In this document: positions 1 to 64,000 of the stretch, piece after piece
How positions within the stretch are numbered: position 1 is the stretch's first letter
Layout of the letters: the number at the start of each line of letters is the position of its first letter
Assembly (NCBI GenBank): GCA_027118455.1
Contig: JAJAYZ010000038.1
Location: 4,422-68,421, forward strand
Length of the DNA: 64,000 nt
Source of the DNA: Actinomycetes bacterium
Lineage (GTDB): Bacteria; Actinomycetota; Actinomycetes; JAHEKZ01
Direction of reading: 5' to 3'
Translations under genes and position numbers: made by a program
The notes under the pieces: generated by a model
What the model was told of the DNA's origin: nothing
The model's database searches: none
Seen by the model: the letters and a program-made list of their open reading frames with translations, nothing else

Positions 1-168
1 GCTGCCGTCGGCATCGTTGTCGACGATCACGGTGATGAGGTCGACGTGGTCGGGCACCTCGAGCTGAGCCAGACTCTGCAGCAACGAGGCAAGACCAACC
101 GGGCGGTGCAGGGTCGCAGCGCAGATCGCGATTCTGGTGCGCTCGCCCGCATGGAGGGGGGTCACCAC
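1..168 (-). CDS. Glycosyltransferase family 2, 5' partial (N-terminal about 56 aa; gene runs off the left edge)
   Basis: The reverse-complement frame reads VVTPLHAGERTRIAICAATLHRPVGLASLLQSLAQLEVPDHVDLITVIVDNDADGS. This is a typical GT2 N-terminus (hydrophobic strand then (I/V)VDNxxDxS). A GTG start at 166-168 lies 8 nt downstream of the stop of the preceding minus-strand gene. It is absent from the ORF track because it is truncated by the window edge. Confidence 0.45.
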   Translation of the reverse strand, partial: MVTPLHAGERTRIAICAATLHRPVGLASLLQSLAQLEVPDHVDLITVIVDNDADGS

Positions 169-175
169 AAGATCC

Positions 176-1693
176 TCACTCGCCCCGCCGTCCAAAGACC
201 GCCGCGGCGGTTCGCAGCAGGATCTTGATGTCCCACCAGAGTGACCAGTTCTCGATGTAGTAGTTGTCGTAAAGGGCGCGCTCAGCGATGGACGTGTCAC
301 CGCGAAGCCGATTGATCTGGGCCCACCCGGTGATCCCGGCTGGGACGCGATGGCGGCTGGTGTAGCGCGGAACCTCCGCCGAGAAGTGTGAGACGAAGTG
401 GGGTCGCTCCGGACGGGGGCCCACCAGGCTCATGTCTCCGGTGAGCACGTTCCAGAGCTGCGGCATCTCGTCAAGAGACGTGGTTCGCAGCAGCCGTCCG
501 ACGCGACCAACGCGCTCATCGTCCTTGATCGTCCAGTTGGTTTGGGACTCCGACTCGGTGGTCGGGCACATGCTTCGGAACTTGAGCATCTCGAAGGTGC
601 GTCCATCGAGTCCGACCCGCTCCTGTCGGAACAGGACCCTGGGGCCACCCTCGATCCGAACGGCTATGGCACACAAAGCCATGACGGGTGAGAGCAGGAC
701 AAGTGCGGTTCCGGAAACGATGATATCCATCACGCGCTTGAGGCGCCACGACAGGCTGCGGTAGGGCGATCGGCGTAGCCGGACGAGCGGAACTCCTCGG
801 ACGTCGTCGACCTCGCGGGAGGTGTTGTGCAGCTCAAAGAGGCGAGGGACGTAGTAGATGTCGCATTCCAGCCGGGCACACGTGCGCAGGACGTCGACCA
901 GTTCGGACTCAGGAAGAGAGGCAAAGGCGACGATGACCCGACTCACGTGGTTCTGCTCGACCACAGAGCCAACGTCATGCCAGGTTCCGAGGAGCGGAGC
1001 CGGCAACTCGCTCGGTCGATCGACCCGGGGATCGCTGTCGAGGAACCCGATGGGGTCAAGGCCGTACTCGCGGTAGTTCCGAAGGGCATGGGTGAGTCGG
1101 ATCCCCACGTGACCAGCACCGATGACCAGGGCGGTGTGCCTGGCCCAACCAGACTGACGAGAGTGGCGCAAGAGGACGTAAAGGCCGAAGCGCACGACGA
1201 CGAGTGCGGCCAGTGCGGCGAGCAGTCGTGTGACGCCAGCGCTGACGGAGAATGCGTCAGCCGATGCGGCAGCGACGACAAGGCCTGCGCTCATGCCAAC
1301 GATGCTGCTGAGGAAGAGCCGAGGGATGTCGTCGAGCAGCGACAGGTGCAAGCGCGCCTGGTAGAGCCCGAGAGCCGAGAGAGTGAGCAGCCCGGCGGCA
1401 AGAGTCGCGGCGGTTGCCCACGACCAGGGCTCACCGAACTGGCCTGCAGCCAGTAGTGCCAACGCGTCACCGATGAACAGGTAAGGCGCCGCCCCCCAAC
1501 GGCGCCAGACGCCCACCGATCGCGATGCCGACTTGGCGCTTGGGCTGGTGGTGACGACCAGGCTCGATGGCGGCGCGGCGGGCGGGCCGAGGTTCGCGGT
1601 CGTTGTGGGGGAAGAGTCCACAATTGTGGCATTTGGGGAAGTGAACACAGGTGTATCGGATCCGTGAACGTGCCGGCTGCCCAACGCCCTCAC
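176..1693 (-). CDS. Polyprenyl-phosphate hexose-1-phosphate transferase, bacterial sugar transferase family (WbaP/EpsL-like initiating enzyme)
   Basis: 505-aa ORF. The C-terminal catalytic block PRPERPHFVSHFSAEVPRYTSRHRVPAGITGWAQINRLRGDTSIAERALYDNYYIENWSLWWDIKILLRTA is the Bac_transf signature. Several TM helices lie upstream. The first about 60 aa are low-complexity, so the true start may be an internal GTG near 1513. Confidence 0.9.
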   Translation of the reverse strand: MRALGSRHVHGSDTPVFTSPNATIVDSSPTTTANLGPPAAPPSSLVVTTSPSAKSASRSVGVWRRWGAAPYLFIGDALALLAAGQFGEPWSWATAATLAAGLLTLSALGLYQARLHLSLLDDIPRLFLSSIVGMSAGLVVAAASADAFSVSAGVTRLLAALAALVVVRFGLYVLLRHSRQSGWARHTALVIGAGHVGIRLTHALRNYREYGLDPIGFLDSDPRVDRPSELPAPLLGTWHDVGSVVEQNHVSRVIVAFASLPESELVDVLRTCARLECDIYYVPRLFELHNTSREVDDVRGVPLVRLRRSPYRSLSWRLKRVMDIIVSGTALVLLSPVMALCAIAVRIEGGPRVLFRQERVGLDGRTFEMLKFRSMCPTTESESQTNWTIKDDERVGRVGRLLRTTSLDEMPQLWNVLTGDMSLVGPRPERPHFVSHFSAEVPRYTSRHRVPAGITGWAQINRLRGDTSIAERALYDNYYIENWSLWWDIKILLRTAAAVFGRRGE

Positions 1694-2034
1694 TCTTGCT
1701 GCCCCCTGCCTGGTGTTGCTTGGTTAACTCGGTCGCGACGCCCCGACCACGCGCCGCCGGGTAGGCATCGCGTCGAGACCAGTAGCCGAAGCGAATCCTC
1801 ACACATCGAGGATGAGCGTCACCAGAAGTTACCCATCTCGACCCCAAAAGCGCACCCAACATTCAGGTTTTGGTCACCTTCGAGCCCAACAATGTCACCC
1901 GAATGGGTTGACGGTCCTTACAGGCCGTCACCGTTGGTCACCAACAGTTGATGACCAGTGGTAGGTCTGGATTCACCTTAGCGACCGCCGACGCCTACGT
2001 GGGTGTGCCGGCGTCTTTTCGTCACTTTTGGCTG

Positions 2035-3510
2035 CTACTTGACGGCGACATTGCCGCTGACCGTGGTCGCTGAGTTGACCCCGAACCACTGCGGGTAGTC
2101 GCGGTTCTCCACGCCCATGGTGTTGTTGACAATCCGGACACCTGTCGTGGTGTACCCGTTCTTGTCGAGAGCGAAGACGTACTTTGCAGCTCGACCTCGG
2201 ATGATGTTGTCCGCGATCACGACGTCGCTGATGTTGCCAAAGCCGGCCACCAGCATGAACGCAGAGGTCTGGTAGCCCGATCCGTCTCCGTAGGGCGACT
2301 TGCCGGTATTCGTACCGGCCACCTGGCCCTTGGCGAACGACCAGGTATCAAAGCGGTTGTGCTGGAACACCATGTGCGATCCCTTGGTGGCCTGCACGCT
2401 GTCGTTGTGCGTCATGCCGCTGGTTTGGGCAGAGTCGGTCGTGTAGAAGAGGTCATGGATCCAGGTGTCGCGCACGTCCACGTTGCCTTCAGCCTTCAGC
2501 CCGTCGATCGTGCCGAGTATCTCCACACGCCGGAGGGTGTAGTTCGAATACTTCAGGGCCGACCCCTCACTGACTCCCTGCGGGTTACCCAGCGTGCTCA
2601 ACCACATGCGGAAGTTCGAGTGGGTATTGGTGGTCCCACCCCAGACCCTGCTGCACTTGACGGTGACATTGTCGTGGTCGATGTACAGGCGGCCGGTGAT
2701 CTCGACGTTCGAGATGACCTGACCGTTCTGGGTGGTGCGAAGGTCACCGTCGATCTTCTTGAGCTGCGCTGACGCTGGCACTCCGGTGGTCTCGGCGTCC
2801 GGATAGCCGGTGAGGGGCGGCGGAAGCTCGTTGCTGGCGCACAGATCGGTGTTCGTGGTCGGAGAGGGGCTGGGGGTCGGGGTTGGGGTAGGTGACGCTG
2901 TGCTCGGCGTTGGGGTGGGAGTAGAGCTCGGAGGGGGTGAGGGGGGTGCGCTCGACGAGGCGGAGGGACTCGGGGTGGGGCTGAGGGGCGGCTGGTCTCC
3001 TGTGCCAGTAGCTGCCGACCCGGACACCTTGAACTTCGTCGTCGTTGAGATGGAGAAGCCATTGCTGAACTGCGCGAGCGCGATCACCTGGTGATCGCCA
3101 GCGGAGAGGCCAGCAAGGTGCCAGGGGTTAGCGGTGCCTTGAGTCGCGCCCAACATGTCAAACTCGGTAGTCACCGGTGCGCCATCGACGTGCTCGGCTA
3201 CTGCCGTGTGGTCCGGAGTCCCGCTTCCGGGCCGATCGACCCAGAACCGAACCTCGGTGGCGCCGGGCACCGTCGCGAACACGTAGATGTCGGTGCGGTC
3301 GACCATCCCGACCAGACGCCCAGCGTTGCTGTGATCGGCAGACAGGCTGAAGTTGAGCCCGACTCGCGCGGGACTCGACCCAAGAGCCGCAGGGACGGCG
3401 ATGGCGATGGCGAGCGTTGAGACCACGAGATAGGCGATGACCGTCCATCGCTTTTCGGTGGCTCCTGAGATCAACTGTGCGGCGCGGCCGTGAGTCACGT
3501 GGTGCTCCAT
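2035..3510 (-). CDS. Membrane-anchored exported protein: Ig-like domain, Pro/Thr/Ser-rich linker, right-handed parallel beta-helix (pectate-lyase-like fold)
   Basis: 491 aa. There is one N-terminal TM (WTVIAYLVVSTLAIAIAVPAALG). A long PT linker follows (PSPSASSSAPPSPPPSSTPTPTPSTASPTPTPTPSPSP). The C-terminal region has repeating beta-helix rungs (NVEITGRLYIDHDNVTVKCSRVWGG..NIIRGRAAKYVFALDKNGYTTTGVRIVNNTMG). Confidence 0.65.
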   Translation of the reverse strand: MEHHVTHGRAAQLISGATEKRWTVIAYLVVSTLAIAIAVPAALGSSPARVGLNFSLSADHSNAGRLVGMVDRTDIYVFATVPGATEVRFWVDRPGSGTPDHTAVAEHVDGAPVTTEFDMLGATQGTANPWHLAGLSAGDHQVIALAQFSNGFSISTTTKFKVSGSAATGTGDQPPLSPTPSPSASSSAPPSPPPSSTPTPTPSTASPTPTPTPSPSPTTNTDLCASNELPPPLTGYPDAETTGVPASAQLKKIDGDLRTTQNGQVISNVEITGRLYIDHDNVTVKCSRVWGGTTNTHSNFRMWLSTLGNPQGVSEGSALKYSNYTLRRVEILGTIDGLKAEGNVDVRDTWIHDLFYTTDSAQTSGMTHNDSVQATKGSHMVFQHNRFDTWSFAKGQVAGTNTGKSPYGDGSGYQTSAFMLVAGFGNISDVVIADNIIRGRAAKYVFALDKNGYTTTGVRIVNNTMGVENRDYPQWFGVNSATTVSGNVAVK

Positions 3511-3729
3511 CAGGGGAGACGAGAATTTGTCTCTGCAGACTTCGACTACGCAAAATCACCCCTGAAGGCCGCTCGACGAACGTCACCCGTTTGCCGTCGT
3601 CATTTGTGCCTAGTCTCGATGCGCCGTCCTCCGAATGGGTGGTGAAGGCATTGATGGAACCGTTACAAATGCCGCGATTCACCCGCTCGTGCTGCTCATG
3701 AGTAGCATTGGGGGAGAGGTGGGTGGCTA

Positions 3730-4905
3730 GTGAAAAACGAACGTGCCGAACGAGATCGCAGACCCTTGACGGTCATGATGGTGTCGTACGCCTCTGCCCT
3801 GGGCGGTGCCGAGCGGAGTCTTTTGACTTTGGCGACTCACCTCGGTGTACGCGGCGTGAATCCGATACTCGTGTGCCCAGATGGCCCGCTTGCCGACCGA
3901 GCTTTGGGACTGGGGCTGACCGTTGCTCGCAGTCCCCTTTCGGCCCCCCGTCGGGTGAGTCGCCGCCGATCCACGGGCAAGAATTACTCGCCAACAGCAA
4001 TGGCTGCCCGCGGCCGTAACAGTCTCAAGGACTCTCGATTGCTACGTCGAGTGGCCGTTGAGCACGGCGCCGACCTGCTGCACAGCAACTCGCTACCCGG
4101 ACATCTGCCCACCGCGCTAGCTGGTCGTCTCGCGCGGGCTCCGGTGGTGTGGCACCTGCGCGAGATCGTCGAGCCTGGCCCCGGCCGGGAAGTGTTGTCC
4201 CTCATGGGCCGGCTCACGGAGGGCATGGTGGCGATCAGCGACGCTGTTGCGGCGTCCGTACGACACCCCCGCGTGTGGACGGTGTACAACCCGGTTTCGG
4301 AACCACCAGCCGTCGTTGCACGACCCACGTGGTCATTGCCCAAACCCCTGGTCGGCTATCTCGGGCGCATTGATCCCAGCAAAGGTATCGAGCACCTGAT
4401 CGTCGCGGCCGGACTCTTCAGCGCGGAAGTCGCCATCGTGGGAGATCTGGATGCGGCGCAGCCTGACTATGTCGCCAGCCTGCGGGCCTTGGCTGGGCGT
4501 CACGCTCCCGAGCATGTCCATTTCATGGGGGCGGTCGAAGAGCCATGGGGTGCCTTGGCAGAGTTTGACGTGCTGGTCGTGCCTTCGCTGGCCGAGCCTT
4601 TCGGTCGGGTGGCTGCTGAGGGCCAACGCGCAGGAGTGGTGGTAGTCGCGGCCGGTGCCGGTGGCCTCCCCGAGATCGTCACCGATGGGGAAGACGGCCT
4701 TATTTACCAGCCAGGCGATCGCGTAGCCCTGGCCAAGTCGGTCGAGAGCGTGCTGGCCGCCCCAGCGCTGGCCGAACGGCTGCGGTCGGCGGGCAAGGTG
4801 AGCTCGGAACGATTCGACCCCAGCCAGCACGCCGATGCGATGGCAGCGATCTTCAACGAGTGCGTTGGTCCTGATTCCCGCCCGGCCCCGAGAGGTGGCC
4901 GATAG
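3730..4905 (+). CDS. Glycosyltransferase family 4 (GT-B, retaining)
   Basis: The C-terminal GT4 motif EPFGRVAAEGQRAGVVVVAAGAGGLPEIVTDGEDGLIYQPGD is present. GTG start at 3730 with an upstream GGAGAGG. It is divergent from the beta-helix gene. Confidence 0.85.
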   Translation: MKNERAERDRRPLTVMMVSYASALGGAERSLLTLATHLGVRGVNPILVCPDGPLADRALGLGLTVARSPLSAPRRVSRRRSTGKNYSPTAMAARGRNSLKDSRLLRRVAVEHGADLLHSNSLPGHLPTALAGRLARAPVVWHLREIVEPGPGREVLSLMGRLTEGMVAISDAVAASVRHPRVWTVYNPVSEPPAVVARPTWSLPKPLVGYLGRIDPSKGIEHLIVAAGLFSAEVAIVGDLDAAQPDYVASLRALAGRHAPEHVHFMGAVEEPWGALAEFDVLVVPSLAEPFGRVAAEGQRAGVVVVAAGAGGLPEIVTDGEDGLIYQPGDRVALAKSVESVLAAPALAERLRSAGKVSSERFDPSQHADAMAAIFNECVGPDSRPAPRGGR

Positions 4906-4981
4906 GATCGTTGGGCTTGTTGGTGGCCTTCATTTGCCGCGTAAGGCCGCACGGCTCATGTTTGACCTGAGGGGAATCTGA

Positions 4982-6127
4982 ATGAGAAGCGTCATGGTGA
5001 CGAAGTTTGTGCCGTATCCGGCCAATGCTGGTGGAAGGATCCGCTCCCTCGCAATTCTGCGTCGGCTGCTGGACCAAGGGGAAGTTGTTCTCTGCTGCTT
5101 TGACGACGGCTCGTCGGATGCTGCCGAACTGCGTCGCCTTGGCATTGATGTTCGAACCGTCCCCTGGGACACCAGCGTGCCCAACGTCGTACGGGGTATC
5201 GCGAAGGCCCACAGTGGCTCGGCGGGTAGGTTCTGGGACCGGCGACTTGCCGCACTGGTCCGGCGGGCCTGCGCTGAGCAGCCAGCGGATCTGCTTCAGG
5301 TCGAGTACTCGCAGCTGGCTCCCTATCTTGACGTCGGATCTGCCCGACTCAAGGTCCTTGACTTCCACAACATCGAGTCATCGCTCGCGTTGAGCTTTGC
5401 GCGTAGCTCACGTGAGCTCAAAGCTTGGCTCGCCTATCCCGAGTCGGTCCTGCTTCGACGACTGGAGAAGAAGGGCGCAGAACGGGCAGATTTAGTCCTG
5501 GTGGTCAGCGAGGAAGACCGACAGCGTCTCCCCGGTCGTCCCCGTGAGGTCTTGGTCTGCCCCAACGGTTGGGACCCGGGTGAAGTTCTCCCTGCGTCGA
5601 CCGAACCCGTCGCTGCGTTCGTTGCCTTAATGGGCTGGAAACCGAACTCAGACGCTGCGGTCTGGCTGGCTCGTGAGGTTTGGCCGCTGGTCCGAGCTTC
5701 TGTCCCGGATGCGCGGCTTCTCCTGGTCGGGAGAGAGCCTGGTCGGGTGGTAACCGACCTTGCGGCACCGGACATTGAGGTGACCGGCACAGTTCCCGAG
5801 ATCGCGCCCTACTTGCAGCAGTCGATGGTGGCCTTGGCTCCGCTGTTGTCAGGAGGAGGGACCAGGCTGAAGGTTTTGGAGGCACTCAATTCCGGCCGAC
5901 CCCTGGTTTCTACGAGCGTCGGCATTGACGGTCTCACCGACCTGATCGGCAAGGGGGTCTTCGTGGGTGACAGTCCTGCGGATTTCGCCAAAGAGATCGT
6001 CGACCTCTTCGGCGACCCCGAGCGGGCCAGAAAAGCCGGGCTCGAAGGGGCCGAAGCGGCCCGCACCCACTACTCCTGGGACGGCACGCTTCGTTCCTGG
6101 AGCGAGAGAATTTCTCGATTGAAGTGA
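4982..6127 (+). CDS. Glycosyltransferase family 4
   Basis: 381 aa. The N-terminal GT-B Rossmann half starts MVTKFVPYPANAGGRIRS. The C-terminal part has LKVLEALNSGRPLVSTSVGIDGLTD..GVFVGDSPADF. Confidence 0.85.
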   Translation: MRSVMVTKFVPYPANAGGRIRSLAILRRLLDQGEVVLCCFDDGSSDAAELRRLGIDVRTVPWDTSVPNVVRGIAKAHSGSAGRFWDRRLAALVRRACAEQPADLLQVEYSQLAPYLDVGSARLKVLDFHNIESSLALSFARSSRELKAWLAYPESVLLRRLEKKGAERADLVLVVSEEDRQRLPGRPREVLVCPNGWDPGEVLPASTEPVAAFVALMGWKPNSDAAVWLAREVWPLVRASVPDARLLLVGREPGRVVTDLAAPDIEVTGTVPEIAPYLQQSMVALAPLLSGGGTRLKVLEALNSGRPLVSTSVGIDGLTDLIGKGVFVGDSPADFAKEIVDLFGDPERARKAGLEGAEAARTHYSWDGTLRSWSERISRLK

Positions 6128-6131
6128 GACT

Positions 6132-7550
6132 TTGACGAGCGCGGTCCCCCTGGTTGCCGGCGGCATCCTCGTCGTTGGGTTCTTCGCCGCATGTCTGCGC
6201 TGGGAGCGACAGGGGCGAAGCGAACTGGCCGTCGTGACAATCCTCGCGGTGCTGGTCGCCGATGTGGTGCTGTACGCAGAGACCTCGTCGGCGTCGCTCG
6301 TCAGCGTCATGCAGCCGCGCCTGGGTGGTCAAGGCCTTCGACTGGTACAGCTGGCAGTGCTCGTGGCGCTGGCTGCACGCTTCCTCGTGCAGGGCATCCC
6401 CCGAAGGTGGGTGAGGTCGACGCCGCTATGGCTGGGGTTCTTCGTCTGGGTGGCTGCATCTGGGGTCGTCGGCTACCTCCAAGGTCACACGCCTCCCCTG
6501 ATACTGCGCCAGGCCATGATCATCCCCATGATTGGCGGAGGAATGCTGCTGATCGGTGGGGTTCAGGCCCGCCAGTACGTGCAGAGCGTTGCGCTTCGGC
6601 GGCTGTTCGGCGGGGCAGCTGTCGCCGCTTCCCTTCTGCTCATCGTGGACACCTTTGGGTCGACGCTCACCACCAACGCCATCCCCGGTCTCCCCGTGCA
6701 GTCCTTCGGGCTCTATGGCGCCGATGCCGGCACCGTCTTTGCGGGCCTGGGGATGGTCGGTTTGGCCATCGGTCTGTATTCACCCAAAGGAAGTCGGGAC
6801 CGAGCTCTCTGGCTGGTCCCCGGCGTTGTTCTGATGCTCAGCCTGTTCGCGACGTCTCAACGTGCGGCGCGCCTCGGCCTCTTCGTAGGTTGCGTGATCC
6901 TGGCCGTCGCCGCACTGACAGCCGTTGGTCGGCAGAGGTTCCTCTTCAACCGGCGGGCTTTTCTGCTGGGCGCGCTGGGGACTCTAGGTGTTGTCTTGGG
7001 GATCGCCTTCGTGGCGGCAGCTGTCAACCCATGGGAGCACACCGAGAACAGGACATCTGCGACTCCTGACTTCAAGAACCCGTTCGCCGCAACCAGTCGA
7101 GAAGGGTCCATCCTTTCTCGCTATCACCAGTGGGACGTTGCCCGGGACCAGATCTTGGCTGCCCCCTTCATGGGCGGGGGACTTGGTGGGACAGCTCGCC
7201 ACTTCGAAGAAGGGTCAAAGGAGGTCGTTGAAAGCGACATCTTCCACAACATCGGTCTCGACCTATTGAGTCGACTCGGGTTGGTGGGCTTCCTCCTGGC
7301 GGTCGGCGCCGTTGTCGCTCTCTCGCTCGAGACGATTGATGTATGGCGACGGGATCAAGACAACCTCGTGGCTGCCCTCGCCATCGGTGGTCTGGCGACG
7401 ACCGGAGGGATCCTGGCCAAAGGGATGGTCGAGTCGGTGTTCGAAAAGGACCGGCTTGCCGTTCTTATCGGGGTCGGACTGGGATTCATGGTCAGCGCAG
7501 TCTTGACGCACCACTCGACACGTCAGGCCGCTCTGGAGAATCGAGGCTAG
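6132..7550 (+). CDS. O-antigen ligase / polymerase family (Wzy_C) polytopic membrane protein
   Basis: 472 aa with about 11 predicted TM helices and one large extracytoplasmic loop. The loop contains the ..IFHNIGLDLLSRLGLVGFLL.. block characteristic of Wzy_C. TTG start abuts the upstream GT4 stop. Confidence 0.75.
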   Translation: MTSAVPLVAGGILVVGFFAACLRWERQGRSELAVVTILAVLVADVVLYAETSSASLVSVMQPRLGGQGLRLVQLAVLVALAARFLVQGIPRRWVRSTPLWLGFFVWVAASGVVGYLQGHTPPLILRQAMIIPMIGGGMLLIGGVQARQYVQSVALRRLFGGAAVAASLLLIVDTFGSTLTTNAIPGLPVQSFGLYGADAGTVFAGLGMVGLAIGLYSPKGSRDRALWLVPGVVLMLSLFATSQRAARLGLFVGCVILAVAALTAVGRQRFLFNRRAFLLGALGTLGVVLGIAFVAAAVNPWEHTENRTSATPDFKNPFAATSREGSILSRYHQWDVARDQILAAPFMGGGLGGTARHFEEGSKEVVESDIFHNIGLDLLSRLGLVGFLLAVGAVVALSLETIDVWRRDQDNLVAALAIGGLATTGGILAKGMVESVFEKDRLAVLIGVGLGFMVSAVLTHHSTRQAALENRG

Positions 7551-7683
7551 ACACCCCGCGTGTCTGCCGAATGGGGGAACTGCTGCTCATCGCAGGAGTT
7601 CTGACGCGGGCCGCCAGGCTGCCGGGTACCGTTGGCCTGGAATCATGCGACGTCAACGCGGGCGATCAGGGAAGAAGAGGGAG

Positions 7684-9546
7684 ATGCACGTGCCAACGGC
7701 ATCTCCGGTCCCAGCGAGTCCAAACACGGTGACTCCCGACGACGCCCCTCCCGCGCGCAGGGGGCGAGCAACGCCGCTTCGAGTCGCGCGTGACATGCGA
7801 GCTGCCTGGCGACGAACCGCCCCATTTTTCGGCGCTTCGCGTGGCGCGATTTTGGCCCTTGCCGCCGCATCACTGCTCGGGGGCCTTGCGGAGGCTGTTC
7901 TGCTCACGCTGATCGCCGCCGCGGCAAACGCCATCGCGCTCGGAGAGTCAGAAGTCGAGACTGGACTGGGCCCGCTATCTGTCAACGCGGGGCTCTCAAC
8001 TCTGTTCGCGATTGGCATCGGTCTTGCGGTCCTGCGAGGCGCACTTCAGATTCTGGTGGCCTATCTGCCTGCCAAGATGAGCGCCAACGCAAACTCCGCA
8101 TTGCGCCGAAACCTGTTCGACGCGTTCACGAGCTCGTCGTGGACGGTCCAGTCGGCCGAGCGGGACGGGCATTTCCAGTCGCTCATCAACGGTCACGTGT
8201 CGCGGGCGTGCATGGCGATGATCGCCTTGGGCGCAGCCATCTCATCGTCGTTGATGCTGATGACACTGCTTGTTGCCGCACTTGCCTTGAGCGTGACGAC
8301 AGCACTCATCATCATTGGTGTCTCCGTCGGGTTGTTCGTCATCCTGAGGCCGCTCGCGCGGCGTCTGCGGGCCTACGCCACTGAGTTGAGCGCTGAGAAC
8401 GTTGAGTTCTCCAAGACCGCGCAGGAAGTGGTCCTCATGGCGGAGGAGACCCAGGTCTTTGGGGTTTCGGACTCCTACCGCCAGACCTTTTACGCCCAGC
8501 TCGAGAAGGTGCGACGCCCTTTGCTCCGTACCAGGTTCATGTCCAAGGGTCTGCCTGCGGCGTACCAGAGCCTGGCGCTACTCCTCGTTGTGGTCGCCCT
8601 TGCCATCATCTACGTCAATGGTGGCGCTGCGGTCGCATCAATGGGTGCCGTCGTGCTGTTGTTGATCCGGTCTATGAGTTATGGGCAGCAGGTACAGGCG
8701 TCCACGGCGAACCTTGATGAGCTGATCCCCTTCATGTATCGCCTTGGGGATGCCATGGACTATTACAGGGCAAACCCGCGCCAGGCCGGTGACCAGCCGG
8801 TACCTGATGTCGAGCGGATCGGACTGCGCGACGCGCACTTTGCCTACGTCCCGGGTGAAGACGTTCTTCGGGGGATCAGCTTCGAGGCGGTGACCGGGGA
8901 GGCCGTCGGGATCGTCGGGCCATCAGGGGCCGGAAAGTCCTCGTTGGTTCAGCTTCTCCTTCGCCTGCGTGACCCTGATTCCGGAATGCTGTTCGTCAAC
9001 GACTGCGATGCTCGTACGTTGGAGCTCTCTGGCTGGCAGCAGCAGGTCGCCTACGTGCCGCAGACTCCTCAGCTGATCTACGGGACCGTCGCTGAGAACA
9101 TCAAGTACTTCCGTGAGCACCTGTCGCGAGCTGAGATCCAGCGGGCCGCGGAGCGGGCGCACATCCACGACGAGATCATGTCGTGGCCGCAGGGATACGA
9201 CACGATCGTGGGTCAGCGAGCCTCGGCTGTTTCGGGTGGACAACGCCAACGATTGTGTCTGGCCAGAGCCCTGGCGGACAGCCCGCGCGTCTTGATTCTC
9301 GACGAGCCCACGAGTGCTCTCGATGTGAAGTCAGAGATGCTCGTGCAGGAGTCGCTGCGTGAGCTCAAGGGCGAGGTCATCTTGTTCCTGGTGGCACATC
9401 GCCTGTCGACCTTGTCGATCTGCAATCGCGTGATGGTCATCGTCAATGGACTCTTGGAGGCTATCGGTGAACCAGAGTCGCTGGTGCTGACCAATGACTT
9501 CTACCGGGAAGTGACGGAGATCACCCACAAGCAGGCGAATGCATGA
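7684..9546 (+). CDS. ABC transporter, fused permease/ATPase (MsbA-like exporter)
   Basis: An N-terminal 6-TM domain precedes the NBD. The NBD has Walker A GPSGAGKSS, signature LSGGQRQRLCLARAL, Walker B VLILDEPTSALD and H-loop VAHRL. The start is uncertain; the ORF opens at 7645, and the ATG at 7684 follows GAAGAGGGAG. Confidence 0.85.
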   Translation: MHVPTASPVPASPNTVTPDDAPPARRGRATPLRVARDMRAAWRRTAPFFGASRGAILALAAASLLGGLAEAVLLTLIAAAANAIALGESEVETGLGPLSVNAGLSTLFAIGIGLAVLRGALQILVAYLPAKMSANANSALRRNLFDAFTSSSWTVQSAERDGHFQSLINGHVSRACMAMIALGAAISSSLMLMTLLVAALALSVTTALIIIGVSVGLFVILRPLARRLRAYATELSAENVEFSKTAQEVVLMAEETQVFGVSDSYRQTFYAQLEKVRRPLLRTRFMSKGLPAAYQSLALLLVVVALAIIYVNGGAAVASMGAVVLLLIRSMSYGQQVQASTANLDELIPFMYRLGDAMDYYRANPRQAGDQPVPDVERIGLRDAHFAYVPGEDVLRGISFEAVTGEAVGIVGPSGAGKSSLVQLLLRLRDPDSGMLFVNDCDARTLELSGWQQQVAYVPQTPQLIYGTVAENIKYFREHLSRAEIQRAAERAHIHDEIMSWPQGYDTIVGQRASAVSGGQRQRLCLARALADSPRVLILDEPTSALDVKSEMLVQESLRELKGEVILFLVAHRLSTLSICNRVMVIVNGLLEAIGEPESLVLTNDFYREVTEITHKQANA

Positions 9547-10544
9547 GCTCATCGCCAGCTCCTGCCGGACGCTTTTCGGATTCTTCTGAACACACCGATG
9601 TCATGGGTGCAGAGTTGGTTTCGATCGCCTTGTGCCTGATCACGTACCGCCGGCCGCGCGGCCTGGGCCAAGCGTTGCAAGGTGTAGGCGGCCTCGAGGT
9701 GGACCCGTCAGAGGTTGACCTGCGACTGGTCGTGGTCGACAACGATCCCTCGGGTTCAGCTGAAGACGTTGTGAAGGACTTCGCGTCGAGGAGTGTCTAC
9801 CCGGTGGCGTATGCGGTCGAACCACAGCAAGGAATCCCTTTCGCGCGCAATCGTGCAGTCCAGCTGGCCGGCGACGTCGATTTCATCGGATGGCTCGATG
9901 ACGACGAGGTGCCCATCGCGGCTTGGCTCAGCTTGCTCGTTGCTGCGTTGCGGTGCAGCCGCGCCGACGTTGTCCTTGGACCATCGGAGCCCTCCCTGCC
10001 AGCCGGCGCCGCTTCCTGGATCGCGGCTGGAGGTTTCTTCGACCGGACGCGGTTCCCTTCGGGCACCGTCATCCCCGCGCACTATGCCCGGACGAGCGGT
10101 GTTCTCGTGCGACGGGCCGCGATGCCCGCCAGACAGACCGCGTTTGTCGAGGAGCTTCGCTTCACGGGTGGATCCGACCGTGAGCACTTCGTAGCGATGG
10201 AGAAGGCTGGTGCCACCTTCGTCTGGGTCGACGAGGCCGTCGTGGTGGAGAAGGTCCCCGAGTCTCGGGCATGCTCGGGGTGGATTCTTCGTCGGGCGTT
10301 CCGGATCGGAAACAGCCGAAGCATCACGTTGGTTCTTCAACACCCGCCCATGGGCAAGCGGGTGAAGCGGGTGGGCGCCGGGGCCACGAAGATGGTGACT
10401 GGATCCTTCGCGGCCCTGGTGGGACTGCCCCGAGGCAAGGGAGCGGCCATGCAAGGACTCTGGAAGACCTGCTACGGAGCTGGGCTGGCTTTCGGAGCGC
10501 TCGGGTATCGATACGACGAGTACCGGAAGCACCACGGGGGATGA
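9543..10544 (+). CDS. Glycosyltransferase family 2
   Basis: LITYRRPRGLGQALQGV..LVVVDNDPSGSAEDV and later DDDE match the GT2 DXD region. The ATG overlaps the ABC gene stop (ATGA), so the two are translationally coupled. Confidence 0.75.
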   Translation: MSSSPAPAGRFSDSSEHTDVMGAELVSIALCLITYRRPRGLGQALQGVGGLEVDPSEVDLRLVVVDNDPSGSAEDVVKDFASRSVYPVAYAVEPQQGIPFARNRAVQLAGDVDFIGWLDDDEVPIAAWLSLLVAALRCSRADVVLGPSEPSLPAGAASWIAAGGFFDRTRFPSGTVIPAHYARTSGVLVRRAAMPARQTAFVEELRFTGGSDREHFVAMEKAGATFVWVDEAVVVEKVPESRACSGWILRRAFRIGNSRSITLVLQHPPMGKRVKRVGAGATKMVTGSFAALVGLPRGKGAAMQGLWKTCYGAGLAFGALGYRYDEYRKHHGG

Positions 10545-11404
10545 CGACGTCGCCGGGTCGACTGCCGACCTTTCTCATCATCGGTGCCATGAAGTCCGGA
10601 AGCACCACGCTCTATAACCACCTGCGTCAGCATCCGGAAGTAATGCTTCCCGACTACAAGGAGCCGGAGTTCTTCGTCGAGGAGAAGAACTGGTCGCGTG
10701 GAGTTGACTGGTATCGGAGTCTGTTCATCGGAGCAGGCGAGGTCACAGCGGTAGGCGAGGCGTCTACCAGCTACACCAAGTTCACTGAATTCGGGGGGGT
10801 ACCCGCTCGGATTGCATCGGTCCTGCCAGACGTACAACTGGTTTACGTGCTCAGGGAGCCCATCTCGCGAATGCGTTCGATGTACCAGCACCAGGTGCTC
10901 ACTCGTAGCGAGTCCCGGCCGATCAATGAAGCGCTCCTCAAGGACGACCGCTACCTGGGCCCTAGTCTCTATGCCGAGAACGCACGCCGTTACCTCGACT
11001 ACTTCCCCAGGGACCGGTTGCATTTCCTGCTGACCGACGATCTCCAAAAGGACCCATCAGCAGCTGTGCGAGGGGTTACCGAGTTCCTTGGTCTACCGGA
11101 CACTCCCGACTTCGTACCGACCGAACGTGTCGATCTGCGGACGAGCGACCGTCGGGCCGACCGTCGGATCAAGTCGCGTGTGAGGGGCCTGGCTGCCGTC
11201 GAGGTCGGATTTCGCAGGGCACCCTCGTCGGTGCAGAACCTGCTTCGCAGGGTGGCAACGCGTCCTTCAACCGCGAGTGGTCCCACCGAGTTGGACCCGG
11301 CAACGGTCGAGGTGTTGCTGGAGAAGGTTCGGCCCGACTTGGAAAACCTCACCAGGATGCTCGGACCCCAGTTCGATGCATGGGGGCTGCTCGACCTCCC
11401 CTGA
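10541..11404 (+). CDS. PAPS-dependent sulfotransferase family protein
   Basis: 5'-PSB loop FLIIGAMKSGSTTL and 3'-PB motif YVLREPISRMRSMYQH are present. The ATG at 10541 overlaps the GT2 stop (ATGA). The ORF track extends the frame upstream to 10271 but that part overlaps GT2 and is not credible. Confidence 0.8.
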   Translation: MTTSPGRLPTFLIIGAMKSGSTTLYNHLRQHPEVMLPDYKEPEFFVEEKNWSRGVDWYRSLFIGAGEVTAVGEASTSYTKFTEFGGVPARIASVLPDVQLVYVLREPISRMRSMYQHQVLTRSESRPINEALLKDDRYLGPSLYAENARRYLDYFPRDRLHFLLTDDLQKDPSAAVRGVTEFLGLPDTPDFVPTERVDLRTSDRRADRRIKSRVRGLAAVEVGFRRAPSSVQNLLRRVATRPSTASGPTELDPATVEVLLEKVRPDLENLTRMLGPQFDAWGLLDLP

Positions 11405-11480
11405 TGTGGGGTGATCAGCCTTGACGAAAGGCACGGCGGCCGACGACAGCTAGACCTACGCTAGACGGGCGGGCCGCACG

Positions 11481-12344
11481 ATGTGGCCGACGACCAAAGG
11501 GGAACCTGTGAAGCTTGAGCAGCGGCTGCGTGGAGCTGTGGCGCCAGGCGCCCGTACCGTGCTCGGAGCGTTGGGGCTTCACTCGGAGCCGAACTTCTTG
11601 ATCATCGGAACGCAAAAGGGCGGGACGACGTCGCTGTACGAGTACTTGATCCAACACCCACGGGTGTGTGCAGCTCGCCGCAAGGAGATCCACTACTTCG
11701 ACCGGTTCGAGAGCCTTGGCTGGGACTGGTATCGCAGTCAGTTTCCGCTCGCCGCGGCGCGACCTGGTGTTGTCACCGGCGAAGCCACGCCCTACTACTT
11801 GTTTCACCCAGACATCCCGCGCAGGGTCGCGGCTGCACTTCCTGAGGTGAAGCTGATCACGGTTTTGCGCAACCCCGCGGAACGTGCTTACTCCCACTAC
11901 CAACACTCGCTGCGGCACGATGTTGGGCTCAAGAGCTTCGAAGATGCCTTGGAGGTGGAGCGAGAGCTCTTGGCCGATCATGGTCTCGAGGAGGGTTTCT
12001 ACGATCGCGACGACTGGCATCGGCACTCCTATGTCACCAGGGGTTACTACGCCGATCAGCTGGAGCACTGGTTTGATCAGTTCCCACGCGGCCGACACCT
12101 CGTGCTCACCAGCGAAGACCTGCGGACTGACCCGGCGACGCAGATCGAACGGGTCGTCGCCTTCCTGGGGCTTCCCGAGTGGCAGCAGGCGACGTTTCCC
12201 TCCCACCATCGCGGTGGCTACTCAGTCGAACCTGGCGATCGTGCGGCCCTCGCGGAGCTTCGTACCCACTATCGGCCGCACAACCAGCGGCTCGGCGACC
12301 TGCTGGGCCAGCACTTTTCACGGTGGGACGACCCCGGCGCCTGA
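11481..12344 (+). CDS. PAPS-dependent sulfotransferase family protein (paralogue of the preceding gene)
   Basis: 5'-PSB FLIIGTQKGGTTSL and 3'-PB TVLRNPAERAYSHYQH are present. Length and architecture are the same as 10541-11404. Confidence 0.8.
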   Translation: MWPTTKGEPVKLEQRLRGAVAPGARTVLGALGLHSEPNFLIIGTQKGGTTSLYEYLIQHPRVCAARRKEIHYFDRFESLGWDWYRSQFPLAAARPGVVTGEATPYYLFHPDIPRRVAAALPEVKLITVLRNPAERAYSHYQHSLRHDVGLKSFEDALEVERELLADHGLEEGFYDRDDWHRHSYVTRGYYADQLEHWFDQFPRGRHLVLTSEDLRTDPATQIERVVAFLGLPEWQQATFPSHHRGGYSVEPGDRAALAELRTHYRPHNQRLGDLLGQHFSRWDDPGA

Positions 12345-12787
12345 CCCCGGCGTGTCGCCCGGGCATCGAGAGCGACACCATCGACAGTAGATGCTGGTGG
12401 GGGCCACTCGACCTGGAGCCGACTCATGTTCGACGCTGGTGCTGTTCTTGTTCTCGCCATTGTTGGTGGCGTGTGTGAGGTCGGGCTCGGGCTTTTGGTC
12501 GGTGGCATGATCGCCCACGGACAGCGTCACTCGCCATCGCAGTGGGAGTCGCACCTGGAGGGAAGTACTTTGAGTAACCGGACAGTCACCGAGCGCTAGC
12601 GAGCGTCGGTGGTCCCGGCCGAGATTGGCCGTTGGTCACTGCACACCCGGTCATTAGGGCATACTGAAGCGGCGCGCCGGCTCAGCTGTCCAGTCACTTC
12701 TGGTCTGTCCGGGTTCGCTCCCGCAATACTCTCGATCAGTGGTCAGCGCTCATACGCGTGCGTTCAGTCACAGCGAATGACAAGGGG

Positions 12788-14866
12788 ATGAGTCACCTGA
12801 GCAGGACTGACCGTCAACGGTCGACAGCACGAGGCACCTTTGGTGCTGGAAGCGCACGACGGGCCATCACCATGGCGACGGCCGCTCTGGTGGCGACGAC
12901 GGGTCTGATGGCCTTGTCTGCACCGGCTGGTGCTACCACTGCCCCGACGACGTATCAAGACCATGTCTATAGCAGTTCCGCCAGCGCACCCTCTTCGGAC
13001 AAGCCCCAGAGCAAGCTCTGGTTCAACGACGGATCCTGGTGGGCGTTGATGCTGGGGTCCTCGAGCGTGAACGTCTACCGCCTGATGCCCGACCACACTT
13101 GGCAGGACACCGGGACGGTCGTAGACACCCGGGCCACCAGCACCGGCGACGCGCTGTGGAGCAATGGAAAACTGTATGTGGCCAGTCGTACCGCTGGGAC
13201 CACAGGCAAGATCCGCATCTACCGCTTCTCCTATTCGGCTACCACCAAGAAGTACACCAAGGACACCGGCTTCCCGGTCTACATCGGCGGCGGTGGTGTC
13301 GAGAGTGTCACCATCGACAGGGACAGCCTCGGCCGGCTCTGGATCACATTCACCCGCGACAAGGCGGTCTGGGTCAGTCACACCACTATCTCCGATGCCG
13401 CCTGGCGCACGCCGTTCCGGATTCCAGGCTACGAAACGGACGGAGTGGCCGCTGACGACATTTCTGCGCTGGTCAGCCTCGGTGGGAAAATTGGGGTTTT
13501 CTGGTCTGACCAGCAATCAGGAAAGTTCAAGTTCGCACTTCACGTTGACACAGATCCCGACACAGTGTGGACGGGGGAGGTTCCCTTTCAAGGCTTCAAC
13601 ATCCCTGACGACCACATGAACATGAAGTCGATGCTTGGCGATGACCAGGGCCGACTGCACATCGCTGTGAAGACGTCGCTCGGTGACAATGGCGAGCCTC
13701 CCGAATCGCCTGGAGTCATTCTCATGACGCGAACGGCAGCAGGGGTTTGGTCCCAGGTGACGGTCGCCACCAAGGGCGACAACCTGACCCGCCCACAGGT
13801 GGTGCTCGACCGAGCGCACCAAGAGCTCACTGTGCTCATGTCCGATGAGTTCGGTGGGAACATCTACTCGAAGACCACGCCCCTCAACAACATCGCGTTC
13901 GCCCCTGGCAAGGGTGACGTCTTCATGTCATGGCCTGGCGCGGCGCTCAACAACGTCAGCACCTCGAAAGACCCGGTCAACGCGACGACGGGAATCGTCG
14001 CCATCGCGACGTCCAACACGGGCAACCGCTACTACCACGCCGAGATGCCCATCGATCCCGTTGCGGATTTGGATCCGCCATCTGTCGTGTCGATGTCACC
14101 CATCGACGGTGCAACAGGCGTGACGTCCACGGTGAGCCCAACGGTGACGTTCTCCGAACCGATGGACCCCAGCACCATTGACGCGAGTGCGTTCACCTTG
14201 GGTGGTCCCTCCGGCTCGGTCGCTGCGAACGTCACCTACGACGCCGCGTCCCGCGTCGCGACCCTCGATCCCACTGCGTCGCTTGCTGCCGGCGCGCCCT
14301 ACACCGCCACGATGAGCACGGGGGCGAAGGACCTGTCCGGGAATGCTCTGCCGGCCCCTTCGATCTGGAGTTTCTCTACCGGCGGAACTGCTGGCGAGAC
14401 AGTGAGCCTCACTCCCACTGCAGACGCGTACGTTTCGAGCGGGGCCTCGTCTTCGAACTTTGGTACGCAGACGTCGCTGATGGTGGACGGAAGCCCAGAC
14501 GTCAAGAGCTACCTCAAGTTCGACCTATCCAGTGTGGCGGGCCGCACGATCCAGTCAGCGTCCCTCTCGGTGCCTGTCACGACAAGCGGATCGGTGGGCA
14601 CTCAGAGTGTCCGGCTCACCGTGAAGGACACCTGGACCGAAGCCGGCATCACCTACGCAAACCGAGTTGGCCTCGACGCAACGGTTGGCACCTTCGGACC
14701 AACGGTGGGCGCCACGACCTACGCGGTGCCGTTGAGCCCCTCAGCCCTGCAGCCCAAGGTTGGCGGCCTCCTCTCCCTGGCGATCAGCTCGTCCAGTGGC
14801 GACGACGTCATCTTCGGCTCTCGGGAAAGCGCCCCGCCCACGCAGTTGGTTCTGGTTCTGCAGTAG
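12788..14866 (+). CDS. Secreted protein: N-terminal beta-rich domain, bacterial Ig-like domain, C-terminal beta-sandwich (carbohydrate-binding-like)
   Basis: Signal peptide MATAALVATTGLMALSAPAGA. An Ig-like segment reads PPSVVSMSPIDGATGVTSTVSPTVTFSEPMDPSTIDASAFTL..AGAPYTATMSTGAKDLSGNAL. The C-terminal part has a YLKFDLSSV motif. ATG at 12788 follows AAGGGG; the ORF opens at 12758. Confidence 0.6.
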   Translation: MSHLSRTDRQRSTARGTFGAGSARRAITMATAALVATTGLMALSAPAGATTAPTTYQDHVYSSSASAPSSDKPQSKLWFNDGSWWALMLGSSSVNVYRLMPDHTWQDTGTVVDTRATSTGDALWSNGKLYVASRTAGTTGKIRIYRFSYSATTKKYTKDTGFPVYIGGGGVESVTIDRDSLGRLWITFTRDKAVWVSHTTISDAAWRTPFRIPGYETDGVAADDISALVSLGGKIGVFWSDQQSGKFKFALHVDTDPDTVWTGEVPFQGFNIPDDHMNMKSMLGDDQGRLHIAVKTSLGDNGEPPESPGVILMTRTAAGVWSQVTVATKGDNLTRPQVVLDRAHQELTVLMSDEFGGNIYSKTTPLNNIAFAPGKGDVFMSWPGAALNNVSTSKDPVNATTGIVAIATSNTGNRYYHAEMPIDPVADLDPPSVVSMSPIDGATGVTSTVSPTVTFSEPMDPSTIDASAFTLGGPSGSVAANVTYDAASRVATLDPTASLAAGAPYTATMSTGAKDLSGNALPAPSIWSFSTGGTAGETVSLTPTADAYVSSGASSSNFGTQTSLMVDGSPDVKSYLKFDLSSVAGRTIQSASLSVPVTTSGSVGTQSVRLTVKDTWTEAGITYANRVGLDATVGTFGPTVGATTYAVPLSPSALQPKVGGLLSLAISSSSGDDVIFGSRESAPPTQLVLVLQ

Positions 14867-14883
14867 CGGTTCCCCGGCTTTCC

Positions 14884-15813
14884 TTACGGTTGCTTGGTAC
14901 CTTCTGGCGGTGGTGCCGAGCGACTTTCACTGAGTTTGGCGAGTTGTCCGTAGGTGCGCAGCACACGCACGTAGGAGAATGCCGTCGCGTACCGGATCTT
15001 GTCGTCGCGCCGGACTGGCTCCGCGGCATGCCAGACCCTGCGCCAGACTGCAGTCCCGGCTCGTAGGTCAGAGAGTGCGGCCCGTGCCAGAGCGCGCTTT
15101 CCGCCAACACCACGGTGTTCGGCGAGCCCCCGTCCCACCCGCAGCGCCTTGCGACCGAGATCTGTCCAAGTCGTACGCGCCGGATGTTCGACGAGCGCGA
15201 GGGGCGCGTAGCCCAGCTTGCCGCCGCATCCTCGAAGACGGTGGCACCACTGCATGTCACCACCGGAACGGAGCGACGAGTCGAAGGGACCAACCTTGCG
15301 CATGGCGTCGGCGCGGACAAAGAGATTGGCGGTCACCGCGAAGCCGTCGCGCTCGATGTAACGCTGTTGGGGGAATCCCTCGACCGATTCGAAGATCTCC
15401 GGAGCGGTCTTCGGCCGGTCACCTCGAAAGGTCATGCGCACGGCCCCTCCTACAGCATCGCAATCGCTGGCGCGCAGGGCGACGATCCCTTCGGCTAACC
15501 AATCTCTGGCCGGAGTGCAGTCAGCATCGGTGAAAGCAAGGACTTCTCCGGTCGCTGCGGCCATCGCGGTGTTCCTGGCTGTGTAAGAGCCCGGACGTGG
15601 TTCGTGGAGCAGCACGAAGCGTGGGTCGTTGGGCATGGATTCTGCAACATCAAGGGTGGATCCGTTGTCGACGACCACCACGAGGACTCGGTCGGGCCGG
15701 TAGGTCTGGTCGAGCAGCGCTTCCGTGCAACGCCGCAAGCCATCTGGGTCGTCGAACACAGGAATCACGACGGTGACGTGCGGATCTTCGGCCATGCAAT
15801 GCACACAACTCAC
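14884..15813 (-). CDS. Glycosyltransferase family 2
   Basis: VTVVIPVFDDPDGLRRCTEALLDQTYRPDRVLVVVVDNGSTL and a downstream FTDADC (DXD) are present. It lies 24 nt downstream of the kinase-like gene on the same strand. Confidence 0.8.
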   Translation of the reverse strand: MSCVHCMAEDPHVTVVIPVFDDPDGLRRCTEALLDQTYRPDRVLVVVVDNGSTLDVAESMPNDPRFVLLHEPRPGSYTARNTAMAAATGEVLAFTDADCTPARDWLAEGIVALRASDCDAVGGAVRMTFRGDRPKTAPEIFESVEGFPQQRYIERDGFAVTANLFVRADAMRKVGPFDSSLRSGGDMQWCHRLRGCGGKLGYAPLALVEHPARTTWTDLGRKALRVGRGLAEHRGVGGKRALARAALSDLRAGTAVWRRVWHAAEPVRRDDKIRYATAFSYVRVLRTYGQLAKLSESRSAPPPEGTKQP

Positions 15814-15837
15814 GAGTGAATCATCACTGAACGATCC

Positions 15838-18114
15838 CTAGGCTGCTTTCGCTCGAGCACGCGCCCAGCGCGAGAACGTGCGGCCGGTCGCTCGGCGTGT
15901 GGTTCGCGCCCCCAATCGAACCTGTCCTTGGATGCGGCGTACTGGTCCGCGAGGTCCTAGGATCGCCCGTTTGGTTCGAAACACGGCGCGGCTCGTGTGC
16001 TGCGACATCGGCGAACCGGATGTGAGCTGGTCTGCCGAGAGCCCGGTGAATGCGAGCCATCGGCGCTCGTAGGAGAGATCGCTGACGGGTAGGTCGTCGG
16101 TGTATCCGGCGGGGACGCCTCGAAAGGCGTAGCTCGATGCGAAGGGTGGCCGATCGTTGGTGTACCGGTGCAGGAACTCGAAGTCGACAATCTTCAGGCC
16201 GGCTCGGTGGTCAAGGATGAAGTTCTGTGGCTTGGCGTCGACGAGATCGAAGCCGTGCTCATGGATCTGGCGGAGGACGTCAACCATGTCGCGCACCAAG
16301 GGGAGGGGCACGAGTTTCCTGGACGTCATGAGTGGTGCCAGCTGATCCCGGTAATAAGGGCAGCTGAACCAGTTGTCCCCGCTTGCGAGGAGAGGTGGGA
16401 CCGCAGCCACCTCGGGGGAGAGCTGCTGCAGTGCCAGTAGCTCTCGTTCCATGTGACGGAGGTAGCCAGCCGCGAAGGTCTTCCGGACGACCCGACCGTC
16501 CGCGCCATCGACGACCTCGACCTTGGCCCGGCGTCCTCGGCTGAGCTGCCTCACGACCGGAACGGTGGTCCGGTAATGCACTCGACGCTGGCCGACGAGC
16601 TCTTGCAGCTCCTCCGCAGCCTGGGGGAGTGCGATGGTCACGTACTCCCAGGCCTCGAGCTCGTTGTCCGACGAGTGGACAGGGTTGAATCGCTCATGCG
16701 CCGAAACCCGAGCAGCCACAAGGTCGCGGACCCGCTCCTTGGCGACGAGAACGTCGTTGTTGGACAGGCGCGGGTATTTGTCGAGTGCCTTTCCGACGGG
16801 GGGAGCCGGCGCATAATGGACGGCCACGACAACTGTTACCGGTCCGCCGCCGCTCACTGGGAAGGGGCCCTGGCCCCAGTTGCCGCCACGTGTTTGTTCA
16901 GCGCAACGCGCCGCGGCAGCTGAGTCGAGCTCAGAGGTCATCAGCACCTCGAACCCGAGGTGATCCAGAAGCGCCAGGACCTCGTCGGTGCCGACCACCG
17001 ATGCGAGTCGCTCTCTGAGCAAGAAGACGGTCGTCTCAGGTGGGATCACCGGCTCTGGCTTCGCTGCGAAGAACTTCGCCTTGATCCACAGATTCCCATC
17101 TGCGAGTCGAACGAGCGTATCCACTGACGGACGCCAGCCCTCACCTGCCAGATATTCATCAACACCGTCGAGGGAAGCATCAAGGCGTACCCCGACCGAC
17201 CGAGCCAGGGATTCGAGGGCTGACTTGTAGTCGTGCTCGGGGTCGGTCACTGTTTCAGCAACGTGCGCTGATGCCAGACCCGAGCTCATTCCCTTGTGGT
17301 AGGCGGCGTGGTAGGCAAGCGAACGGAGATGGTCCAGCGGCGCAGGAACGCGGCAGCCGCTGGAATGAACGACGGCTCGATCGAGCAGCTGACGCGCCAA
17401 CTGCGGGGGGTAGTAGGCCATGTTCTTGTAGTCCGATGACGGCAGGCCGGTTTCGCTGTACAGGTCGAGAGGGATCGTTCCTGGCTCCTCGTTCATCAGG
17501 GTTCCGAAGGCGGCCAGGTGTTCATCTGTGACCAGAACGTCGAGATCTTCGCCCGGCTCCATGTGGGGCAAGTCCTCGAACCAGCGCAGAGCTGCGTACT
17601 GGATTCCGGCGGCATCCAGACGTTGGATCAGCCCCTCTGGACCCCACACGGGCGAGAAGTACCGACGCGTCCTTGGTGGTGCCTGGCGTGAGATCTCCAG
17701 GAGGTCGAAGCGGGTTTCCCCAACATCGAACCTACCCCTGGGCGTGACCGCTCGAGAGAACCGAGCCGCGGTCTTTGCGAGTCGGGTTTCGACGTCTCGG
17801 GCGCTCCACCCGGACTCCAGTGCTACGTAGCGGACGTGGCGAAGCTCACCGACCATCCAGAGCCGTTCGGCAAAGGCGGGTCGAACGATCAGCACGTCGG
17901 TGCTGCATCGGCGGACTTGGTCCGGTGAGGCAAGCTCATGAAAGCGCCGCTCAAGGCCATCTGCCTGCGACCGGACGGTATGCAGCGCCGCTAAAGTGAC
18001 GAGTCCGAGGTAGCGGGTGACGCCATCGGAAGCCAACTCGTGCGCGAGGTCGGGACTCTCAACCCCGAAATCGAGAATGCGCGTCTCAGGTTGGAGGAAG
18101 GTGGGCAACTGCAC
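15838..18114 (-). CDS. Large multidomain protein with C-terminal APH/choline-kinase-like phosphotransferase core; N-terminal two-thirds uncharacterised
   Basis: 758 aa. The C-terminus has the ordered set RVVRKTF (Lys) .. ELLALQQL (Glu) .. FDLVDAKPQNFIL (catalytic HxDxxxxN-like loop) .. IVDFEF (DFE/DWE Mg-binding). This points to a protein-kinase-like phosphotransferase of the aminoglycoside/choline kinase type. The middle region contains GEDLDVLVTDEHL, possibly nucleotidyltransferase-like (weak). Confidence 0.55.
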   Translation of the reverse strand: MQLPTFLQPETRILDFGVESPDLAHELASDGVTRYLGLVTLAALHTVRSQADGLERRFHELASPDQVRRCSTDVLIVRPAFAERLWMVGELRHVRYVALESGWSARDVETRLAKTAARFSRAVTPRGRFDVGETRFDLLEISRQAPPRTRRYFSPVWGPEGLIQRLDAAGIQYAALRWFEDLPHMEPGEDLDVLVTDEHLAAFGTLMNEEPGTIPLDLYSETGLPSSDYKNMAYYPPQLARQLLDRAVVHSSGCRVPAPLDHLRSLAYHAAYHKGMSSGLASAHVAETVTDPEHDYKSALESLARSVGVRLDASLDGVDEYLAGEGWRPSVDTLVRLADGNLWIKAKFFAAKPEPVIPPETTVFLLRERLASVVGTDEVLALLDHLGFEVLMTSELDSAAAARCAEQTRGGNWGQGPFPVSGGGPVTVVVAVHYAPAPPVGKALDKYPRLSNNDVLVAKERVRDLVAARVSAHERFNPVHSSDNELEAWEYVTIALPQAAEELQELVGQRRVHYRTTVPVVRQLSRGRRAKVEVVDGADGRVVRKTFAAGYLRHMERELLALQQLSPEVAAVPPLLASGDNWFSCPYYRDQLAPLMTSRKLVPLPLVRDMVDVLRQIHEHGFDLVDAKPQNFILDHRAGLKIVDFEFLHRYTNDRPPFASSYAFRGVPAGYTDDLPVSDLSYERRWLAFTGLSADQLTSGSPMSQHTSRAVFRTKRAILGPRGPVRRIQGQVRLGARTTRRATGRTFSRWARARAKAA

Positions 18115-18279
18115 GACTCAACGGTACGTCATCCGCCCTGTTTGCGAGGCAGATCGCCCAACGAGTGACCCTGCCCACACCGCCGATCTGGCCTCAGCCA
18201 GCGGCGGTAAGTCGCCGGTCATGGGAGCGGGAGGCTCGGTACGATCAGGAAGACATCACCCCGCTACAAGGAGCGCCCC

Positions 18280-20268
18280 GTGTCCTACCTCACCATCATC
18301 GTTGCTGGAGCTGAGCAGCAGGTGGCGCCGGGCACCACGTCAGCGGATCTGTTCGCTGACGATCGGTCGGTCGTTGTGGCCAGGGTCAACGCACAGCTTC
18401 GGGACCTCGCGCATGGCCTGGAGTCAGGTGATCAGGTTGACCCGGTCACGATCGAGTCCGAGGACGGGCTCGCCGTACTCCGCCACTCGTGTGCACATGT
18501 GTTGGCCCAGGCCGTGCAGGACACGTTCGTTGACGCCAAGCTGGGCATCGGCCCCCCGATCAAGGACGGCTTCTATTACGACTTCGATGTCGAGACTCCC
18601 TTCACTCCCGATGACGTCAAGCGTCTCGAAAAACGCATGCAGCAGATCGTCAAGTCGGGCCAGCGTTTCGGTCGGCGGGTGGTCTCCGAGAGCGAGGCAC
18701 GCGCCGAGCTCGCCGGTGAGCCGTACAAGCTCGAGCTGATCGGCCTCAAGGGTGGCGCTGTCGACGATGACGTCATGGAGGTCGGCGGTGCCGAGCTCAG
18801 CATCTACGAGAACGTCGATGCCAAGACCGGCGAACGAAAGTGGCAGGACCTGTGTCGCGGACCGCACCTACCGTCGACTCGGCTCATTCCAGCGTTCAAG
18901 CTGATGCGGTCGGCTGCCGCGTACTGGCGTGGCAGTGAGAAGAACGCGCAGCTCCAGCGTATATACGGCACCGCGTGGCCGACCAAGGATGCGCTTGCTC
19001 AGCACTTGAGTTTTCTTGAGGAGGCTGAGCGACGCGACCATCGGCGGCTCGGGGCCGAGCTCGACCTCTTCTCCTTCCCTGACGAAATTGGTTCGGGGCT
19101 CGCGGTCTTCCATCCCAAGGGGGGGACCGTGCGCAGGGTGATGGAGGACTACTCCCGGCGCCGCCACGAAGAGTCCGGCTATGAGTTCGTCTACTCACCG
19201 CACATCACCAAACAGGCGCTGTTCGAGACCTCGGGGCACCTCGACTGGTATGCCGACGGGATGTACCCGCCCATGCACCTGGACGCGGAGTACGACGACG
19301 ACGGCACCGTGCGTCGTCCTGGGCAGAACTACTACCTGAAGCCGATGAACTGCCCTTTCCACAACTTGATCTATCGGTCGCGCGGGCGTTCCTATCGCGA
19401 GCTGCCGCTCCGCCTCTTCGAGTTCGGGTCTGTCTACCGCTACGAAAAGTCGGGTGTCGTGCATGGCTTGACCCGCGTCCGAGGGATGACTCAGGACGAC
19501 GCACACATCTACTGCACCAAGGAGCAGATGCCCGCTGAGCTCGATAGCCTGCTCACCTTTGTTCTCGAGCTGCTCCGCGACTACGGGCTCGACGACTTCT
19601 ATCTCGAGCTCTCGACGCGTAACGACGAGAAGTACGTCGGCGAAGATGCAGAGTGGGCCGAAGCGACCGAGACCCTGCGGCTGGCCGCGCAGAAGCAGAA
19701 CCTCGACCTGGTCATGGACGAGGGGGGCGCAGCCTTCTACGGTCCGAAGATCTCCGTTCAGACCAAGGACGCCATCGGCCGAACCTGGCAGATGTCGACG
19801 ATCCAGGTCGATTTCCAGCTGCCGCAGCGGTTCGACCTGGAGTACCAGGCCGCCGACGGCATCAGGCAACGCCCTGTCATGATCCACCGCGCACTCTTCG
19901 GCTCGATCGAGCGCTTCTTCGGCGTCCTGTTGGAGCACTACGCCGGGGCTTTCCCGGCGTGGCTGTCGCCGGTGCAAGTGGTCGGAATCCCGATCTCGGA
20001 CTCCCATGTCGATTACCTCCAGGGCGTTGCCGAACGACTGCGCGCCGAGGGCATCCGAGTCGAGGTCGACGCCTCCGACGACCGCATGCAGAAGAAGATC
20101 CGCACCGCGCAGAAGCAAAAGATTCCGTTCATGCTTCTCGCCGGGGATGAGGACGTCAGCAAGGACGCGGTGTCCTTCCGTTTCCGGGACGGCACCCAAG
20201 AGAACGGCATCCCCGTCGCTGACGCAGTCGCCCGCATCGTCTCCGACGTCGCCGAACGCCGGGCGTAG
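18280..20268 (+). CDS. thrS: Threonine--tRNA ligase
   Basis: 662 aa with the N-terminal TGS/editing region and class II core ([32 protein letters not shown]). Unambiguous. Confidence 0.97.
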
Positions 20269-20279
20269 GACGTACGGCT

Positions 20280-20822
20280 ATGGCGTCCGACCCAGACGGA
20301 ATCCAACGACTATGGGCTCCGGATCGGCTTGCCTATATCCAGGGTGAGAACCGTCCGGATTCTTCTGAAGCCGGCGCCGGCTGTCCCTTCTGCCGGGCCC
20401 CAGGTGAGCCCGACGATGTGTCGCTGGTGGTGGCTCGTGGCGAACACGCCTATGTCGTGTTGAACCTCTATCCGTACAACTCGGGCCACGCGTTGATCTG
20501 CACCTACCGACACGTCGCCGGGTATGTCGACGTCAGTACGGAGGAGGCTCACGAGATTGCCGACCTCACTCAGCAGACCATCGCTTCCCTGCAGACTGCG
20601 ATGGGGCCGCAGGGCTTCAACCTCGGGATGAACCAGGGTTCGGTCGGCGGCGCCGGCATCGCCGCCCACCTGCACCAGCACGTCGTGCCACGGTGGGGTG
20701 GTGACACCAACTTCATGCCGGTCGTAGCCCAGACGAAGGTGATGCCGCAGTCGCTGCACGACACCCGTGATGCACTGCGCGCGGTGTGGCCGGGAGAGCG
20801 GCCTACGCCGTCTTCCGGTTGA
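20280..20822 (+). CDS. HIT-family protein (Ap4A phosphorylase-like, Rv2613c-type)
   Basis: Histidine triad AAHLHQHVVPR and CPFC Zn-ribbon-like N-terminus. It sits directly after thrS, as in mycobacteria. Confidence 0.8.
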   Translation: MASDPDGIQRLWAPDRLAYIQGENRPDSSEAGAGCPFCRAPGEPDDVSLVVARGEHAYVVLNLYPYNSGHALICTYRHVAGYVDVSTEEAHEIADLTQQTIASLQTAMGPQGFNLGMNQGSVGGAGIAAHLHQHVVPRWGGDTNFMPVVAQTKVMPQSLHDTRDALRAVWPGERPTPSSG

Positions 20823-21696
20823 GGATTCGCTCGAGCGGCAGGAAGGCCGCCAGGCATACTACGTGCGGCATGAAGATGATCCGGATCATCAGGAACGTCA
20901 CCACGTGGAACGAAACGAGGAAGGCCACCGCATACTGCTGGAACTTTTGGCGCATGAAGAGTAGGGCAGGGGATGCGAACTCAAGGGTGAGGATGAACCA
21001 CTGCGATAGCTGCAAGGTCCAGGGCAGTTGCAGGAGCGGGTCAGCCAACATCGTTCCGCGGCGGATCACTGCGCGGGCGATGGTGGTGGAGTTGGCCCAC
21101 GCCCAGCCTCCGTAGCGCACCTTGGCGATCGCGGCCAGGAAGTAGGTCGCTACGACCCCGACCTGCACCATCCGCAGGGCCCAACCGGCGGACGGCGATG
21201 GCGCCATGTCACGCAGTGCCGCACGTCCGGCTGTCGGGAGAACGGCCAGCGCGACCAGGAAGGCGAATCGGTCGTGGTCGACCTTCCCGTACGAGAAGCT
21301 CACCAGCATCCACTCCAGATAGAGCAGGAAGATGCCGGCCCCCAGCCAGGTCTGAACCCGGGGTGCGCGGTTCATGGCGATGAGGACCACTATCGCCGCC
21401 GAGAGTCCGACAGCTCCGTACTGCACCAAGTGGACGAGTGTCGGTGTCGGCGTCGGAAGCGGGAGGACCCGGCCGATCAGGAGTGGTCGGTAGAGGTCGG
21501 CGTCAACGTAGCCGTGTGCGGCGCCCCACGGCCGCAGGACGAGCACGTCCAACGGTAGGAATGCATAGATCAGCACGCGAAACGCAGCGATCCTCGCGCG
21601 GGGGACGGGCGTGAACCACCAGCGGCTCAGCGCGGCGGCAACCCTTGTTCCGGTACCCACCCTGGGCGCCGGCTCAGCTTCAGTGGTCGCGCTCAT
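20803..21696 (-). CDS. Polytopic membrane protein, HTTM-domain-like
   Basis: 297 aa with about 8 TM helices. The N-terminal WWFTPVPRARIAAFRVLIYAFLPLDVLV resembles the HTTM opening motif. Its start overlaps the stop of the upstream small gene. Confidence 0.45.
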   Translation of the reverse strand: MSATTEAEPAPRVGTGTRVAAALSRWWFTPVPRARIAAFRVLIYAFLPLDVLVLRPWGAAHGYVDADLYRPLLIGRVLPLPTPTPTLVHLVQYGAVGLSAAIVVLIAMNRAPRVQTWLGAGIFLLYLEWMLVSFSYGKVDHDRFAFLVALAVLPTAGRAALRDMAPSPSAGWALRMVQVGVVATYFLAAIAKVRYGGWAWANSTTIARAVIRRGTMLADPLLQLPWTLQLSQWFILTLEFASPALLFMRQKFQQYAVAFLVSFHVVTFLMIRIIFMPHVVCLAAFLPLERILNRKTA

Positions 21697-22196
21697 CAGC
21701 CAGTCTCAGCATCGTCGGGTGCGGTACTCCACTGCGCCAGTACTGTCTCGACGACCTCGCCGGTCGGCACCTTGTCGACGACCTCTGTTGCCTGGCGGAC
21801 GATGCGCAAGTCGGTCCAGGCAGGCTCGTCGGGATGCAGAGCCGAGCGGCTTGCGGCCACCGCTGCGAGAAGATCGGGATCCTCCTCGAACCGGGGAAGC
21901 TGGCCTTCGAACTCGGCGACGTTCATACCGACAGTTCCCGGCGATGGCCGCACCAGTGTCCAGTCGCTGCCCTCGGACTTGATTTGAAGAGCGACAACGG
22001 CGACTTCGCCGGTGGCCTGACTGCTGGTGGCGTACATCCGGAACGGGCCGAAGGGAAAGTGGTCGTCGCTTCCGAGAAAGGCCCCCACCGTCAGCACCCC
22101 GAAGACGGCGGCGGCCGCTACCAGCCGCCACCACCGGCCGGAGCTGGTGATCTCCGAGGCCGGATCGGTCGATGGGCTCGGAGTCGCTGACGTCAC
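21696..22196 (-). CDS. Hypothetical membrane-anchored protein (one N-terminal TM, extracytoplasmic domain)
   Basis: 166 aa. TM RWWRLVAAAAVFGVLTVGAFLG. It sits between the EF-G-like and HTTM-like genes with 20-nt and 1-nt junctions, so it is likely co-transcribed. Confidence 0.4.
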   Translation of the reverse strand: MTSATPSPSTDPASEITSSGRWWRLVAAAAVFGVLTVGAFLGSDDHFPFGPFRMYATSSQATGEVAVVALQIKSEGSDWTLVRPSPGTVGMNVAEFEGQLPRFEEDPDLLAAVAASRSALHPDEPAWTDLRIVRQATEVVDKVPTGEVVETVLAQWSTAPDDAETG

Positions 22197-22216
22197 CGCT
22201 GGAGCCTAGGACAGCG

Positions 22217-24409
22217 CTACGAGTGGGCTGACTCGGCCAGCACCTTGGCCGACACCTGCGGTGGCATCGGGTCGTGACGGGCATACCGGCGGGTGAAGGT
22301 GCCTGTTCCGTGCGACATCGAGCGCAGGTCAATGGCGTACCTGACGATCTCTAGCTGCGGCACCTCGGCGCGAACCAAGGTGCGCCCTTGGTCGCCGCTG
22401 CCGGCACCGAGCGGCTCGGTGCCGACGACGTGTCCGCGGCGCGCGGAGAGGTCGCCCATCACGGCGCCGACGTAGTTGTCGTCGACGAGCACCGATACTT
22501 GATCAACTGGCTCCAGGAGCAGCACCTGAGACTGCTCGGCTGCATCGCGCAGTGCGTGACCGCCGGCCATCTGAAAGGCCATGTCCGATGAGTCGACCGA
22601 GTGCGCCTTGCCGTCAACCAGAGTGACGCGGATGTCAACCATCGGGTAGCCGGCACCGACCCCCTTTTCCATCTGTGCCAGCACCCCCTTCTCGACACTG
22701 GGGATAAACTGGCGCGGCACCGAACCGCCGACCACCTTGTCGACGAACTCAAGGCCGCTCCCCTGGGGCGTCGGTTCGACCTCGATGGTGCAGATCGCGA
22801 ACTGGCCATGACCACCGGACTGTTTGACATGGCGCCCATGCCCCTTGGAGGCACCGGCAAAGGTCTCACGCAAAGCAACGCGGAGCGGCACGGTGTCGAC
22901 AGAGACGCCATGGCGGCTGGAGAGGCGGTCCAGGAGGACGTCGACGTGCGCCTCGCCCATGGTCCAGAGAACGACCTGTCCGGTTTCGGGGCTGTGCTCA
23001 AGGCGCATCGTGGGATCCTCGGCAACGAGCCGGGCCAGGCTCTGCAAGAGCTTGTCCTCGTCGGCCTTGCTCCGCGCCACGATCGCAACCGGCAGCAGGG
23101 GTTCAGGCATCTCCCACGCCTGCATCAGCAGGGGGCGTTCCGTGTCAGAGAGAGTATCTCCGGTCTCGGCGTTGGCGAGCTTGGCCACCGCACAAACGTC
23201 GCCGGCCACTGCCTTGGCCAGGCCCCGCTGCGTCTTTCCGAGTGGGGAAGAGAGCGCTCCGACTTTCTCATCGAGGTCATGGTCGTCGTGGCCGCGCTCG
23301 GCCAGCCCGTGACCTGAGACGTGGACCACCATGTCGGGGCGCAAAGTTCCGGAGAAGACCCGCACCAACGAGATCCGGCCGACGTATGGGTCGCTGACGG
23401 TCTTGACGACCTCGGCGACCAGCGGGCCAGCCGGATCGGCGGTCAGCGGTCCTTGTGGTGAACCGTCCGGCGTGGTCACGGGCGGAACTGAGTGCTCCAG
23501 GGGACTGGGGAAACCACGGGTCATCACCTCGAGCAGCTCGACCAACCCCATTCCGGTGGACGCCGCAACGGGCACGACCGGGTAGAAGGAGCCGCGGGCG
23601 ACCGCCTTCTCCAGGTCTTCGATGAGCGTCTCGAGGTCGATCTCCTTTCCGGCAAGGTAGCGGTCCATCAGGGTCTCGTCCTCGCTTTCGGCGATGATCG
23701 CCTCCAGCAGTACGGCTCGGGACGGTTCGATCATCTCGACGTGCTGCGGCTCTGGGTCACGCTCAATCCGCGTGCCCGAGGTGTAGTCGTCGACTCGTTG
23801 TGACAGCAGCGCGATGAGGCCGCCAACGGAGTCGTCGTCGGCCAGCATCGGCAGGTAGAGCGGCAGGACGCCGTCACCGAATGCGCTCTGGGCGGCGAAC
23901 AGTGCCTCGTCATAGTCGGCTCGTGGCGCGTCGAGCTTGGTAACGACGACGGCTCGTGGCATGCCGACAGCTGCGCACTCTTCCCACAGCAGTCGTGTCA
24001 TTCCGTCGACGCCGTCGGTAGCGGCGATCACGAACAGAGCAGCATCTGCAGCGCGCAGTCCTGCGCGCAGGTCCCCGACGAAGTCGGGGTAGCCGGGGGT
24101 GTCGAGGAGGTTGACCTTGATGCCGTCGTGCTCGAGCGGAGCCAGGCTGAGCGAGATACTGCGTTGCTGGCGGTGCTCTGCCTCGTCGAAGTCAGAAACG
24201 GTGGTGCCGTCCTCGACGCTTCCAGCGCGCGAGATGGCCCCCGTGCTGGCCAGCAACGCCTCGACCAGAGTGGTCTTGCCGGCCCCGCTGTGCCCGACGA
24301 GTACGACGTTCCGGATCGTGCCTGGGTTGCTGACCGCTGGCGTTGCACTGCCGGCACCACCCCCTGTTCGGCCACCAGTGCCGCCGGCGCTGCCTCCCTT
24401 GTCTGCCAT
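22217..24409 (-). CDS. Elongation factor G-like GTPase (EF-G paralogue)
   Basis: G1 VGHSGAGKTT, G3 DTPGYPDF and G4 TKLD are present, with full-length EF-G domains II-V. The ORF track extends to 24553, but the extra N-terminus is encoded by a tandem decamer repeat. ATG at 24409 has a GGGAGAGG RBS and is preferred. Confidence 0.85.
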   Translation of the reverse strand: MADKGGSAGGTGGRTGGGAGSATPAVSNPGTIRNVVLVGHSGAGKTTLVEALLASTGAISRAGSVEDGTTVSDFDEAEHRQQRSISLSLAPLEHDGIKVNLLDTPGYPDFVGDLRAGLRAADAALFVIAATDGVDGMTRLLWEECAAVGMPRAVVVTKLDAPRADYDEALFAAQSAFGDGVLPLYLPMLADDDSVGGLIALLSQRVDDYTSGTRIERDPEPQHVEMIEPSRAVLLEAIIAESEDETLMDRYLAGKEIDLETLIEDLEKAVARGSFYPVVPVAASTGMGLVELLEVMTRGFPSPLEHSVPPVTTPDGSPQGPLTADPAGPLVAEVVKTVSDPYVGRISLVRVFSGTLRPDMVVHVSGHGLAERGHDDHDLDEKVGALSSPLGKTQRGLAKAVAGDVCAVAKLANAETGDTLSDTERPLLMQAWEMPEPLLPVAIVARSKADEDKLLQSLARLVAEDPTMRLEHSPETGQVVLWTMGEAHVDVLLDRLSSRHGVSVDTVPLRVALRETFAGASKGHGRHVKQSGGHGQFAICTIEVEPTPQGSGLEFVDKVVGGSVPRQFIPSVEKGVLAQMEKGVGAGYPMVDIRVTLVDGKAHSVDSSDMAFQMAGGHALRDAAEQSQVLLLEPVDQVSVLVDDNYVGAVMGDLSARRGHVVGTEPLGAGSGDQGRTLVRAEVPQLEIVRYAIDLRSMSHGTGTFTRRYARHDPMPPQVSAKVLAESAHS

Positions 24410-24506
24410 GGTCTGAACCTCTCCCGGGTCGCCGTCTCGTGAACGCCCCCACCCTGCTCGCCCCGGTCGACATGGGCAAGTGACCAGTGGTCTCGATCGA
24501 AGGGGC

Positions 24507-24542
24507 GTGCCGTGCCGTGCTGTGCCGTGCTGTGCCGTGCTG
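24507..24542. repeat. Tandem decamer repeat (about 3.5 x TGTGCCGTGC) in the divergent EF-G-like / pgsA intergenic region
   Basis: Seen directly: cgtgccgtgc tgtgccgtgc tgtgccgtgc tgg. Confidence 0.6.
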
Positions 24543-24622
24543 GCGCTCGTCATCGCTAGGCTCGCTATGCGGAGGGTGCTCGGTACCGTGTGCCAGTCAT
24601 GACCTAAAGGCGGGAGCTCGAG

Positions 24623-25237
24623 GTGGGTGGGTTCACCGATGTGGGCCGAGGCGTGGCGCGCAAGGTATTCACACCGGTGGCTGGGCTGCTGCTGAAGCTG
24701 AAGGTGAGTCCGGATGCGGTGACGGTCATCGGCACCGTCGGCACGTCTGCAGCCGCCCTCTACTTCTTCCCCCGCGGTGACTTCCTCGTGGGAACTCTCG
24801 TCATTGGTCTCTTTGTATTCTCCGACTCCCTCGACGGCACCATGGCGCGACTGGCTGGGCGTCCATCGGCGTGGGGAGCTTTCCTCGACTCCACCCTCGA
24901 CCGGGTGGCCGATGCTTCGATCTTCTGTGGCATCGCCCTCTGGTTCGCGGGGGACGGTGCCGACCCGGCCATGGCGGCGGTGACCTTGGCCGGCCTGGTG
25001 GGGGGGCTGATGGTCTCCTACGCCCGAGCTCGCGCGGAGGGTCTAGGTGCCGACGGCAGCACCGGGATCGCCGAGCGGACCGAGCGACTGGTCCTTGTTC
25101 TGGCATCGGCGTTCTTGGCCGGATTGTTTGACCTGCCCGAGATCCTCAACGCGGGCCTCTGGGCGGTTGCCGGTCTTGCATGGATCACCGTCGTTCAGCG
25201 GATCTGGTCGGTCCGCGCACAGCTGTTGCCCAGGTAG
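24623..25237 (+). CDS. pgsA: CDP-alcohol phosphatidyltransferase, phosphatidylinositol-phosphate synthase type
   Basis: CDP-OH_P_transf motif DSLDGTMARLAGRPSAWGAFLDSTLDRVAD. It is a membrane protein. The pgsA - acyltransferase - pimA order is the conserved actinobacterial PIM operon. Confidence 0.88.
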   Translation: MGGFTDVGRGVARKVFTPVAGLLLKLKVSPDAVTVIGTVGTSAAALYFFPRGDFLVGTLVIGLFVFSDSLDGTMARLAGRPSAWGAFLDSTLDRVADASIFCGIALWFAGDGADPAMAAVTLAGLVGGLMVSYARARAEGLGADGSTGIAERTERLVLVLASAFLAGLFDLPEILNAGLWAVAGLAWITVVQRIWSVRAQLLPR

Positions 25238-25240
25238 CCC

Positions 25241-26197
25241 GTGGCATCGCTTGCTGGAATGACCGGCCCGCTGCGGGGCGCTCGCGATCGCGTGGGTGCA
25301 GCCGTGACGTCCTCGGCGGCCACCATCGGATACGGCGCAGGTTGGGGGCTGTCTCAGCGACTACCCGAGCCCTGGTTGACCAAGGCATTCGACGCGATGG
25401 CCGTCCGGGCGGCACGCCGGGACGGGCGTGCGGTCCGGCAGCTGCGGGCGAATCTGGCGCGGGCCCGCCCCGACATCGGTGACGACGAGCTCGACGAACT
25501 GACCCGTGAAGGCATGCGCTCCTACCTCCGGTACTGGCGGGAAGCCTTTCGGCTGCCGCAGTGGTCGCGAGAGGAGATTCGAGCCCGCCTGGTTGCCAGC
25601 AACCCTGAGCGGCTGCTCGACCCGCTGGCGTCCGGCCAAGGCGTGGTCGCGGTGCTGGGGCACTTCGGCAACTGGGACCATGCCGGTGCCTGGGTCACCA
25701 CCCAGGGGGTGCCGTTCACGACCGTCGCTGAACGACTGCGGCCGGAGTCGCTCTACGACCGGTTCGTGGCCTATCGCGAGTCACTCGGGATGGAGGTCGT
25801 ACCGCTGACCGGTGGTCAGGACGTCGCCGGCGTCCTGCAGGAGCGCCTGCACGCTGGCGGACTAGTGGCGCTACTCGCTGACCGCGATCTCGGAGAAGCT
25901 GGCATGGACGTCGACCTGCTGGGTGAGCCGGCTCGGCTGCCGGCCGGCCCAGCGCTGCTGGCATTGCGGACGGGGGCGGTCCTGCTCCCGGTTCTCTCCT
26001 CGTACGACAGCACCCACACCAGGCTGGACTTCCTACCGCCGCTCACCACATCGGCACCCCGAGTGCGCGACGGGGTCAAGGACCTCACCCAGCAGTGGGC
26101 CACCATCGTTGGGGATGCAGCACGCCACCGCACTCGTGACTGGCACATGCTGCAGCCAGTCTGGAACGCCGACCGCAATGCGGGGGAGTCGCGATGA
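25241..26197 (+). CDS. Phosphatidylinositol mannoside acyltransferase (LPLAT / HtrB-like, Rv2611c-type)
   Basis: HX4D acyltransferase motif in LGHFGNWDHAG. It is positioned between pgsA and pimA. Confidence 0.8.
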   Translation: MASLAGMTGPLRGARDRVGAAVTSSAATIGYGAGWGLSQRLPEPWLTKAFDAMAVRAARRDGRAVRQLRANLARARPDIGDDELDELTREGMRSYLRYWREAFRLPQWSREEIRARLVASNPERLLDPLASGQGVVAVLGHFGNWDHAGAWVTTQGVPFTTVAERLRPESLYDRFVAYRESLGMEVVPLTGGQDVAGVLQERLHAGGLVALLADRDLGEAGMDVDLLGEPARLPAGPALLALRTGAVLLPVLSSYDSTHTRLDFLPPLTTSAPRVRDGVKDLTQQWATIVGDAARHRTRDWHMLQPVWNADRNAGESR

Positions 26198-27459
26198 AGA
26201 TTGGCATTGTCTGCCCCTACGACTGGAACGTGCCAAGCGGTGTGGCGATCCACGTGCATGAACTGGCCGAGGCGCTGATCGACCTCGGTCTCGACGTCAG
26301 CGTTCTTGCGCCAGGGGATGAGTCGGAGGAGATGGCCGATTACGTGACGATCGCCGGACGGTCAATCCCCGTTCCCTACAACGGCTCGGTGGCCCGGGTC
26401 TCGTTCGGACCCCGCTCGGCATCGCGGGTCAGGAAGTGGATTCGCGAAGGAGAGTTCGACGTGTTGCACGTCCACTCTCCGGTGACCCCAAGTCTTGGCA
26501 TGATGGCGTGCTGGTCAGCAATCGGCCCGATCGTGGCGACCTTCCATGCCGCGATCGACGGTCGGTCCCGGATGATGAGTAGTGGGGCATGGATTCTGCA
26601 GGCCACGCTGGAAAAGGTTCGGGCCAGGATTGCGGTCAGCGAAGAGGCCAGGCGCACCGTCGTTCAGCATCTGGGCGGAGACGCCGTACTGGTTCCCAAC
26701 GGGGTAGATGTCGCGCGATTCGCCTCGGCCCCCTCGCGTCCGGAGTGGTCGACCCCGGGCTCCCTTGCCTTTCTCGGCCGGGTCGATGAGGGCCGCAAAG
26801 GCCTCGGCGTGCTCCTGGACGCGCTACCGGCGATCGCCGCTGACCAACCCGAGGTACGGCTCTTGATCGCTGGCCCTGGAGAGACTAATGCTCTGACTGC
26901 TCTTCCGGCCGAGATCAGCCGCCGCATCCACCTGCTGGGGCGCGTGACCGAGCAGGAGAAGGCCGAGCTGCTCTCTTCGGTCGCTCTCTTTGTCGCGCCG
27001 CACATCGGCGGCGAGAGTTTTGGGATCGTGTTGTTGGAGGCGATGGCCGCCGGAAGCCCGGTACTGGCCAGCGACCTGGTGGCCTTCAAGGACGTTCTCG
27101 ACGGCGGCCGCTGCGGTGCCCTATTCGCTGCGGGTGACCCAGCATCCCTGGCGTCGGCGGCGACGGCCCTGCTTGCCGATCCGGGCCGCCGGGCCCAGCT
27201 GGCTGCTGCCGGATCGGAGCGAGCGAGCGAGTACGACTGGGCCCGAGTAGCGAGGCAAGTGGTCGCGGTCTACGAGACCGTCGCAGGTCGCGGCGAGAAG
27301 GTGCAGGAGGACGACCGCCAAGGCCCAGGGATGTTTGCCGGCCGGCTGAGGGGGCGCGGATCCAGTAGCGGGAGTCCCGACGGCGGGAGTCCCGACGGCG
27401 CGAGTCCCGACGGCGCGAGTCCCGACAGCGCTGGCCACGACCCGGGGGAGCAGCGATGA
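26194..27459 (+). CDS. pimA: Phosphatidylinositol alpha-mannosyltransferase (GT4)
   Basis: MKIGIVCPYDWNVPSGVAIHVHELAEAL N-terminus and GT4 C-terminal GGESFGIVLLEAMAAGSPVLASDL. The ATG overlaps the upstream stop. It has an unusual C-terminal SPDG-repeat tail. Confidence 0.85.
   Translation: MKIGIVCPYDWNVPSGVAIHVHELAEALIDLGLDVSVLAPGDESEEMADYVTIAGRSIPVPYNGSVARVSFGPRSASRVRKWIREGEFDVLHVHSPVTPSLGMMACWSAIGPIVATFHAAIDGRSRMMSSGAWILQATLEKVRARIAVSEEARRTVVQHLGGDAVLVPNGVDVARFASAPSRPEWSTPGSLAFLGRVDEGRKGLGVLLDALPAIAADQPEVRLLIAGPGETNALTALPAEISRRIHLLGRVTEQEKAELLSSVALFVAPHIGGESFGIVLLEAMAAGSPVLASDLVAFKDVLDGGRCGALFAAGDPASLASAATALLADPGRRAQLAAAGSERASEYDWARVARQVVAVYETVAGRGEKVQEDDRQGPGMFAGRLRGRGSSSGSPDGGSPDGASPDGASPDSAGHDPGEQR
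27372..27431. repeat. 4 x 15-bp in-frame tandem repeat (GAGTCCCGACGGCGC) encoding (SPDGx)4 at the PimA C-terminus
   Basis: Seen directly in sequence. Confidence 0.8.
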
Positions 27460-28022
27460 GCGGCTGGGAGCTGGTGCTCGTCCTGCTCGTCCTGCCGCTG
27501 CTTTTCCTCGGTCTCTACCTGCGCGGCCTGGTGGCCCGGTTGGATCGCCTCCACCTTCGGGTCGAGGCGACCGAAGCGGTTCTCCAGGCGCGGCTTGAGC
27601 GTCGCGCGGCTCTGACGCGTGAGGTGGCGATCGAGGCCGGTCTCGATCCCGTCAGCGCCGTGCTGCTCATCGACGCCGCTACCGCCGCCCAGCACAGCGA
27701 TCGCGCTGGGGCACCCCGAGTCGCTGCCGAGAGCAACTTAAGTGGCGCCTTGCGAGCGGTGTTCGGCGATCCAGAGACCCTCGAAGAACTCGCGCGAGAT
27801 CCTGCCGATCGACTCCTGCTGACCGAGCTTGCCGAGGTGACCCAGGGCGTCGTCCTAGCGCGAAGATTCGGCAACGATGCAGTCCGGGCTGCCGTGGCGG
27901 TTCGCCGGCGCGGGCTGGTACGGGCGCTGCGGCTGGCCGGCCACGCTCGGTGGCCGCAGAGCCAAGACCTCGACGACGCGCCGCCGGACGCGTTGGCTCA
28001 GTTCGCGCTCCACTCCGCTTAG
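27456..28022 (+). CDS. Hypothetical membrane-anchored protein (N-terminal TM, helical Arg/Ala-rich domain; weakly LemA-like)
   Basis: 188 aa. TM LVLVLLVLPLLFLGLYL. Its start overlaps the pimA stop. Confidence 0.45.
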   Translation: MSGWELVLVLLVLPLLFLGLYLRGLVARLDRLHLRVEATEAVLQARLERRAALTREVAIEAGLDPVSAVLLIDAATAAQHSDRAGAPRVAAESNLSGALRAVFGDPETLEELARDPADRLLLTELAEVTQGVVLARRFGNDAVRAAVAVRRRGLVRALRLAGHARWPQSQDLDDAPPDALAQFALHSA

Positions 28023-28031
28023 CCTGTTGGC

Positions 28032-29084
28032 ATGAAGATTTCCGGGGGGTTCCTACGCGATTCTCCATTCGCGACGACTCGCATAGCGCTGGTTGGTCTT
28101 TGCCTCACCTTGGCGCTCTCGGCATCGGTGTTGGCCGCTTGCAGCTCCGGCGCGGAGGTTGCCACCCCCGTGACCCCCTCTCCGACTCCGGCGGCGTCGC
28201 CGAAGCCTGAGCCGCCGACCACGCTGCTGTCCGGACGCCGTGGCAAGGACGGGCAGGTGCTGGCCGTCAAGTTCGACAACACCGTCAACAGCCATCCGCA
28301 CGCCGGACTGATCGCGGCCGATGTCGTCTACCTCGAAGAGGTCGAGTACGGGTTGACCCGGTTCATGGGGATCTTCTCGTCAAAGTACCCAAAGGTGGTT
28401 GGACCGGTTCGTAGCGCCAGAGAGAGCGACTTGGAGATCCTCGAGCAGTATGGAAAGGTCGCGTTCGCCTTCAGCGGGGTCAATCCGAAGATCCTCCCCG
28501 CGATCGCCGGTGCTCCGCTCTATCCGCTCAGCAACGATGCCGGTGCGTCCGGGTACAGCCGCAACCCCGACCGGACAGCACCGTGGGACCTTTTCGCCAA
28601 CCCGGACGAGCTGTTGAAGGGGGCCAGCAAGGCGGTCGACGCCAAGGACGTCGGGTTCACCTTCGATGACGCCACCCCCGATGGTGGCAAGAAGGTCAAG
28701 GAGTTCACTGCATTCTGGCCCAGTGCGCAGGCAAGGTTCGTGTGGTCGCAGAAGGAGGGGCGCTGGCTGCTCTGGATGGACGGCGACGCGGCCATGACCA
28801 CCGAAGGGCCACAGTTAGGCGGAACGACGGTCATCATCCAGCGGGTCGATGTGTACGCGTCTGACCTCGTCGACACGAACGGCGCGGCCACCCCCACCAC
28901 AGACACCGTCGGCAAGGGCGATGCCTGGATGTTACGCGACGGCCAGGTGTGGCCGATCAACTGGTCGCGCCCGAGCGCCAAAGATGGCACCACCTGGACC
29001 TACAAGGGCGAGAAGATCCCCCTCGATCCGGGCCAGGTATGGATCCTCCTGCTCGACCAGGATCGCAAGCCACAGATCCGCTGA
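28032..29084 (+). CDS. Lipoprotein of unknown function
   Basis: Lipobox ..SASVLAAC|SSG after a signal peptide. 350 aa mature domain. Confidence 0.6.
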   Translation: MKISGGFLRDSPFATTRIALVGLCLTLALSASVLAACSSGAEVATPVTPSPTPAASPKPEPPTTLLSGRRGKDGQVLAVKFDNTVNSHPHAGLIAADVVYLEEVEYGLTRFMGIFSSKYPKVVGPVRSARESDLEILEQYGKVAFAFSGVNPKILPAIAGAPLYPLSNDAGASGYSRNPDRTAPWDLFANPDELLKGASKAVDAKDVGFTFDDATPDGGKKVKEFTAFWPSAQARFVWSQKEGRWLLWMDGDAAMTTEGPQLGGTTVIIQRVDVYASDLVDTNGAATPTTDTVGKGDAWMLRDGQVWPINWSRPSAKDGTTWTYKGEKIPLDPGQVWILLLDQDRKPQIR

Positions 29085-29198
29085 GCGGCAGATCCGCTGA
29101 GGCGGGGAGGCGCCTCGCCCCGTACGATGGAGGCACTGCAGGTCCCCAGGGGGAACCCTGGCCCGGCTTCCTTCTATACCGCCCGAGTGAGGTCTCCC

Positions 29199-30116
29199 GT
29201 GTCCGCGAATGTGTCCTCGAACGCCGACAGCACGCCCCAGATCGGTACGTCCCGCGTCAAGCGCGGAATGGCCGAGATGCTCAAGGGCGGGGTGATCATG
29301 GACGTCGTCAACTCCGAACAGGCCAAGATTGCCGAAGACGCCGGTGCAGTCGCAGTGATGGCGCTTGAGCGTGTTCCGGCCGACATCCGCAAGGACGGCG
29401 GCGTCGCGCGCATGTCTGACCCCGACATAATCGACGGCATCATCGAGGCGGTCTCGATCCCGGTGATGGCCAAGGCCAGGATCGGCCACTTCGTCGAGGC
29501 GCAGGTGCTGCAGTCGCTCGGCGTCGACTACGTCCACGAGTCTGAGGTGCTGACTCCGGCCGATGAGAAGCTACACATCGACAAATGGCAGTTCACCGTG
29601 CCGTTCGTCTGCGGGTCGACCAACCTCGGTGAGGCACTGCGCAGGATCGGCGAAGGCGCGGCGATGATCCGCTCCAAGGGTGAGGCCGGCACCGGAAACG
29701 TCGTCGAGGCGACTCGGCACATGCGCCAGATGCTCGGCGACATCCGACGCATCCAGGGTCTTGGCGATGAAGAACTCTTCAACACGGCCAAAGAGCTAGG
29801 CGCCCCCTACGAGCTGGTTCGCGAGGTACACGACACCGGCAAGCTCCCCGTCGTGATATTCACCGCCGGAGGCCTGGCGACCCCGGCTGACGCGGCCATG
29901 ATGATGCAGCTTGGAGCCGAGGGCGTCTTCGTCGGTTCTGGCATCTTCAAGTCAGGAGACCCGGCCAAGCGGGCGAACGCCATCGTGCAGGCGACCTTGC
30001 ACTACGACAACCCTGACGTGATCGCAAAAGTGTCGCGTGGGCTCGGTGAGGCGATGGTCGGGATCAACATCGACACACTGCCGGAGTCCGAGCGCTACGC
30101 CGGACGGGGCCGGTGA
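29199..30116 (+). CDS. pdxS: Pyridoxal 5'-phosphate synthase lyase subunit PdxS
   Basis: [46 protein letters not shown] is diagnostic. GTG at 29199 is preceded by a GAGG RBS. The ORF track starts at 29127, which would add a non-conserved N-terminus. Confidence 0.95.
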
Positions 30117-30736
30117 CGGCAGCGGCTGCCGCTGACGCGCCACTGATCGGAGTTCTCGCCCTTCAGGGTGATGTTCGTGAGCACGAGCACGTCTTGCAGT
30201 CGTGCGGCGTTCGGACGTCGCGGGTGCGCACCCCAGATCAGCTGGCGGCCGTGGACGCCCTGGTGATCCCTGGGGGCGAGTCGACCACGATGAGCAAGCT
30301 CGCCGTCGACTTCGGGCTGATCGATCCACTTCGTGACGCACAGGAGTCGGGCATGCCCATGTATGGCTCGTGTGCCGGGATGATCATGTTGGCCGACCGG
30401 CTCGAGGGCGGTCGGCCTGACCAGCAGACCATCGGCGGCATCGACATGCTGGTCCGTCGGAACGCCTTCGGGCGGCAGGTCGACTCGTTCGAGGCGGACC
30501 TGGCCATGCCGGCGCTCGACGGCCCCCCGGTTCACGCCGTCTTCATCCGCGCGCCCTGGGTGGAATCGGTGGGCGACGGCGTCGAGGTGCTCGGCCACGT
30601 CGAGTCAGGTCCGGCCGCCGGTAGGATCGTTGCGGTTCGGCATGGCCGAGTTCTGGCCACGTCGTTCCACCCCGAGCTCACCGGCGATCATCGGATTCAC
30701 GAGTACTTCGTGGCGATGGTGCGCGATGCCGGCTGA
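30113..30736 (+). CDS. pdxT: Pyridoxal 5'-phosphate synthase glutaminase subunit PdxT
   Basis: [13 protein letters not shown] .. CAGMIML with a class I glutamine amidotransferase triad. The start overlaps the pdxS stop. Confidence 0.95.
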
Positions 30737-30784
30737 ATCACTCGCGACCGTGAACCGTTCGAGCAGCACTTCGAGGAGTCGGTA

Positions 30785-31534
30785 ATGTCGGGCCACTCCA
30801 AATGGGCCACCACCAAGCACAAGAAGGCCATCGTCGACGCCAGACGCGGCAAGCTCTTCGCTAAGCTGATCAAGAACATTGAGGTCGCCGCGCGCACCGG
30901 TGGCGGCGACCTCGCTGGCAACCCGACGCTCTACGACGCCATTCAGAAGGCTAAGAAGACCTCGGTCCCCAACGACAATATTGATCGTGCCGTCAAGCGT
31001 GGTTCTGGAGTCGAGGCTGGGGGAGCGGACTGGCAGACGATCATGTACGAGGGCTACGGCCCCAGTGGCGTAGCAGTCCTCGTCGAGTGCCTCACCGACA
31101 ACCGCAACCGCGCGGCGTCGGAGGTGCGCGTCGCGATGACGCGTAACGGTGGTTCCATGGCTGACCCAGGGTCGGTCTCGTACCTCTTCACCCGTAAAGG
31201 GATCGTGCTCGTTCCGCGCGAAGGGTTCTCCGAAGACGACGTGCTTACCGCTGTACTGGATGCCGGAGCCGAGGAGGTCAACGACCTCGGTGAGACCTTC
31301 GAGGTGGTCAGCGAACCGACTGACCTCGTCGCCGTGCGCACCGCCCTTCAGGAAGCCGGCATCGACTACGAGTCGGCCGAGGCCTCGTTCGTGCCGAGCG
31401 TGGTTGTGCCCTTGGACGAAGTCGGCGCCGGCAAGGTCTTCCAGATGATCGAGGCGCTCGAGGACTCAGACGACGTGCAGAACGTCTGGGCGAACTTTGA
31501 CGTCTCCGACGAGGTCATGGAGAAGGTCGTCTAG
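30785..31534 (+). CDS. YebC/PmpR family DNA-binding transcriptional regulator
   Basis: [37 protein letters not shown] is the canonical N-terminus. Confidence 0.95.
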
Positions 31535-32142
31535 CCGGTGCGCAGGTCGAGCACCAGCAACGTCTTGTCGTAGCGGCGCTCACCGAGGGCGACGAAATCC
31601 GCGAGCCTTCCGTACTCGACGAACCCTCGCGAACGCCACAGCGCGAGTGCTGCGTTGTTGTCGCTGCGCGAATCGAGCGTCAGCTGTTCGACCCAAGAGC
31701 CGCGAGCCTCGTGAATGAGGCAGTCGAGAAGGTGACGACCGACTCCGCGACCCTGATGGTCAGCGGCAACGGCGACATAGCCGATGTCGGCGTGCGGCCT
31801 GTGTGTCGGCCGTTGGTAGCGACGCCAGCAGCCGAATCCGATCAGCCGCTGACCGTCCCTGCCGACCACGGTCGACGCGTCGCCGACCGCCGTTTCGGCG
31901 GTCAGTTCGCGAAGCAGCCTCTCGATCTCGCTGCGTGCGGGGGGTTCGACCCAACCCAGGGCGGCACCTGATGCCACGAGGCCACCGAGGAGCGACGTCA
32001 CCTCACTGACGAGGGCAGGTTCGGGCGTCATGGTGCCGAGCGTCGAGATCGTGACGGACGCAGACATGGAACGATCGTGGCACAGGGCGATCGTGGCACA
32101 GAGCGCTCCTGGCACAGGGCACTCGAACGCTGGTGTCTCCAA
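31531..32142 (-). CDS. GNAT family N-acetyltransferase
   Basis: Acetyl-CoA-binding motif [15 protein letters not shown]. Confidence 0.7.
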
Positions 32143-32185
32143 AACAGGGCGTCTCCAGAGTTAGGTGTCGTGGACGCAGGGCGTC

Positions 32186-33637
32186 TTACGGGCCGGGCGC
32201 AGCACGCGCTCCGGGTAACCGTGCAGCCAGCAAGGGCGAGACGAACTGCTGGCCAGCTGGCCCCTGGAAGTGCAGCGCACCGTTCGCACCCTCGTTAGAA
32301 GAGTCGGGCCTGATCTGCCATCCGCCTTCGTGCACGGCGCGGTGATGGTGCCGGCAGAGCAGCAGACCGTTGACCAGGTCGGACTGGCCGCCCCTGGCCC
32401 ACGGCACCAAGTGGTGAGCGTCGGTGTGTACCGAAGGTCGGTTGCAGCCAGGGAAGCGGCATCCGCCGTCTCTTGTTGCCAGAGCCCGCCGCTGGGCGGG
32501 GGTGAAGACGCGCACCTCGCGTCCGAGGTCGAGCGGGATGCCGTTGGGGTCGACAAGGAGCCTGCGTACTGAGGCATCGCAGGCGAGTCTGCTGGCGGCG
32601 TCGGACGTGAGCCACACGGCGGAGCCGGTTGTCCCTGGGATGCGCGCTGGGTGGGACCGCTCGCCGGTCAGGGTTGCTAGTTCGACCTCGACCTGCATCG
32701 CGGTCGTGGCTCCAAACAGCGCCGGCAGCTCGCCAGATCGAACTGCCGCGGCCACAACCTCGGCGAGGCCGTCGGCTCGTCGTTGGTCTGAGGTGCGGGT
32801 GTCATCGGGGCCGTTCGGGACGAGGAAGGGTGCGAGCGCAGCCGAGAGGCCGGCTGCCGTCTCCGCGTCGAGGACTCCGTCGATCGAGTGCATGCCGTCG
32901 AGCATCGGCGCGAGGCTGAGCCACCGACGTCCGAAGTCCTCCTCGGCGTGGCGAGCGGAGCCGTCAGGGTCGACGACGTGGCGCAAGTGTCGCCCCGCAC
33001 TACGCAAGTCGTCGATTCCGAGCTGACTGCCGAGTCCGGCTAGGACCTCGACACCAGCGGGCCGGGCTGAAGGCGGCAGAGCGCGAGCGGTGCGGTGGAT
33101 CGTGCGGAGGTGTTCGTAGGAGAGGTGACCGTTGGTTTCTGATGCACCGCCTGCTGAGTGCGAACCGTGGGGTTCGGCCACGAGTGCCGCGACCGGTGCG
33201 GCGAGCAGGTCGCCGGTGGTGCGGGCGATTCGCACTCGCTCGGAGGCCTCACCCGAAGCCATGCCCAGTGCGCCGCGGAGCCACGACTGTGTCGAGGCTG
33301 CCGCGTGCAGCACCTCACCGTCGCCGTTGGCGTCGAAGTTTGCGAGCACACTGGTGAAGGCCGCTTCGGCGGCGTCGATCACCAGTCTCAGACCCGTAAG
33401 CCACGCGGCCCGCTCCTCCGCCGTGGCTGGCCCTCCAGCCGATACCCCCGCCGCGCAGCGGGCGAGCGTACGGGTGTCGGCAAGGACATCCGCTACGGCA
33501 TCGGGTAAGACAGGGGTGGGAAGCACTGGGGGAGACCTCCGCGGTGGACGACGATGGGTGATGTCGGCAATCTCGTCAGTGGTGCGGTCTCCGTGAGCCA
33601 GCCCGTGTTCGCTTCTCATTGCCAACTTCGAACACAT
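32186..33637 (-). CDS. DUF222 + HNH endonuclease (actinobacterial 13E12-repeat-family type)
   Basis: C-terminal HNH: CRFPGCNRPSVHTDAHHLVPWARGGQSDLVNGLLLCRHHHRAVHEGGW. A long helical N-terminal domain precedes it. Confidence 0.85.
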   Translation of the reverse strand: MCSKLAMRSEHGLAHGDRTTDEIADITHRRPPRRSPPVLPTPVLPDAVADVLADTRTLARCAAGVSAGGPATAEERAAWLTGLRLVIDAAEAAFTSVLANFDANGDGEVLHAAASTQSWLRGALGMASGEASERVRIARTTGDLLAAPVAALVAEPHGSHSAGGASETNGHLSYEHLRTIHRTARALPPSARPAGVEVLAGLGSQLGIDDLRSAGRHLRHVVDPDGSARHAEEDFGRRWLSLAPMLDGMHSIDGVLDAETAAGLSAALAPFLVPNGPDDTRTSDQRRADGLAEVVAAAVRSGELPALFGATTAMQVEVELATLTGERSHPARIPGTTGSAVWLTSDAASRLACDASVRRLLVDPNGIPLDLGREVRVFTPAQRRALATRDGGCRFPGCNRPSVHTDAHHLVPWARGGQSDLVNGLLLCRHHHRAVHEGGWQIRPDSSNEGANGALHFQGPAGQQFVSPLLAARLPGARAAPGP

Positions 33638-33773
33638 TCACAACACTAGACGAGGGGTCTGACAGTGATGATGATCCGGACGTAACCCACACCGGATCCC
33701 AACGGGGTGCTGCTGATTGACCAGCGGGGCAGGACGGACGCGGGGCAGGACGGACAGGAGCTACGTCTTCGGA

Positions 33774-34172
33774 CTACACCGTGCGACGGGCTCGGAGATC
33801 GTGCACGGTTGCCCAGATGATCAGTACCGCGAGTGCCACCCCGAGAACGCCCGAAACGATCAGGACACCGCGAGGCGATGTCACCGGGCTTGCCCCGAAT
33901 GCCTCACCGAGCGATGCGACCATCGTGAACAACGCGACGACGAATGCCAGAACGTCACCAACGACGCCGACTCGGCCTGTGCGGGTGGCGAGCACCCCTG
34001 CCACGACCATGGCGACGATGAACGGAAGTGGCGCAGACAAGGCGGTTCCATTCTGGAACCACTCAGCGGCGCCCTCCGGCGACGAACCGTCCGTACCAAA
34101 CTGAGCGGGCCAATCGGCGGCCGAAGCGATCAGCGTCATGGCGATCTGCCAGATCGCAATCCCCCACACCAC
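33774..34172 (-). CDS. Hypothetical small membrane protein (4 predicted TM)
   Basis: 132-aa ORF with hydrophobic segments. No recognisable motif. Confidence 0.35.
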   Translation of the reverse strand: MVWGIAIWQIAMTLIASAADWPAQFGTDGSSPEGAAEWFQNGTALSAPLPFIVAMVVAGVLATRTGRVGVVGDVLAFVVALFTMVASLGEAFGASPVTSPRGVLIVSGVLGVALAVLIIWATVHDLRARRTV

Positions 34173-34550
34173 CCACGGAACCCGAAATTCCCTGATTGCC
34201 GTCTCCTATCGCAGCGTGTGGCAATTGCGCGGGGAGCCTTCCATGGCGGAGTCCTTGTCGTCAACAAGGACGCCCTGAGCCGGTGGGAACGCGATCAAGG
34301 TCCTCAGGCGGGCCTGTGACGGAGCCATCAAACTTCTAACTCGATGGTTAGCCAACGTGCATTGATGGGTCTCCCGAAGGGTCCGAGGTTGCTGCCCCCA
34401 CCCGCTCAATTGCTCGTGATCCCTCCTGCCTGCCGTCAACCGCCCAACGTGGCCCCACGCGTGTCGTCGTCACCGGTACCAGAACCACAGGTAGCGTTCG
34501 GTCGAACAGGTGTTCGGGAGCCGCATGGCCAATCCGCAGGAGGTAAGTCA

Positions 34551-35108
34551 GTGCGAGTGCTCGGCGTCGACCCAGGTCTCACCCGCTGCGGACTCGGGGT
34601 GGTCGACGGTGCCCCTGGGCGCCGGTTGACGTTGGTCGAGGTATCTGTGGCCAGGTCGGCTCCCGATGCGCCGCTCGAGCAGCGGCTGCTCGCCATCGAA
34701 ACTGCCGTCAACGCAGTACTGGACGCCACTGAGCCGGACGCCGTCGCCGTCGAGCGCGTCTTCAGCCAGCACAACCTGCGCACGGTGATGGGTGTCGCAC
34801 AGGTCAGCGGTGTCGTTCTTGCCGCCGCTGCGCGACGAGGGCTTCCAGTTGCGCTTCACACACCCAGCGAGGTCAAGGCCGCGGTGACCGGTCACGGCAG
34901 AGCCGACAAAGCCCAGGTCGGCTCGATGGTGGCTCGGCTGCTCGGGCTCACCGAAGCACCCAAACCAGCTGACGCCGCCGACGCACTCGCGCTGGCGATC
35001 TGCCACGTCTGGCGGGGCTCGGCGCAGTCTCGGCTGCTCGACGCAGTCGCGGCGTCTGGCCAGGGTGCTACCCGTGGGGCCGTCGCAGCACCTGGACGTC
35101 TCCGATGA
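34551..35108 (+). CDS. ruvC: Crossover junction endodeoxyribonuclease RuvC
   Basis: [20 protein letters not shown] start. GTG at 34551 is preceded by AGGAGG. The ORF track opens at 34344. Confidence 0.9.
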
Positions 35109-35740
35109 TCGCCTCGGTTCGAGGGTCGGTGATCGACGTAGCTGCCGACGTCGCTGTGATCGAGGTTGGTGGCCTTGGTCTGGCGATCCATTGCACACCG
35201 GCGACGACAGCCGGTCTTCGACGCGGCGAAGAGGCGACCATCCACACCTCGCTGGTCGTCCGGGAGGACTCCCTCACGCTTTACGGCTTCACCGACGCCG
35301 ACGAACGTGCGGTATTTGAAGTGCTGCAGACCGTCAGCGGCGTCGGACCGCGCCTGGCCCAAGGCATGCTCGCTGCGCTGCGGCCGGACGCGCTGCGCCA
35401 GATCGTTGCCTCCGAGGACGTCGTGGCGCTGACCCAGGTTCCTGGGATCGGGAAGAAGGGTGCCCAACGACTCGTCCTTGAGCTCAAAGACAAGCTCGGC
35501 TCCCCGGCGGTCGGCATGGCTGGCGGTGGCGTGACTGCGAGCGCAGCGGGTAGAGCGGCGGGGGGCTGGCAGCCGCAGGTCCAAGCAGCCCTCGTCGGGC
35601 TCGGTTGGAGCGCGCGGGACGCGGACACGGCTGTGAGTTCGGTGGCTGATGAGTTTGGTGCCGCTGCGGCCGATACCGATGTCGCGGTCCTGCTGAGGTC
35701 TGCCCTGCAGTCGATGGGTGGCGCGGTGGCTGGTCGATGA
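35105..35740 (+). CDS. ruvA: Holliday junction branch migration complex subunit RuvA
   Basis: [29 protein letters not shown] .. [21 protein letters not shown] (HhH). Confidence 0.93.
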
Positions 35741-36840
35741 GCGCTGATGACAGCGGTGCGTCAGCGCGCGGGGCAGAGACTGGCGACCTCGTCGACCCCA
35801 CCGTTCAGATCGATGAAGGGGCCATCGATGCGGCCCTGCGCCCCAAGCATCTGGCCGAGTTTGTCGGTCAGACCCGGGTGCGCGAACAGCTCGGTCTCGT
35901 CCTTTCCGCTGCCTACGCGCGCGGGTCCGCGCCCGACCACGTCCTGCTCTCTGGACCACCAGGGCTCGGCAAGACGACCTTGGCCATGATCATCGCCGCC
36001 GAGATCAACCAGCCGCTGCGCATCTCCAGCGGCCCTGCCATCCAACATGCCGGCGACCTCGCGGCCGTGCTCTCCTCGCTGACCGAAGGAGAGGTGCTCT
36101 TCCTCGACGAGATCCACCGGATGGCCAGACCAGCTGAAGAGATGCTCTACCTGGCCATGGAGGACTTCCGCGTCGACGTCATCGTTGGCAAAGGGCCTGG
36201 AGCGACGGCCATCCCGCTCGACCTGCCGCCCTTCACCTTGGTCGGAGCCACCACCAGAGCTGGCTTGCTGCCCGGACCGCTGCGCGATCGCTTCGGTTTC
36301 ACCGCCCACCTGGACTTCTACGAGCCAGCTGAGTTGACGTCGATTCTGGTTCGCTCGGCTGAGCTTCTCGAGGTGCCGCTCGAACCAGACGGTGCTGTGG
36401 AGATCGCCGGTCGTTCGCGCGGCACGCCGCGGGTGGCTAACCGGCTGCTTCGACGCGTCCGGGACTTCGCTGAAGTCCGTGGCAACGGAATCGTGGACCT
36501 GGCAACAGCTAAGGCTGCACTGACCATCTACGACGTCGACGGACTCGGCCTCGACCGGCTCGACCGCTCGGTACTGGAGGCCCTGGTGCTGAAGTTCGGC
36601 GGTGGCCCGGTTGGCCTCAGTACCTTGGCGGTCGCGGTCGCGGAAGAGCGTGAGACTGTCGAAGAGGTCGCCGAGCCCTATCTCGTGCGCGCCGGACTCC
36701 TTGCCAGAACCGCGCGTGGCCGCATCGCCACTCCGGCGGCATGGCAGCATCTGGGGATGGCGCAGCCCACCGGAGGTGCCGCGCACGCATCGCTCTTCGA
36801 CCCCACCGAAGAGACCGACCCGACTGACGGAACCGACTGA
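35737..36840 (+). CDS. ruvB: Holliday junction branch migration DNA helicase RuvB
   Basis: Walker [15 protein letters not shown] and Walker [10 protein letters not shown]. Confidence 0.95.
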
Positions 36841-36856
36841 GCGAGGCGAACCAACC

Positions 36857-37138
36857 ATGAGCGACTTGATTCTTGTTGCTGTTGTCGCCTTGCCGTTGGT
36901 TGGGTTTTGGCTGTTGATCCGTGGGCAGCAACGGCGGGCTCAGCAAGTGGCGATTTTGGCCGCCGGCCTGCGGGTCGGGCAGGACGTGGTGACCACCAGT
37001 GGGCTCTACGGCACGATCGCTGCCCTCGGCGATGCCGAGGCGACGCTGCTCGTGGCACCAGGTGTCGAACTGCGCTTTGACCGTCGGGCGATCGGCCGTG
37101 TTCTGGGTGGGGAGGGCGACACGCCGGGCTCGGGGTGA
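36857..37138 (+). CDS. yajC: Preprotein translocase subunit YajC
   Basis: 93 aa. TM LILVAVVALPLVGFWLL, then ..LRVGQDVVTTSGLYGTIAAL. Confidence 0.85.
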   Translation: MSDLILVAVVALPLVGFWLLIRGQQRRAQQVAILAAGLRVGQDVVTTSGLYGTIAALGDAEATLLVAPGVELRFDRRAIGRVLGGEGDTPGSG

Positions 37139-37262
37139 CCCTGTGGCCTGAAGACGACCAGGCGTCGGGGATACTTCCCCATGCTGGGGCCGCGTGACTC
37201 GTCGCCCTGTTCGGGGGCCGGTAGTGGCCCATCGCACCGAGATCTCAAGCCGGAGGAATGAC

Positions 37263-39011
37263 GTGGCAACTCCCACCAGTGGGCGGCCAGGACGCGCCCT
37301 GTTGGTGCTGCTGGTCATCGCGATCGCCATGGGCGGTTGGATGGCGTGGAAGGGTGTCAACACGCCCAAACTCGGTCTCGACCTCCAGGGCGGCACGACG
37401 GTCACGTTGGTTCCCTCGCCAGCCGAGGGTGAAAAAGGGACGATCACCGATGAGTCGATCGACGAGGCCGTCAACATCATCTCCGCGCGTGTCAACGGGG
37501 CTGGCGTTGCCGAAGCCGAGGTGGCCAAGCAGGGCAGTGGACAGAATGCCGTGATCGTGGTCTCGGTTCCCGGAGTCACCGAAGACGCGCTCGTCGAGCA
37601 GCTCGGTCAGACCGCCCGGCTCGGATTCCGCCCGGTCTTGGCAGCGCAGCCGGCAGTAGCTCCGACGCCGGTTCCCTCGCCTAGCAGCACCGACAAGCCG
37701 GGATCGAAGAAGGACAACAAGAACTCCGGTCAGCAAGGCGGCGGCAATGGTGGGCTCCTTCCACGCATCGGGCCGGACGTCTCGTCAGCCAATGCGGTCA
37801 CCGGGAAGAACGACAAGGGCGGCGGCAACCAGAGCCAGTCGCCAACACCCACGACTGCGCCGTCCGTCGCTCCGGCCCCGGCTCCCGCGCCGACACCAAC
37901 GGCCGCCGCCGTGCCACCAGAGCTGCAGCAGCAGTTCAACACGCTCGACTGCACCGATCAGGCGCAGCAGAACGTGGGGACCGACTTCCCGGACAAGGAG
38001 CCGGCGATTGCCTGTGACCGCAACGGCAACGAGAAGTTCCTGCTCGGGCCGGTCGCCGTCCCCGGGTCTGACGTAGACACAGCACAAGCGAACCTTCAGC
38101 AGAACACCGCAGGCTGGGTCGTGAGCCTCGACTTCAATAGCGACGGAACCAAGACGTTCGGCCAGATCACCGCCGAAATGGCTCTCCAGCCGCCGGACAC
38201 ACCTGGCAACAGGTTCGCCATCGTGCTCGACGGCGTCGTCGTCTCAGCCCCTGGAGTCAATGAGGCGATCCCGGGTGGTCAAGCGCAGATTTCGGGCCAG
38301 TTCACGCAGCAAGAGTCTCAAGACCTCGCCAACGTCCTGAAGTTCGGTGCGCTGCCGCTCACCTTCGAGATCGCCGAGCGCAGCACGATCTCGCCCACTC
38401 TTGGTGATGACCAACTGCAGGCTGGGTTGATCGCGGGGGCGTTGGGTTTGGCGCTCGTTGTCCTCTACCTACTTGTGTACTACCGAGCGCTCGCTCTCGT
38501 TGCAGTCTCCAGCCTGATCATCGCAGGAGCGTTCACCTACGCTTCGGTCGTCATCCTCGGCGAGACCTTGGGCTTCACGCTGACGTTGGCCGGCGTCGCC
38601 GGTTTGATTGTCGCGATCGGTATCACCGCAGACTCCTTCATCGTCTACTTCGAACGAATACGGGACGAAGTGCGCGAGGGTCGCTCGCTGCGGAGTGCGC
38701 TCGAGTCCGGCTGGGTGCGCGCCCGCAGAACCATCGTGGCCGCCGACTTCATCTCGCTGATCGCGGCCGTTGTGCTGTGGGTGCTCTCGGTCGGCGGGGT
38801 GCGCGGCTTCGCTTTCACCCTTGGTCTGACCACGGTGATCGACCTCATCGTGGTGTTCTTGTTCACCAAGCCGTTGGTCACTCTGTTGGCCCGCACGAAG
38901 TTCTTCAACAGCGGCAGCAAGTGGTCGGGTCTGTCTCCTGAGCGACTCGGGGCCAAACCCAAACCGGAGAATCCCAAGCGCCCCAGCCGCCAAACTGTCA
39001 AGGAGGCCTGA
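37263..39011 (+). CDS. secD: Protein translocase subunit SecD
   Basis: A large periplasmic domain with an Ala/Pro-rich linker is followed by a C-terminal 6-TM SecD_SecF domain (LTLAGVAGLIVAIGITADSFIVYFERIRDE). GTG at 37263 follows GGAGG; the ORF opens at 37194. Confidence 0.9.
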   Translation: MATPTSGRPGRALLVLLVIAIAMGGWMAWKGVNTPKLGLDLQGGTTVTLVPSPAEGEKGTITDESIDEAVNIISARVNGAGVAEAEVAKQGSGQNAVIVVSVPGVTEDALVEQLGQTARLGFRPVLAAQPAVAPTPVPSPSSTDKPGSKKDNKNSGQQGGGNGGLLPRIGPDVSSANAVTGKNDKGGGNQSQSPTPTTAPSVAPAPAPAPTPTAAAVPPELQQQFNTLDCTDQAQQNVGTDFPDKEPAIACDRNGNEKFLLGPVAVPGSDVDTAQANLQQNTAGWVVSLDFNSDGTKTFGQITAEMALQPPDTPGNRFAIVLDGVVVSAPGVNEAIPGGQAQISGQFTQQESQDLANVLKFGALPLTFEIAERSTISPTLGDDQLQAGLIAGALGLALVVLYLLVYYRALALVAVSSLIIAGAFTYASVVILGETLGFTLTLAGVAGLIVAIGITADSFIVYFERIRDEVREGRSLRSALESGWVRARRTIVAADFISLIAAVVLWVLSVGGVRGFAFTLGLTTVIDLIVVFLFTKPLVTLLARTKFFNSGSKWSGLSPERLGAKPKPENPKRPSRQTVKEA

Positions 39012-39012
39012 C

Positions 39013-40137
39013 ATGAATCGCTTTCATTCCCTGACGTCGGGCCTTTACCGCGGGGAAGTTTCGTTCGACTTCGTAGGTCGTGCCAAGCAGTGGTACATCC
39101 TGTCGGCGGTCATGCTGCTGATCGCGCTCGGTTCATTGGCGGTCAACGGGCTGAAGTTCGGTGTCGAGTTCTCCGGCGGGGCCGTGTTCAGCGTGCCCAG
39201 TGAGAGCTGTGAGATCACGACGGCTCGTGAGGCCGCTGCTGCCGAGGTACCCGAGGGTGACCCGATCGTCACCGAGCTGAACGGCTCGAGCGGACGTCAG
39301 GTCAAGGTGCAGACCGTTGACCTGACCCCAGCCGAGACGGGGGCAGTTAACCAGGCGTTGGCCGATGCCTGCAATGTGCCACTGGAGGATGTGTCTACCC
39401 AAGTCATCGGACCGTCCTGGGGTGAGCAGATCACCCAGAAGGCCTTGACCGGCTTGGTGGTCTTCCTGGTGCTGATCGTCATTTACCTGTCGATCATGTT
39501 CGAGTGGCGGATGGCCATAGGTGCGCTCGTTGCACTGTTCCACGACGTCTTCATCACGGTGGGTATCTACTCGCTGAGCGGGTTCGAGGTGACGCCGGCG
39601 ACGGTGATCGGTGTCCTCACCATCCTTGGGTACTCCCTCTATGACACTGTCGTCGTCTTCGACAAGGTGAAAGAGAACACCCGCGGTATTCAGACGTCGA
39701 GCCGGATGACCTACAGCGAAGCGGCCAACCTCGCCGTCAACCAAACCTTGGTGCGGTCGATCAACACGTCGGTGGTCGGCCTGCTGCCGGTCGCCAGTCT
39801 GCTCTTTGTTGGTGCCTACGTACTCGGTGCCGGGACGCTCAAGGACCTCGCGCTGGCGCTCTTCGTTGGTATCGCGGTCGGAACCTACTCGTCGATCTTC
39901 ATCGCTACCCCCGTGCTGGCCCAGCTCAAAGAGCGCGAGCCGGCCATGGCCGCGCTCGCCAAGCGGGTCAACGCGCGCCGCTCCGGCGGCCGCGACGTCG
40001 CCAAAGGCGCTGGAGATGGTGACGGATCAGGTGACGGATCAGCTGACAGTGTGATGACCGGGGCCGGGTCCGCTGCCGGTTCAGCGACGCGCGGGCCGCG
40101 TAACCAGCCCAAACGCAAAGCCAAGAAGAAGCGCTAG
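39013..40137 (+). CDS. secF: Protein translocase subunit SecF
   Basis: SecF core (..LSIMFEWRMAIGALVALFHDVFITVGIYS..) with an Ala/Gly/Asp-rich C-terminal tail. Confidence 0.92.
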   Translation: MNRFHSLTSGLYRGEVSFDFVGRAKQWYILSAVMLLIALGSLAVNGLKFGVEFSGGAVFSVPSESCEITTAREAAAAEVPEGDPIVTELNGSSGRQVKVQTVDLTPAETGAVNQALADACNVPLEDVSTQVIGPSWGEQITQKALTGLVVFLVLIVIYLSIMFEWRMAIGALVALFHDVFITVGIYSLSGFEVTPATVIGVLTILGYSLYDTVVVFDKVKENTRGIQTSSRMTYSEAANLAVNQTLVRSINTSVVGLLPVASLLFVGAYVLGAGTLKDLALALFVGIAVGTYSSIFIATPVLAQLKEREPAMAALAKRVNARRSGGRDVAKGAGDGDGSGDGSADSVMTGAGSAAGSATRGPRNQPKRKAKKKR

Positions 40138-40202
40138 CGCGTCGTCGGGGCGAGTTTCTTACCGCTGAGCGTTAGACTGCGATTTCGGACGACAACGGGC
40201 GG

Positions 40203-42488
40203 GTGATCGTGACCGACGAGTCGGCAATTGCCGCGGTACGTAGCGAACGCGCCCCAACCCCAAGTCCGGATCAGCCTCAGACGCGCGTGCGAGCAGCGCT
40301 GGCTCGCCTCGGTGGTGGTCACCGAACCAACTACCCCGAGCTCGAACCCGTCTTCCGGTCAGTGCGGGCCGTCCACCCGAAGGCGGACCTCAAAGTCATC
40401 GAACGTGCCTATGAGGTGGCTGAGGACAAGCACCGCACCCAGCTGCGACGCAGCGGTGAGCCTTACATCACGCACCCGCTCGCGGTGACCCAGATTCTCG
40501 CTGACCTGGGCATGACGCCACCAACGCTCTGCGCTGGCCTGCTGCACGACACCGTTGAAGACACCGACTACTCCCTCGACCAGCTGCGCTTGGACTTCGG
40601 TGACGAGATCGCCCTGCTCGTCGACGGGGTCACCAAGCTCGACAAGGTCAAGTACGGCCAGGCCGCCCAGGCCGAGACCACCCGCAAGATGGTCGTCGCC
40701 ATGGCCCGCGACATCCGGGTGCTCGTGATCAAGCTCTGCGACCGGCTGCACAACATGCGCACGCTGCGCTACCTGCCGGAGGCCAAGCAGCAGAGCAAGG
40801 CGAGGGAGACCCTCGAGATCTACGCGCCGCTGGCTCATCGCCTTGGGATGAACGCGATCAAGTGGGAGCTGGAGGACCTCTCGTTCGCCACCCTGTACCC
40901 GAAGGTCTACGAAGAAATCGTCAGCTTGGTCGAGCGGCGTGCCCCCAGCCGCGACCAGTTCCTGTCCGACGTCATCGACGATGTCGACGAGGCGCTGCGC
41001 GAGTCGCGGATCGAGGGCGCCGTGACCGGCCGGCCGAAGCACTACTACAGCGTCTACCAGAAGATGATCGTGCGGGGCCGTGACTTCGCCGACATCTACG
41101 ACCTCGTCGGGCTGCGAGTGCTCGTCGACTCAGTTCGCGACTGCTACGCGGCGCTCGGTGTCATCCATGCACGATGGAACCCCGTTCCTGGGCGTTTCAA
41201 GGACTACATCGCGATGCCCAAGTTCAACATGTACCAGTCACTACACACCACGGTGATCGGCCCAGGTGGCAAGCCGGTAGAGCTGCAAATCCGCACGCAC
41301 GCCATGCACCGTCGAGCCGAGTACGGTGTGGCTGCGCACTGGAAGTACAAGGAGACGGCCGGCGCTGCAACGACGCAGGACGACATGACCTGGCTCCGTC
41401 AGCTGCTCGACTGGCAACAGGAGACCAGCGATCCTGGCGAGTTCCTCGACTCGCTGCGTTTTGAGATCAGCGGCACCGAGGTCTTCGTCTTCACCCCTAA
41501 GGGCGATGTCGTGGCACTGGTGACCGGTGCGACCTCGGTCGACTTCGCCTACGCCGTCCACACCGAGGTCGGCCATCGCACGGTCGGGGCCCGCGTCAAT
41601 GGGCGACTGGTGCCGCTCGACTCGGTCCTGGAGAACGGTGACGTGGTCGAAGTGATCACGTCCAAGGCGCAGGATGCCAGCCCGAGCCAGGACTGGCTCG
41701 GCTTCGTGAAGTCGCCAAGGGCGAGGAACAAGATCCGGGCGTGGTTCTCCAAAGAACGGCGCGAAGAGGCCATCGAGCACGGTAAGGACGCCATCACCAG
41801 GGCGATGCGCAAGCAGGGCCTTCCGATGCAACGGATCTTGAGTGGACCCGCGCTGCTGGCGGTCACCGCCGACTTACGACTCAAGGACATCGACTCGTTG
41901 TATGCGACCGTCGGTGAGGGCCATATCAGCGCGCAGACCGTCCTGCGCCGCCTCGTTGTGGTGCTCGGCGGCGAAGAGGGTGCCACCGAAGACATCGCTG
42001 ATGCGACCGTGGCGACCAAGCCGGCGCGGGTGCGCACGGGAGAGGACCCCGGCGTTGCGGTCAAGGGTGTCGACGATGTCTGGGTCAAGCTCGCGCGCTG
42101 TTGTACGCCAGTTCCGGGCGACTCCATCGTCGGCTTCGTCACCAGGGCGCGCGGTGTTTCGGTGCACCGTAGCAACTGCGTCAACGTCACTGCACTTGCG
42201 GAGAACCGGTTCGTCGACGTCGAGTGGGCGCCGACCTCGTCAAGCGTCTTCTTGGTGTCGATCCAGGTCGAGGCGCTCGACCGTGCGCGGTTGCTCTCCG
42301 ACGTTACCCGGGTGCTCTCCGACCAGCACGTGAACATTCTGAGTGCGTCGGTGACGACCACTCGCGATCGGGTGGCAACGTCGCGCTTCACCTTCGAGAT
42401 GGGCGATACCCGCCATCTGGGTCACGTACTCAATGCGGTGCGCGGGATTGAAGGAGTCTTCGACGCCTACCGGCTCACCAACGCCTGA
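40203..42488 (+). CDS. relA: Bifunctional (p)ppGpp synthetase/hydrolase RelA/SpoT
   Basis: 761 aa. HD hydrolase ([31 protein letters not shown]), synthetase ([22 protein letters not shown]), and TGS and ACT C-terminal domains are all present. Confidence 0.95.
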
Positions 42489-42494
42489 GCGAGT

Positions 42495-43850
42495 TCATTC
42501 GCTGAACTCGTTCAGAGTGCTCTCAGCTTGAACCAACCACTCCCTCCGTGCGGCGATGGCCGCCTCGGCCTTCTCCACATCGCTGGACTTACCAGCTGCC
42601 ACCCCAGCGTCCCGTTGCTTCTCTAGTTTGAGGATCGACGTGGTCAGCTGTTCGACTGCAGCAGCCGCCCTGGCTCGCGCCTCGGGGTTAGACCGCTTCC
42701 ATTTGGTCTCCTCTGCGCTGCGCAGCGCTTGTTCGACTTGCTGCAACCGACGTTCGATCGCCGGCTTGTCGGCCCTGGGCACGTGGCCGATCTGGGCCCA
42801 CCGATCCTGGATGCTGCGCAGTGAGGTGCGCGCGGCGTTCAGATCGGTGATCGGAACCAGCTTCTCGGCTTCGTCGGCGAGTCCTTTCTTCTTGGCGAGG
42901 TTCTGCAACTGCTCTGCATCGCGCTCGTCGAAGACAGCCGAGCGTGCCGTGAAGAAGGTGTCTTGGGCGGCTTTGAACCGTGGCCACAGCTCTGCTTCGG
43001 CCTCTCGAGTAGCCGGCCCTGCGCTCTTCCAGCGCTCCATCAGCGACCGGAAGGCGGCCGAAGAAGGTCCCCAGTCCTTGCTGGGGGCGAGCCCTTCGGC
43101 CTCCTTGACGATCTTCTCCTTGACCGCCACTGCCTCGCTGCGCTCGCTGTCTCGTGAGGCGAACCAGGCGCGTCGACGCTTCTCGAAGGTGCTTCTGGCG
43201 TGGCTCAGCCGCTTCCAGAGCTCTTGCTCGTACGAACGTTCGGCATGCGGAGCGGTTCGCCACTCTTCGACGACCAGGCGGAAGCGGTCGCCCGATGCCT
43301 TCCACTGGGTGCTCTCGGCGAGCTTCTCGGCCTCGGTCACCAACCCCTCGCGCACCGAGCGCGCCCGCTCGCGGGCTGCTGCGCGCTCGGCCTTGCGCGC
43401 GCCGCGCTGAGCGTCAACCGCGGCGACGAGGTCGTCGAGCCTGCTGCGAAGGGCGGCGAGGTCTCCAACGCAGTGCGGCCTGTCGACCTGGTCGCGGAGC
43501 TTTCCGATGAGCGCCATCACCTCAACCTGTGGCAGCCCGGCGTCACCGAGCCGGTTGTCCAGCAGGTCGATTTCGACGCCGAGTGAGACGTACTTCCGCT
43601 CGTAGAAGCGCACGCCGTCGGCGGGGTCGCCGGCGAGCCATTCGCCGACTTTGAGCTCGTCCTCGGGTCCGTCTGGCGTGCGAACGTACACAGCCCCGGC
43701 GTCGTCAACGCGTCCCCATGGCTGGCTGGACGCGGTGCCGAGGGAAGCAGGGACTCCTGGCGGTGGGCCGGGCCTTGGGATGGGGCGTGGACGCTCAGGT
43801 GGTGGCGCGCTTGCCTGGGGGGTCGCCTGCTCCGGCGGATGCTCGGTCAT
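42495..43850 (-). CDS. DUF349 repeat protein
   Basis: Repeated roughly 75-aa helical units are present (..EQELWKRLSHARSTFEKRRRAWF.., ..EAELWPRFKAAQDTFFTARSAVF..). The N-terminus is Pro-rich. Confidence 0.7.
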   Translation of the reverse strand: MTEHPPEQATPQASAPPPERPRPIPRPGPPPGVPASLGTASSQPWGRVDDAGAVYVRTPDGPEDELKVGEWLAGDPADGVRFYERKYVSLGVEIDLLDNRLGDAGLPQVEVMALIGKLRDQVDRPHCVGDLAALRSRLDDLVAAVDAQRGARKAERAAARERARSVREGLVTEAEKLAESTQWKASGDRFRLVVEEWRTAPHAERSYEQELWKRLSHARSTFEKRRRAWFASRDSERSEAVAVKEKIVKEAEGLAPSKDWGPSSAAFRSLMERWKSAGPATREAEAELWPRFKAAQDTFFTARSAVFDERDAEQLQNLAKKKGLADEAEKLVPITDLNAARTSLRSIQDRWAQIGHVPRADKPAIERRLQQVEQALRSAEETKWKRSNPEARARAAAAVEQLTTSILKLEKQRDAGVAAGKSSDVEKAEAAIAARREWLVQAESTLNEFSE

Positions 43851-44590
43851 GATGTTGGTGTCTCCTGCTGCACCCGAGCCGCCGTGATGGCGATCGGCTT
43901 GGCCGGGGGGCCGTCGGTGGGGTTCGGAGAGTCGGGGGAGACGCCGCCAGCTGCAACCTTCTGCACAACGTCAATTCCCTGGGTCATCTGACCGACGATC
44001 GTGTAGTCCGGGGGCAGCTGGGTGTCCTTGTAGACCAGGAAGAATTGGCTCCCTGCCTCGCCGCCGCTGGGCTCGGCCATCGCCACACTTCCGCGGGGAT
44101 AGGTGGCCAGACCGGTTTGGTCGGCTTGAGGCAGGTTTTCGTCTGCGGTGGTGTAGCCGGGCGTTCCGGTGCCGGCGCGATCCCCGCACTGCAGCACGTA
44201 CAGCGCGTCGGTGGTGAGTCGGTGGCACGCGGTGTTGTCGAAGTAGCCCTGTCCGGCGAGGAAAGCCAACGAGTTGGAGTTGTTCGGTGCCCTCTTCGTG
44301 TCCAAAGCGATGGTGATCGGCCCCTGGTCGGTGTCGAGCACCAGCTCGGCAGGGGCGCCAGCTGGAAGGGTGTTGCCCGCCTGGTCGTACGTGAAGTCGG
44401 CCTGAACAGCGGCATCGTCGGACGTCGTCCACCACAAGAACCAGCCGCCTGCCATGACGAGTGCGACGCCGGCAACCGCTGCGCCGATGACGCGCCGACG
44501 CCGGCGCTTGTCCGTCTTGGAGCGCTGCCGTGCGACATACGCCTCGTGTCGCGCGCGAGCCTTGGCTTTGCGCTGCTGCTGTGTAGCCAC
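43847..44590 (-). CDS. ppiB: Cyclophilin-type peptidyl-prolyl cis-trans isomerase with N-terminal membrane anchor
   Basis: TM VIGAAVAGVALVMAGGWFLWW, then cyclophilin core (FDNTACHRLTTDALYVLQCGD..GSVAMA..QFFLVYKD). It is adjacent to the DUF349 gene as in mycobacteria (Rv2582, from memory). Confidence 0.82.
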   Translation of the reverse strand: MATQQQRKAKARARHEAYVARQRSKTDKRRRRRVIGAAVAGVALVMAGGWFLWWTTSDDAAVQADFTYDQAGNTLPAGAPAELVLDTDQGPITIALDTKRAPNNSNSLAFLAGQGYFDNTACHRLTTDALYVLQCGDRAGTGTPGYTTADENLPQADQTGLATYPRGSVAMAEPSGGEAGSQFFLVYKDTQLPPDYTIVGQMTQGIDVVQKVAAGGVSPDSPNPTDGPPAKPIAITAARVQQETPTS

Positions 44591-44813
44591 CGACGAACCT
44601 CTCTCGACCCGCTGGTGAGCTGCTCGCGCGGCAGGGCCAGGCGGGTGCTGACCGTGCGACGCACCAGTGTAGGTAAGGAACGCGGCCGATGGTGGCGGGG
44701 TGACCGATAGGCTGGGCGCGACGCTGGTCTTCTGCGTGTCGTCCCCTTGTTCTGCCGCTGTTCACACCACCGGGCTCACAGTCCGGGCTCAAGTCCATCG
44801 AGGAGGAAGTTCC

Positions 44814-45563
44814 GTGCTCGTCGCCGGCTTTCCCTCGGCGGTCTTCGCCACCAACGTCTACGTGGTTGCTCCAGGGGCCGGCGAGGAGTGCATCGTGGTC
44901 GACCCTGGCATGGAGGTTGTGCCTGGGCTTGATGACCTGCTTCGTGAGCACCGCCTCAAGGCAGTTGCCGTCCTCTTGACCCACGGGCACCTGGACCACA
45001 CCTTCTCGGTCGTGCCGGTGGCTGGTTCACGGGGCATCCCCGCCTACATCCACCCCGCCGACCGCGAGCTGCTGGTCGACCCGATGAAGGGCATGGGGCG
45101 CGAGTCGGCACAGATGTTCGGTGGTCGGTTGCAGTGGCAGGAGCCGGACGACGTCGCGCTCCTAGACGACGGAGCTGTGATGGCTCTTGCCGGACTCGAG
45201 GTGGCCGTTGACCACGCTCCCGGCCACACTCCTGGCTCGGTGATGTTCCGACTGCCCGGCGCCCCCGATGCTGTGACGGGACTGGACGCGGCACCCACCC
45301 AGACCGTCCTGTCCGGAGACGTTCTCTTCGCCGGTTCGATCGGACGTACCGACCTGCCAGGTGGCTCCCACGAGCAAATGCTCGCGTCACTCCGCGCCAA
45401 GGTGCTGCCGCTCGGCGACGACGTTCTGGTGCTTCCCGGTCACGGTGGTGCTACCACCGTTGGCCGCGAACGTGCCGCCAACCCTTACCTCGCGACCCTT
45501 CAGACTCCTCAGCCGTCCGCCAGTGTGATGAGCGCGCCGCCAGCGCCGAGAAGGGGGCTCTAG
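44814..45563 (+). CDS. MBL-fold metallo-hydrolase (glyoxalase II-like)
   Basis: Metal-binding motif LLTHGHLDHTFSV. GTG at 44814 follows AGGAGG; the ORF track opens at 44700. Confidence 0.8.
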   Translation: MLVAGFPSAVFATNVYVVAPGAGEECIVVDPGMEVVPGLDDLLREHRLKAVAVLLTHGHLDHTFSVVPVAGSRGIPAYIHPADRELLVDPMKGMGRESAQMFGGRLQWQEPDDVALLDDGAVMALAGLEVAVDHAPGHTPGSVMFRLPGAPDAVTGLDAAPTQTVLSGDVLFAGSIGRTDLPGGSHEQMLASLRAKVLPLGDDVLVLPGHGGATTVGRERAANPYLATLQTPQPSASVMSAPPAPRRGL

Positions 45564-45567
45564 CTCG

Positions 45568-46983
45568 ATGGCCAAGATCTCCCCGATCTCGGGGTTCCCT
45601 GAGTTTCTGCCCGCCCAGCGCATCGTCGAACAGCACGTCCTGGACACGGTGCGCCAGATCTTTGAGTTGCACGGCTTCGCATCGTTGGAGACGCGTTCGG
45701 TCGAACCGCTGGAGCAGCTCCTCCGCAAGGGTGAGATCGACAAAGAGGTGTACGTCCTGCGCCGGTTGCACGCCGCTGACGACGAAGTCATCCGTCCGGC
45801 CGACCAGCTGGGCTTGCACTTCGACCTCACCGTGCCCTTGGCCCGCTACGTCCTGCAAAACGCTGGTCATCTCGACTTCCCGCTGCGGCGCTACCAGATC
45901 CAAAAAGTGTGGCGAGGTGAACGGCCCCAGGAAGGTCGCTATCGCGAGTTCACCCAGGCCGACATCGACATCGTCGGGCGCGACACGCTGGCCTTCCACC
46001 ACGAGGTTGAAGTCGCCTTGGTCATGGCTGAAGTCTTTGCGGCGTTGCCCATCCCTGACGCCGTCATCAAGGTCAACAACCGCAAGCTCGCTGAAGGCTT
46101 CTTCCGTGGAGCCGGTGCCACCGACCCTGACGCAGCACTGCGCGCGCTGGACAAGCTTGACAAGATCGGCCCTGAGCGGGTCGCAGCGCTCCTGACCGAC
46201 GAAGCTGGTCTTGACGCAACTGGTGCGCAGTTGTGCCTGCAGTTGGCCCAGATTTCTGGGATCGATGAATCGCTGGGCGTGCGCGTCCACGCATTGGGGG
46301 TTGTGCACCCGCTGTTGAGCCAGGGGCTCGACGAGCTGCTCGCGGTCGTCGCGGGTGCCAACGCACGGCGTCCTGGCGCTGTTGTTGCCGATTTGAAGAT
46401 CGCCCGTGGCCTCGACTACTACACCGGGACCGTTTTCGAGACCGAGTTGGTGGGATACGAATCGCTCGGCTCGATTTGTTCCGGCGGTCGCTACGACGCC
46501 CTCGCCAGTGATGGCCGGGTCACATTCCCCGGTGTGGGGATCTCGCTCGGCGTCTCTCGACTGTTGGTGCCCCTGCTGGCTGAGGGCAGGCTCGTCGCCT
46601 CCCGAGCTGTTCCTACGTGTGTCCTGGTGGCCGTCAGCGAGGAGAGCGAACGAAGGGCGTCAGAGGCGGTGGCCGACGCGCTCCGAGCGCAGGGTATCAA
46701 CACCGAGGTTGCGCCGTCGGCTGCGAAGTTCGGCAAACAGATTCGCCATGCTGACCGGAGGGGTATCCCGTACGTCTGGTTCGTATCGGCCGACGGTTCT
46801 GAGCACTCGGTGAAGGACATCCGATCCGGCGATCAGGTTGCGGCCGATCCGAACGCGTGGAACCCGCCTTCTGGCGACCTTCGTCCTGCCGTCACCATGG
46901 AACCTACCCGTGAGGTCGGCTTGACGACCGCCCCAACAGCCGCCCCAACAGCCGGTCAGGACCCCGAGGAGTCAACGCAGTGA
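45568..46983 (+). CDS. hisS: Histidine--tRNA ligase
   Basis: Class II aaRS motifs ([16 protein letters not shown].., ..GGRYDAL..). 471 aa. Confidence 0.92.
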
Positions 46984-48839
46984 TCCGCACTCGTGAGGCA
47001 GGCACGCTCCGCGCTGACGACCTGCGCCAAGAAGTGGTCCTGGCCGGCTGGGTGGCTCGTCGACGTGACCACGGAGGCATCGCCTTCATCGACCTGCGGG
47101 ACGCCTCCGGCGTGGTGCAGGTGGTGATCCGGGATGCGGCGATCGCCGACGAGTTGCGGTCGGAGTTCTGCATCAAGGTGGTCGGTGAGGTTGCTCGGCG
47201 CCCCGAGGGCAACGAGAACCCCGAGCTGCCGACCGGCGAGGTCGAGGTGCTCACCACCGAGATCGAGATCCTGAGCACCAGCGATCCGTTGCCCTTCCCC
47301 ATCGACGAGCACCTCTCGGTCGGTGAGGACGCCAGGCTGCGCCACCGCTATCTCGACCTGCGTCGCGAGGGTCCGGGGCGGGCAATCCGGCTCCGCAGCC
47401 GCGTCAACCGCATCGCTCGCGACACCCTGTACGCCCATAATTTCATCGAGATCGAGACACCAACGCTGACCCAGTCGACACCAGAAGGGGCGCGAGACTT
47501 CCTCGTCCCGGCGCGGCTGCAACCGGGCAGCTGGTACGCGCTGCCCCAGAGTCCCCAGCTGTTCAAACAGCTCTTGATGGTGGCCGGAATGGAGCGCTAC
47601 TTCCAGATTGCGCGCTGCTACCGCGACGAGGACTTCCGGGCTGACCGTCAGCCTGAGTTTACCCAGCTCGACATCGAGATGAGCTTCGTCGACCAGGGCG
47701 ACGTGATCGCCGTTGGTGAGGCTGTCATCAGTGCCGTGTGGAGCGAGATCGGGCATGCGATCTCGCTCCCCATCCCGCACCTGACGTACTCCGACGCCAT
47801 GGCTCGGTTCGGAACTGACAAGCCTGACCTCCGATTCGGTCAGCAGCTCACTGAGTGCACGCACTACTTCGCTGACACATCGTTTCGGGTGTTCCAAGCG
47901 CCCTACGTTGGCGCTGTGGTGATGCCAGGTGGAGCGTCGCAATCCCGCAAACAGCTCGACGCCTGGCAAGACTGGGCGAAGCAACGGGGGGCAAAGGGGC
48001 TCGCCTATGTGCTGGTCGGGAACGACACAGAACTCAGCGGTCCGGTGGCCAAGAACCTGAGCGAGGCTGAGCGATCGGGTATTGCCGAGCGGGTCGGTGC
48101 CTCGCCGGGCGACTGCATCTTCTTCGCTGCCGGTGAAGCCGTGTCGGCCCGGGCGTTGCTGGGAGCTGCTCGCTCAGAGATTGGACGACGTTGCGACCTG
48201 ATTGATACCTCGGCATGGACGTTCGTGTGGGTCGTTGATGCGCCGCTCTTTGAGGCGTCGTCCAAAGCGGCCCAGAGCGGCGATGTGGCGGTCGGCGCTG
48301 GCGAGTGGACTGCGGTCCACCACGCCTTCACGTCACCGAAGCCTGAGTGGATCGATCGCTTCGAAGACAACCCGGGCGACGCGCTCTCTGATGCCTACGA
48401 CCTGGTGTGCAACGGAAACGAGATCGGTGGCGGATCCATCCGTATCCATCGACGGGACGTGCAGCAACAGATCTTCGCCATGATGGGGCTCTCTGCAGAG
48501 GAACAGCAGGAAAAGTTCGGCTTTCTGCTGGATGCGTTTGCCTTCGGCGCGCCGCCGCACGGCGGCATCGCCTTCGGATGGGACCGGGTGTGCGCGTTGT
48601 TGTCGGGGAGCGAGTCCATCCGCGACGTCATCGCCTTCCCCAAGACGGCGTCTGGTGGCGACCCACTGACCGGGGCCCCCACGCCGATCACCGACGCCCA
48701 GCGTGCGGAGGCAGGCGTCGACTTCGTCCCAGAGTCCAGCGCCCCAGGGTCCAGCGCCCCAGAGTCCAGCGCCCCGGTGCCGAGCATCTCGTTGGGAGAC
48801 ACCGAAGGTGTTGCCCAACGGGACACCAGGCTGGCCTGA
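46980..48839 (+). CDS. aspS: Aspartate--tRNA ligase
   Basis: OB anticodon-binding N-terminus ([20 protein letters not shown]) and class II core ([29 protein letters not shown]). The GTG start overlaps the hisS stop. The C-terminus carries a 3 x SSAPx repeat. Confidence 0.95.
48731..48775. repeat. 3 x 15-bp in-frame tandem repeat (AGAGTCCAGCGCCCC) at the AspS C-terminus
   Basis: Seen directly in sequence; it encodes [15 protein letters not shown]. Confidence 0.8.
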
Positions 48840-48849
48840 GCGGCAGCCC

Positions 48850-50199
48850 ATGACTGGCCCCGATCTCTTCGAGTCCGCCGTGGAGGATCGCGGGGGCGGA
48901 CCGCTCGCGGCTCGCATGCGCCCACAGTCCCTTGAGGAGCTGGTCGGTCAACAGCATCTGCTGGCACCCCGGTCGCCCTTGCGTCGCCTGGTTGAGGGCG
49001 ACGCGGGGGTGGCCTCGCTGATCTTGTTCGGACCGCCCGGCACCGGCAAGACCACCATTGCGCACTTGGTCAGCCGGGCCACCGGTCGCCAGTTCGCCGA
49101 GCTGTCGGCCGTAACCGCTGGCGTCAAGGATGTCCGTGCGGTCGTTGAGCAAGCGCGCCGGCGACTCGGCATGGGGGAGTCCGAGACGGTGCTCTTCGTT
49201 GACGAGGTGCACCGGTTCTCCAAGACGCAGCAGGACGCCTTGCTACCGGCGGTCGAGAACGGATGGGTAGTGCTGGTCGCCGCCACGACGGAGAACCCGC
49301 ACTTCGCGCTCATATCGCCGTTGCTGTCGCGCTCGTTGCTGGTCACTCTGCATCCGCTCGATGCAGATGCGCTCGAGGCGGTGGTGCGCCGGGCAGTGGT
49401 TGATGAACGCGGCCTGGCTGGCAGCGTGACGGTTGAGGACGAAGCAGTGGCTGCGATTGTGCGACTGGCTGGTGGGGATGCACGTAAGGCGCTCACGGTC
49501 TTGGACGCTGCTGCTGGCGCAGCGAGCCCAGTGAGCGAGGGGGTTCCAGCTGTCAACGTTGATGACGTCGCCCGCGCTGTTGACAAGGCGGCGGTGCGTT
49601 ACGACCGTGATGGCGACCAGCACTACGACGTCGCCAGTGCGCTGATCAAGAGCATCAGAGGGAGCGACGTCGACGCCGCGCTCCACTACCTCGCCCGGAT
49701 GATCGAGGCGGGGGAGGACCCCCGGTTCATTGCCAGGCGCTTGGTGATCCACGCCAGTGAAGACGTCGGGATGGCCGATCCCTCGGCGTTGCAGTCGGCG
49801 GTGGCGGCGCTCCAGGCATCGGCGTTCGTCGGCCTGCCGGAAGCGCGAATCCCGCTGGCCCAAGCGGTGATCCACTTGGCGACTGCACCGAAATCCAACG
49901 CCGTGGTGGTGGCCATTGACGCTGCCATTGCCGACCTGAGGGAAGGTGCGATCGGCACTGTGCCGCCTCACCTGCGCGACGGCCACTACCCAGGGGCCAA
50001 GGGGCTCGGCGTCACCGGTTACCGGTACCCCCACGACGACCCCCGCGGCGTCCTACCCCAGCAGTACGCGCCGGATGCGGTGCATGGCCACCGCTACTAC
50101 GAACCGTCCGCGCACGGATTCGAGCAGACCGTTTCGGCCCGGCTGGAGCGGATCCGCGAGATTCTGGACGACTCAGCTGGGCCAGACCGCGCGGAGTAA
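48850..50199 (+). CDS. rarA: Replication-associated recombination protein A (AAA+ ATPase RarA/MgsA)
   Basis: Walker [16 protein letters not shown], Walker [11 protein letters not shown] and the MgsA C-terminal helical domain are present. ATG at 48850; the ORF track opens at 48703, overlapping aspS. Confidence 0.9.
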
Positions 50200-50267
50200 C
50201 GGAGTCCGCGAGCCCCTTCGATAGGCTGAACTTTCAACCACCAGACCGTCACGAGGAGCAGCCCCGC

Positions 50268-52934
50268 ATGGAGTCCGCCGAGATCCGCAGCAGATTCTTG
50301 CGCTTCTTTGAGACCCGTGGTCACACCGTCGTCGCGTCTGCTCCGTTGCCGCTGGCCGACCCGACGCTGCTGCTGGTCAACGCCGGCATGGTCCCGTTCA
50401 AGCCCTTCTTCCTCGGCGAGCAGACGCCGCCGTATCCGCGCGCGACCAGCGTGCAGAAGTGCGTACGCACCCTCGACATCGACGAGGTCGGCAAGACGAC
50501 CCGCCACGGTTCGTTCTTCCAGATGGCAGGGAACTTCTCCTTCGGCGACTACTTCAAAGAGGGCGCCATCCCATTTGCCTGGGAGCTGCTGACCAACTCC
50601 ACTGGTGACGGTGGATTCGGATTCGCCGAGGATCGACTCTGGGTCACCGTCTACCAGGACGACGACGAGGCCGCCGAGATCTGGCACCGGGACGTCGGAA
50701 TCCCTGTGCAGCGCATCCAGCGACGCGGACTCAACGACAACTACTGGCACATGGGAGTCCCCGGCCCAGGTGGCCCCTGCTCGGAGATCTACTTCGACCG
50801 CGGTCCTGCGCACGGCAAGGACGGCGGGCCGGTCGTCGACGAAGAGCGGTTCCTCGAGGTGTGGAACCTGGTCTTCATGCAGTACGCATTGACCGAGGTG
50901 CGCCGCAAGGACGACTTTGACATCTCCGGTGACCTGCCGGCCAAGAACATCGACACAGGCATGGGGCTCGAACGGATGGCGGCCCTTCTTCAGGGTGTCG
51001 ACAACATCTACGAGATCGACACGATGCGCTCGATCATCGATCGGGCAGCTGAGCTATCAGGTCGCCGCTATGGGGCCGATCCTGTCGACGATGTGCGTTT
51101 CCGCGTGGTGGCCGACCACACTCGAACGGCTCTCATGCTCATCGGCGACCAGGTGGTTCCGGGCAACGAGGGCCGGGGGTACGTCCTGCGTCGCATCATG
51201 CGCAGGGTCATCCGAAGCATGCGTCTTCTCGGTTCAGCCGATCCGACGGCGCGCGAGCTCACCGCCACTGCCATCGAGGCGATGGGGCCGCAGTACCCAG
51301 AGCTGGAGATCGAGCGAAGTCGGATCTTTGCCGTTGCTGAAGCCGAAGAGGCCGCGTTCGCGCAGACGCTGCGGACGGGTACGCAGATCTTCGATCTTGC
51401 CAGCAGCGAGCTGCAGGCGGCGAGAAGCAGCACTGTGGGTGGGGAGACCGCATTCCGGTTGCACGACACTTATGGATTCCCCATCGACCTCACTCTTGAG
51501 ATGGCCGCCGAGCTGGGGCTGGCCGTCGACGAAGCTGGCTTCCGTCGCTTGATGAAAGAGCAGCGCGACCGGGCCAAAGCTGACGCCAAGTCAAAGAAGA
51601 CTGGCCACGTCGACGGTGCCGCGTACCGGTCACTCGCTGACGTTGCGGGGCGGTCGGAGTTCACCGGTTACACCGAGCTCGAGAGCGAAGGTGTGCTGCG
51701 CGGCATCCTGCGCGACGGTGCAGTCGTTCCAGCCGCGGACGCCGGTGAAACCGTGGAGATCGTGCTCGACCGAACGCCCTTCTACGCCGAAGGTGGCGGC
51801 CAGTTGGCCGATGGGGGCACCGTCCACCTGGCCAACGGAGCGGTGATCGAGGTCGATGACGTCCAGCAACCTGTCGAGGGTCTGATCGTTCATCGGGGCA
51901 GGGTCATCGAGGGGTCGGCCGAGACCGGGCTCGCTGTGGTCGGAAGCATCGATGTCGAACGCAGGTGGGCGATCAGCCGGGCCCACACCGCCACGCACAT
52001 GGTGCACAAGGCGATGCGCGAACTGGTGGGAGAGACCGCCACTCAGGCGGGATCAGAAAACGCCCCCGGTCGTTTCCGGTTCGACTTCCCGAACTCTGGG
52101 GCAGTTCCGACCAGCGTGCTGGCCGACGTCGAGCACAAAGTCAATGAAGTGCTGATCAACGATCTTGCCGTTACCGCTGAGCTGATGCCGATCGACGAGG
52201 CCCGCGCGTCGGGCGCCATGGCCCTCTTCGGTGAAAAGTACGGCGACACCGTGCGGGTGGTGAGCGTCGGCGACTGGACACGCGAGCTCTGCGGCGGAAC
52301 TCACACGCATCGCACCGGCCAGTTGGGCGTGATCAAACTGCTCCATGAGTCGAGCATCGGAGCGGGTGTGCGGCGGATCGAGGCGCTGGTCGGGATCGAC
52401 GCTTATCGGTTCTTGGCGCGTGAGCACACCCTGGTTTCGCTCCTGACCGAGCAACTGAAGGTTCCAGCTGAGGAGCTTCCGGAACGGGTCTTCGGAATCG
52501 TCCAGCGGCTTCGCGACGCCGAGAAGGAGATCGCGGCTGCCAAGAGGGCGCAGCTGGCGGCCGATCTCGCTGAGGTCGCCGTGGCGGCTGAATCGGTCGG
52601 AGCCGTCGACCTCTACGCGTTCCAGGCCCCCGATGACCTCGACGGCGCCGCCCTGCGCGACCTCGCCATCGCGACGCGGGGGCGAGCTGGCCTGGAGCGG
52701 GCTGCCGTCGTCTTGGTGCTCTCGGTCAGCGAGGGCAAGGTGGCTGCCGTTGCGGCAGCCAATGCCACGGCCCAGGCGGCTGGCCTGCCTGCGCGGGACG
52801 TCTTGGCCGCTGCCCTGCCTGCCATCGATGGCCGAGGCGGCGGCAAGGCAGACGTCGCCCAGGGTGGCGGTAGCAATCCGGCTGGAGTGAGCCAGGCGCT
52901 GGCTGCCGTCCGGGCCTCGCTCGCCAGGCGATGA
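50268..52934 (+). CDS. alaS: Alanine--tRNA ligase
   Basis: 888 aa. [27 protein letters not shown], the editing-domain [10 protein letters not shown] / CGGTH motif and a C-terminal DHHA1 domain are present. Confidence 0.97.
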
Positions 52935-53455
52935 GCTCGCCGGACAGTGAGACCGTGTCGCCGCCGCGATCGGCAGGTGTCTGGGTTGCCGTCGATCCTG
53001 GCTCGGTGCGTACCGGGGTTGCGGCCTGCGACAGGGGTGAGGTGCTCGCCTCGCCCGTTACCACGCTGGGCCGCGGTGCGGCGGTGAGTGGGGTCGAGGC
53101 GATCGTCGCTGAACGCGAGGCGATCGGGGTGATCGTCGGCCTTCCGCTGTCCCTATCCGGCGCTGAGGGAACCGCAGCCCAGACAGCACGGTCTTATGCG
53201 GAGGACCTCGCAACGGCACTGGTGGTGCCGGTCTATCTGGTCGATGAACGGCTTACGACGGTGTCGGCCGGTGCTGCGCTTCGACAAGGGGGCCACGACT
53301 CTCGCTCGGCGCGCCGAGTGGTGGACCAGGCCGCAGCCACGGCACTGTTGCAGGGAGTGCTCGACGCTCGTGCCGCACGCGGCGTCAACTGTGGCGATGT
53401 GCTGGACGGTGGGCTCGGTGAGCGGGTCAACCCTGAAGGAGGAGACCGGTCATGA
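52931..53455 (+). CDS. ruvX: Holliday junction resolvase-like protein RuvX/YqgF
   Basis: [18 protein letters not shown] .. [15 protein letters not shown]. The start overlaps the alaS stop. Confidence 0.85.
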
Positions 53456-54540
53456 CCGCACCGATTCCTCCCGCGCCGCACCCGCACGGGCACCCAAGAC
53501 GTCGCCGGGCGCATCCGGCTCTGATCGTATTGGTGCTGCTGGGCTTGTTGGTCGGGGGCGCCGGGGTGGGCATGCGCCTGCTGGGCGGATCGCTGGGTGG
53601 GTTCGGCGCCAGTGACGACTATCTCGGGCCGGGCAGCGGTGAGGTCGTGATCGAGGTCGGTCCCGGTGACACCTCGTCGGCGATCGGGTCCACTTTGGAA
53701 CAGGCAGACGTAGTGGCCAGCGCTCAGTCCTTCGTCGATGCTGCCGTCGCTGACGACCGGGCGCTCGGGATCCAGCCGGGTTCGTACTCGATGCTTGCGC
53801 AGATGTCAGCAGCCGGAGCGTTGGAGCGGCTGCTCGATCCGGAGTCCCGCGTCCAGACCGAGGTGGCGATCCCCGAGGGTTTACGGCTCACCGACACCGT
53901 CGATCGCCTGGTTGCGGCCAGCGACCTTCCGCGCCGCGACTTCGAGCAGGCCCTGCAAAACCCACGCCGCCTCGGGCTCCCTGACTACGCCGATGGCAGC
54001 GCAGAGGGATTCCTCTTCCCGGCGACGTACACCTTCGACCCAGGGACATCGGCCGAGCAGATGCTCAAAGCCATGATCGACCGGTACGAGCAGGCCGCCC
54101 AAGACGTGGGCCTGGTCGACGGCGCTGTCGCTGCCGGTTACACGCCCCGTGAGGCGCTGACGGTTGCGAGCATGGCGCAGGCCGAGGTTGCCGAGCGTGA
54201 CTTCGGCAAGGCGTCGCGGGTGGTGGCCAACCGGCTCGAGCTCGGGATGACCCTCGGGTTCGACTCCACCGTCAACTACGCGCTTGGCTCCGATGACCTG
54301 ACGCTGGCCCAGGATCAGCTCGCTGTCGACTCCCCGTACAACACCTACGTCAACACCGGGCTGCCGCCTGGTCCGATCAACGCGCCAGGCGAGGCGGCGA
54401 TGGCCGCGGCGATTGCGCCACCCCCTGGCGACTGGCTCTACTTCGTGGCGGTCTCCCCAGACAGTGACAAGACCCAGTTCACCGCCGACTACCAAGAGTT
54501 CCTGCAGTTCAAGGACGAGTTCTACAGCCAGGTGCCGTGA
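53452..54540 (+). CDS. mltG: Endolytic murein transglycosylase MltG (YceG family)
   Basis: N-terminal TM ALIVLVLLGLLVGGAGV and a YceG domain (..LQMDSTVNYALG..). It follows ruvX as in many bacteria. Confidence 0.85.
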   Translation: MTAPIPPAPHPHGHPRRRRAHPALIVLVLLGLLVGGAGVGMRLLGGSLGGFGASDDYLGPGSGEVVIEVGPGDTSSAIGSTLEQADVVASAQSFVDAAVADDRALGIQPGSYSMLAQMSAAGALERLLDPESRVQTEVAIPEGLRLTDTVDRLVAASDLPRRDFEQALQNPRRLGLPDYADGSAEGFLFPATYTFDPGTSAEQMLKAMIDRYEQAAQDVGLVDGAVAAGYTPREALTVASMAQAEVAERDFGKASRVVANRLELGMTLGFDSTVNYALGSDDLTLAQDQLAVDSPYNTYVNTGLPPGPINAPGEAAMAAAIAPPPGDWLYFVAVSPDSDKTQFTADYQEFLQFKDEFYSQVP

Positions 54541-55412
54541 TGGCGCTGCCCGTGCGCCGGGCTGGCGTCCTTGGCCATCCGATCCAGCACTCGTTGTCGC
54601 CGGTCCTGCACCGAGCGGCGTACGACGCCCTCGGCATGGACTGGGACTACTCAGCCATCGATGTGACAGCCGATGGGCTAGCGGTGTTCCTGGACTCCCT
54701 TGACCCCGAGTGGGTGGGGCTCTCGCTCACCATGCCTCTCAAAGAGGCGGTGATTGATCTGCTCACTGAGGTCGAGCCGCGAGCTGCCACCGTGCGTGCA
54801 GTAAACACCGTGATCCTCGACGGCTCTGGTCGAAAAGGCTTCAACACCGATATCACCGGGCTGCAGTCGATCCTTTCCGATGCCCTGATTGGTCCTTCCA
54901 GCACGGCGACCGTTGTGGGGGCCGGCGCGACAGCGCGGTCCTCGGTGGCCGCTCTCGCAGCAGTAGGCGTGCCGCGGGTCGTTCTTCTGGCCCGCCGCTC
55001 CGAGGCGGTGGCGGAGTTGGCCGCGCTCGCTGATGTGCTCGAGATCTGCGGTGAGCCAGGGGCCTGGCCGCCCTCGCTCGACGCACTCGGCGCCGACGTC
55101 GTGGTCAGCACTGCTCCCGCCGATGCGGCCGCCGGCTTTCCGGTTCCCACCAGACCAGGCCTGTTGGTCGATGTTCTGTACCACCCCTGGCCGACGCCCC
55201 TGGCTGCTGCCTGGAAAGAGTCAGGAGGCCGAGTGGTTGGCGGTCTGGAGCTCCTCGTCCGTCAGGCGGTCGCCCAGGTCACCCTGATGACGGGCCGCAC
55301 GCCACCAGTCGGCGTGTTGCGGAGCGCCGGATCTGCTGCGTTGTCCGCCAGCGGAGGCCCGGCAGGTCGGGTCGGGCCTGGTCGCGAAGATATCGCTCAA
55401 GCGGAGCAGTAA
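54537..55412 (+). CDS. aroE: Shikimate dehydrogenase
   Basis: AGVLGHPIQHSLSPVLHRAAYDALG N-terminus and the NADP Rossmann VVGAGATARS. Confidence 0.85.
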   Translation: MMALPVRRAGVLGHPIQHSLSPVLHRAAYDALGMDWDYSAIDVTADGLAVFLDSLDPEWVGLSLTMPLKEAVIDLLTEVEPRAATVRAVNTVILDGSGRKGFNTDITGLQSILSDALIGPSSTATVVGAGATARSSVAALAAVGVPRVVLLARRSEAVAELAALADVLEICGEPGAWPPSLDALGADVVVSTAPADAAAGFPVPTRPGLLVDVLYHPWPTPLAAAWKESGGRVVGGLELLVRQAVAQVTLMTGRTPPVGVLRSAGSAALSASGGPAGRVGPGREDIAQAEQ

Positions 55413-55486
55413 CACAGCCGAAGCACCCTCTAAGGTCTGGTCGGTTCTCCCGACCGGCGACGCGGTCCGATCGCGAGAGGTGCACC

Positions 55487-56197
55487 ATGTCAGATCCCTA
55501 CGCCGCCGCACTGAGCGGTGCCGCAGGCCGTTCGCTTCAGCTTGACCAGGTTTTGCGGGCACTGCTGCGTCAGGCCCCGGACGTCGAGGCTGCAGCTGTT
55601 GTCTCGTTCGACGGTTTGCCGATGGCGTCAGCGCTGCCGGCCGGCATGGACGAGGACCGGGTGGCGGCGATGTCTGCTGCCCTGCTCTCGCTCGGCGAAC
55701 GGGCGGCGCAGGGCCTGGGCCGCGGTGACCTTTCCCAGGTCTATGTCGAGGGTGACAACGGCACGGTCTTCTTGGTCAGCGCCGACGACGAGGCGGTCCT
55801 GGTTGCCGTCGGACGAGTTGGCGCCAAAGTCGGCCTGATGCTCTTCGAGGTCAAGCAGGCAGCTGCTGCGGTCGGCACGGCGCTGCGTATCGACACCTTC
55901 CCCGAGACTCCGGTGCCGCTGCTCGTGCAGGTGGCTCCCGAACCACCGGCGCAGCACGTCCAGCCGATGCAGCCGGTGCAGCCGGTGCAGCAGGAGCCCC
56001 AGCCGGTGCAGCCAGTGCAGCCGGTGCAGCAGGAGGCAGTACCCCAACTTGCGCAGTCCAATGATGGGCAGCCGAGCAACGGTGGCGAACGCGAGGATGC
56101 TCATTCATCCATCGACCGATTCCCGCACCTCACACCGGTCCAGCCAGAAGACCGTCGGCCAGCTGTTGTGGCCTCCGACGGCAGCTCCTGGTCCTGA
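55487..56197 (+). CDS. Roadblock/LC7 (MglB/CvnB-like) domain protein with Q/P/V-rich C-terminal tail
   Basis: The N-terminal 125 aa (..AAAVVSFDGLPMASALPAGMDEDRVAAMSAALLSLGE..VYVEGDNGTVFLVSADDEAVLVAV..) fit the Roadblock/LC7 fold. The C-terminal tail is QPMQPVQPVQQEPQPVQPVQPVQQE. Confidence 0.72.
   Translation: MSDPYAAALSGAAGRSLQLDQVLRALLRQAPDVEAAAVVSFDGLPMASALPAGMDEDRVAAMSAALLSLGERAAQGLGRGDLSQVYVEGDNGTVFLVSADDEAVLVAVGRVGAKVGLMLFEVKQAAAAVGTALRIDTFPETPVPLLVQVAPEPPAQHVQPMQPVQPVQQEPQPVQPVQPVQQEAVPQLAQSNDGQPSNGGEREDAHSSIDRFPHLTPVQPEDRRPAVVASDGSSWS
55961..56035. repeat. Tandem 9-bp repeats (CAGCCGGTG) encoding (QPV)n in the Roadblock protein tail
   Basis: Seen directly in sequence. Confidence 0.75.
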
Positions 56198-56254
56198 CCG
56201 ACCTTTGAAGAACCCGCCCTAGCCAATCCCGTCATCGAAGGATCGTGACCTGAC

Positions 56255-57550
56255 GTGAAGCTCGAAGGTTCGCTTGATGCCTTCAGTCTTCCGGATGTCT
56301 TCCAGCTGCTGAGCCTGACGAAGAAGTCCGGAGGACTTCACCTGACCAATGGTCAGGTCTCCGGCAGCGTCTACTTTGCCGATGGCATGGTCACCGGCGC
56401 AGTTTCCGACATCTCTCGCCAAGCTCTCGCTCGCCGCCTAGTTGGCCTCGGTGCTGCCGACGACGCGGCATTACGGCGTGCTGTCGAACGGGCCGCCAAC
56501 GAAGGTGCTGGGATCGCTCGCGCTCTGGTCGAGGCGGGATCGGTTGACGGTTCGCTCGTGCAGCGCCTGGCACTCGAGCAGGCGGTTGACGCGGTCTTCG
56601 ACCTGCTGCGCTGGCCCAACGGCGACTTCGCCTTCGGCATGGGCGAGGAGAACCCCGACGACGTCGGGCTCGTCGTCACCGCTGAGCAGATCGTTGGGGA
56701 GGCAACGACACGGCGCGAGTCATGGGAGGCGCTGTCGCGGCTGATCCCGAGTCCGGATGTCGTGCTGACCATGCCGGTCGTTCTTCCCGAGAACACCACG
56801 TTGGACCGGGACGAGTGGGCTCTGCTGGCCCTCATCGACGGAACCCGTTCGGTTGGCGACCTCGTCGAGATCTCCGGTGCCGGGCAGTACCCGGTCGTCT
56901 CCACCCTGGCGACACTCATCCAGCGGGGTCTGCTGGTCCTTCGGGATGAGGAGAGCCCCGATCACGTCTCTCTTGTCATGCGTCGTCAGCAGCTGCTGGC
57001 GCCACTGGAGTTCTCGGCGGCGCCCCCCGCATCGGCTCAGGCCGGTCTACCGGATGTGCATATCCAGGCCAGGGGAGTTCCTCAGGGTGCGGTGGCTCTC
57101 GACGCGACGATCCCAGCGACAGCTGGCGGCCCACTGGCACCGGCGGCGCCGGTTCCCCCAGTCATGCCACCGTCGGTACCAGCTGGGGTACCTGCTCCGG
57201 CTGCTGCCGCGGCCGCCCCTGGCATGCTCCCAGGGGCCCACGACCCGGCCAACATCGTTCCTCCGCGCCCTGAGCCGTTCCTTCCCAAGAGGGACGTCGA
57301 TTACCCAGAACCTGTTCGAGCGCCTGGCTTTGCTGCTCCGGCCGCCTCCACCGCTAGGGCTCCCGTCAGCGCGCCCCCCGGAGCTCCTCCTGGCATGGCC
57401 GGGGCGCTCTCGGGTGGCATCGCTCGGGGTGCCAGCGGCGTCGGAGTGGCGACGGCCGCGGCACCAGCAGGTGACAGTGCGATCGAACGTGATCCAACGG
57501 TCAACCGCAGCCTGATGCTGCGCCTCATCGCCGGCGTCCGGGGGCTCTGA
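56255..57550 (+). CDS. DUF4388 (PATAN) domain protein with Pro/Ala-rich C-terminal half
   Basis: N-terminal MKLEGSLDAFSLPDVFQLLSLTKKSGGLHLTNGQVSGSVYFADGMVTGA matches the DUF4388 opening. A second DUF4388-like unit follows (..LALIDGTRSVGDLVEISG..). The protein ends in a PAPAAPVPPVMPP-type low-complexity region. Confidence 0.68.
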   Translation: MKLEGSLDAFSLPDVFQLLSLTKKSGGLHLTNGQVSGSVYFADGMVTGAVSDISRQALARRLVGLGAADDAALRRAVERAANEGAGIARALVEAGSVDGSLVQRLALEQAVDAVFDLLRWPNGDFAFGMGEENPDDVGLVVTAEQIVGEATTRRESWEALSRLIPSPDVVLTMPVVLPENTTLDRDEWALLALIDGTRSVGDLVEISGAGQYPVVSTLATLIQRGLLVLRDEESPDHVSLVMRRQQLLAPLEFSAAPPASAQAGLPDVHIQARGVPQGAVALDATIPATAGGPLAPAAPVPPVMPPSVPAGVPAPAAAAAAPGMLPGAHDPANIVPPRPEPFLPKRDVDYPEPVRAPGFAAPAASTARAPVSAPPGAPPGMAGALSGGIARGASGVGVATAAAPAGDSAIERDPTVNRSLMLRLIAGVRGL

Positions 57551-57551
57551 C

Positions 57552-58127
57552 ATGGCAACCAAACAACGTCGTCGGCACGGTGGTCAGGCCGTCAAGGTCG
57601 TCATCACCGGGCCGTTTGCGGCCGGGAAGACCACACTGATCCGCACGATCAGTGAGATCACCGTGCTTTCGACCGAGCGCGGAATCACCGACAGCACGAG
57701 GTCGCGCAAGAACGAGACAACGGTCGCAATGGACTTCGGGCGGATCACCATCGACCGCGAGCTGGTGCTCTACCTGTTCGGTACCCCAGGACAGGAACGC
57801 TTCGACTTCATGTGGGAGATCCTCGGTGAGGGGATGCTCGGCTACGTCCTCCTCCTCGATGCCAACCGCCCGGAGTCGCTGGCTGAAGCCGTCGGCATCC
57901 TTGAGGCGTTTCGAAAGATGGCCAGGGTCCCGTTCGTGGTGGCGTTGAACCGCACCACAGGGGTCGACGAGGTCGAGGAGGCCCGCATCCGGCAGGCCCT
58001 CGGGGTCGACAGCCGAGTGGCGCTCGTGCCCTGTGACGCCACCAACAAGGATTCGGTCAAAGCCGTGCTGCTGGCTCTGCTCTACTCGGTCTTGGACGAG
58101 GTCGAAACGGCGACAGCCGGCGTCTGA
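57552..58127 (+). CDS. Small Ras-like GTPase (MglA/CvnD-type ATP/GTP-binding protein)
   Basis: P-loop VVITGPFAAGKTTL, switch II LFGTPGQERF and a degenerate G4 (VALNRT) typical of conservon-type GTPases. The ATG overlaps the upstream stop. Confidence 0.75.
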   Translation: MATKQRRRHGGQAVKVVITGPFAAGKTTLIRTISEITVLSTERGITDSTRSRKNETTVAMDFGRITIDRELVLYLFGTPGQERFDFMWEILGEGMLGYVLLLDANRPESLAEAVGILEAFRKMARVPFVVALNRTTGVDEVEEARIRQALGVDSRVALVPCDATNKDSVKAVLLALLYSVLDEVETATAGV

Positions 58128-58144
58128 CGCCGAACGGACCCGAT

Positions 58145-58486
58145 ATGCGCTGGCTGACCCGCCGCTCAACGCAGGCATCACCTAAGGGGCGACATGCCGC
58201 TGGACGGGTAGCTCCCCTCCCCGCTGTGACTTCGCCTGCCTCAGCGTCGGCTGCAGGTGCGGCGGCTGCGGTTGCCGAACAGGTACCGCTCCGGGCGGCG
58301 ATCGTCCACCCTGTCCATGAACGGACGCCTGAGGCGATGCGAGGCATGACACCAGAGGCAACGCCTGTGGCGATGGCCAGTGGCGTCTACCTCGGCTTCT
58401 CTGACGGTTCTGGCCACGAGCTCGCGGTTGGCGACCCAAGGGTGAGTGCTTTTCGGGCAGTGGCCCGCACTCTCGTCGGCGTCTGA
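58145..58486 (+). CDS. Hypothetical protein (possible fourth member of the GTPase module)
   Basis: 113-aa ORF 17 nt after the GTPase gene. It is Ala/Arg-rich with no motif. Coding status is uncertain. Confidence 0.25.
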   Translation: MRWLTRRSTQASPKGRHAAGRVAPLPAVTSPASASAAGAAAAVAEQVPLRAAIVHPVHERTPEAMRGMTPEATPVAMASGVYLGFSDGSGHELAVGDPRVSAFRAVARTLVGV

Positions 58487-58593
58487 CCGGGCTCCGAAGG
58501 GTCGGTTCGCTCAAGACGGGCGGTCATCGGCCGATCTAGTCCAAGACATTGGTGCCCGGGGGACAGACCCTGTTGGGGCGACCGAGGGTGGAG

Positions 58594-60270
58594 GCCGTTG
58601 GCGTGAAGCAGCTGGGCGACATCCTGGTGCAGGACGGTCTGGTCACCGAAGACCAGCTCTTCGCAGCGTTTCGTGAGCACAAGGAACAGGGCAAGGCTCT
58701 CGGTCGGGTCCTCGTCGACCAGGGAGTCCTCACCGAGTCACAGCTGGTTGCAGCGCTCGCTCAGCAGATCGGACTGGAGTTCGTCGACCTCGGCGACTAC
58801 CCCGTTGATGGAAGCATCATCGCCAGGGTCTCCGGAGCCATCTGCCGTAAGCACTCGGCCCTGCCTTTGCGGATCGATGACGAAGGCAAACTGCTGCTCG
58901 CCATGGCTGACCCGGCCAATGTCTTTGCGATCGACGACATCCGCTCCATCACCGGATTCGAGGTTCGCCCCGTCGTTGCCACGCGCGCCGACGTGCTGGG
59001 TGCGATCGATCGATACTTTCGCGCCGACTCCGACCTGGACGACCTCACTGCCGTCATGCACGGCGACGAGGAGGAGGAGGACCTCGCTGGCCTGAAGGAG
59101 GTTGTCGAGGAGGCACCGATCGTCAAGTTCGTCAACCTCCTGATCAGTCAAGCGATTCAAGACCGAGCTTCTGATATTCACCTGGAGCCGGGCGAGCATT
59201 CTCTGGTAGTTCGCTATCGCATCGACGGCGTTTTGCATGAGGTAATGAAGTCACCGAAGAATATTCAGTCAGGCGTCATCAGCCGGCTGAAGATCATGTC
59301 GGACATCAACATTGCCGAACGTCGCATCCCGCAGGACGGTCGACTTTCGGTCAACCACCAGGGAAAGAAGATTGACCTCCGGGTGGCGACCCTGCCCACC
59401 GTCTGGGGCGAGAAGGTCGTCATGCGTATCTTGGACAACTCCAATGCGCAGATGGCGCTCTCTGACCTCGGGTTCTCGGAGTTCAACCGTGAGGTCTTCG
59501 CCCAGAGCTTTTCCAAGCCCTATGGGATGATCCTGGTGACCGGACCGACCGGTTCGGGAAAGTCCACGACGCTCTACGCGACGCTCAACCAGATCGCCCG
59601 CCCAGAGGTCAACGTCATCACCGTCGAGGACCCGGTCGAGTACCGTCTCCCCGGCATCAACCAGGTTCAGACCAATGTCAAAGCCGGCCTCACCTTCGCG
59701 GCGGCGCTGAGGTCGATCCTTCGCTGTGACCCAGATATCGTGCTGATCGGTGAGATTCGTGACCACGAGACCGCCCGGATCGCGGTGGAAGCTGCACTCA
59801 CCGGCCACCTCGTCCTCTCCACGCTGCACACCAACGACGCACCGTCGGCCGTCACCAGGCTCACCGAGATGGGGCTGGAACCGTTCTTGGTCGGGTCGGC
59901 GCTGGACTGCGTGCTCGCCCAGCGTCTTGCTCGTCGGCTCTGCTCCAAGTGCAAGGAGGCGTACCAACCGACCCCCGATGCCTTGGTTCAGGCTCGCTTC
60001 CCCTGGGTCGACGGCCAAGAGCTACCCACCCTCTACCGCGCGGTGGGGTGCCCGGCGTGCTCCAAGACCGGCTACCGCGGCCGGCTCGCCCTGCACGAGG
60101 TGATGGCGGTGTCTGAGGCCGTTGAGCGCCACGCGGTCGAGCACGCCTCGGCGACCGTCATCTCCGAGACGGCGCGTGCTGAGGGCATGCGCACCCTGCG
60201 TGACGACGGGATGTTCAAAGTTGCCAGCGGAGTCACCACGATGGACGAGATCCTGCGCGTCGTCGTCTAG
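58594..60270 (+). CDS. pilB: Type IV pilus assembly ATPase PilB (GspE family) with N-terminal tandem MshEN-type c-di-GMP-binding motifs
   Basis: Two consecutive 24-aa motifs, KQLGDILVQDGLVTEDQLFAAFRE and KALGRVLVDQGVLTESQLVAALAQQ. Walker A VTGPTGSGKSTT, Asp box, Walker B ILIGEIRD and a tetracysteine CSKC..CPAC are present. GTG at 58594 follows GGAGG; the ORF opens at 58549. Confidence 0.9.
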   Translation, partial: AVGVKQLGDILVQDGLVTEDQLFAAFREHKEQGKALGRVLVDQGVLTESQLVAALAQQIGLEFVDLGDYPVDGSIIARVSGAICRKHSALPLRIDDEGKLLLAMADPANVFAIDDIRSITGFEVRPVVATRADVLGAIDRYFRADSDLDDLTAVMHGDEEEEDLAGLKEVVEEAPIVKFVNLLISQAIQDRASDIHLEPGEHSLVVRYRIDGVLHEVMKSPKNIQSGVISRLKIMSDINIAERRIPQDGRLSVNHQGKKIDLRVATLPTVWGEKVVMRILDNSNAQMALSDLGFSEFNREVFAQSFSKPYGMILVTGPTGSGKSTTLYATLNQIARPEVNVITVEDPVEYRLPGINQVQTNVKAGLTFAAALRSILRCDPDIVLIGEIRDHETARIAVEAALTGHLVLSTLHTNDAPSAVTRLTEMGLEPFLVGSALDCVLAQRLARRLCSKCKEAYQPTPDALVQARFPWVDGQELPTLYRAVGCPACSKTGYRGRLALHEVMAVSEAVERHAVEHASATVISETARAEGMRTLRDDGMFKVASGVTTMDEILRVVV

Positions 60271-60474
60271 GCCCCGCTCGCCGCAACCCTCAGCCCGCAA
60301 CCCTCAGCCGATGGCGGGGTCGGTGGCCGCTTCTGATGACAGGCGGCCCTCGCAACTTAAATGACTAGTTCTCCAGGAGTCGGCTCAAGGGGTGACCTCT
60401 GGACGCCGAAAGACCGCTACAGGGGTACCGCCGCCGGTGGTGCTCGTGGTGTACGCCCAAGGAGGCAGTTCGAC

Positions 60475-62127
60475 GTGGAGACCACAGAGTTCAGCGGCGC
60501 GCCGCACGGTGATGACTCTCGCCCCGACGCTGCAGCACCAGGCTCGGACGCGGGGTTCTTCAGTCCAGCGCCAGCCCCCACGACAACCGACGAGCCAGAT
60601 ACCGAGTATGTGTCAGAAGCCGTCGCCGAAGTCGCTCCAGAGGCCGGCCAGGACCCCGCCGTTGACTCGGTGCCCAGCTTTGACCCCACATCTTTTAATG
60701 CCGGTTCGTTGCTGGCTCCTGAGGAGGCGGTACCGGACAACGCCGCGGCGTTGCCGATGTCGCTGGCCATCGCCGCTGAAGAAGCGGCCACCGTCGACGT
60801 CGCGAGTGAGCCGGAACCAGCCTCCTTCGACTACCAGGCTTTCCACGGTGACCAGGGCGGCGCTGCGGAACAGGGCGTGGCTGCGGTCGACGAGCCTCCG
60901 AGTGGGGCTGACGAGGGGTTGAGCGCAGCCGTGGAAGCGGCATCAGAGCCTGAGTACGTGCAGGCATACGCCGTCCCCGAGCAGATGGTGGAACTTGCTG
61001 ACGCGGAGTCCGAAGAGATCGCCTACTCGCGCGCCTCCACTGAACCGTCGCTGGCTGGGGACGAGATCGTCCTGGTCGAGTTGCTGCTGCACATGCTCGA
61101 GATGGGTGCATCAGACCTGCACATCACCGCAGGCGCCCGTCCTGCGATCCGGGTCAACGGTGAGCTGGCCCAGATGGACCAGTACCCCGTCCTGACGCCT
61201 CCGGTCATCCAGCGGGTGATGTACGCCGCAATCACCCAGCGCCAGCGAGAGGTTTTTGAAGAGGAGTTCGAGCTCGACTTCGCCTACTCCGTACCAGGAC
61301 GGGCCCGCTTCCGAGTGAACATGTACCGCCAGCGGGACTCCGTCGGTGCTGCCTTCCGCATCATCCCCTTCGAGATCAAGAAGCTCGAGGATCTCGGTGT
61401 GCCGACCCAGGTGGCCAACTTCGCGGCCCTACCGCGTGGGTTTGTCCTCGTCACCGGTCCGACCGGTTCTGGGAAGTCGACGACGCTGGCATCGCTGCTC
61501 GACCTGGCGAATCGGCAGCGCAAAGAACACATCATGACGTGTGAGGACCCGATCGAGTTCTTGCACCGCCACCAGTTGAGCCTGGTCAACCAGCGCGAGG
61601 TCGGCGAGGACACCAAGTCGTTCAAGAACGCCCTCAAGCACGTTCTGCGTCAAGACCCCGACATCATTCTCGTCGGTGAGATGCGTGACCTCGAGACGAT
61701 CGGGGTGGCGCTGACCGCCGCAGAGACTGGACACCTCGTCTACGCGACGCTGCACACCCAGGACGCCGCCCAGACGATCGACCGCATCATCGACGTCTTC
61801 CCGCCGCACCAGCAGCAGCAGGTGCGTGCTCAGCTCGCCCAGTCACTGCAAGGGGTGGTCTGCCAGACCCTGGCCCGCACCACCGACGGCAAGGGGCGGG
61901 TGGTGGCTTGCGAGATCTTGGTGGCTACCCCGGCGATCCGGAACCTGATCCGTGAGGGGAAGACCCACCAGATCTACAGCGCGATGCAGGCCGGAACCAA
62001 GTTCGGCATGCAGACCATGGACCAGCATCTGGCCGATCTCGTCAACAAGGGACGCATCACTTACGAGACCGGTACCGAGAAGTGCCACCACATCGAAGAC
62101 TTCAACCGGCTGACCGGCCGAGGCTGA
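60475..62127 (+). CDS. pilT: Type IV pilus retraction ATPase PilT-like, with a roughly 190-aa acidic low-complexity N-terminal extension
   Basis: Core: IVLVELLLHMLEMGASDLHITAGARPAIRVNGEL, Walker A VTGPTGSGKSTT, ILVGEMRD and the PilT His box ATLHT. GTG at 60475 follows AAGGAGG. The ORF opens at 60361. An internal ATG at 60985 would give a canonical-size PilT. Confidence 0.85.
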   Translation: METTEFSGAPHGDDSRPDAAAPGSDAGFFSPAPAPTTTDEPDTEYVSEAVAEVAPEAGQDPAVDSVPSFDPTSFNAGSLLAPEEAVPDNAAALPMSLAIAAEEAATVDVASEPEPASFDYQAFHGDQGGAAEQGVAAVDEPPSGADEGLSAAVEAASEPEYVQAYAVPEQMVELADAESEEIAYSRASTEPSLAGDEIVLVELLLHMLEMGASDLHITAGARPAIRVNGELAQMDQYPVLTPPVIQRVMYAAITQRQREVFEEEFELDFAYSVPGRARFRVNMYRQRDSVGAAFRIIPFEIKKLEDLGVPTQVANFAALPRGFVLVTGPTGSGKSTTLASLLDLANRQRKEHIMTCEDPIEFLHRHQLSLVNQREVGEDTKSFKNALKHVLRQDPDIILVGEMRDLETIGVALTAAETGHLVYATLHTQDAAQTIDRIIDVFPPHQQQQVRAQLAQSLQGVVCQTLARTTDGKGRVVACEILVATPAIRNLIREGKTHQIYSAMQAGTKFGMQTMDQHLADLVNKGRITYETGTEKCHHIEDFNRLTGRG

Positions 62128-62141
62128 CGGGAGCGTCACTC

Positions 62142-63365
62142 ATGGGAAACACGACTTTCCAGTACCAGGTCAGGGATAAGACCGGAAAGATCGTCTCCGG
62201 CACCCTCGAGGCCGAGTCGCAGTCTGCGGTGGCGCAAAAGCTCACCAGCATGGGCTACGCCACGGTCAGCATCTCCAAGGCCGGCGGCGGGATGAAGACC
62301 GATCTGAAGATTCCCGGCTTCGGCGGCAAGGTCAAGCTCAAGGACCTCTCAATCATGTCGCGCCAGTTTGCCACGATGATCAACTCTGGTCTCTCGCTGC
62401 TTCGTGCCCTTAACATCTTGTCGGAGCAGACACCTAACAAAGTGTTGGCCCAGGTGCTGGCCGAGGTACGTAACGACGTCGAGACGGGTAACCCCCTCTC
62501 CGGCGCACTGGCTTCGCATCCGCGGATCTTCCCGCCGCTGATGGTCAACATGGTGCGCGCCGGTGAGGTCGGCGGCTTCCTTGATGGCGTATTGCTGCAG
62601 ATCGCTGAGAACTACGAGGCCGAGGTCAAGCTGAAAGGCAAGATCAAGAGCGCCATGACCTACCCGGTCGTCGTCTTCGTGATGGCCATCCTGGCTGTCA
62701 CCGGAATGCTGCTCTTCATTGTCCCGGTTTTCGCCAAGATGTTCGAAGGCCTGGGCGCACCACTACCCCTCCCGACCAGGATCTTGGTGATGCTCAGCGA
62801 AATCATCAAGGTCGGGTTCCCATTTATGGTCGTCGGCTTCATCGTCTTCGTCGTGGTGTGGCGCAAGATCAAGCATAAGCAGCAGGTAGCGAACATCCTC
62901 GACCCGATCAAGCTCAAGATGCCGGTATTCGGACCCCTCATGCAGAAGATCGCCCTAAGCCGGTTCACCCGCAACTTCGGAACCATGCTGCAGGCCGGTG
63001 TGCCGATCCTGCAGAGCCTCGACATCGTGGCCGATACATCCGGAAACGTTGTGGTCGCGCGGGCGGTTCGTGACGTCCAGGAGAGTGTGCGCAACGGCGA
63101 GTCGCTGACCGCTCCCCTCTCCCAGCACGCAATCTTCCCACCAATGGTGGTGCAAATGATGTCAGTCGGGGAAGACACTGGACAGCTTGACGAGATGCTT
63201 CACAAGATCTCTGAGTTCTACGACCAAGAGGTTGAAGCGACCACTGAAGCGCTTACCTCCCTGATCGAGCCGCTGATGATCGCCTTTCTCGGTGGGATTG
63301 TCGGCGCAATGATCATCGCCATGTACATGCCCATCTTCAAGGTCTTCGACCTTATCCAGGAGTAA
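62142..63365 (+). CDS. pilC: Type IV pilus inner-membrane platform protein PilC (GspF family)
   Basis: Two T2SSF repeats (..SGLSLLRALNILSEQTPN.. and ..AGVPILQSLDIVADTSGN..). ATG at 62142; the ORF track opens at 62082. Confidence 0.9.
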   Translation: MGNTTFQYQVRDKTGKIVSGTLEAESQSAVAQKLTSMGYATVSISKAGGGMKTDLKIPGFGGKVKLKDLSIMSRQFATMINSGLSLLRALNILSEQTPNKVLAQVLAEVRNDVETGNPLSGALASHPRIFPPLMVNMVRAGEVGGFLDGVLLQIAENYEAEVKLKGKIKSAMTYPVVVFVMAILAVTGMLLFIVPVFAKMFEGLGAPLPLPTRILVMLSEIIKVGFPFMVVGFIVFVVVWRKIKHKQQVANILDPIKLKMPVFGPLMQKIALSRFTRNFGTMLQAGVPILQSLDIVADTSGNVVVARAVRDVQESVRNGESLTAPLSQHAIFPPMVVQMMSVGEDTGQLDEMLHKISEFYDQEVEATTEALTSLIEPLMIAFLGGIVGAMIIAMYMPIFKVFDLIQE

Positions 63366-63590
63366 CGGGTCAGCAACGCGCTAAAGATTGTCGCCGTAGG
63401 GGTCGAAGCAGTAGCTGTAAAGAGCCAACCGGCCAGAAAGGGCACACCTGCCGCGAGGCAGGGTCGCAAAGCCAGGGGACCTTCGTGGTCAGCCCAGCTA
63501 CCTCGGTTGATTGACCACAAATTTTTCGTGGTGGACCACCCAAGGGCGAGCGCCGCACGGCTCACCGCACAGTGGGAAAGGGACAAAGAG

Positions 63591-64000
63591 ATGCTCGCTC
63601 GTATCCGCAAGGCCATGGAAGAGCGTGAGGGTGGCTTCACCCTCATCGAGCTCCTGGTCGTCATCATCATCATCGGCATCCTTGCCGCTATCGCAATTCC
63701 GGTGTTCCTCAACCAGCGCGCCAAGGCAACCGAGGCAGGCATGAAGTCCGACCTGCGCACGGTGGCCAACGAGCTTGAGACCTTCTTCACCGACACGCAG
63801 ACATACCCAGCGACGGCTGCTGTTGCGCAGGCTTCTGCCGGTGCCAACGTGGTCATCACTGGTGGAAACTCGGTCAAGGTTTCTGACCCGTTGACGGCCA
63901 TGGTCTACACCAGGAACGCCGGTGGTCAGTACTACTGCATCCGCGCAACCAATACCAAGGTTTCGAATGTTTGGGGATACGCCAGCAACGCTGGTGGCCT
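63591..64000 (+). CDS. pilA: Type IV pilin (prepilin with class III signal peptide), 3' partial
   Basis: MLARIRKAMEEREGG|FTLIELLVVIIIIGILAAIAIPVFLNQRAK: a G|F cleavage/methylation site, E+5 and a hydrophobic alpha-1 helix. It is absent from the ORF track because it runs off the window. It is preceded by a roughly 225-bp low-GC intergenic region. Confidence 0.85.
   Translation, partial: MLARIRKAMEEREGGFTLIELLVVIIIIGILAAIAIPVFLNQRAKATEAGMKSDLRTVANELETFFTDTQTYPATAAVAQASAGANVVITGGNSVKVSDPLTAMVYTRNAGGQYYCIRATNTKVSNVWGYASNAGG

Follow-up and report, generated by a model that had tools for sequence, protein, structure and literature searches.

A surface-polysaccharide locus of an uncultured actinobacterium that probably makes a sulfated glycan

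Introduction

Does a glycan-assembly locus with sulfotransferase genes in its midst make a sulfated polymer, and are the sulfotransferases a part of its pathway? The question is raised by the first 18 kb of the window, the 64-kb stretch of DNA analysed here, which comes from an uncultured actinobacterial MAG and in which sulfation is predicted from the genes. A preliminary description had proposed a sulfated, possibly phosphorylated heteropolysaccharide, with the sulfotransferases integral to its synthesis. Gene content, family membership, conserved motifs, gene coupling and synteny were read directly, and form the ground for the pathway proposed below.

Results

Glycan-assembly genes

The region 1-18114 is a surface-polysaccharide gene cluster of about 18 kb. 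Every component of the parts list drawn up earlier was located by HMM in its place, and together they form a coherent heteroglycan assembly locus. Its right boundary is thrS (18280-20268, +), as previously described, and the left side is open at the window edge. The locus is chromosomal, with core genes, thrS and the PIM cluster as neighbours. At 0.61-0.63, the sulfotransferase region has a G+C content similar to that of the remaining locus, and no IS element is found among the annotated ORFs.

The predicted initiating enzyme is a large polyprenyl-phosphate hexose-1-phosphate transferase (PGT; 176..1693, -; Bac_transf 231 bits, CoA_binding_3 57.6 bits), which exceeds the cut-off of the TIGR03025 EPS_sugtrans model (421 against 295.55 bits) and falls below that of the WcaJ model (392.6 against 410.75 bits). 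All three GT2 glycosyltransferases described earlier are present, two of them complete and the third cut by the left window edge. GT2a (9543..10544, +) and GT2b (14884..15813, -; immediately downstream of the gene for a 758-aa protein, kin758) match Glycos_transf_2 with 35.2 and 85 bits. The 5' part of the cut gene (1..168, -; reverse-strand translation ...RIAICAATLHRPVGLASLLQSLAQLEVPDHVDLITVIVDNDADGS) encodes a GT2a paralogue, of which 55 aligned aa match residues 18-72 of GT2a with 47% identity (E 3e-12); the GTG start of this gene, at 168, lies 7 nt past the PGT stop. Two GT4 glycosyltransferases, GT4a (3730..4905, +; Glycos_transf_1 89.4 bits, Glyco_transf_4 45 bits) and GT4b (4982..6127, +; Glyco_trans_1_4 79 bits; TIGR03087-like at 220 bits, under the model cut-off), share 56% and 68% identity with their orthologues in the related contig L086.

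The putative repeat-unit polymerase is a Wzy_C-family polytopic membrane protein (6132..7550, +) with about 12 hydrophobic segments, a PF04932 score of 48.9 bits (cut-off 31.7), and orthologues of 85% and 50% identity in L085 and L086. A fused TMD-NBD ABC exporter of the MsbA/HepA/PglK-like kind (7645..9546, +) is the putative flippase of the lipid-linked unit. It matches ABC_tran with 107.5 bits, and its ABC_membrane score of 25.3 bits falls short of the 28-bit cut-off; in NCBIfam it scores highest against HepA (254 bits) and MsbA (237 bits) and misses all equivalog cut-offs. The exporter is kept beside Wzy_C loci in relatives, and is 54-59% identical to the kin758-adjoining ABC proteins of Georgenia and Cellulomonas. 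The flippase role is assumed because Wzx is absent from the window, which is open on the left: the HMM search gave no Wzx-type (Polysacc_synt) match in any ORF of the locus.

Sulfotransferases

ST1 (10541..11404, +) is a predicted PAPS-type carbohydrate sulfotransferase, HS 3-OST/NDST-like and of the bacterial 3RNL-like subfamily; ST2 (11481..12344, +) is a second one, a paralogue of 36% identity. Both ORFs are intact, and each product scores above the thresholds of Sulfotransfer_1 and Sulfotransfer_3, upholding the earlier assignment (ST1: 57.1 bits for Sulfotransfer_1, where the cut-off is 22 bits, and 49.8 bits for Sulfotransfer_3; ST2: 81.4 bits for Sulfotransfer_1). Their best matches among solved structures are the animal HS 3-O-sulfotransferases, the NDST sulfotransferase domain and bacterial 3RNL, with E-values for ST1 of 1e-24 (3RNL) and ~1e-16 (HS 3-OST-1, HS 3-OST-3, NDST), and for ST2 of 6e-29 (human HS 3-OST-3A1). 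The 5'-PSB, 3'-PB and KE.HFF catalytic motifs are common to all of these proteins. Residues K18 and G20 (5'-PSB) and R105, P107, R110 and S113 (3'-PB) of ST1 are invariant in the family alignment A1, while QKGGTT, KEIHYFD and RNPAERAYS of ST2 align to the PAPS and catalytic motifs of HS 3-OST-3A1. ST1 also carries a C-terminal extension of ~90 residues ending in a conserved FDxWG motif, common to 3RNL-like bacterial proteins. Identity to the animal enzymes and 3RNL is only roughly 30%, as estimated by eye from printed alignments, and acceptor specificity is not transferable at this distance.

Judged by family and PAPS-binding motifs, ST1 and ST2 are genuine carbohydrate-type sulfotransferases. 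Since the locus carries both, its product is probably a sulfated glycan, sulfation being predicted from the genes. Neither protein has a TM segment or signal peptide, which places both, like PAPS, in the cytoplasm. ATGA start/stop overlaps at 9543-9546 (ABC/GT2a) and 10541-10544 (GT2a/ST1) bear out the translational coupling of exporter, glycosyltransferase and sulfotransferase reported previously. A small ORF of 57 aa with a single hydrophobic TM segment (12426..12599, +; translation MFDAGAVLVLAIVGGVCEVGLGLLVGGMIAHGQ...) lies between the sulfotransferase and propeller genes; L085 has a near-identical copy and L086 an ORF in the analogous position, and the family search returned no match.

Exported proteins and kin758

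Two proteins had been described as exported and beta-helix/Ig-like. Export is predicted for both, and their domains differ. The 491-aa protein (2035..3510, -) has an N-terminal membrane anchor (a single hydrophobic segment, residues 24-42), a Pro/Ser/Thr-rich linker and a C-terminal right-handed beta-helix-like domain, and is a putative glycanase, lyase or epimerase. Direct sequence searches of Pfam, NCBIfam and PDB gave no match for it. The putative beta-helix domain is assigned through homologous Cellulomonas paralogues (L084; 26-29% identity), of which two of the five aligned members match PF13229 Beta_helix (E 1.9e-8); orthologues in L002, L003 and L086 are 51-56% identical. The 702-aa protein (12758..14866, +) is not a beta-helix protein: it combines a Tat-like signal with a seven-bladed beta-propeller, a Big_5 Ig-like domain and CBM96/DNRLRE, and is putatively glycan-binding or glycan-cleaving.

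The supposed APH-like kinase turned out to be the RIO/ePK-like C-terminal domain of kin758 (15838..18114, -). This 758-aa multidomain protein is cytoplasmic and belongs to an uncharacterised actinobacterial family. It seems improbable that the kinase domain also phosphorylates the glycan, and the phosphorylation suggested earlier finds no specific support. The protein has no APH, WaaP or Kdo-kinase family match, and the nearest neighbours of the kinase domain are protein or RNA kinases. The kinase is one of four domains, the remaining 510 residues being uncharacterised, and its substrate could be a protein, the lipid carrier or a small molecule. The family is moreover independent of sulfation and present in unsulfated loci: kin758 belongs to an ancestral core of ABC, kin758 and GT2b.

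Conservation of the locus

The order ABC, GT2a, ST1 recurs in four other related contigs, and ST1 is therefore integral to the locus. ST1 identities are 83% in L085, the closest relative of the window, 64-65% in L002 and L003, and 61% in L086, where synteny is near-complete (PGT, beta-helix, GT4a, GT4b, Wzy, ABC, GT2a, ST1, small ORF, propeller, kin758). GT2a lies directly 5' of the ST1 orthologue in all four. More distantly, the Acidimicrobiia loci L044, L063 and L064 have full-length GT2a homologues (38-41%) ~1 kb upstream of ST homologues, and L071 has a partial match (41%) at a similar distance. ST2 has an orthologue in L085 only (85% identity) and is missing from L086, L002 and L003. Thus the sulfotransferase pair is not conserved as such, and the earlier claim that both enzymes are integral stands for ST1 and is not supported for ST2.

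Loci of cultured Micrococcales share the base of the pathway. Georgenia soli, Cellulomonas sp. WB94 and Cellulosimicrobium protaetiae have kin758 orthologues (50-52%), GT2b (49-50%) and Wzy_C; Cellulomonas additionally has Bac_transf and beta-helix proteins. The first two keep the kin758-GT2b order and an orthologous ABC, and in Cellulosimicrobium the ABC is different and the GT2b homologue (49%) neighbours kin758 but is encoded on the other strand. All these products (ABC, 760-aa protein, GT2, Wzy_C) are annotated as hypothetical. Unlike the window, none of the three loci has a GT2a-ST1 module, ST2 or propeller-CBM96 gene within 10 kb, and no sulfotransferase accompanies the base genes. The polymer therefore does not need sulfation, which appears as a lineage-specific add-on to a conserved pathway.

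That related loci work without sulfotransferases might also mean that the sulfotransferase genes are non-functional in vivo, through decayed activity or lack of PAPS, and that the polymer is unsulfated. Neither the 64-kb window nor most of the related loci yielded a motif of APS kinase, ATP sulfurylase or CysQ, but genomes often carry the APS kinase gene at another site. With both ORFs intact, all PAPS-binding and catalytic motifs conserved, and ST1 maintained in five contigs with 61-83% identity, a sign of selection, we consider loss of function very unlikely.

At E<=1e-30 the ST1 family comprises 962 cluster representatives. Its genes are common in glycan loci: of 65 long loci, at least 35 carry genes for glycan assembly (homologues of GT, PGT or Wzy). 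The Modestobacter marinus sulfotransferase comes directly after Wzx in an epimerase-PGT-Wzy-Wzx locus. Similar sulfotransferase-bearing clusters have already been described (PMC8205485, PMC11641403, PMC11766843), including one from an actinomycete (PMC13390465). Sulfotransferases in bacterial glycan loci are thus less rare than the preliminary description claimed; their rarity was overstated.

The remaining 30 of the 65 long loci have no BLAST-detectable glycan gene. The closest cultured ST1 homologue, from Geodermatophilus ruber, lies outside any glycan context, with HpaB, amidohydrolase and flavin-reductase neighbours; family members can therefore have other acceptors. In the window, the sulfotransferases might act on a glycolipid, lipo-oligosaccharide, glycosylated protein or small metabolite, their position reflecting co-regulation only. 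According to PMC8205485, known non-cyanobacterial carbohydrate sulfotransferases use lipo-oligosaccharides and glycolipids (rhizobial Nod factor, mycobacterial). However, GT2a and ST1 are translationally coupled and stay together in the four syntenic contigs, the region 1-18 kb is free of genes for lipid, polyketide or peptide biosynthesis, and the best structural relatives of ST1 and ST2 act on polysaccharide chains. Another acceptor is accordingly doubtful.

Discussion

We favour, with some confidence, the reading that the locus builds a repeat-unit cell-envelope heteropolysaccharide on polyprenyl-phosphate, and that this lineage gained a cytoplasmic sulfation module. We infer the catalytic steps from family membership, and the acceptor, the sulfation site and the fate of the polymer are inferred likewise. 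The PGT would place hexose-1-phosphate onto the lipid carrier, and GT4a, GT4b, GT2a, GT2b and the edge-cut GT2 would lengthen the unit on the cytoplasmic side. With PAPS as donor, ST1, here joined by ST2, would sulfate hydroxyl groups (or an amine) on the sugars of the lipid-linked unit; the most likely target of ST1 is the residue that the coupled GT2a adds, or one close to it. The MsbA/PglK-like ABC half-transporter would replace the missing Wzx in flipping the unit, and the Wzy_C protein would polymerise it. Outside the cell, the anchored beta-helix and secreted propeller-Big_5-CBM96 proteins might bind, trim or modify the anionic polymer.

A somewhat less probable product, and still a serious candidate, is a wall-associated secondary glycopolymer (teichuronic-acid-like), sulfated in this lineage and remodelled by the beta-helix and propeller proteins, as opposed to a released exopolysaccharide. 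The base locus (ABC, kin758, GT2b, Wzy_C, PGT) occupies conserved core-genome neighbourhoods, adjoining pth, rplY, prs, glmU and mfd in Georgenia and Cellulomonas and rpsA in L002, where a UDP-glucose/GDP-mannose dehydrogenase is also close to the block. Neither Wzz/PCP nor an outer export component was found among the locus ORFs, which fits this product. On the other hand, an LCP (LytR-CpsA-Psr) ligase was not found in the scanned ORFs, and the location of a polymer is not readable from sequence.

Our reading of a sulfated heteropolysaccharide has precedents of several kinds. Marine Gammaproteobacteria (Vibrio sp. KMM 8419, PMC11641403; Cobetia marina, PMC11766843) likewise embed sulfotransferases in capsule loci, and the sulfated CPS structure of the Vibrio strain was solved by NMR (PMC11641403). 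Their clusters include extra cysDNC copies, regarded by the authors as a hallmark, and capsule-type ABC transport, whereas the window has no PAPS genes.

The EPS-type cluster wps-1 of Actinoplanes missouriensis (PMC13390465, 2026) resembles the window in its Wzy_C/O-antigen-ligase-like polymerase, GT2, two sulfotransferases, protein-kinase-like protein and secreted glycan-active enzyme, a likeness drawn from the cluster description and not from Wps protein sequences. Its sulfated polysaccharide is the authors' prediction; both sulfotransferase genes are required for the phenotype, a link to sulfation that is genetic, not chemical (PMC13390465). One of the two has a heparan-sulfate sulfotransferase domain, and they belong to two different families, whereas ST1 and ST2 are both HS-type paralogues. 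wps-1 uses Wzx and Wzz, and has a methyltransferase, GH26 and an adjacent sulfate adenylyltransferase/APS-kinase gene; the window has an MsbA-like ABC with no Wzx or Wzz in view, beta-helix and propeller-CBM96 proteins, and no PAPS gene.

The xss (synechan) cluster of Synechocystis, whose sulfated product is chemically verified (PMC8205485), resembles the window in that its repeat-unit pathway combines multiple GTs and a Wzy polymerase with two sulfotransferases encoded among them; there the two are of distinct subfamilies (PMC8205485). It lies on a megaplasmid of a diderm host and comprises Wzx, PCP, OPX and the XssS/R/Q regulators, whereas the locus described here is chromosomal and actinobacterial, adjoins core genes, and brings an ABC flippase candidate and kin758.

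Gene organization and borders of the locus

The genes of the first 18.1 kb of the window were obtained from a six-frame ORF listing and HMM scans, which bear out the dense glycan-assembly gene set of the preliminary description. Three genes lie on the minus strand at the left end: a GT2 glycosyltransferase gene cut by the window edge (1-168), whose N-terminal product is a paralogue of GT2a (47% identity over 55 aa, E 3e-12); the gene of a large polyprenyl-phosphate sugar-phosphate transferase (PGT, 176-1693; Bac_transf 231 bits; TIGR03025 421 bits, above the cut-off); and the gene of a 491-aa protein (2035-3510), which has a single hydrophobic anchor at its N-terminus and a linker rich in Pro, Ser and Thr, and which matches no Pfam family. 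A co-directional plus-strand run starts with the glycosyltransferase gene GT4a (3730-4905) and continues with GT4b (4982-6127), a Wzy_C protein of about 12 hydrophobic segments (6132-7550; PF04932 48.9 bits against a cut-off of 31.7), a fused ABC exporter carrying ABC_membrane and ABC_tran (7645-9546), the glycosyltransferase GT2a (9543-10544), the sulfotransferases ST1 (10541-11404) and ST2 (11481-12344), a small 57-aa ORF with a single transmembrane segment (12426-12599) and a 702-aa exported protein (12758-14866). The minus-strand genes of a further glycosyltransferase, GT2b (14884-15813), and of a 758-aa multidomain protein with a C-terminal kinase domain (kin758, 15838-18114) converge on this run.

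The right border is formed by thrS (18280-20268). This is a true boundary, since the genes past it belong to the core actinobacterial chromosome: HIT, pgsA, an HtrB-like acyltransferase and a PimA-like GT4 are followed by pdxST, ruvB, secDF, relA, hisS, aspS and alaS. Both ATGA overlaps claimed earlier, between ABC and GT2a and between GT2a and ST1, are found in the sequence. In G+C content (0.61-0.63), the surroundings of the sulfotransferase genes resemble the remaining locus, and no locus ORF matched a transposase or other mobile-element family in the HMM scans. A promoter and terminator scan gave no useful signal: it returned no promoter-like site, and shuffled sequences held more terminator-like sites than the real one. 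The Rfam search found nothing within the locus, which also holds no tRNAs.

Two features outside the locus deserve mention. An HTTM-domain membrane protein (20803-21696, minus strand) and an EF-G-like GTPase paralogue (22217-24553, minus strand) are inserted between thrS-HIT and the cluster of pgsA, the HtrB-like acyltransferase and pimA. Shortly after a type IV pilus-like set composed of T2SSE ATPases (58549-60270 and 60361-62127) and a further ORF (62082-63365) comes a c-di-GMP-I riboswitch aptamer (RF01051, 63431-63505, plus strand; 51.3 bits, E 4e-7), and the gene under its control begins near or past the window end.

Two predicted carbohydrate sulfotransferases

Both sulfotransferases pass the Pfam check, with PF00685 scores of 57.1 (ST1) and 81.4 bits (ST2) against a cut-off of 22, and PF13469 (Sulfotransfer_3) scores of 49.8 and 53.4 bits against 27. 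The 5'-phosphosulfate-binding loop K-x-G-[ST]-[ST] is present as MKSGSTT in ST1 and as QKGGTT in ST2, the latter aligned with KKGGT of 3-OST-3. The 3'-phosphate-binding motif R-x-P-x-x-R-x-x-S reads REPISRMRS in ST1 and RNPAERAYS in ST2, aligned with RDPVTRAIS of 3-OST-3. In the catalytic Glu/His segment (KE.HFF), ST2 has KEIHYFD, aligned with AEPHFFD of 3-OST-3, and ST1 has KEPEFF with the Glu kept; some members of the ST1 family carry A at this Glu position and keep the second Glu, according to the family alignment. Residues K18, G20, R105, P107, R110 and S113 of ST1 are invariant in the 15-sequence family alignment. ST2 matches human heparan-sulfate 3-O-sulfotransferase-3A1 with E 6e-29, and ST1 matches the bacterial sulfotransferase structure 3RNL with E 1e-24 and HS 3-OST and NDST with E of about 1e-16. 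The two proteins are paralogues with 36% identity. PAPS is made in the cytoplasm; neither ST1 nor ST2 contains a hydrophobic segment, and therefore both should be located there, at the site of PAPS synthesis. By every feature that can be read from sequence, ST1 and ST2 are predicted to be PAPS-dependent carbohydrate sulfotransferases.

A sulfotransferase unit on an apparently older core

A genome-collection scan with the ST1-family alignment returned 80 loci, which were compared with the window proteins, and further contigs of close metagenomic homologues were taken through exact-protein look-up. The order ABC, GT2a, ST1 is kept in four related contigs. In L085 (ST1 83% identical) it is found with Wzy, ST2, the small ORF and the propeller protein (the 702-aa exported protein). 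L086 (ST1 61%) encodes PGT, the 491-aa homologue, GT4a, GT4b, Wzy_C, ABC, GT2a, ST1, a small ORF, the propeller protein and kin758, reproducing the gene order of the window without ST2 and GT2b. In L002 and L003 (ST1 64-65%), kin758 is divergent from ABC-GT2a-ST1, which is followed by a convergent 491-aa homologue. Since four related contigs retain this arrangement, ST1 is a stable member of this locus type. ST2 is confined to the window and L085, so that the pair as such is not conserved. A metagenome scan for the source of ST2 with ST2 peptides matched 50 stretches, none of which encodes a relative.

Outside these contigs, full-length GT2a homologues (38-41%) are located about 1 kb upstream of sulfotransferase homologues in three Acidimicrobiia loci (L044, L063, L064), and a partial GT2a match (41%) is found at a similar distance from a sulfotransferase homologue in L071. 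A universal cross-phylum pairing of GT2a with the sulfotransferase was rejected, since in Alphaproteobacteria the similarity of the neighbouring GT2 proteins is limited to the generic N-terminal GT2 domain (30-36%), and the full-length pairing is seen only in Actinomycetota.

Related loci of Micrococcales carry base genes of the window locus. In Georgenia soli and Cellulomonas sp. WB94, a kin758 orthologue (51-52%) lies divergently beside an orthologous ABC gene (54-59%), with a GT2b orthologue (50%) next in line; Wzy_C and GT2 genes lie around them, to which Cellulomonas adds GT4, Bac_transf and beta-helix genes; no sulfotransferase was found within 10 kb of these kin758 orthologues. In Cellulosimicrobium protaetiae, the kin758 orthologue (50%) has as its neighbour a GT2b homologue (49%) encoded on the opposite strand, and GT2, GT4 and Wzy_C genes lie around it; the transporter there is a separate Wzm/Wzt-type pair, and no sulfotransferase is found within 10 kb. 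As these Micrococcales loci carry base genes with no sulfotransferase within 10 kb, ABC, kin758 and GT2b appear to be the older core, to which GT2a-ST1 and later ST2 would have been added in the lineage of the window. The preliminary description had taken the sulfotransferases to be integral to the pathway. It named as refuting an outcome in which relatives lack these genes and the genes belong to an unrelated inserted operon. The first part does apply to homologous loci in relatives; the second does not, as ST1 is retained and its translation is coupled. The picture is one of an existing pathway that apparently acquired a GT2-sulfotransferase unit as a module.

Near the kin758-ABC-GT2a-ST1 block of L002 lies a 781-aa ORF (L002 14436-16781, plus strand), the C-terminal 440 aa of which are a UDP-glucose/GDP-mannose dehydrogenase; its N-terminal 340 aa have no assignment and may be an artefact of ORF calling. 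The dehydrogenase hints at a uronic acid in the polymer of this related MAG. For several observations, a polymer tied to the wall is no worse an explanation than a free exopolysaccharide: this nearby UDP-sugar dehydrogenase, the core-genome location of the base locus in several genera, and the lack of a Wzz or GNVR match, the signature of a Wzz/PCP protein, among the locus ORFs.

A conserved kinase-containing protein

The kin758 family comprises 214 full-length homologues of about 760 aa, many of them from cultured Micrococcales; none is functionally named and almost none has a precomputed Pfam domain. Identity remains at 50-52% between the window MAG and Georgenia, Cellulomonas and Cellulosimicrobium (L082, L083 and L084 at 10001-12400), and further homologues are listed from Pengzhenrongella, Oerskovia and Actinotalea. 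Each of the seven loci that were examined is a glycan locus, in which the gene is usually adjoined by an MsbA-like ABC gene and a GT2 gene. The earlier label of an APH-like kinase is not the best description of this protein, which neither matches PF01636 nor has APH as its nearest structural neighbour. It does display a protein-kinase-like (ePK/RIO) fold, with the bilobal arrangement, beta3 Lys, alphaC Glu, catalytic Asp/Asn and metal-binding Asp. Across 47 homologues, K545 and E558 do not vary, and D626, N631 and D644 occur in at least 90%. It is likely that kin758 is an active kinase.

Beyond the kinase set, the motifs RWF..GEDLDxLV, AYHxxYHKG, RGGNWG and FNPVHSSDN are invariant. From secondary structure we can only infer that residues 1-510 comprise three further domains: one Rossmann-like, one that might be a Pol-beta-type nucleotidyltransferase (invariant RWF...GEDLDxLV...D217), and one of alpha/beta type with the invariant FNPVHSSDN. 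The putative nucleotidyltransferase has no Pfam match, and a profile search of PDB with the N-terminal 510 aa returned nothing significant. A resemblance of this part to nucleoside-diphosphate kinases (PDB profile E of about 1, with a collinear N-x-x-H-S-S-D) was rejected, hhalign against E. coli Ndk giving a probability of 0.6%. Cultured Micrococcales, in whose glycan loci the unannotated 760-aa protein accompanies an ABC exporter and a GT2, are where it could be studied directly.

Exported proteins and the small ORF

The 702-aa protein scores above the Pfam cut-offs for CBM96 (81.7 against 26) and Big_5 (85.2 against 23.6) and the NCBIfam cut-off for DNRLRE (57.8 against 34), and matches PDB 8WAB with E 3.5e-5. 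Its sequence holds a twin-arginine-like signal, made up of SARRAIT and a hydrophobic stretch after it. The N-terminal 380-aa domain occurs in 321 proteins with variable C-terminal modules. This seven-bladed propeller domain (12758-14110, plus strand) is an unannotated module across Actinomycetota, for example in Blastococcus, Modestobacter, Cellulomonas and Pengzhenrongella, and is fused in various proteins to Big_5+CBM96, FN3, RTX repeats, PKD, CopC or SLH domains. NCBI annotates the protein as 599 aa, with a start about 103 codons later (12758-12868 being concerned); the 692-aa orthologue in L085 matches the long form over 98% of the query. The deposited start looks too far downstream, because the long form has both the Tat-like signal and the match to this orthologue.

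The 491-aa protein had no match in direct Pfam and PDB searches, PF13229 included. Two Cellulomonas proteins can be aligned to its C-terminal 270 residues (26-29% identity, tblastn E 1e-14 to 1e-19), and these two match PF13229 Beta_helix with E 1.9e-8, indirectly supporting its assignment as a right-handed beta-helix. The small single-transmembrane ORF (57-64 aa) lies between the sulfotransferase and propeller-CBM96 genes in three contigs (window 12426-12599, plus strand; L085 6374-6553; L086 10936-11130) and has no family match.

Assembly and export of the predicted polymer

A repeat-unit pathway on polyprenyl phosphate is the best-supported reading of the locus. The initiating transferase of a Wzx/Wzy system is present as PGT, and the polytopic Wzy_C protein is the inferred polymerase, its domain being found in WaaL ligases as well. 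No ORF of 1-18114 gave a Polysacc_synt or MurJ-type match indicative of a MOP-family Wzx, the window being open on the left, and no Polysacc_synt-type protein is found among the listed genes of the Georgenia and Cellulomonas base loci and L086. An ABC-dependent Wzm/Wzt pathway fails as an alternative: the transporter is a fused half-transporter, and Wzy_C is present. This exporter has type-I architecture (ABC_membrane at residues 102-323, ABC_tran at 408-557; 5-6 hydrophobic segments) and scores below all NCBIfam equivalog cut-offs (HepA 254 against 725, MsbA 237 against 602, PglK 153 against 1000), so that by its profile scores it resembles the MsbA/PglK/HepA group and is a member of no named equivalog.

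Under the repeat-unit pathway, PGT would start the unit on polyprenyl phosphate, five glycosyltransferases would lengthen it, and ST1 and ST2 would sulfate it in the cytoplasm. The MsbA/PglK-like ABC protein would take the place of the missing Wzx, and the Wzy_C protein would polymerise the units. Outside the cell, the putative beta-helix protein and the propeller-CBM96 protein might bind or process the anionic polymer.

Is the glycan sulfated?

The interpretation of the locus as one for a sulfated glycan is partly supported, and we consider it moderately probable that the product is sulfated by ST1 and/or ST2. The reading is weakened by the lack of PAPS-synthesis genes: a motif scan, less sensitive than HMMs, found no APS kinase, CysD, CysN or CysQ signature in the 64-kb window, and PAPS-synthesis motifs matched in only 1-2 of the 84 related loci. 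It is further weakened by the occurrence of ST1-family members outside glycan loci, for example in Geodermatophilus ruber. Among the novelties of the locus, sulfation ranks below the conserved 760-aa kinase-containing protein and the apparent modular GT2-sulfotransferase gain.

A more ambitious reading, which we hold to be rather doubtful, is that the window and the four related contigs represent an undescribed actinobacterial pathway, in which Wzy_C, an MsbA-like ABC flippase and the conserved four-domain cytoplasmic kin758 would make a wall or surface glycopolymer rendered sulfated by a portable GT2-sulfotransferase cassette. If true, no sulfated envelope polysaccharide of a Gram-positive actinobacterium would precede it, the Actinoplanes prediction aside, and a new catalytic role would fall to the 760-aa protein, for example in the synthesis or transfer of an activated phospho-substituent or in the gating of export.

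Comparison with known systems

Sulfated polysaccharides are valued biomaterials, and those of bacteria were long thought to be almost confined to cyanobacteria. The view that sulfotransferases are rare in bacterial glycan loci is dated, as indicated by family counts and published clusters. Among 50%-identity clusters, representatives of the ST1 family number 962 at E<=1e-30 and 18,086 at E<=1e-10, and BLAST-detectable PGT, GT or Wzy genes are present in at least 35 of 65 long ST1-family loci. In Modestobacter marinus CPCC 205245 (L004, 3313-14632), an ST1-family gene directly follows Wzx in an epimerase-PGT-Wzy_C-Wzx locus, and past it lie three IS/transposase genes and then a GT4; being cultured, this strain offers a practical test case for actinobacterial glycan sulfation. 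The window locus adds evidence that soil and sediment Actinomycetota, too, carry sulfation modules inside surface-glycan operons, and suggests the compact GT2-sulfotransferase pair as a unit giving sulfation to an existing pathway.

Chemically verified sulfated polymers have been tied to sulfotransferase clusters for synechan (PMC8205485) and for the capsular polysaccharides of Vibrio sp. KMM 8419 (PMC11641403) and Cobetia marina (PMC11766843). Sulfate is also present in the exopolysaccharide of Salipiger mucosus (PMC2953402), and its relative Salipiger bermudensis has ST1-family genes beside GT2 genes (L025, L033). The presence of cysDNC in the cluster, beside the sulfotransferases, is regarded by the Vibrio authors as a hallmark of a sulfated capsule (PMC11641403), whereas no PAPS-synthesis motif was found in the window. 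The synechan xss cluster has the regulatory set XssS/XssR/XssQ; among the ORFs of the window locus, the HMM scans gave no match to a two-component or STAND regulator.

The most relevant precedent is wps-1 of Actinoplanes missouriensis (2026), which encodes two sulfotransferases, one of HS type, a kinase-like protein, a methyltransferase, GH26 and Wzx/Wzy/Wzz; a sulfate adenylyltransferase/APS-kinase gene lies next to it. The cluster is predicted to make a sulfated exopolysaccharide, and both sulfotransferase genes are required for sporangium formation (PMC13390465). The general idea was thus already published for Actinoplanes in 2026, which, together with the MAG source and the predicted chemistry, limits the practical value of the present locus. 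The window locus is of the same kind as wps-1 and differs from it in the export and flipping machinery and in its accessory set of kin758 and the propeller protein.

Follow-up and report, generated by a model that had tools for sequence, protein, structure and literature searches.

In an uncultured soil actinomycete, two adjacent sulfotransferase genes, ST1 and ST2, form part of a gene cluster for an exopolysaccharide, and their products are probably cytoplasmic PAPS-dependent carbohydrate O-sulfotransferases of the HS3ST/NDST class that decorate the exopolysaccharide of that cluster, a reading to which we give a probability of about 0.6. Because two intact HS-type sulfotransferases sit within an exopolysaccharide cluster, production of a sulfated slime polymer is probable. 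Sulfated polysaccharides have value as biomaterials and, apart from those of cyanobacteria, are considered rare among bacteria. In actinomycetes they have been demonstrated in none and have so far been a genomic hypothesis, put forward in 2026 for the Actinoplanes wps-1 cluster (PMC13390465). The window analysed here is the whole stretch of 64,000 nucleotides.

Both proteins match Pfam Sulfotransfer_1 (PF00685, gathering cut-off 22 bits) far above chance, ST1 with 58.1 bits (E 1e-15) and ST2 with 81.4 bits (E 9e-23). The best PDB entries by sequence for both are 3rnl, HS3ST1/3/5 and NDST1 (E 1e-24 to 6e-29), and a family profile places these entries at E 4e-49 to 3e-25 (HS3ST1 3.5e-32, NDST1 2.7e-25), followed by the next class, cytosolic SULTs, at about 1e-6 (1.5e-6). 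AlphaFold (AF2) models, with a pLDDT of 92.2 for ST1 and 91.7 for ST2, have as their top Foldseek matches 3rnl, HS3ST1/3/5 and the NDST1 sulfotransferase domain (E 1e-11 to 4e-16, TM 0.65–0.79); the HS class lies at E 1e-11 to 1e-15 and other classes at 5e-7 or weaker. PDB matches at E ≤0.001 number 97 for ST1 and 83 for ST2, and all 50 listed per model have a sulfotransferase fold. The first-pass annotation had assigned the pair to the ‘HS3ST or Stf0 class’ and proposed structure prediction with fold comparison. The HS3ST half, extended to NDST, is borne out by sequence and predicted fold, the models matching HS3ST1/3/5 and not Stf0. Stf0 is absent among the 50 Foldseek matches listed per model and among the best 60 of 63 PDB chains in the profile search (E ≤10), and Stf0-type Pfam families give no match to either protein at E ≤0.01; membership of the Stf0 class was rejected, since no sequence-profile or fold similarity was detected.

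Sequence and models together support ST1 and ST2 as intact PAPS-type sulfotransferases of the HS3ST/NDST class, with PAPS as the predicted donor. The type II membrane or Golgi-lumenal topology of the HS class is not seen in either protein: both ST1 and ST2 are free of TM-like and signal-like segments, and the 5'-PSB loop of ST1 begins as early as residue 10, which supports a cytoplasmic location. The assignment is correct but fairly ordinary and changes no concept, as both genes had already been annotated automatically (NCBI names both products as sulfotransferases, MCZ3388530.1 being identical to ST1) and the family, with members in at least 576 species, is very widespread; several sulfotransferases occur in 22 of the 89 loci examined.

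Table 1 The gene cluster around ST1 and ST2 (positions within the window).
Feature	Coordinates	Strand	Basis and remarks
Priming polyprenyl-phosphate glycosylphosphotransferase (PGT)	176..1693	-	Pfam Bac_transf 231 bits, CoA_binding_3
491-aa protein: N-terminal membrane anchor, Pro/Ser/Thr-rich linker, beta-helix-like C-terminal part	2035..3510	-	
GT4 glycosyltransferase	3730..4905	+	Pfam Glycos_transf_1, Glyco_transf_4
GT4 glycosyltransferase, stp1-like	4982..6127	+	Pfam Glyco_trans_1_4; NCBIfam TIGR03087 220 bits, below cut-off
Wzy/O-antigen-ligase-like membrane protein (polymerase or ligase)	6132..7550	+	Pfam Wzy_C 48.9 bits, cut-off 31.7; 12 TM-like hydrophobic segments
Fused TMD-NBD ABC exporter, MsbA/PglK/HepA type	7645..9546	+	Pfam ABC_tran, ABC_membrane
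GT2 glycosyltransferase	9543..10544	+	Pfam Glycos_transf_2; stop overlaps ST1 start
ST1, PAPS-type sulfotransferase, XssA-like actinobacterial subfamily	10541..11404	+	287 aa; Pfam, fold, motifs
ST2, PAPS-type sulfotransferase, HS3ST-like subfamily	11481..12344 (longest ORF, 287 aa); probable start GTG 11508 (278 aa)	+	
57-aa ORF, one TM-like helix, conserved	12426..12599	+	
Big_5 + CBM96 (DNRLRE) protein	12758..14866	+	Pfam Big_5 85 bits, CBM96 82 bits
Second GT2 glycosyltransferase	14884..15813	-	Pfam Glycos_transf_2, 85 bits
758-aa cytoplasmic protein, weak protein-kinase-like catalytic loop near C-terminus	15838..18114	-	

The main clue to the acceptor is the exopolysaccharide gene cluster itself (Table 1), which the first-pass annotation had missed. 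All genes from 3730 to 14866 are on the + strand, the TGA of the upstream GT2 gene and the ATG of ST1 overlap as ATGA, and no terminator-like sites were found between the genes of the ST1–ST2 stretch. The PGT scores 421 bits against NCBIfam TIGR03025 (EPS_sugtrans, cut-off 295.55) and 393 bits as WcaJ-like; its role would be to start a lipid-linked repeat unit, and it flanks the + strand run. The ABC exporter, 68–98% identical across orthologous clusters, scores 254 bits with the NCBIfam model for HepA, 237 for MsbA and 153 for PglK, all below the cut-offs, and is the candidate flippase or exporter because the cluster is without Wzx. As neither Wzx nor a chain-length protein was found in the cluster, either repeat units may be flipped or finished chains exported. 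A scan of the window's ORFs of 200 aa or longer turned up no genes for PAPS supply (APS kinase CysC/CysNC, CysDN, CysQ); many actinomycetes assimilate sulfate via APS, for which PAPS is not required.

Two further products are candidates for work on the polymer outside the cell. The 491-aa protein has one TM-like segment (residues 24–42) and no Pfam or PDB sequence match, is co-conserved with the cluster in the related loci L005, L007, L009 and L091 (51–56% identity), and may be an extracellular polymer-modifying enzyme. The CBM96 protein starts with one hydrophobic signal-like segment and an N-terminal domain without family assignment, matches a DNRLRE domain (8wab) and an alginate-lyase CBM (7vbo) in the PDB, is co-conserved in L001, L002, L005, L006 and L007, and may be a secreted polymer-binding or processing enzyme. 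Conservation extends to the 57-aa ORF, which shares 80% identity with a 59-aa ORF in the corresponding place of L001 and L002 and has a 64-aa counterpart in L005 and L006, and to the 758-aa protein (Pkinase 21 bits, below cut-off; LanL kinase region 25 bits; PDB kinases E 0.006), which is 50–56% identical in L005, L007 and L009 and adjoins the ABC gene there. The order ABC exporter, GT2, ST1 is kept in L001, L002, L005, L006, L007, L009 and L091, and in L089 and L090 the ABC gene is followed directly by ST1. ST1-like genes also occur in exopolysaccharide clusters of L004, L008 and the cultured Modestobacter marinus, and a homologue was detected in Blastococcus (Geodermatophilaceae). These comparisons suggest that the ABC exporter, the GT2 and the XssA-like sulfotransferase form a core across soil Actinomycetota, to which the HS3ST-like ST2 was added in one lineage.

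From the observed protein family, fold and conservation of motifs and gene order we infer an acceptor, the regiochemistry and timing of sulfation, and that the polymer is in fact sulfated. Most likely the lipid-linked repeat unit is sulfated, at two sites; two sulfation positions or two acceptor sugars are both plausible, the synechan system (below) being a precedent. The PGT would start the repeat unit on undecaprenyl phosphate and four glycosyltransferases (two GT4, two GT2) would extend it. At the cytoplasmic face, ST1 and ST2 would take sulfate from PAPS and place it on distinct hydroxyls or sugars, in an SN2-like reaction with the Glu after the PSB strand as base and the PSB Lys stabilising the leaving group; ST2, the later addition, would add the second sulfate. 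Membrane passage of the sulfated intermediate would then fall to the MsbA/PglK-like ABC protein and its polymerisation or ligation to the Wzy-like protein, and the anchored beta-helix-like and secreted CBM96 proteins would act on the extracellular polymer.

Stf0 acts on trehalose (mycobacterial sulfolipid-1) and NodH on Nod factors. ST1 and ST2 might likewise sulfate a non-polysaccharide target, that is, an envelope glycolipid, a secondary metabolite or a peptide, which we regard as unlikely. The closest non-orthologous ST2 relative (P0003, 51%) is a solitary gene with housekeeping neighbours and without polysaccharide genes in its vicinity, and therefore members of the ST2 subfamily are not always tied to exopolysaccharide clusters; glycolipids are also known as acceptors of bacterial sulfotransferases (PMC11625862). 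However, ST1 overlaps a glycosyltransferase gene and lies beside the ABC exporter in eight other loci, the cluster holds no lipid, polyketide or peptide biosynthesis genes, and Stf0 is absent among the listed matches of Foldseek and of the PDB profile search.

A carbohydrate acceptor could also be sulfated on nitrogen, one or both proteins being NDST1-like N-sulfotransferases that act on a free amino sugar. The NDST1/NST matches almost equal those to HS3ST (for ST2, 1nst at E 5e-25 and 8ccy at E 2.5e-15 in Foldseek), but the cluster yielded no gene for an N-deacetylase or aminotransferase that could supply a free amine, and in a tree that included HS3STs and 3rnl, with NDST left out, 42 of 60 bootstraps place the ST2 subfamily with HS3ST1/3. 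We consider N-sulfation quite improbable and O-sulfation the better reading.

At the residue level, both ORFs lie on the + strand where the first-pass annotation had placed them, and all four motif strings it quoted are present verbatim. Its length of 287 aa fits ST1, whereas ST2 reaches 287 aa only as the longest ORF. The true start of ST2 is probably GTG 11508, which is preferred because it is conserved, the L001 orthologue (85% identical) has no start codon further upstream and the NCBI protein (MCZ3388531.1) is 278 aa long; AAAGGGG stands 6 nt upstream of this GTG. The 5'-PSB reads IIGAMKSGSTT in ST1, with K18 kept in 62 of 62 family members, and IIGTQKGGTT in ST2, where position 46 (numbered from 11481, as below) is K in 52 and R in 9 of 61. 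The 3'-PB motif had been given as RxxxS; the canonical pair is instead an Arg and a Ser eight residues apart (R105/S113 in ST1, R130/S138 in ST2), invariant in both family alignments (62/62 and 61/61 for each residue) and set in a stretch that aligns to LRDPSERVLS of HS3ST1. Absence of the catalytic base had been named beforehand as a refutation; the base is present, as E41 (58/62) in the loop K-E-P-E-F-F of ST1 and E69 (57/61) in K-E-I-H-Y-F-D of ST2, both aligned with the base of HS3ST1, E90 in the loop E-x-H-F-F-D, and with the corresponding Glu in HS3ST3. The key residues conserved here are the defining ones according to a review of these enzymes (PMC11625862).

The acceptor side looks different. 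At the positions of HS3ST1 R72/H92/D95/K123, ST1 has T22/E43/V46/A74; ST2 keeps the His and Asp (E69-x-H71-x-x-D74; H71 in 46/61, D74 in 54/61) and has T50/A102 at R72/K123. Because this set is not kept, the two proteins are HS-class relatives and not HS3ST orthologues; and since K123 is Ala in both and H92/D95 are replaced in ST1, the acceptor site differs from that of HS3ST and does not predict the acceptor. His92 and Asp95, Glu and Val in ST1, are residues that matter for HS3ST1 activity, so that ST1 might have reduced or no catalytic activity, serving for instance as a scaffold that binds PAPS/PAP and leaving sulfate transfer to ST2 only. We think this very unlikely, given that its subfamily keeps the base Glu, PSB Lys and 3'-PB Arg and Ser at the frequencies above, that the copy retained in every orthologous cluster is ST1, and that XssA, which shares the K-E-P-x-F-F form, is genetically required for synechan (PMC8205485).

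ST1 and ST2 are homologous (36% identity over 201 aa, E 3e-31). Their earlier description as ‘tandem paralogous’ suits position and homology but not a recent duplication, and ‘two diverged copies’ is misleading for members of different ancient subfamilies, of which ST2 is a lineage-specific extra beside a conserved ST1. A recent in-place tandem duplication followed by divergence, to which adjacency, a common strand, similar length and homology could point, is already contradicted: core identity between ST1 and ST2 (39%) is no higher than between ST2 and human HS3ST3A1 (40%) and far below the medians within their own subfamilies (63% and 54%), the two are sisters in 0 of 60 bootstraps (the ST1 subfamily is monophyletic in 55), subfamily HMM scores are reciprocal (ST1 407/142, ST2 167/357), and ST1 is 61–73% identical in orthologous clusters that lack ST2. 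By these comparisons ST1 and ST2 belong to two old subfamilies. As the orthologous clusters of six more distant loci have ST1 only, ST2 was probably gained later in the present lineage, with loss as the alternative. We propose that ST1 is the ancestral sulfotransferase, which accompanies the ABC exporter from one related cluster to the next.

More tentatively, the cluster and its relatives in uncultured soil Actinomycetota and cultured Geodermatophilaceae such as Modestobacter may make a genuinely sulfated exopolysaccharide by an unusual route combining an ABC exporter with a Wzy-like protein, in which modular gain of sulfotransferases such as ST2 tunes sulfation between close lineages; a further step, covered by the same doubtful estimate, would make the ST2 subfamily the nearest prokaryotic sister of the animal HS3STs. 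If true, this would be the first chemically defined sulfated exopolysaccharide in Gram-positive actinomycetes, and the HS3ST step would be relevant to how heparan-sulfate 3-O-sulfation arose. The window is an independent example, conserved across several lineages, and the idea is directly testable because M. marinus is cultured and has an ST1-like gene in a similar cluster. Confirmation would show sulfated polymers to be spread more broadly among bacteria than is known today and add new regiospecific carbohydrate sulfotransferases.

Among solved structures, the top match of both models is 3rnl, a structural-genomics entry for an Alicyclobacillus acidocaldarius sulfotransferase (Foldseek E 7e-15 and 4e-16, target TM 0.79), aligned over the full length including the C-terminal region; its core identity is 37–38% and the tree places it in neither subfamily. 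Next come HS3ST1/3/5 and the N-sulfotransferase domain of NDST1, which have the fold and PAPS-binding motifs in common with both proteins. ST2 also has the HS3ST active-site pattern K...K-E-x-H-x-F-D and the C-terminal L-R-x-x-Y-x-P-x-N helix. The animal enzymes carry a type II membrane anchor, whereas ST1 and ST2 are predicted to be soluble and cytoplasmic without one. KpsS of Mesorhizobium loti, Stf0 and NodH are likewise bacterial PAPS-dependent carbohydrate or glycolipid sulfotransferases, KpsS and NodH being set beside ours by description and NodH being of the R-x-G Sulfotransfer_3 type (PMC11625862).

Two gene clusters come close to the present one. The wps-1 cluster of Actinoplanes missouriensis (WpsB, WpsH, WpsI), compared through published domain descriptions only, is likewise a polysaccharide cluster from an actinomycete and encodes two sulfotransferases from separate families, one of them HS-type, together with a kinase-like protein and Wzy; its product has been suggested, though not chemically proven, to be a sulfated polysaccharide (PMC13390465). 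Unlike the present cluster, it encodes Wzx, Wzz and a GH26 enzyme, and the other of its sulfotransferases belongs to the Gal/GlcNAc/GalNAc type. The synechan cluster xss belongs to a cyanobacterium, Synechocystis sp. PCC 6803, and has Wzx, a co-polymerase, an outer-membrane exporter and the regulators XssQ/R/S; the present actinomycete cluster has none of these and an MsbA/PglK/HepA-like ABC exporter instead. XssE, the second sulfotransferase encoded by xss, belongs to the distant Sulfotransfer_3 type and is no relative of ST2. XssA (sll5042) is 33% identical to ST1 (E 2e-36, gapless over 188 aa) and 30% identical to ST2 (E 2e-24). In both clusters the two sulfotransferases come from different subfamilies and have glycosyltransferases, a priming sugar transferase and Wzy as neighbours, and in synechan, which requires XssA, this arrangement goes with about two sulfates per repeat (PMC8205485).

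Two ORFs on the same strand in 10541–12344, described in the first-pass annotation as tandem sulfotransferases, are both present, and every PAPS-motif string quoted for them is found in their sequences with the motifs intact. The upstream gene, ST1, encodes 287 aa, and its ATG lies on the stop codon of the preceding glycosyltransferase (GT2) gene in an ATGA overlap. The longest ORF of its neighbour ST2 likewise gives 287 aa. A GTG at 11508, with AAAGGGG 6 nt 5' of it, is the conserved start and yields 278 aa, and the ST2 orthologue in the comparison contig L001 (85% identical) has no start codon 5' of the conserved one. The NCBI entries MCZ3388530.1 (ST1, 287 aa) and MCZ3388531.1 (adjoining ST2, 278 aa), both on a 72,741-bp MAG contig, carry the name 'sulfotransferase domain-containing protein [Actinomycetia bacterium]'. 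The two proteins score above the Pfam Sulfotransfer_1 cut-off of 22 (58 and 81 bits), are 36% identical to each other over 201 residues (E 3e-31) and have no TM or signal-like segment. ST1 and ST2 are intact PAPS-type sulfotransferases that are selectively maintained.

The closest solved structures by sequence are the bacterial sulfotransferase 3rnl, HS3ST1/3/5 and the NDST1 sulfotransferase domain (E 1e-24 to 3e-14 for ST1, 6e-29 to 9e-22 for ST2). A profile of the ST1 family matches 3rnl at 4e-49, HS3ST1 at 3.5e-32 and NST at 2e-26, and falls to 1.5e-6 for cytosolic sulfotransferases. AlphaFold2 models built from alignments of 61–62 sequences are confident (pLDDT 92.2 and 91.7, pTM 0.87 and 0.88 for ST1 and ST2), and Foldseek again ranks 3rnl, HS3ST1/3/5 and NDST1 at the top (E 4e-16 to 3e-10, target TM 0.65–0.79). 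Of the proposed 'HS3ST or Stf0 class', the HS3ST part is thus borne out by sequence profile and Foldseek ranking, and the Stf0 part is not.

Residues were mapped through HMMER alignments to mouse HS3ST1 and human HS3ST3A1. The PSB lysine (HS3ST1 K68) aligns with ST1 K18 and ST2 K46, and the PAPS-binding 3'-PB Arg and Ser with R105 and S113 in ST1 and R130 and S138 in ST2. The catalytic base (HS3ST1 E90), whose absence the first-pass annotation would have taken as evidence against its reading, is present in both enzymes as E41 and E69, and this objection therefore falls away. Conservation is high in the ST1 family (n = 62; K18, R105 and S113 invariant, E41 in 58) and in the ST2 family (n = 61; K/R at position 46 in all, R130 and S138 invariant, E69 in 57). 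A recent review defines polysaccharide sulfotransferases by a Lys/Arg in the PSB, a Ser on the PB helix and, for HS3ST1/NST1, Glu as the base, with SN2-like transfer (PMC11625862), and the aligned ST1 and ST2 residues are these hallmarks. The acceptor side departs from the HS3ST pattern: H92, D95 and K123 of HS3ST1 align with E43, V46 and A74 in ST1 and with H71, D74 and A102 in ST2. Position 43 is acidic in 42/62 ST1-family members and His in 8/62; H71 and D74 are kept in 46/61 and 54/61 of the ST2 family. As judged from these alignments, ST1 and ST2 are relatives within the HS3ST class and not heparan-sulfate enzymes.

ORFs of 200 aa or more throughout the window were searched against Pfam, and the cluster genes against NCBIfam as well. 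By domain content, the genes around ST1 and ST2 make up a predicted exopolysaccharide cluster, in which the GT2-ST1-ST2 junctions are short or overlapping. The scan for promoters and terminators returned no promoters and five weak terminator-like sites, fewer than in shuffles, none of them between genes of the ST1-ST2 stretch. No PAPS-supply genes were found among these ≥200-aa ORFs of the 64 kb.

Genes and features of the window, with positions in nucleotides
Feature	Position	Strand	Place or remark
Predicted exopolysaccharide cluster	176–18114		
Priming phosphoglycosyltransferase (PGT)			First in cluster; TIGR03025 421 bits, above cut-off
491-aa anchored beta-helix-like protein	2035–3510	−	Second, after PGT
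Plus-strand run	3730–14866	+	Every gene on + strand
GT4, GT4			Third and fourth, after 491-aa gene
Wzy_C protein, 12-TM			After second GT4
MsbA/PglK/HepA-like ABC exporter			After Wzy_C gene
GT2			After ABC exporter
ST1	10541–11404	+	After GT2
ST2 (longest ORF)	11481–12344	+	After ST1
57-aa membrane ORF	12426–12599	+	Between ST2 and CBM96 gene
Secreted Big_5/CBM96 protein	12758–14080 (N-terminal 440 aa)	+	After 57-aa ORF
Second GT2			After CBM96 gene
758-aa protein, weak kinase-like loop	15838–18114	−	Last of cluster
HTTM-domain membrane protein, 208-aa ORF, 778-aa EF-G-like GTPase	20803–24553	−	Between thrS and PI-synthase/PimA genes
DUF222/HNH endonuclease	32186–33637	−	Between yebC/GNAT genes and ruvCAB
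Roadblock/LC7 and DUF4388 proteins, two T2SSE-type ATPases, T2SSF platform protein	55487–63365	+	In that order

Pfam, NCBIfam and PDB sequence searches give no firm family for three cluster proteins. The 491-aa protein, for which neither Pfam nor PDB sequence searches gave a match, combines a membrane anchor and a long Pro/Ser/Thr linker with a right-handed beta-helix-like C-terminal part, and it is conserved together with the cluster in L005, L007, L009 and L091. The N-terminal 440 aa of the CBM96 protein, with only a weak DUF5648 match (18 bits), are likely its catalytic part. The 758-aa protein is cytoplasmic and may be a glycan kinase or an enzyme that terminates chains; its sole signal is a weak match to a Ser/Thr kinase catalytic loop ('HGFDLVDAKPQNFIL...KIVDFE'; 21 bits to Pkinase, 25 bits to the LanL kinase region). 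In L005, L007 and L009, its gene stays beside the core of ABC, GT2 and ST1. The 57-aa ORF, with one N-terminal TM-like helix and no family annotation, has an 80% identical 59-aa counterpart at the same position in L001/L002, and a 64-aa ORF at that position in L005/L006 shares its 'MIA(H/Y)G'-like stretch.

Downstream of the cluster, the remainder of the window consists of conserved actinobacterial core genes (thrS, pgsA1, the PIM acyltransferase gene, pimA, pdxST, yebC, ruvCAB, secDF, relA, hisS, aspS and alaS). The three genes between thrS and the PI-synthase/PimA genes, whose EF-G-like GTPase has an N-terminal extension, are an unusual insertion in this block. DUF222/HNH endonuclease genes are typical of mobile or selfish elements. 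The Roadblock-to-T2SSF region resembles a type IV pilus-like apparatus and may include regulators of the small-GTPase style.

The order ABC-GT2-ST1-ST2-small ORF-CBM96 is repeated in two Logan contigs, L001 and L002, with proteins 78–98% identical. Six more distant loci have ST1 and lack ST2. ST1 stands without ST2 in L005/L006 (61% identical), which hold the full set of PGT, 493-aa protein, GT4, GT4, Wzy, ABC, GT2, ST1, small ORF and CBM96, in L007, L009 and L091 (64–66%), and in L089/L090 (73%, directly after ABC). The L005 spacer 5' of the small ORF aligns with the ST2-small ORF spacer of the window, so that the two differ by a clean block of ~940 bp, 11405–12344, which comprises a spacer and ST2. 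Parsimony favours insertion of ST2 in the ancestor shared by the window and L001/L002 over the alternative, loss from the other loci. ST2 does not deviate from neighbouring genes in GC or GC3, and its composition hence shows no mark of recent foreign origin.

The two genes had also been called 'two diverged copies', which holds as homology (36% identity) and fails in the sense of recent duplicates. A neighbour-joining tree (65 sequences, 176 core columns, 60 bootstraps) recovers the ST1 subfamily as monophyletic in 55/60 replicates and ST1 and ST2 as sisters in none, and groups animal HS3ST1/3 with the ST2 subfamily in 42/60 (70%). Core identity is 39% between ST1 and ST2 and 40% between ST2 and human HS3ST3A1, compared with medians of 63% and 54% to their own subfamilies, and HMM scores are reciprocal (ST1 407/142, ST2 167/357). 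A recent tandem duplication is contradicted by tree, reciprocal scores and synteny.

Scanning one genome per GTDB species finds ST1 relatives in at least 576 species. Among the matches listed, those from uncultured Actinomycetota come nearest (64% and 48%), ahead of the cultured Modestobacter marinus (45%) and Blastococcus capsensis (42%), and Cyanobacteria, Planctomycetota, Proteobacteria, Bacteroidota, Chloroflexota and other phyla are also represented. In M. marinus CPCC 205245 (locus L011), an epimerase, PGT, unassigned ORF, Wzy and Wzx are followed directly by the ST1-like gene. Of the 89 loci, 22 have at least two sulfotransferase ORFs spaced within 10 kb, including tandem pairs in Bythopirellula and Botrimarina, and both subfamilies occur together in two more, L004 and L026. 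The latter, from an Actinomycetota MAG (MFD02840.bin.1.302), holds up to five sulfotransferase-HMM ORFs of ST1 and ST2 types in 8 kb (3000–11000), some overlapping one another on opposite strands; it is possibly a locus for a heavily sulfated polymer. For the ST2 subfamily, the matches listed at E < 1e-10 include over 1,461 cluster representatives, and one close relative (P0003, 51%) is solitary with housekeeping genes around it.

ST1 and ST2 form part of a conserved polysaccharide cluster dependent on polyprenyl phosphate, a predicted sulfated-exopolysaccharide cluster whose sulfotransferases were already auto-annotated. They would sulfate a lipid-linked oligosaccharide or chain, presumably before export via the ABC protein because PAPS is cytoplasmic and both enzymes are soluble. 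Each may act at a separate position, with ST1 adding the ancestral sulfate and ST2 a second, lineage-specific one. The Wzy-like protein would then polymerise or ligate the exported product, and the anchored beta-helix-like and CBM96 proteins may process the polymer outside the cell. The main value of the cluster is the weight it adds to the untested idea of sulfated polysaccharides from soil actinomycetes; for actinomycetes as a whole, chemical proof of such products is still awaited according to a 2026 study (PMC13390465).

KpsS of Mesorhizobium loti and several more bacterial sulfotransferase cases have been catalogued (PMC11625862). ST1 shares 33% identity with XssA of Synechocystis plasmid pSYSM (E 2e-36, without gaps over 188 aa) and ST2 shares 30%, and XssE is only a distant relative. 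Synechan requires xssA, and its cluster likewise has two sulfotransferases, of distinct subfamilies; the polymer carries ~2 sulfates per eight sugars (Maeda et al., PMC8205485). In Actinoplanes missouriensis, the Wzx/Wzy cluster wps-1 combines two sulfotransferases, one of them heparan-sulfate-type, with the kinase-like protein WpsI (2026, PMC13390465), to which the 758-aa protein with its weak kinase-like loop offers a parallel.

Follow-up and report, generated by a model that had tools for sequence, protein, structure and literature searches.

What does a 758-residue protein with a kinase-like C-terminus do in a bacterial glycan locus, and is the kinase its defining part? The window considered here, a 64,000-nucleotide stretch of an Actinomycetes bacterium contig, had received a preliminary description that identified such a protein, assigned its C-terminal region to the APH/choline kinases and proposed that it acts as a sugar or polymer kinase. 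Inspection of the minus strand reveals the described 758-aa open reading frame at exactly 15838..18114, where a GTG start codon is backed by homologues starting in the same alignment column. The ORF is a real gene, far beyond chance, because its product matches the NCBI MAG protein LH645_05310 (Actinomycetia bacterium) at 100% identity, a word-indexed search returns homologues (n = 214) and the catalytic residues are conserved. AlphaFold2 modelling and profile searches resolve a Rossmann-like, an NTase-like, an NDK-like and a protein-kinase-like domain, in that order, followed by a polybasic tail (Table 1). All motifs that had been quoted, namely GEDLDVLV, RVVRKTF, ELLALQQL, the catalytic loop and IVDFEF, occur in the translation in the order given.

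Table 1. Features of the 758-aa gene, its product and its neighbours in the window.
Feature	Residues	Window coordinates	Strand	Basis or remark
Whole gene, 758 aa, four domains		15838..18114	minus	GTG start; AlphaFold2 pLDDT 90.5, pTM 0.82
Rossmann-like alpha/beta domain	1-145	17680..18114	minus	Predicted secondary structure, alignment
Pol-beta-type NTase-like domain with helical subdomain (predicted)	146-355	17050..17679	minus	Alignment A4, PF14907 matches
NDK-like domain (predicted)	356-515	16570..17049	minus	Foldseek, PDB profile search, Pfam, hhalign
Minimal (Rio-sized) protein-kinase-like domain (predicted)	516-~700	16015..16569	minus	Model, Foldseek, profile searches, alignments
Polybasic helical tail	~701-758	15841..16014	minus	Model, composition, alignment
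Motif GEDLDVLV	~188-195			
Motif RVVRKTF	K545			
Motif ELLALQQL	E558			
Catalytic loop FDLVDAKPQNFIL	D626, K628, N631			
Motif IVDFEF	D644, E646			
GT2 glycosyltransferase		14884..15813	minus	Co-oriented, 24 nt downstream of the 758-aa gene; probable operon partner
Fused TMD-NBD ABC exporter, HepA/MsbA/PglK-like		7645..9546	plus	Window annotation, homologue loci

As modelled, the C-terminal region adopts a bilobal protein-kinase-like fold with its catalytic residues at canonical positions, and Foldseek matches it at E ~3e-7 to Rio2, ROCK1 and CDKs, Rio2 being the best. K545 corresponds to the VAIK Lys, E558 to the alphaC Glu, D626-x4-N631 to the catalytic loop and D644-F-E646 to the metal-binding motif. 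K545 and E558 do not vary in alignments of 39 and 27 diverse sequences, where D626, N631 and D644 are almost unchanged, D626 being fully invariant in the set of 27; E646 is also invariant, and the D-F-E motif (V-D-F-E-F) is present as in APH/ChoK. Distant members do not keep the K-P of the catalytic loop, G527-R-R-A-K occupies the position of the Gly-rich loop with no G-x-G-x-x-G, and a conserved segment, GD-x-P...SY-x-x-R-W686, lies beyond the DFE motif.

The kinase-like fold and motif positions of the preliminary description thus stand, but its APH/choline-kinase label does not. Its scores place the domain nearer the eukaryotic-type and Rio kinases than the APH or choline kinases. PDB profile matches are eukaryotic-type kinases, with APH and ChoK absent from the best 60, and the D-A-K-P-Q-N...D-F-E of the window protein aligns to the D-L-K-P-E-N...D-F-G of PKG. 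Pfam Pkinase is matched by 25 of 27 members, APH by 10 (best E 4.9e-5) and Choline_kinase by one, all below threshold. The window protein itself scores 21.2-23.4 bits against PF00069 over the catalytic-loop region only (gathering threshold 31.7) and gives no APH or Choline_kinase Pfam match. The Brenner motif H-x-D-x4-N is absent, the loop reading F-D-L-V-D-A-K-P-Q-N with Leu two residues ahead of the catalytic Asp. On the Pfam results, the PDB profile results and the missing H-x-D, membership of APH/ChoK was rejected. The domain shares with Rio and eukaryotic-type kinases (PF01163, PF00069) the bilobal fold, VAIK Lys, alphaC Glu, D-x-K-P-x-N and D-F-x, and its small C-lobe is Rio2-like; it differs from them in its sub-cut-off Pfam scores, in G-R-R-A-K for the Gly-rich loop, in DFE for DFG and in having no recognised activation segment.

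These observations bear on three readings that center on the kinase or on kinase similarity. The simplest, a plain APH/choline-kinase-type small-molecule or polymer kinase in which the N-terminal 500 residues are accessory or structural, would account for the intact catalytic residues, the resemblance of DFE(F/Y) to the APH/ChoK DFE and the weak APH matches, and WbdD and WaaP are existing glycan kinases of kinase-like fold. We nevertheless consider it improbable, given that the N-terminal part is the best conserved and holds two further catalytic-looking sites, that many members have no kinase domain and that eukaryotic-type and Rio kinases outrank APH/ChoK in profile and fold matches. Slightly less probable still is a regulatory protein Ser/Thr (or His) kinase acting on polysaccharide biosynthetic proteins, with the NDK-like and NTase-like domains as nucleotide sensors. 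Here the best sequence matches are indeed protein kinases, protein histidine kinase activity occurs among NDKs, and kinases often regulate EPS loci. Yet the C-lobe is truncated, with about 75 residues between DFE and the tail and no APE/activation segment recognised in the alignment, and the best fold match is Rio2; the kinase is dispensable in many members, the supposed sensors keep full sets of catalytic residues, and the fusion partners are enzymes rather than signalling domains. The third reading, an anti-phage or conflict-system protein that just happens to be encoded next to a polysaccharide locus, draws on weak matches to the PADLOC PD-T4-6 kinase (E 0.004-0.008, catalytic loop only) and on the frequency of NTase and kinase domains in defence systems. 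It is extremely improbable and was rejected: PADLOC yielded only generic kinase-loop matches, no systematic co-location with defence islands appeared, and most loci, in at least seven phyla, have a polysaccharide context, alongside fusions to Wzx or glycosyltransferases.

Beyond the kinase-like domain, the last 63 residues contain 16 Lys/Arg and zero Asp/Glu and have a moderate hydrophobic moment, with helices at 702-719 and 724-756 in the AlphaFold2 model. This tail varies by lineage and is missing in Planococcus homologues. We infer that it is probably a membrane- or polyanion-binding element.

The N-terminal 500 residues had been described as lacking any familiar signature, a statement refuted by residues 356-515, which appear NDK-like and carry N-x-x-H-x-S-D. 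In a sub-model of residues 146-515 (pLDDT 93), this region matches the beta-alpha-beta-beta-alpha-beta ferredoxin-like fold of NDKs; NDKs or proteins with an NDK domain fill all of the best 50 Foldseek PDB positions (E 4e-5 to 7e-4, TM on the target 0.37-0.56), and NDKs also lead the BFVD matches. Nearly all of the 51 matches in a PDB profile search are NDKs, with the catalytic His aligned. Pfam NDK (PF00334) is matched by 11 of 27 homologues at E up to 10 (best E 1.3e-5). The counterpart of the NDK phospho-histidine site, H480, lies in FNPVHSSDNELEAWEY, where N477-P-V-H480-S-S-D483 aligns with N-x-x-H-[GA]-S-D and the N, H and D are invariant. Further invariant positions in the domain are F364, R367, R409-G-G-N-W413, G416, G422, G423, P425, N452, K459 and R463.

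NDK residues K12, R105, N115 and D121 correspond to the conserved R367, R463, N477 and D483, a provisional mapping made by hhalign with an E. coli Ndk sequence; an ndk gene was sought as an alignment reference in the DNA examined and none was found. The alignment of the His does not depend on that sequence, having been shown independently against PDB NDKs. Comparison with NDKs (PF00334; PDB 2B8Q, 1K44, 1EHW) reveals a shared fold, with Foldseek E down to 4e-5, and an N-x-x-H-x-S-D with aligned His that resembles their active-site signature. In contrast to those enzymes, the window domain is embedded in a multi-domain protein, has Arg for K12, adds an invariant R-G-G-N-W-G-x-G-P insert in the alphaA/alpha2 region and itself gives no match in a PF00334 search. 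The residue after H480 is Ser (Ala in one member), whereas the strict PROSITE pattern N-x2-H-[GA]-S-D wants Gly or Ala. The phospho-His apparatus appears conserved, and NDP-to-NTP phosphotransfer through a phospho-histidine is a predicted activity.

Residues 146-355 are probably a pol-beta-type NTase-like domain distantly related to PF14907 (NTP_transf_5), the family to which PsmN, considered below, presumably belongs; both the Pfam and the fold matches are weak. The earlier suggestion that the GEDLDVLV segment could belong to a nucleotidyltransferase-like fold holds up in that 25 of 27 homologues weakly match PF14907 (best E 8.8e-4) and the DxD and a third Asp are invariant; the window domain itself scores 12 bits (E 0.15), below the 31.2-bit Pfam cut-off. 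The carboxylate triad is complete, with D190-L-D192 and D217 invariant in 39 and 27 sequences and sitting on predicted strands 191-195 and 214-220 of the AlphaFold2 model. Invariant positions in alignment A4 also include R177-W178-F179, E189, H269, Y272, H273 and K274. The canonical h-G-[GS] (G-S) motif is missing, and an invariant R-W-F-E stands in its place, an equivalence suggested by spacing. Searching BFVD with the 146-515 sub-model gave weak Foldseek matches to a LicD-family protein (E 0.057) and a pol-beta NTase (E 0.19); in PDB, where NDKs take all of the best 50 positions for this model, no sequence relatives of the NTase-like domain were found. LicD is an NTase-fold phospho-alcohol transferase that acts ahead of Wzx-type flipping.

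Far less constrained is the Rossmann-like domain at residues 1-145, modelled by AlphaFold2 as beta-alpha repeats that end in a beta-hairpin. Only one column is invariant in alignment A6, many homologues lack the domain and begin at about residue 145, and a PDB profile search with these residues gave no match. The domain is degenerate and optional within the family. An active WbdD-like class I SAM methyltransferase was ruled out here, as SAM motifs (the Gly-rich loop of motif I and the acidic residue after strand 2), conservation and profile matches are all absent.

To place these domains in the wider family, we turn to their distribution. A query with the NTase-like and NDK-like pair (D2-D3) matches 887 clusters at 50% identity, in the architectures N-D2-D3-K, D2-D3-K, N-D2-D3 and D2-D3 alone. 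This pair forms the family's invariant core, and the kinase and Rossmann-like domains are optional add-ons; the kinase is missing from many members, and the best-conserved residues of the protein lie in its N-terminal part, with two further catalytic-looking sites. D2-D3 is sometimes also fused to a Wzx flippase (P0196), a GT4 (P0193), a TPR-GT41 (P0167) and a TPR-GT41-FkbM methyltransferase (P0212). Members occur in Actinomycetota, Cyanobacteria, Planctomycetota, Gemmatimonadota, Bacillota, Pseudomonadota and Kiritimatiellae or other PVC-group bacteria, so that the pair defines a large uncharacterised enzyme family spanning at least seven bacterial phyla. Its cultivable carriers include Georgenia, Cellulomonas, Cellulosimicrobium and Planococcus. 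Existing annotation reads just "hypothetical" or "protein kinase domain-containing"; we found no published description of the family, and nothing relevant in the literature on PF14907 and on bacterial NDK-like domains in glycan loci. Since many members have no kinase, the original proposal of a sugar or polymer kinase that adds phosphate can therefore describe at best part of the function.

One candidate for a natural kinase-less variant, P0107, was rejected as probably a frameshifted copy because its contig has several fragmented genes; better examples are L051 and representatives of ~560-580 aa. The 325-aa gene that follows the kinase-less L051 homologue was considered as a split-off kinase and showed no similarity by hhalign.

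The gene neighbourhood bears out the claimed glycan-locus setting, both within the window and in other genomes, and the stop codon of the 758-aa gene precedes the start of the co-oriented GT2 gene by 24 nt, as described. Inspection of homologue loci indicates that glycosyltransferases flank the family often, not always: one is the immediate neighbour in 23 of 63 loci and lies within 5 kb in 45, while 18 of the 63 have no recognised glycosyltransferase within that distance. In 41 of 80 loci from five phyla a relative of the GT2 (GT2b-like) is found no farther than about 6 kb from the homologue, and the ABC exporter is the divergent immediate neighbour in most actinobacterial loci. Neighbours across loci include GT2, GT4, Wzx, ABC exporter, RmlA/B-like, DegT, UGDH, a TagF-like protein and GlmS. 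Polysaccharide assembly machinery thereby either surrounds family members or is fused to them. KIN and GT2 identities correlate (Spearman 0.79), which is not taken as co-evolution because shared phylogeny predicts it. Supply of PAPS to the two neighbouring sulfotransferases was rejected as a core function, since no more than 4 or 5 of the 80 loci combine the homologue with sulfotransferases.

The reading we tentatively prefer, at somewhat short of even confidence, is that the 758-aa protein is a cytoplasmic, probably membrane-peripheral enzyme that adds a phosphate-linked decoration or cap to a glycan during assembly. The kinase domain would use ATP to place phosphate on a sugar hydroxyl of a lipid-linked glycan, for which WbdD and WaaP are precedents, with the residue placed by the partner GT2 as the likeliest target. 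The DxD...D metal site of the NTase-like domain could then use an NTP or an NDP-linked donor to build on that phosphate, yielding a phosphodiester-linked decoration or cap by the logic of PsmK/PsmN and LicA/LicD. The NDK-like domain, through phospho-H480, might convert NDP and ATP locally into the non-adenine NTP required, possibly including NDP freed by neighbouring glycosyltransferases, and the polybasic tail would keep the enzyme at the membrane. Substrates and reaction order are inferred.

The evidence for this decoration or cap comprises the domain identities, the catalytic residues kept across phyla, the division into core and accessory domains, the fusions to Wzx and glycosyltransferases, the glycan neighbours and the polybasic tail. 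Against it stand the absence of a G-S motif from the NTase-like domain, the weak Pfam and fold matches and the 18 of 63 loci that show no recognised glycosyltransferase within 5 kb. Canonical NDKs are soluble housekeeping oligomers, and we know of no glycan pathway that uses one. Kinase-less members would need a phosphorylated acceptor from elsewhere, or have another role. High conservation of the protein among loci for different glycans argues for a single shared substrate, and a small molecule or the lipid carrier would fit that role as well as the glycan.

A salvage role in precursor activation is the alternative to which we give most weight, while holding it unlikely. The kinase would make a sugar-1-phosphate (or alcohol phosphate) from a free sugar, the NTase-like domain would combine it with NTP into an NDP-sugar for the GT2, and the NDK-like domain would recharge the released NDP, closing the cycle and relieving product inhibition. 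Such a scheme fits the fact that all three catalytic domains are nucleotide-handling, with the NTP output of an NDK being the input of an NTase and D2-D3 being inseparable; NDP-releasing glycosyltransferases are fused or adjacent, and kinase-less members could draw on metabolic sugar-1-phosphates. Anomeric sugar kinases of kinase-like fold are paired with nucleotidyltransferases in AmgK/MurU and NahK, and bifunctional kinase-pyrophosphorylases such as FKP exist. However, sugar-1-phosphate nucleotidyltransferases are not known to adopt the pol-beta NTase fold. Standard precursor enzymes of the RmlA or UGDH type are already present in many loci, EPS synthesis does not usually draw on free cytoplasmic sugars, and the Wzx flippase fusion and polybasic tail suggest action at the membrane on lipid-linked material.

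Returning to the decoration or cap, a broader generalization is conceivable and, in our estimate, doubtful: the D2-D3 tandem, with or without kinase, may represent a new class of glycan-assembly enzyme, self-contained in its nucleotide cycling, that captures NDP released by glycosyltransferases, recharges it via phospho-histidine and spends the NTP on a phosphodiester-linked (or nucleotide-activated) cap or decoration of lipid-linked glycans. If true, such nucleotide-cycling chemistry would be without characterised precedent in polysaccharide biosynthesis, in a module spread over at least seven phyla. Phosphate-linked caps and decorations govern glycan chain length, export, charge and immune recognition, very few enzymes that install them are known (e.g. 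WbdD, WaaP, LicD and Stealth), and the family could uncover a new coupling of nucleotide recycling to glycan modification. Database annotation is corrected in any case, as what defines the family is not its kinase domain.

Among characterised systems, WbdD, which terminates the O-antigen chains of E. coli O9a (PDB 4AZS family), acts as an O-antigen cap-forming, multi-domain kinase-methyltransferase (PMC3482155). Like the window protein, it is multi-domain and cytoplasmic, belongs to a glycan locus linked to an ABC exporter, and combines an N-terminal Rossmann/methyltransferase-type domain with a eukaryotic-type kinase fold, which in WbdD acts on a glycan hydroxyl; both end in a helical region with a role in membrane or partner binding, putative in the window protein, and both kinase domains are ROCK/DMPK-like in fold searches. 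WbdD itself is absent from the best 50-60 fold or profile matches of the window kinase. It differs in lacking the NTase-like and NDK-like domains, in having an active methyltransferase where the N domain of the window protein has no SAM motifs, and in its long coiled coil, in place of which the window protein has only a polybasic tail of about 55 residues. The ABC exporter at the window locus is of the fused MsbA/HepA type, not Wzm/Wzt.

LicA-LicC-LicD, together with APH/ChoK (PF01636, PF01633), offers a second comparison, sharing the superfamily, a DFE-type metal motif and a glycan-decoration context. In contrast to these systems, the window protein has neither the H-x-D Brenner motif of APH/ChoK nor a LicC-type cytidylyltransferase, and has an NDK-like domain in the latter's place. 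PsmK/PsmN of lasso-peptide clusters also pairs a kinase with an NTP transferase: PsmN, annotated as a "putative uncharacterised NTP transferase", depends on its DxD for transferring hexose to the phosphate that the kinase has placed (PMC6993621). There the substrate is a peptide Ser, PsmK is of the HPr-kinase type rather than protein-kinase-like, and the activities reside in two separate proteins with no NDK-like domain involved; the essential DxD is kept in the D2 domain of the window protein.

The 758-codon ORF at 15838-18114 reads from a GTG start on the minus strand, and translation of the same interval on the plus strand meets stops throughout. The preliminary description had taken this ORF for a gene, and translation, an identical NCBI protein (LH645_05310, 100% match, from an Actinomycetia bacterium MAG) and 214 homologues from a word-indexed search establish that it is real. 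Nearly all of these homologues are ~760 aa long and annotated as 'hypothetical' or 'protein kinase domain-containing'; those with a named source belong to Georgenia, Cellulomonas, Cellulosimicrobium, Oerskovia, Pengzhenrongella and Actinotalea, and the GTG start agrees with the N-termini of aligned homologues. All motifs of that description occur in the order claimed, namely GEDLDVLV (residues ~188-195), RVVRKTF (K545), ELLALQQL (E558), FDLVDAKPQNFIL (D626/K628/N631) and IVDFEF (D644/E646), and the stop codon indeed lies 24 nt from the start of the co-oriented GT2 gene.

The AlphaFold2 model of the full protein, based on an alignment of 39 homologues, is confident along its whole length (pLDDT 90.5, pTM 0.82), and a second model of residues 146-515 reaches pLDDT 93. 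Together with alignments and profile searches, these models predict four domains, which are listed in the table with the genomic surroundings and family architectures.

Features of the window (nucleotide positions), predicted domains of the 758-aa protein (residues) and architectures of its family (lengths; P-numbers denote homologue proteins, L-numbers homologue loci in other genomes)
Feature	Position or length	Strand	Remarks
Bac_transf initiating transferase	176-1693	minus	first in locus order
491-aa ORF	2035-3510	minus	middle of exopolysaccharide locus
Two GT4 genes			after 491-aa ORF
Wzy_C-type polymerase or ligase	6132-7550
Fused ABC exporter	7645-9546		HepA/MsbA/PglK type
First GT2	9543-10544	plus
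Tandem sulfotransferases (Sulfotransfer_1)	10271-11404, 11481-12344	plus
Big_5 + CBM96 (DNRLRE) protein	12758-14866	plus	between sulfotransferases and second GT2
Second GT2	14884-15813		co-oriented with and adjoining gene under study
thrS	18280-20268
HIT	20280-20822
HTTM-domain protein	20803-21696	minus
EF-G2	22217-24553	minus
CDP-alcohol phosphatidyltransferase	24623-25237
Lipid-A-type acyltransferase	25241-26197
GT4	26194-27459
Domain 1 (N)	1-145		Rossmann-like beta-alpha, beta-hairpin at end
Domain 2 (D2)	146-355		NTase-like, His-rich helical part
Domain 3 (D3)	356-515		nucleoside diphosphate kinase (NDK)-like
Domain 4 (K)	516 to ~700		minimal protein-kinase-like
N-D2-D3-K	~770 aa		window protein
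D2-D3-K	~620 aa		P0147
N-D2-D3 without kinase	~570 aa		P0123, P0125; 578-aa protein of L051, D3 then directly basic tail
D2-D3 alone	~400 aa		P0133, P0139
Wzx flippase + D2-D3-K	1182 aa		P0196
GT4 + N-D2-D3	898 aa		P0193
TPR-GT41 + D2-D3-K	1328 aa		P0167
TPR-GT41-FkbM methyltransferase + D2-D3-K	1812 aa		P0212

Domain 1 is read as a degenerate scaffold, presumably without a catalytic role. An alignment of 20 diverse homologues contains a single invariant column in this domain and lacks both the Gly-rich SAM loop and the acidic residue after strand 2; the domain profile found no match in the PDB, and many homologues are missing the domain altogether. At the other end of the protein, the last 63 residues form a predicted helical tail with 16 Lys/Arg and zero acidic residues, which differs from lineage to lineage in a 27-sequence alignment.

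Domain 2 bears the carboxylate triad of pol-beta NTases, as judged from an invariant DxD, a third invariant Asp, and PF14907 and fold matches. Its invariant residues include R177-W-F179, then E189-D190-x-D192 and D217 on two successive predicted strands and, in the His-rich helical part, H269 and Y272-H273-K274. When 27 diverse members were scanned singly, 25 gave weak matches to PF14907 ('uncharacterised nucleotidyltransferase'; best E 8.8e-4, window sequence E 0.15), and a BFVD fold search with the 146-515 model gave a weak match to a LicD-family protein (E 0.057) and another to a pol-beta NTase (E 0.19). Domain 2 has no sequence relative in the PDB, lacks the G-S motif of pol-beta NTases, and scores below the curated threshold for PF14907 membership.

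The resemblance of domain 3 to NDKs is seen in both structure and sequence. A Foldseek search of the PDB with the 146-515 model retrieved NDKs or NDK-domain proteins as all of its top 50 matches (E 4e-5 to 7e-4), and NDKs also rank first for this model in the viral structure library BFVD. Nearly all of the 51 PDB sequences matched by a 27-member HMM at E up to 10 are NDKs; its segment 'fNvlHSsDneaEAleYl' aligns to 'eNLIHASDSEDSAVDEI' of Mimivirus NDK, with H480 at the phospho-histidine position. Pfam NDK was matched by 11 of the 27 members (best E 1.3e-5). A residue mapping by hhalign onto E. coli Ndk, to be read with caution, pairs R367 with K12, R463 with R105, N477 with N115, H480 with H118 and D483 with D121. 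These five residues are invariant in the family, as is a family-specific insert, R409-G-G-N-W-G-x-G-P.

Domain 4 had been labeled an APH/choline-kinase-like core, which the searches do not bear out. Foldseek with the full model retrieved Rio2, ROCK1, Pho85, CDKL and Chk1 (E ~3e-7), phmmer aligned DAKPQNFILDHRAGLKIVDFEF to a PKG segment, and the family profile matched MELK, CK2, MAPKs, PknB, StkP and LanKC (E 2e-9 to 1e-5); neither APH nor ChoK is in the top 60 profile matches. Member by member (n=27), Pfam gave Pkinase in 25 versus APH in 10, RIO1 in 6, ABC1 in 6 and Choline_kinase in 1, all sub-threshold. Across 27 sequences from many phyla, K545, E558, D626 and E646 never vary, N631 and D644 hardly ever; the K-P of the catalytic loop is not conserved. 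The sequence G-R-R-A-K stands where the Gly-rich loop is expected, and only ~75 residues follow DFE. A plain APH/ChoK-type kinase, for which the ten APH matches might speak, is improbable, and a regulatory protein kinase slightly more so; both are less likely than the decoration and precursor models considered below.

Searched exhaustively with HMMER, domains 2-3 matched 887 representative clusters at E <= 1e-3 (411 at <= 1e-30), and architectures were read from lengths and matched positions. The DxD, the third Asp and N-x-x-H-x-x-D are present in nearly all of ten representatives checked across architectures, and Y-H-K-G and R-G-G-N-W in most of the same ten. This retention marks the NTase-like and NDK-like pair as the family core, with the kinase an add-on. 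At L081, the contig of P0107, several neighbors of this 564-aa 'kinase-less' homologue are fragmentary (ABC_tran 166 aa, Bac_transf 52 aa), reflecting either a decayed locus or frameshifts in a long-read assembly, so P0107 is unfit as an architecture example. BFVD also matched the D2-D3 model to giant-virus 'glycosyltransferase' or uncharacterised proteins (A0A5K0UAL1, A0A1V0SAX2, A0A481Z0W0; 477-863 aa) over ~300 aligned columns (E 1.5e-3 to 1e-2, TM-score low), possibly a distant viral counterpart of the NTase-like and NDK-like tandem joined to a GT.

The gene is the last member of an exopolysaccharide-type locus in the window. Neither Pfam (E <= 1e-4) nor PADLOC gave a match for the 491-aa ORF, a candidate membrane or assembly component. 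Mechanical ORF calls overlap the first GT2 and first sulfotransferase by 274 nt; the true start of the latter is probably well downstream of 10271, because its Pfam match starts at residue 100. The tandem sulfotransferases suggest a sulfated exopolysaccharide in an actinobacterium; just 4 or 5 of the best 80 loci (L003, L034, L051, L061) have relatives of them near the homologue, so they lie outside the conserved module. The housekeeping DNA directly beyond, a series of conserved genes (18280-27459), resembles the actinobacterial thrS-HIT-pgsA1-acyltransferase-pimA phosphatidylinositol-mannoside cluster, split here by the HTTM gene and EF-G2.

A survey of one genome per species yielded 223 loci, the best 80 of which come from Actinomycetota, Cyanobacteria, Planctomycetota, Gemmatimonadota, Bacillota (Planococcus), Pseudomonadota (Halomonas, Hyphomicrobiaceae, Sphingomonas), Kiritimatiellae and other PVC-group bacteria. 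Actinomycetota usually have an ABC exporter divergent upstream and a GT2 just downstream; Planococcus loci hold Wzx, DegT, RmlA/B-like enzymes and GT4s; Planctomycetes have GT2s on either side and large LamG/PKD proteins; Hyphomicrobiaceae have GlmS and SPOR/TPR proteins nearby. In Halomonas (L077, L080), the homologue lies between TagF-like CDP-glycerol glycerophosphotransferases (PF04464) and hence, in a Gram-negative bacterium, within a phospho-polymer locus that is teichoic-acid-like. In Kiritimatiellae/PVC loci (L057 3540-4265, L064 3351-4403), a homologue without the N domain has directly upstream a sugar kinase of the PfkB family and a kinase-like protein of YrbL/PhoP_reg type; as additional kinases of one operon, they could bear on the substrate question. 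Big_5 + CBM96 relatives or very large LamG_3/PKD proteins, which may be secreted glycan-binding or glycan-processing partners, adjoin homologues in 19 loci including Planctomycetes (L013, L033, L036, L038, L040, L043, L022 and others).

Whether glycosyltransferases always flank the homologues was addressed with HMMs from locus GT clusters across 63 loci: a GT2 or GT4 is frequent, within 5 kb in 45, but is the immediate neighbor in only 23. A relative of the downstream GT2 is linked in 41 of the best 80 of 223 loci, in five phyla. The association with glycan assembly is strong, though flanking by glycosyltransferases is not universal. A defence protein is so improbable a reading as to be hardly credible.

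The protein and its family thus present three catalytic-looking, nucleotide-dependent sites whose key residues are conserved across phyla, obligatory D2-D3 coupling, and a link, physical as well as genetic, to glycan assembly at the membrane. These features, with two precedents, lead us to favor, tentatively and at somewhat less than even chance, a membrane-peripheral enzyme adding a phosphate-linked decoration or cap to a lipid-linked glycan. The kinase domain would add a phosphate for the NTase-like domain to act on, the likeliest target being a residue installed by the partner GT2, and the NDK-like domain would feed that domain with NTP locally via H480; NTP as product of one and input of the other would rationalize the invariant pairing. 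The precedents support such phosphorylate-then-elaborate logic: PsmN of lasso-peptide clusters, whose annotation is 'putative uncharacterised NTP transferase', depends on its DxD for attaching hexose to the phosphate that the kinase PsmK installs (PMC6993621), and WbdD, a multi-domain kinase-methyltransferase, adds the cap to the O9a O antigen and is coupled to ABC export (PMC3482155). The same three activities could instead run a precursor-activation cycle, from sugar through sugar-1-P to NDP-sugar with NDP recycled for the adjacent GT. This main rival is rather unlikely: the loci already hold ordinary enzymes for making precursors, a fusion to Wzx occurs in one family member, and the sugar-1-P nucleotidyltransferases known so far are generally understood to have a different fold. 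For decoration and precursor models alike, conservation over loci making different glycans suggests one common substrate, which could also be the lipid carrier.

The protein scores below threshold for each of Pkinase, APH, NDK and PF14907 in Pfam, and it shows the strict signatures of NDKs and of NTases only in part. A literature search for a bacterial NDK-like domain in glycan loci, or for this domain architecture, found no description of either. That the chemistry of the NTase-like and NDK-like enzyme is itself new seems doubtful; we rate the protein as a multi-domain glycan-modifying enzyme that brings known folds into an undescribed combination. Its proposed working is closest to that of WbdD-type terminators and of the LicA/LicD- or PsmK/PsmN-type 'phosphorylate, then elaborate' pathways; it belongs to none of these families, and WbdD's methyltransferase motifs and coiled coil are absent from it.
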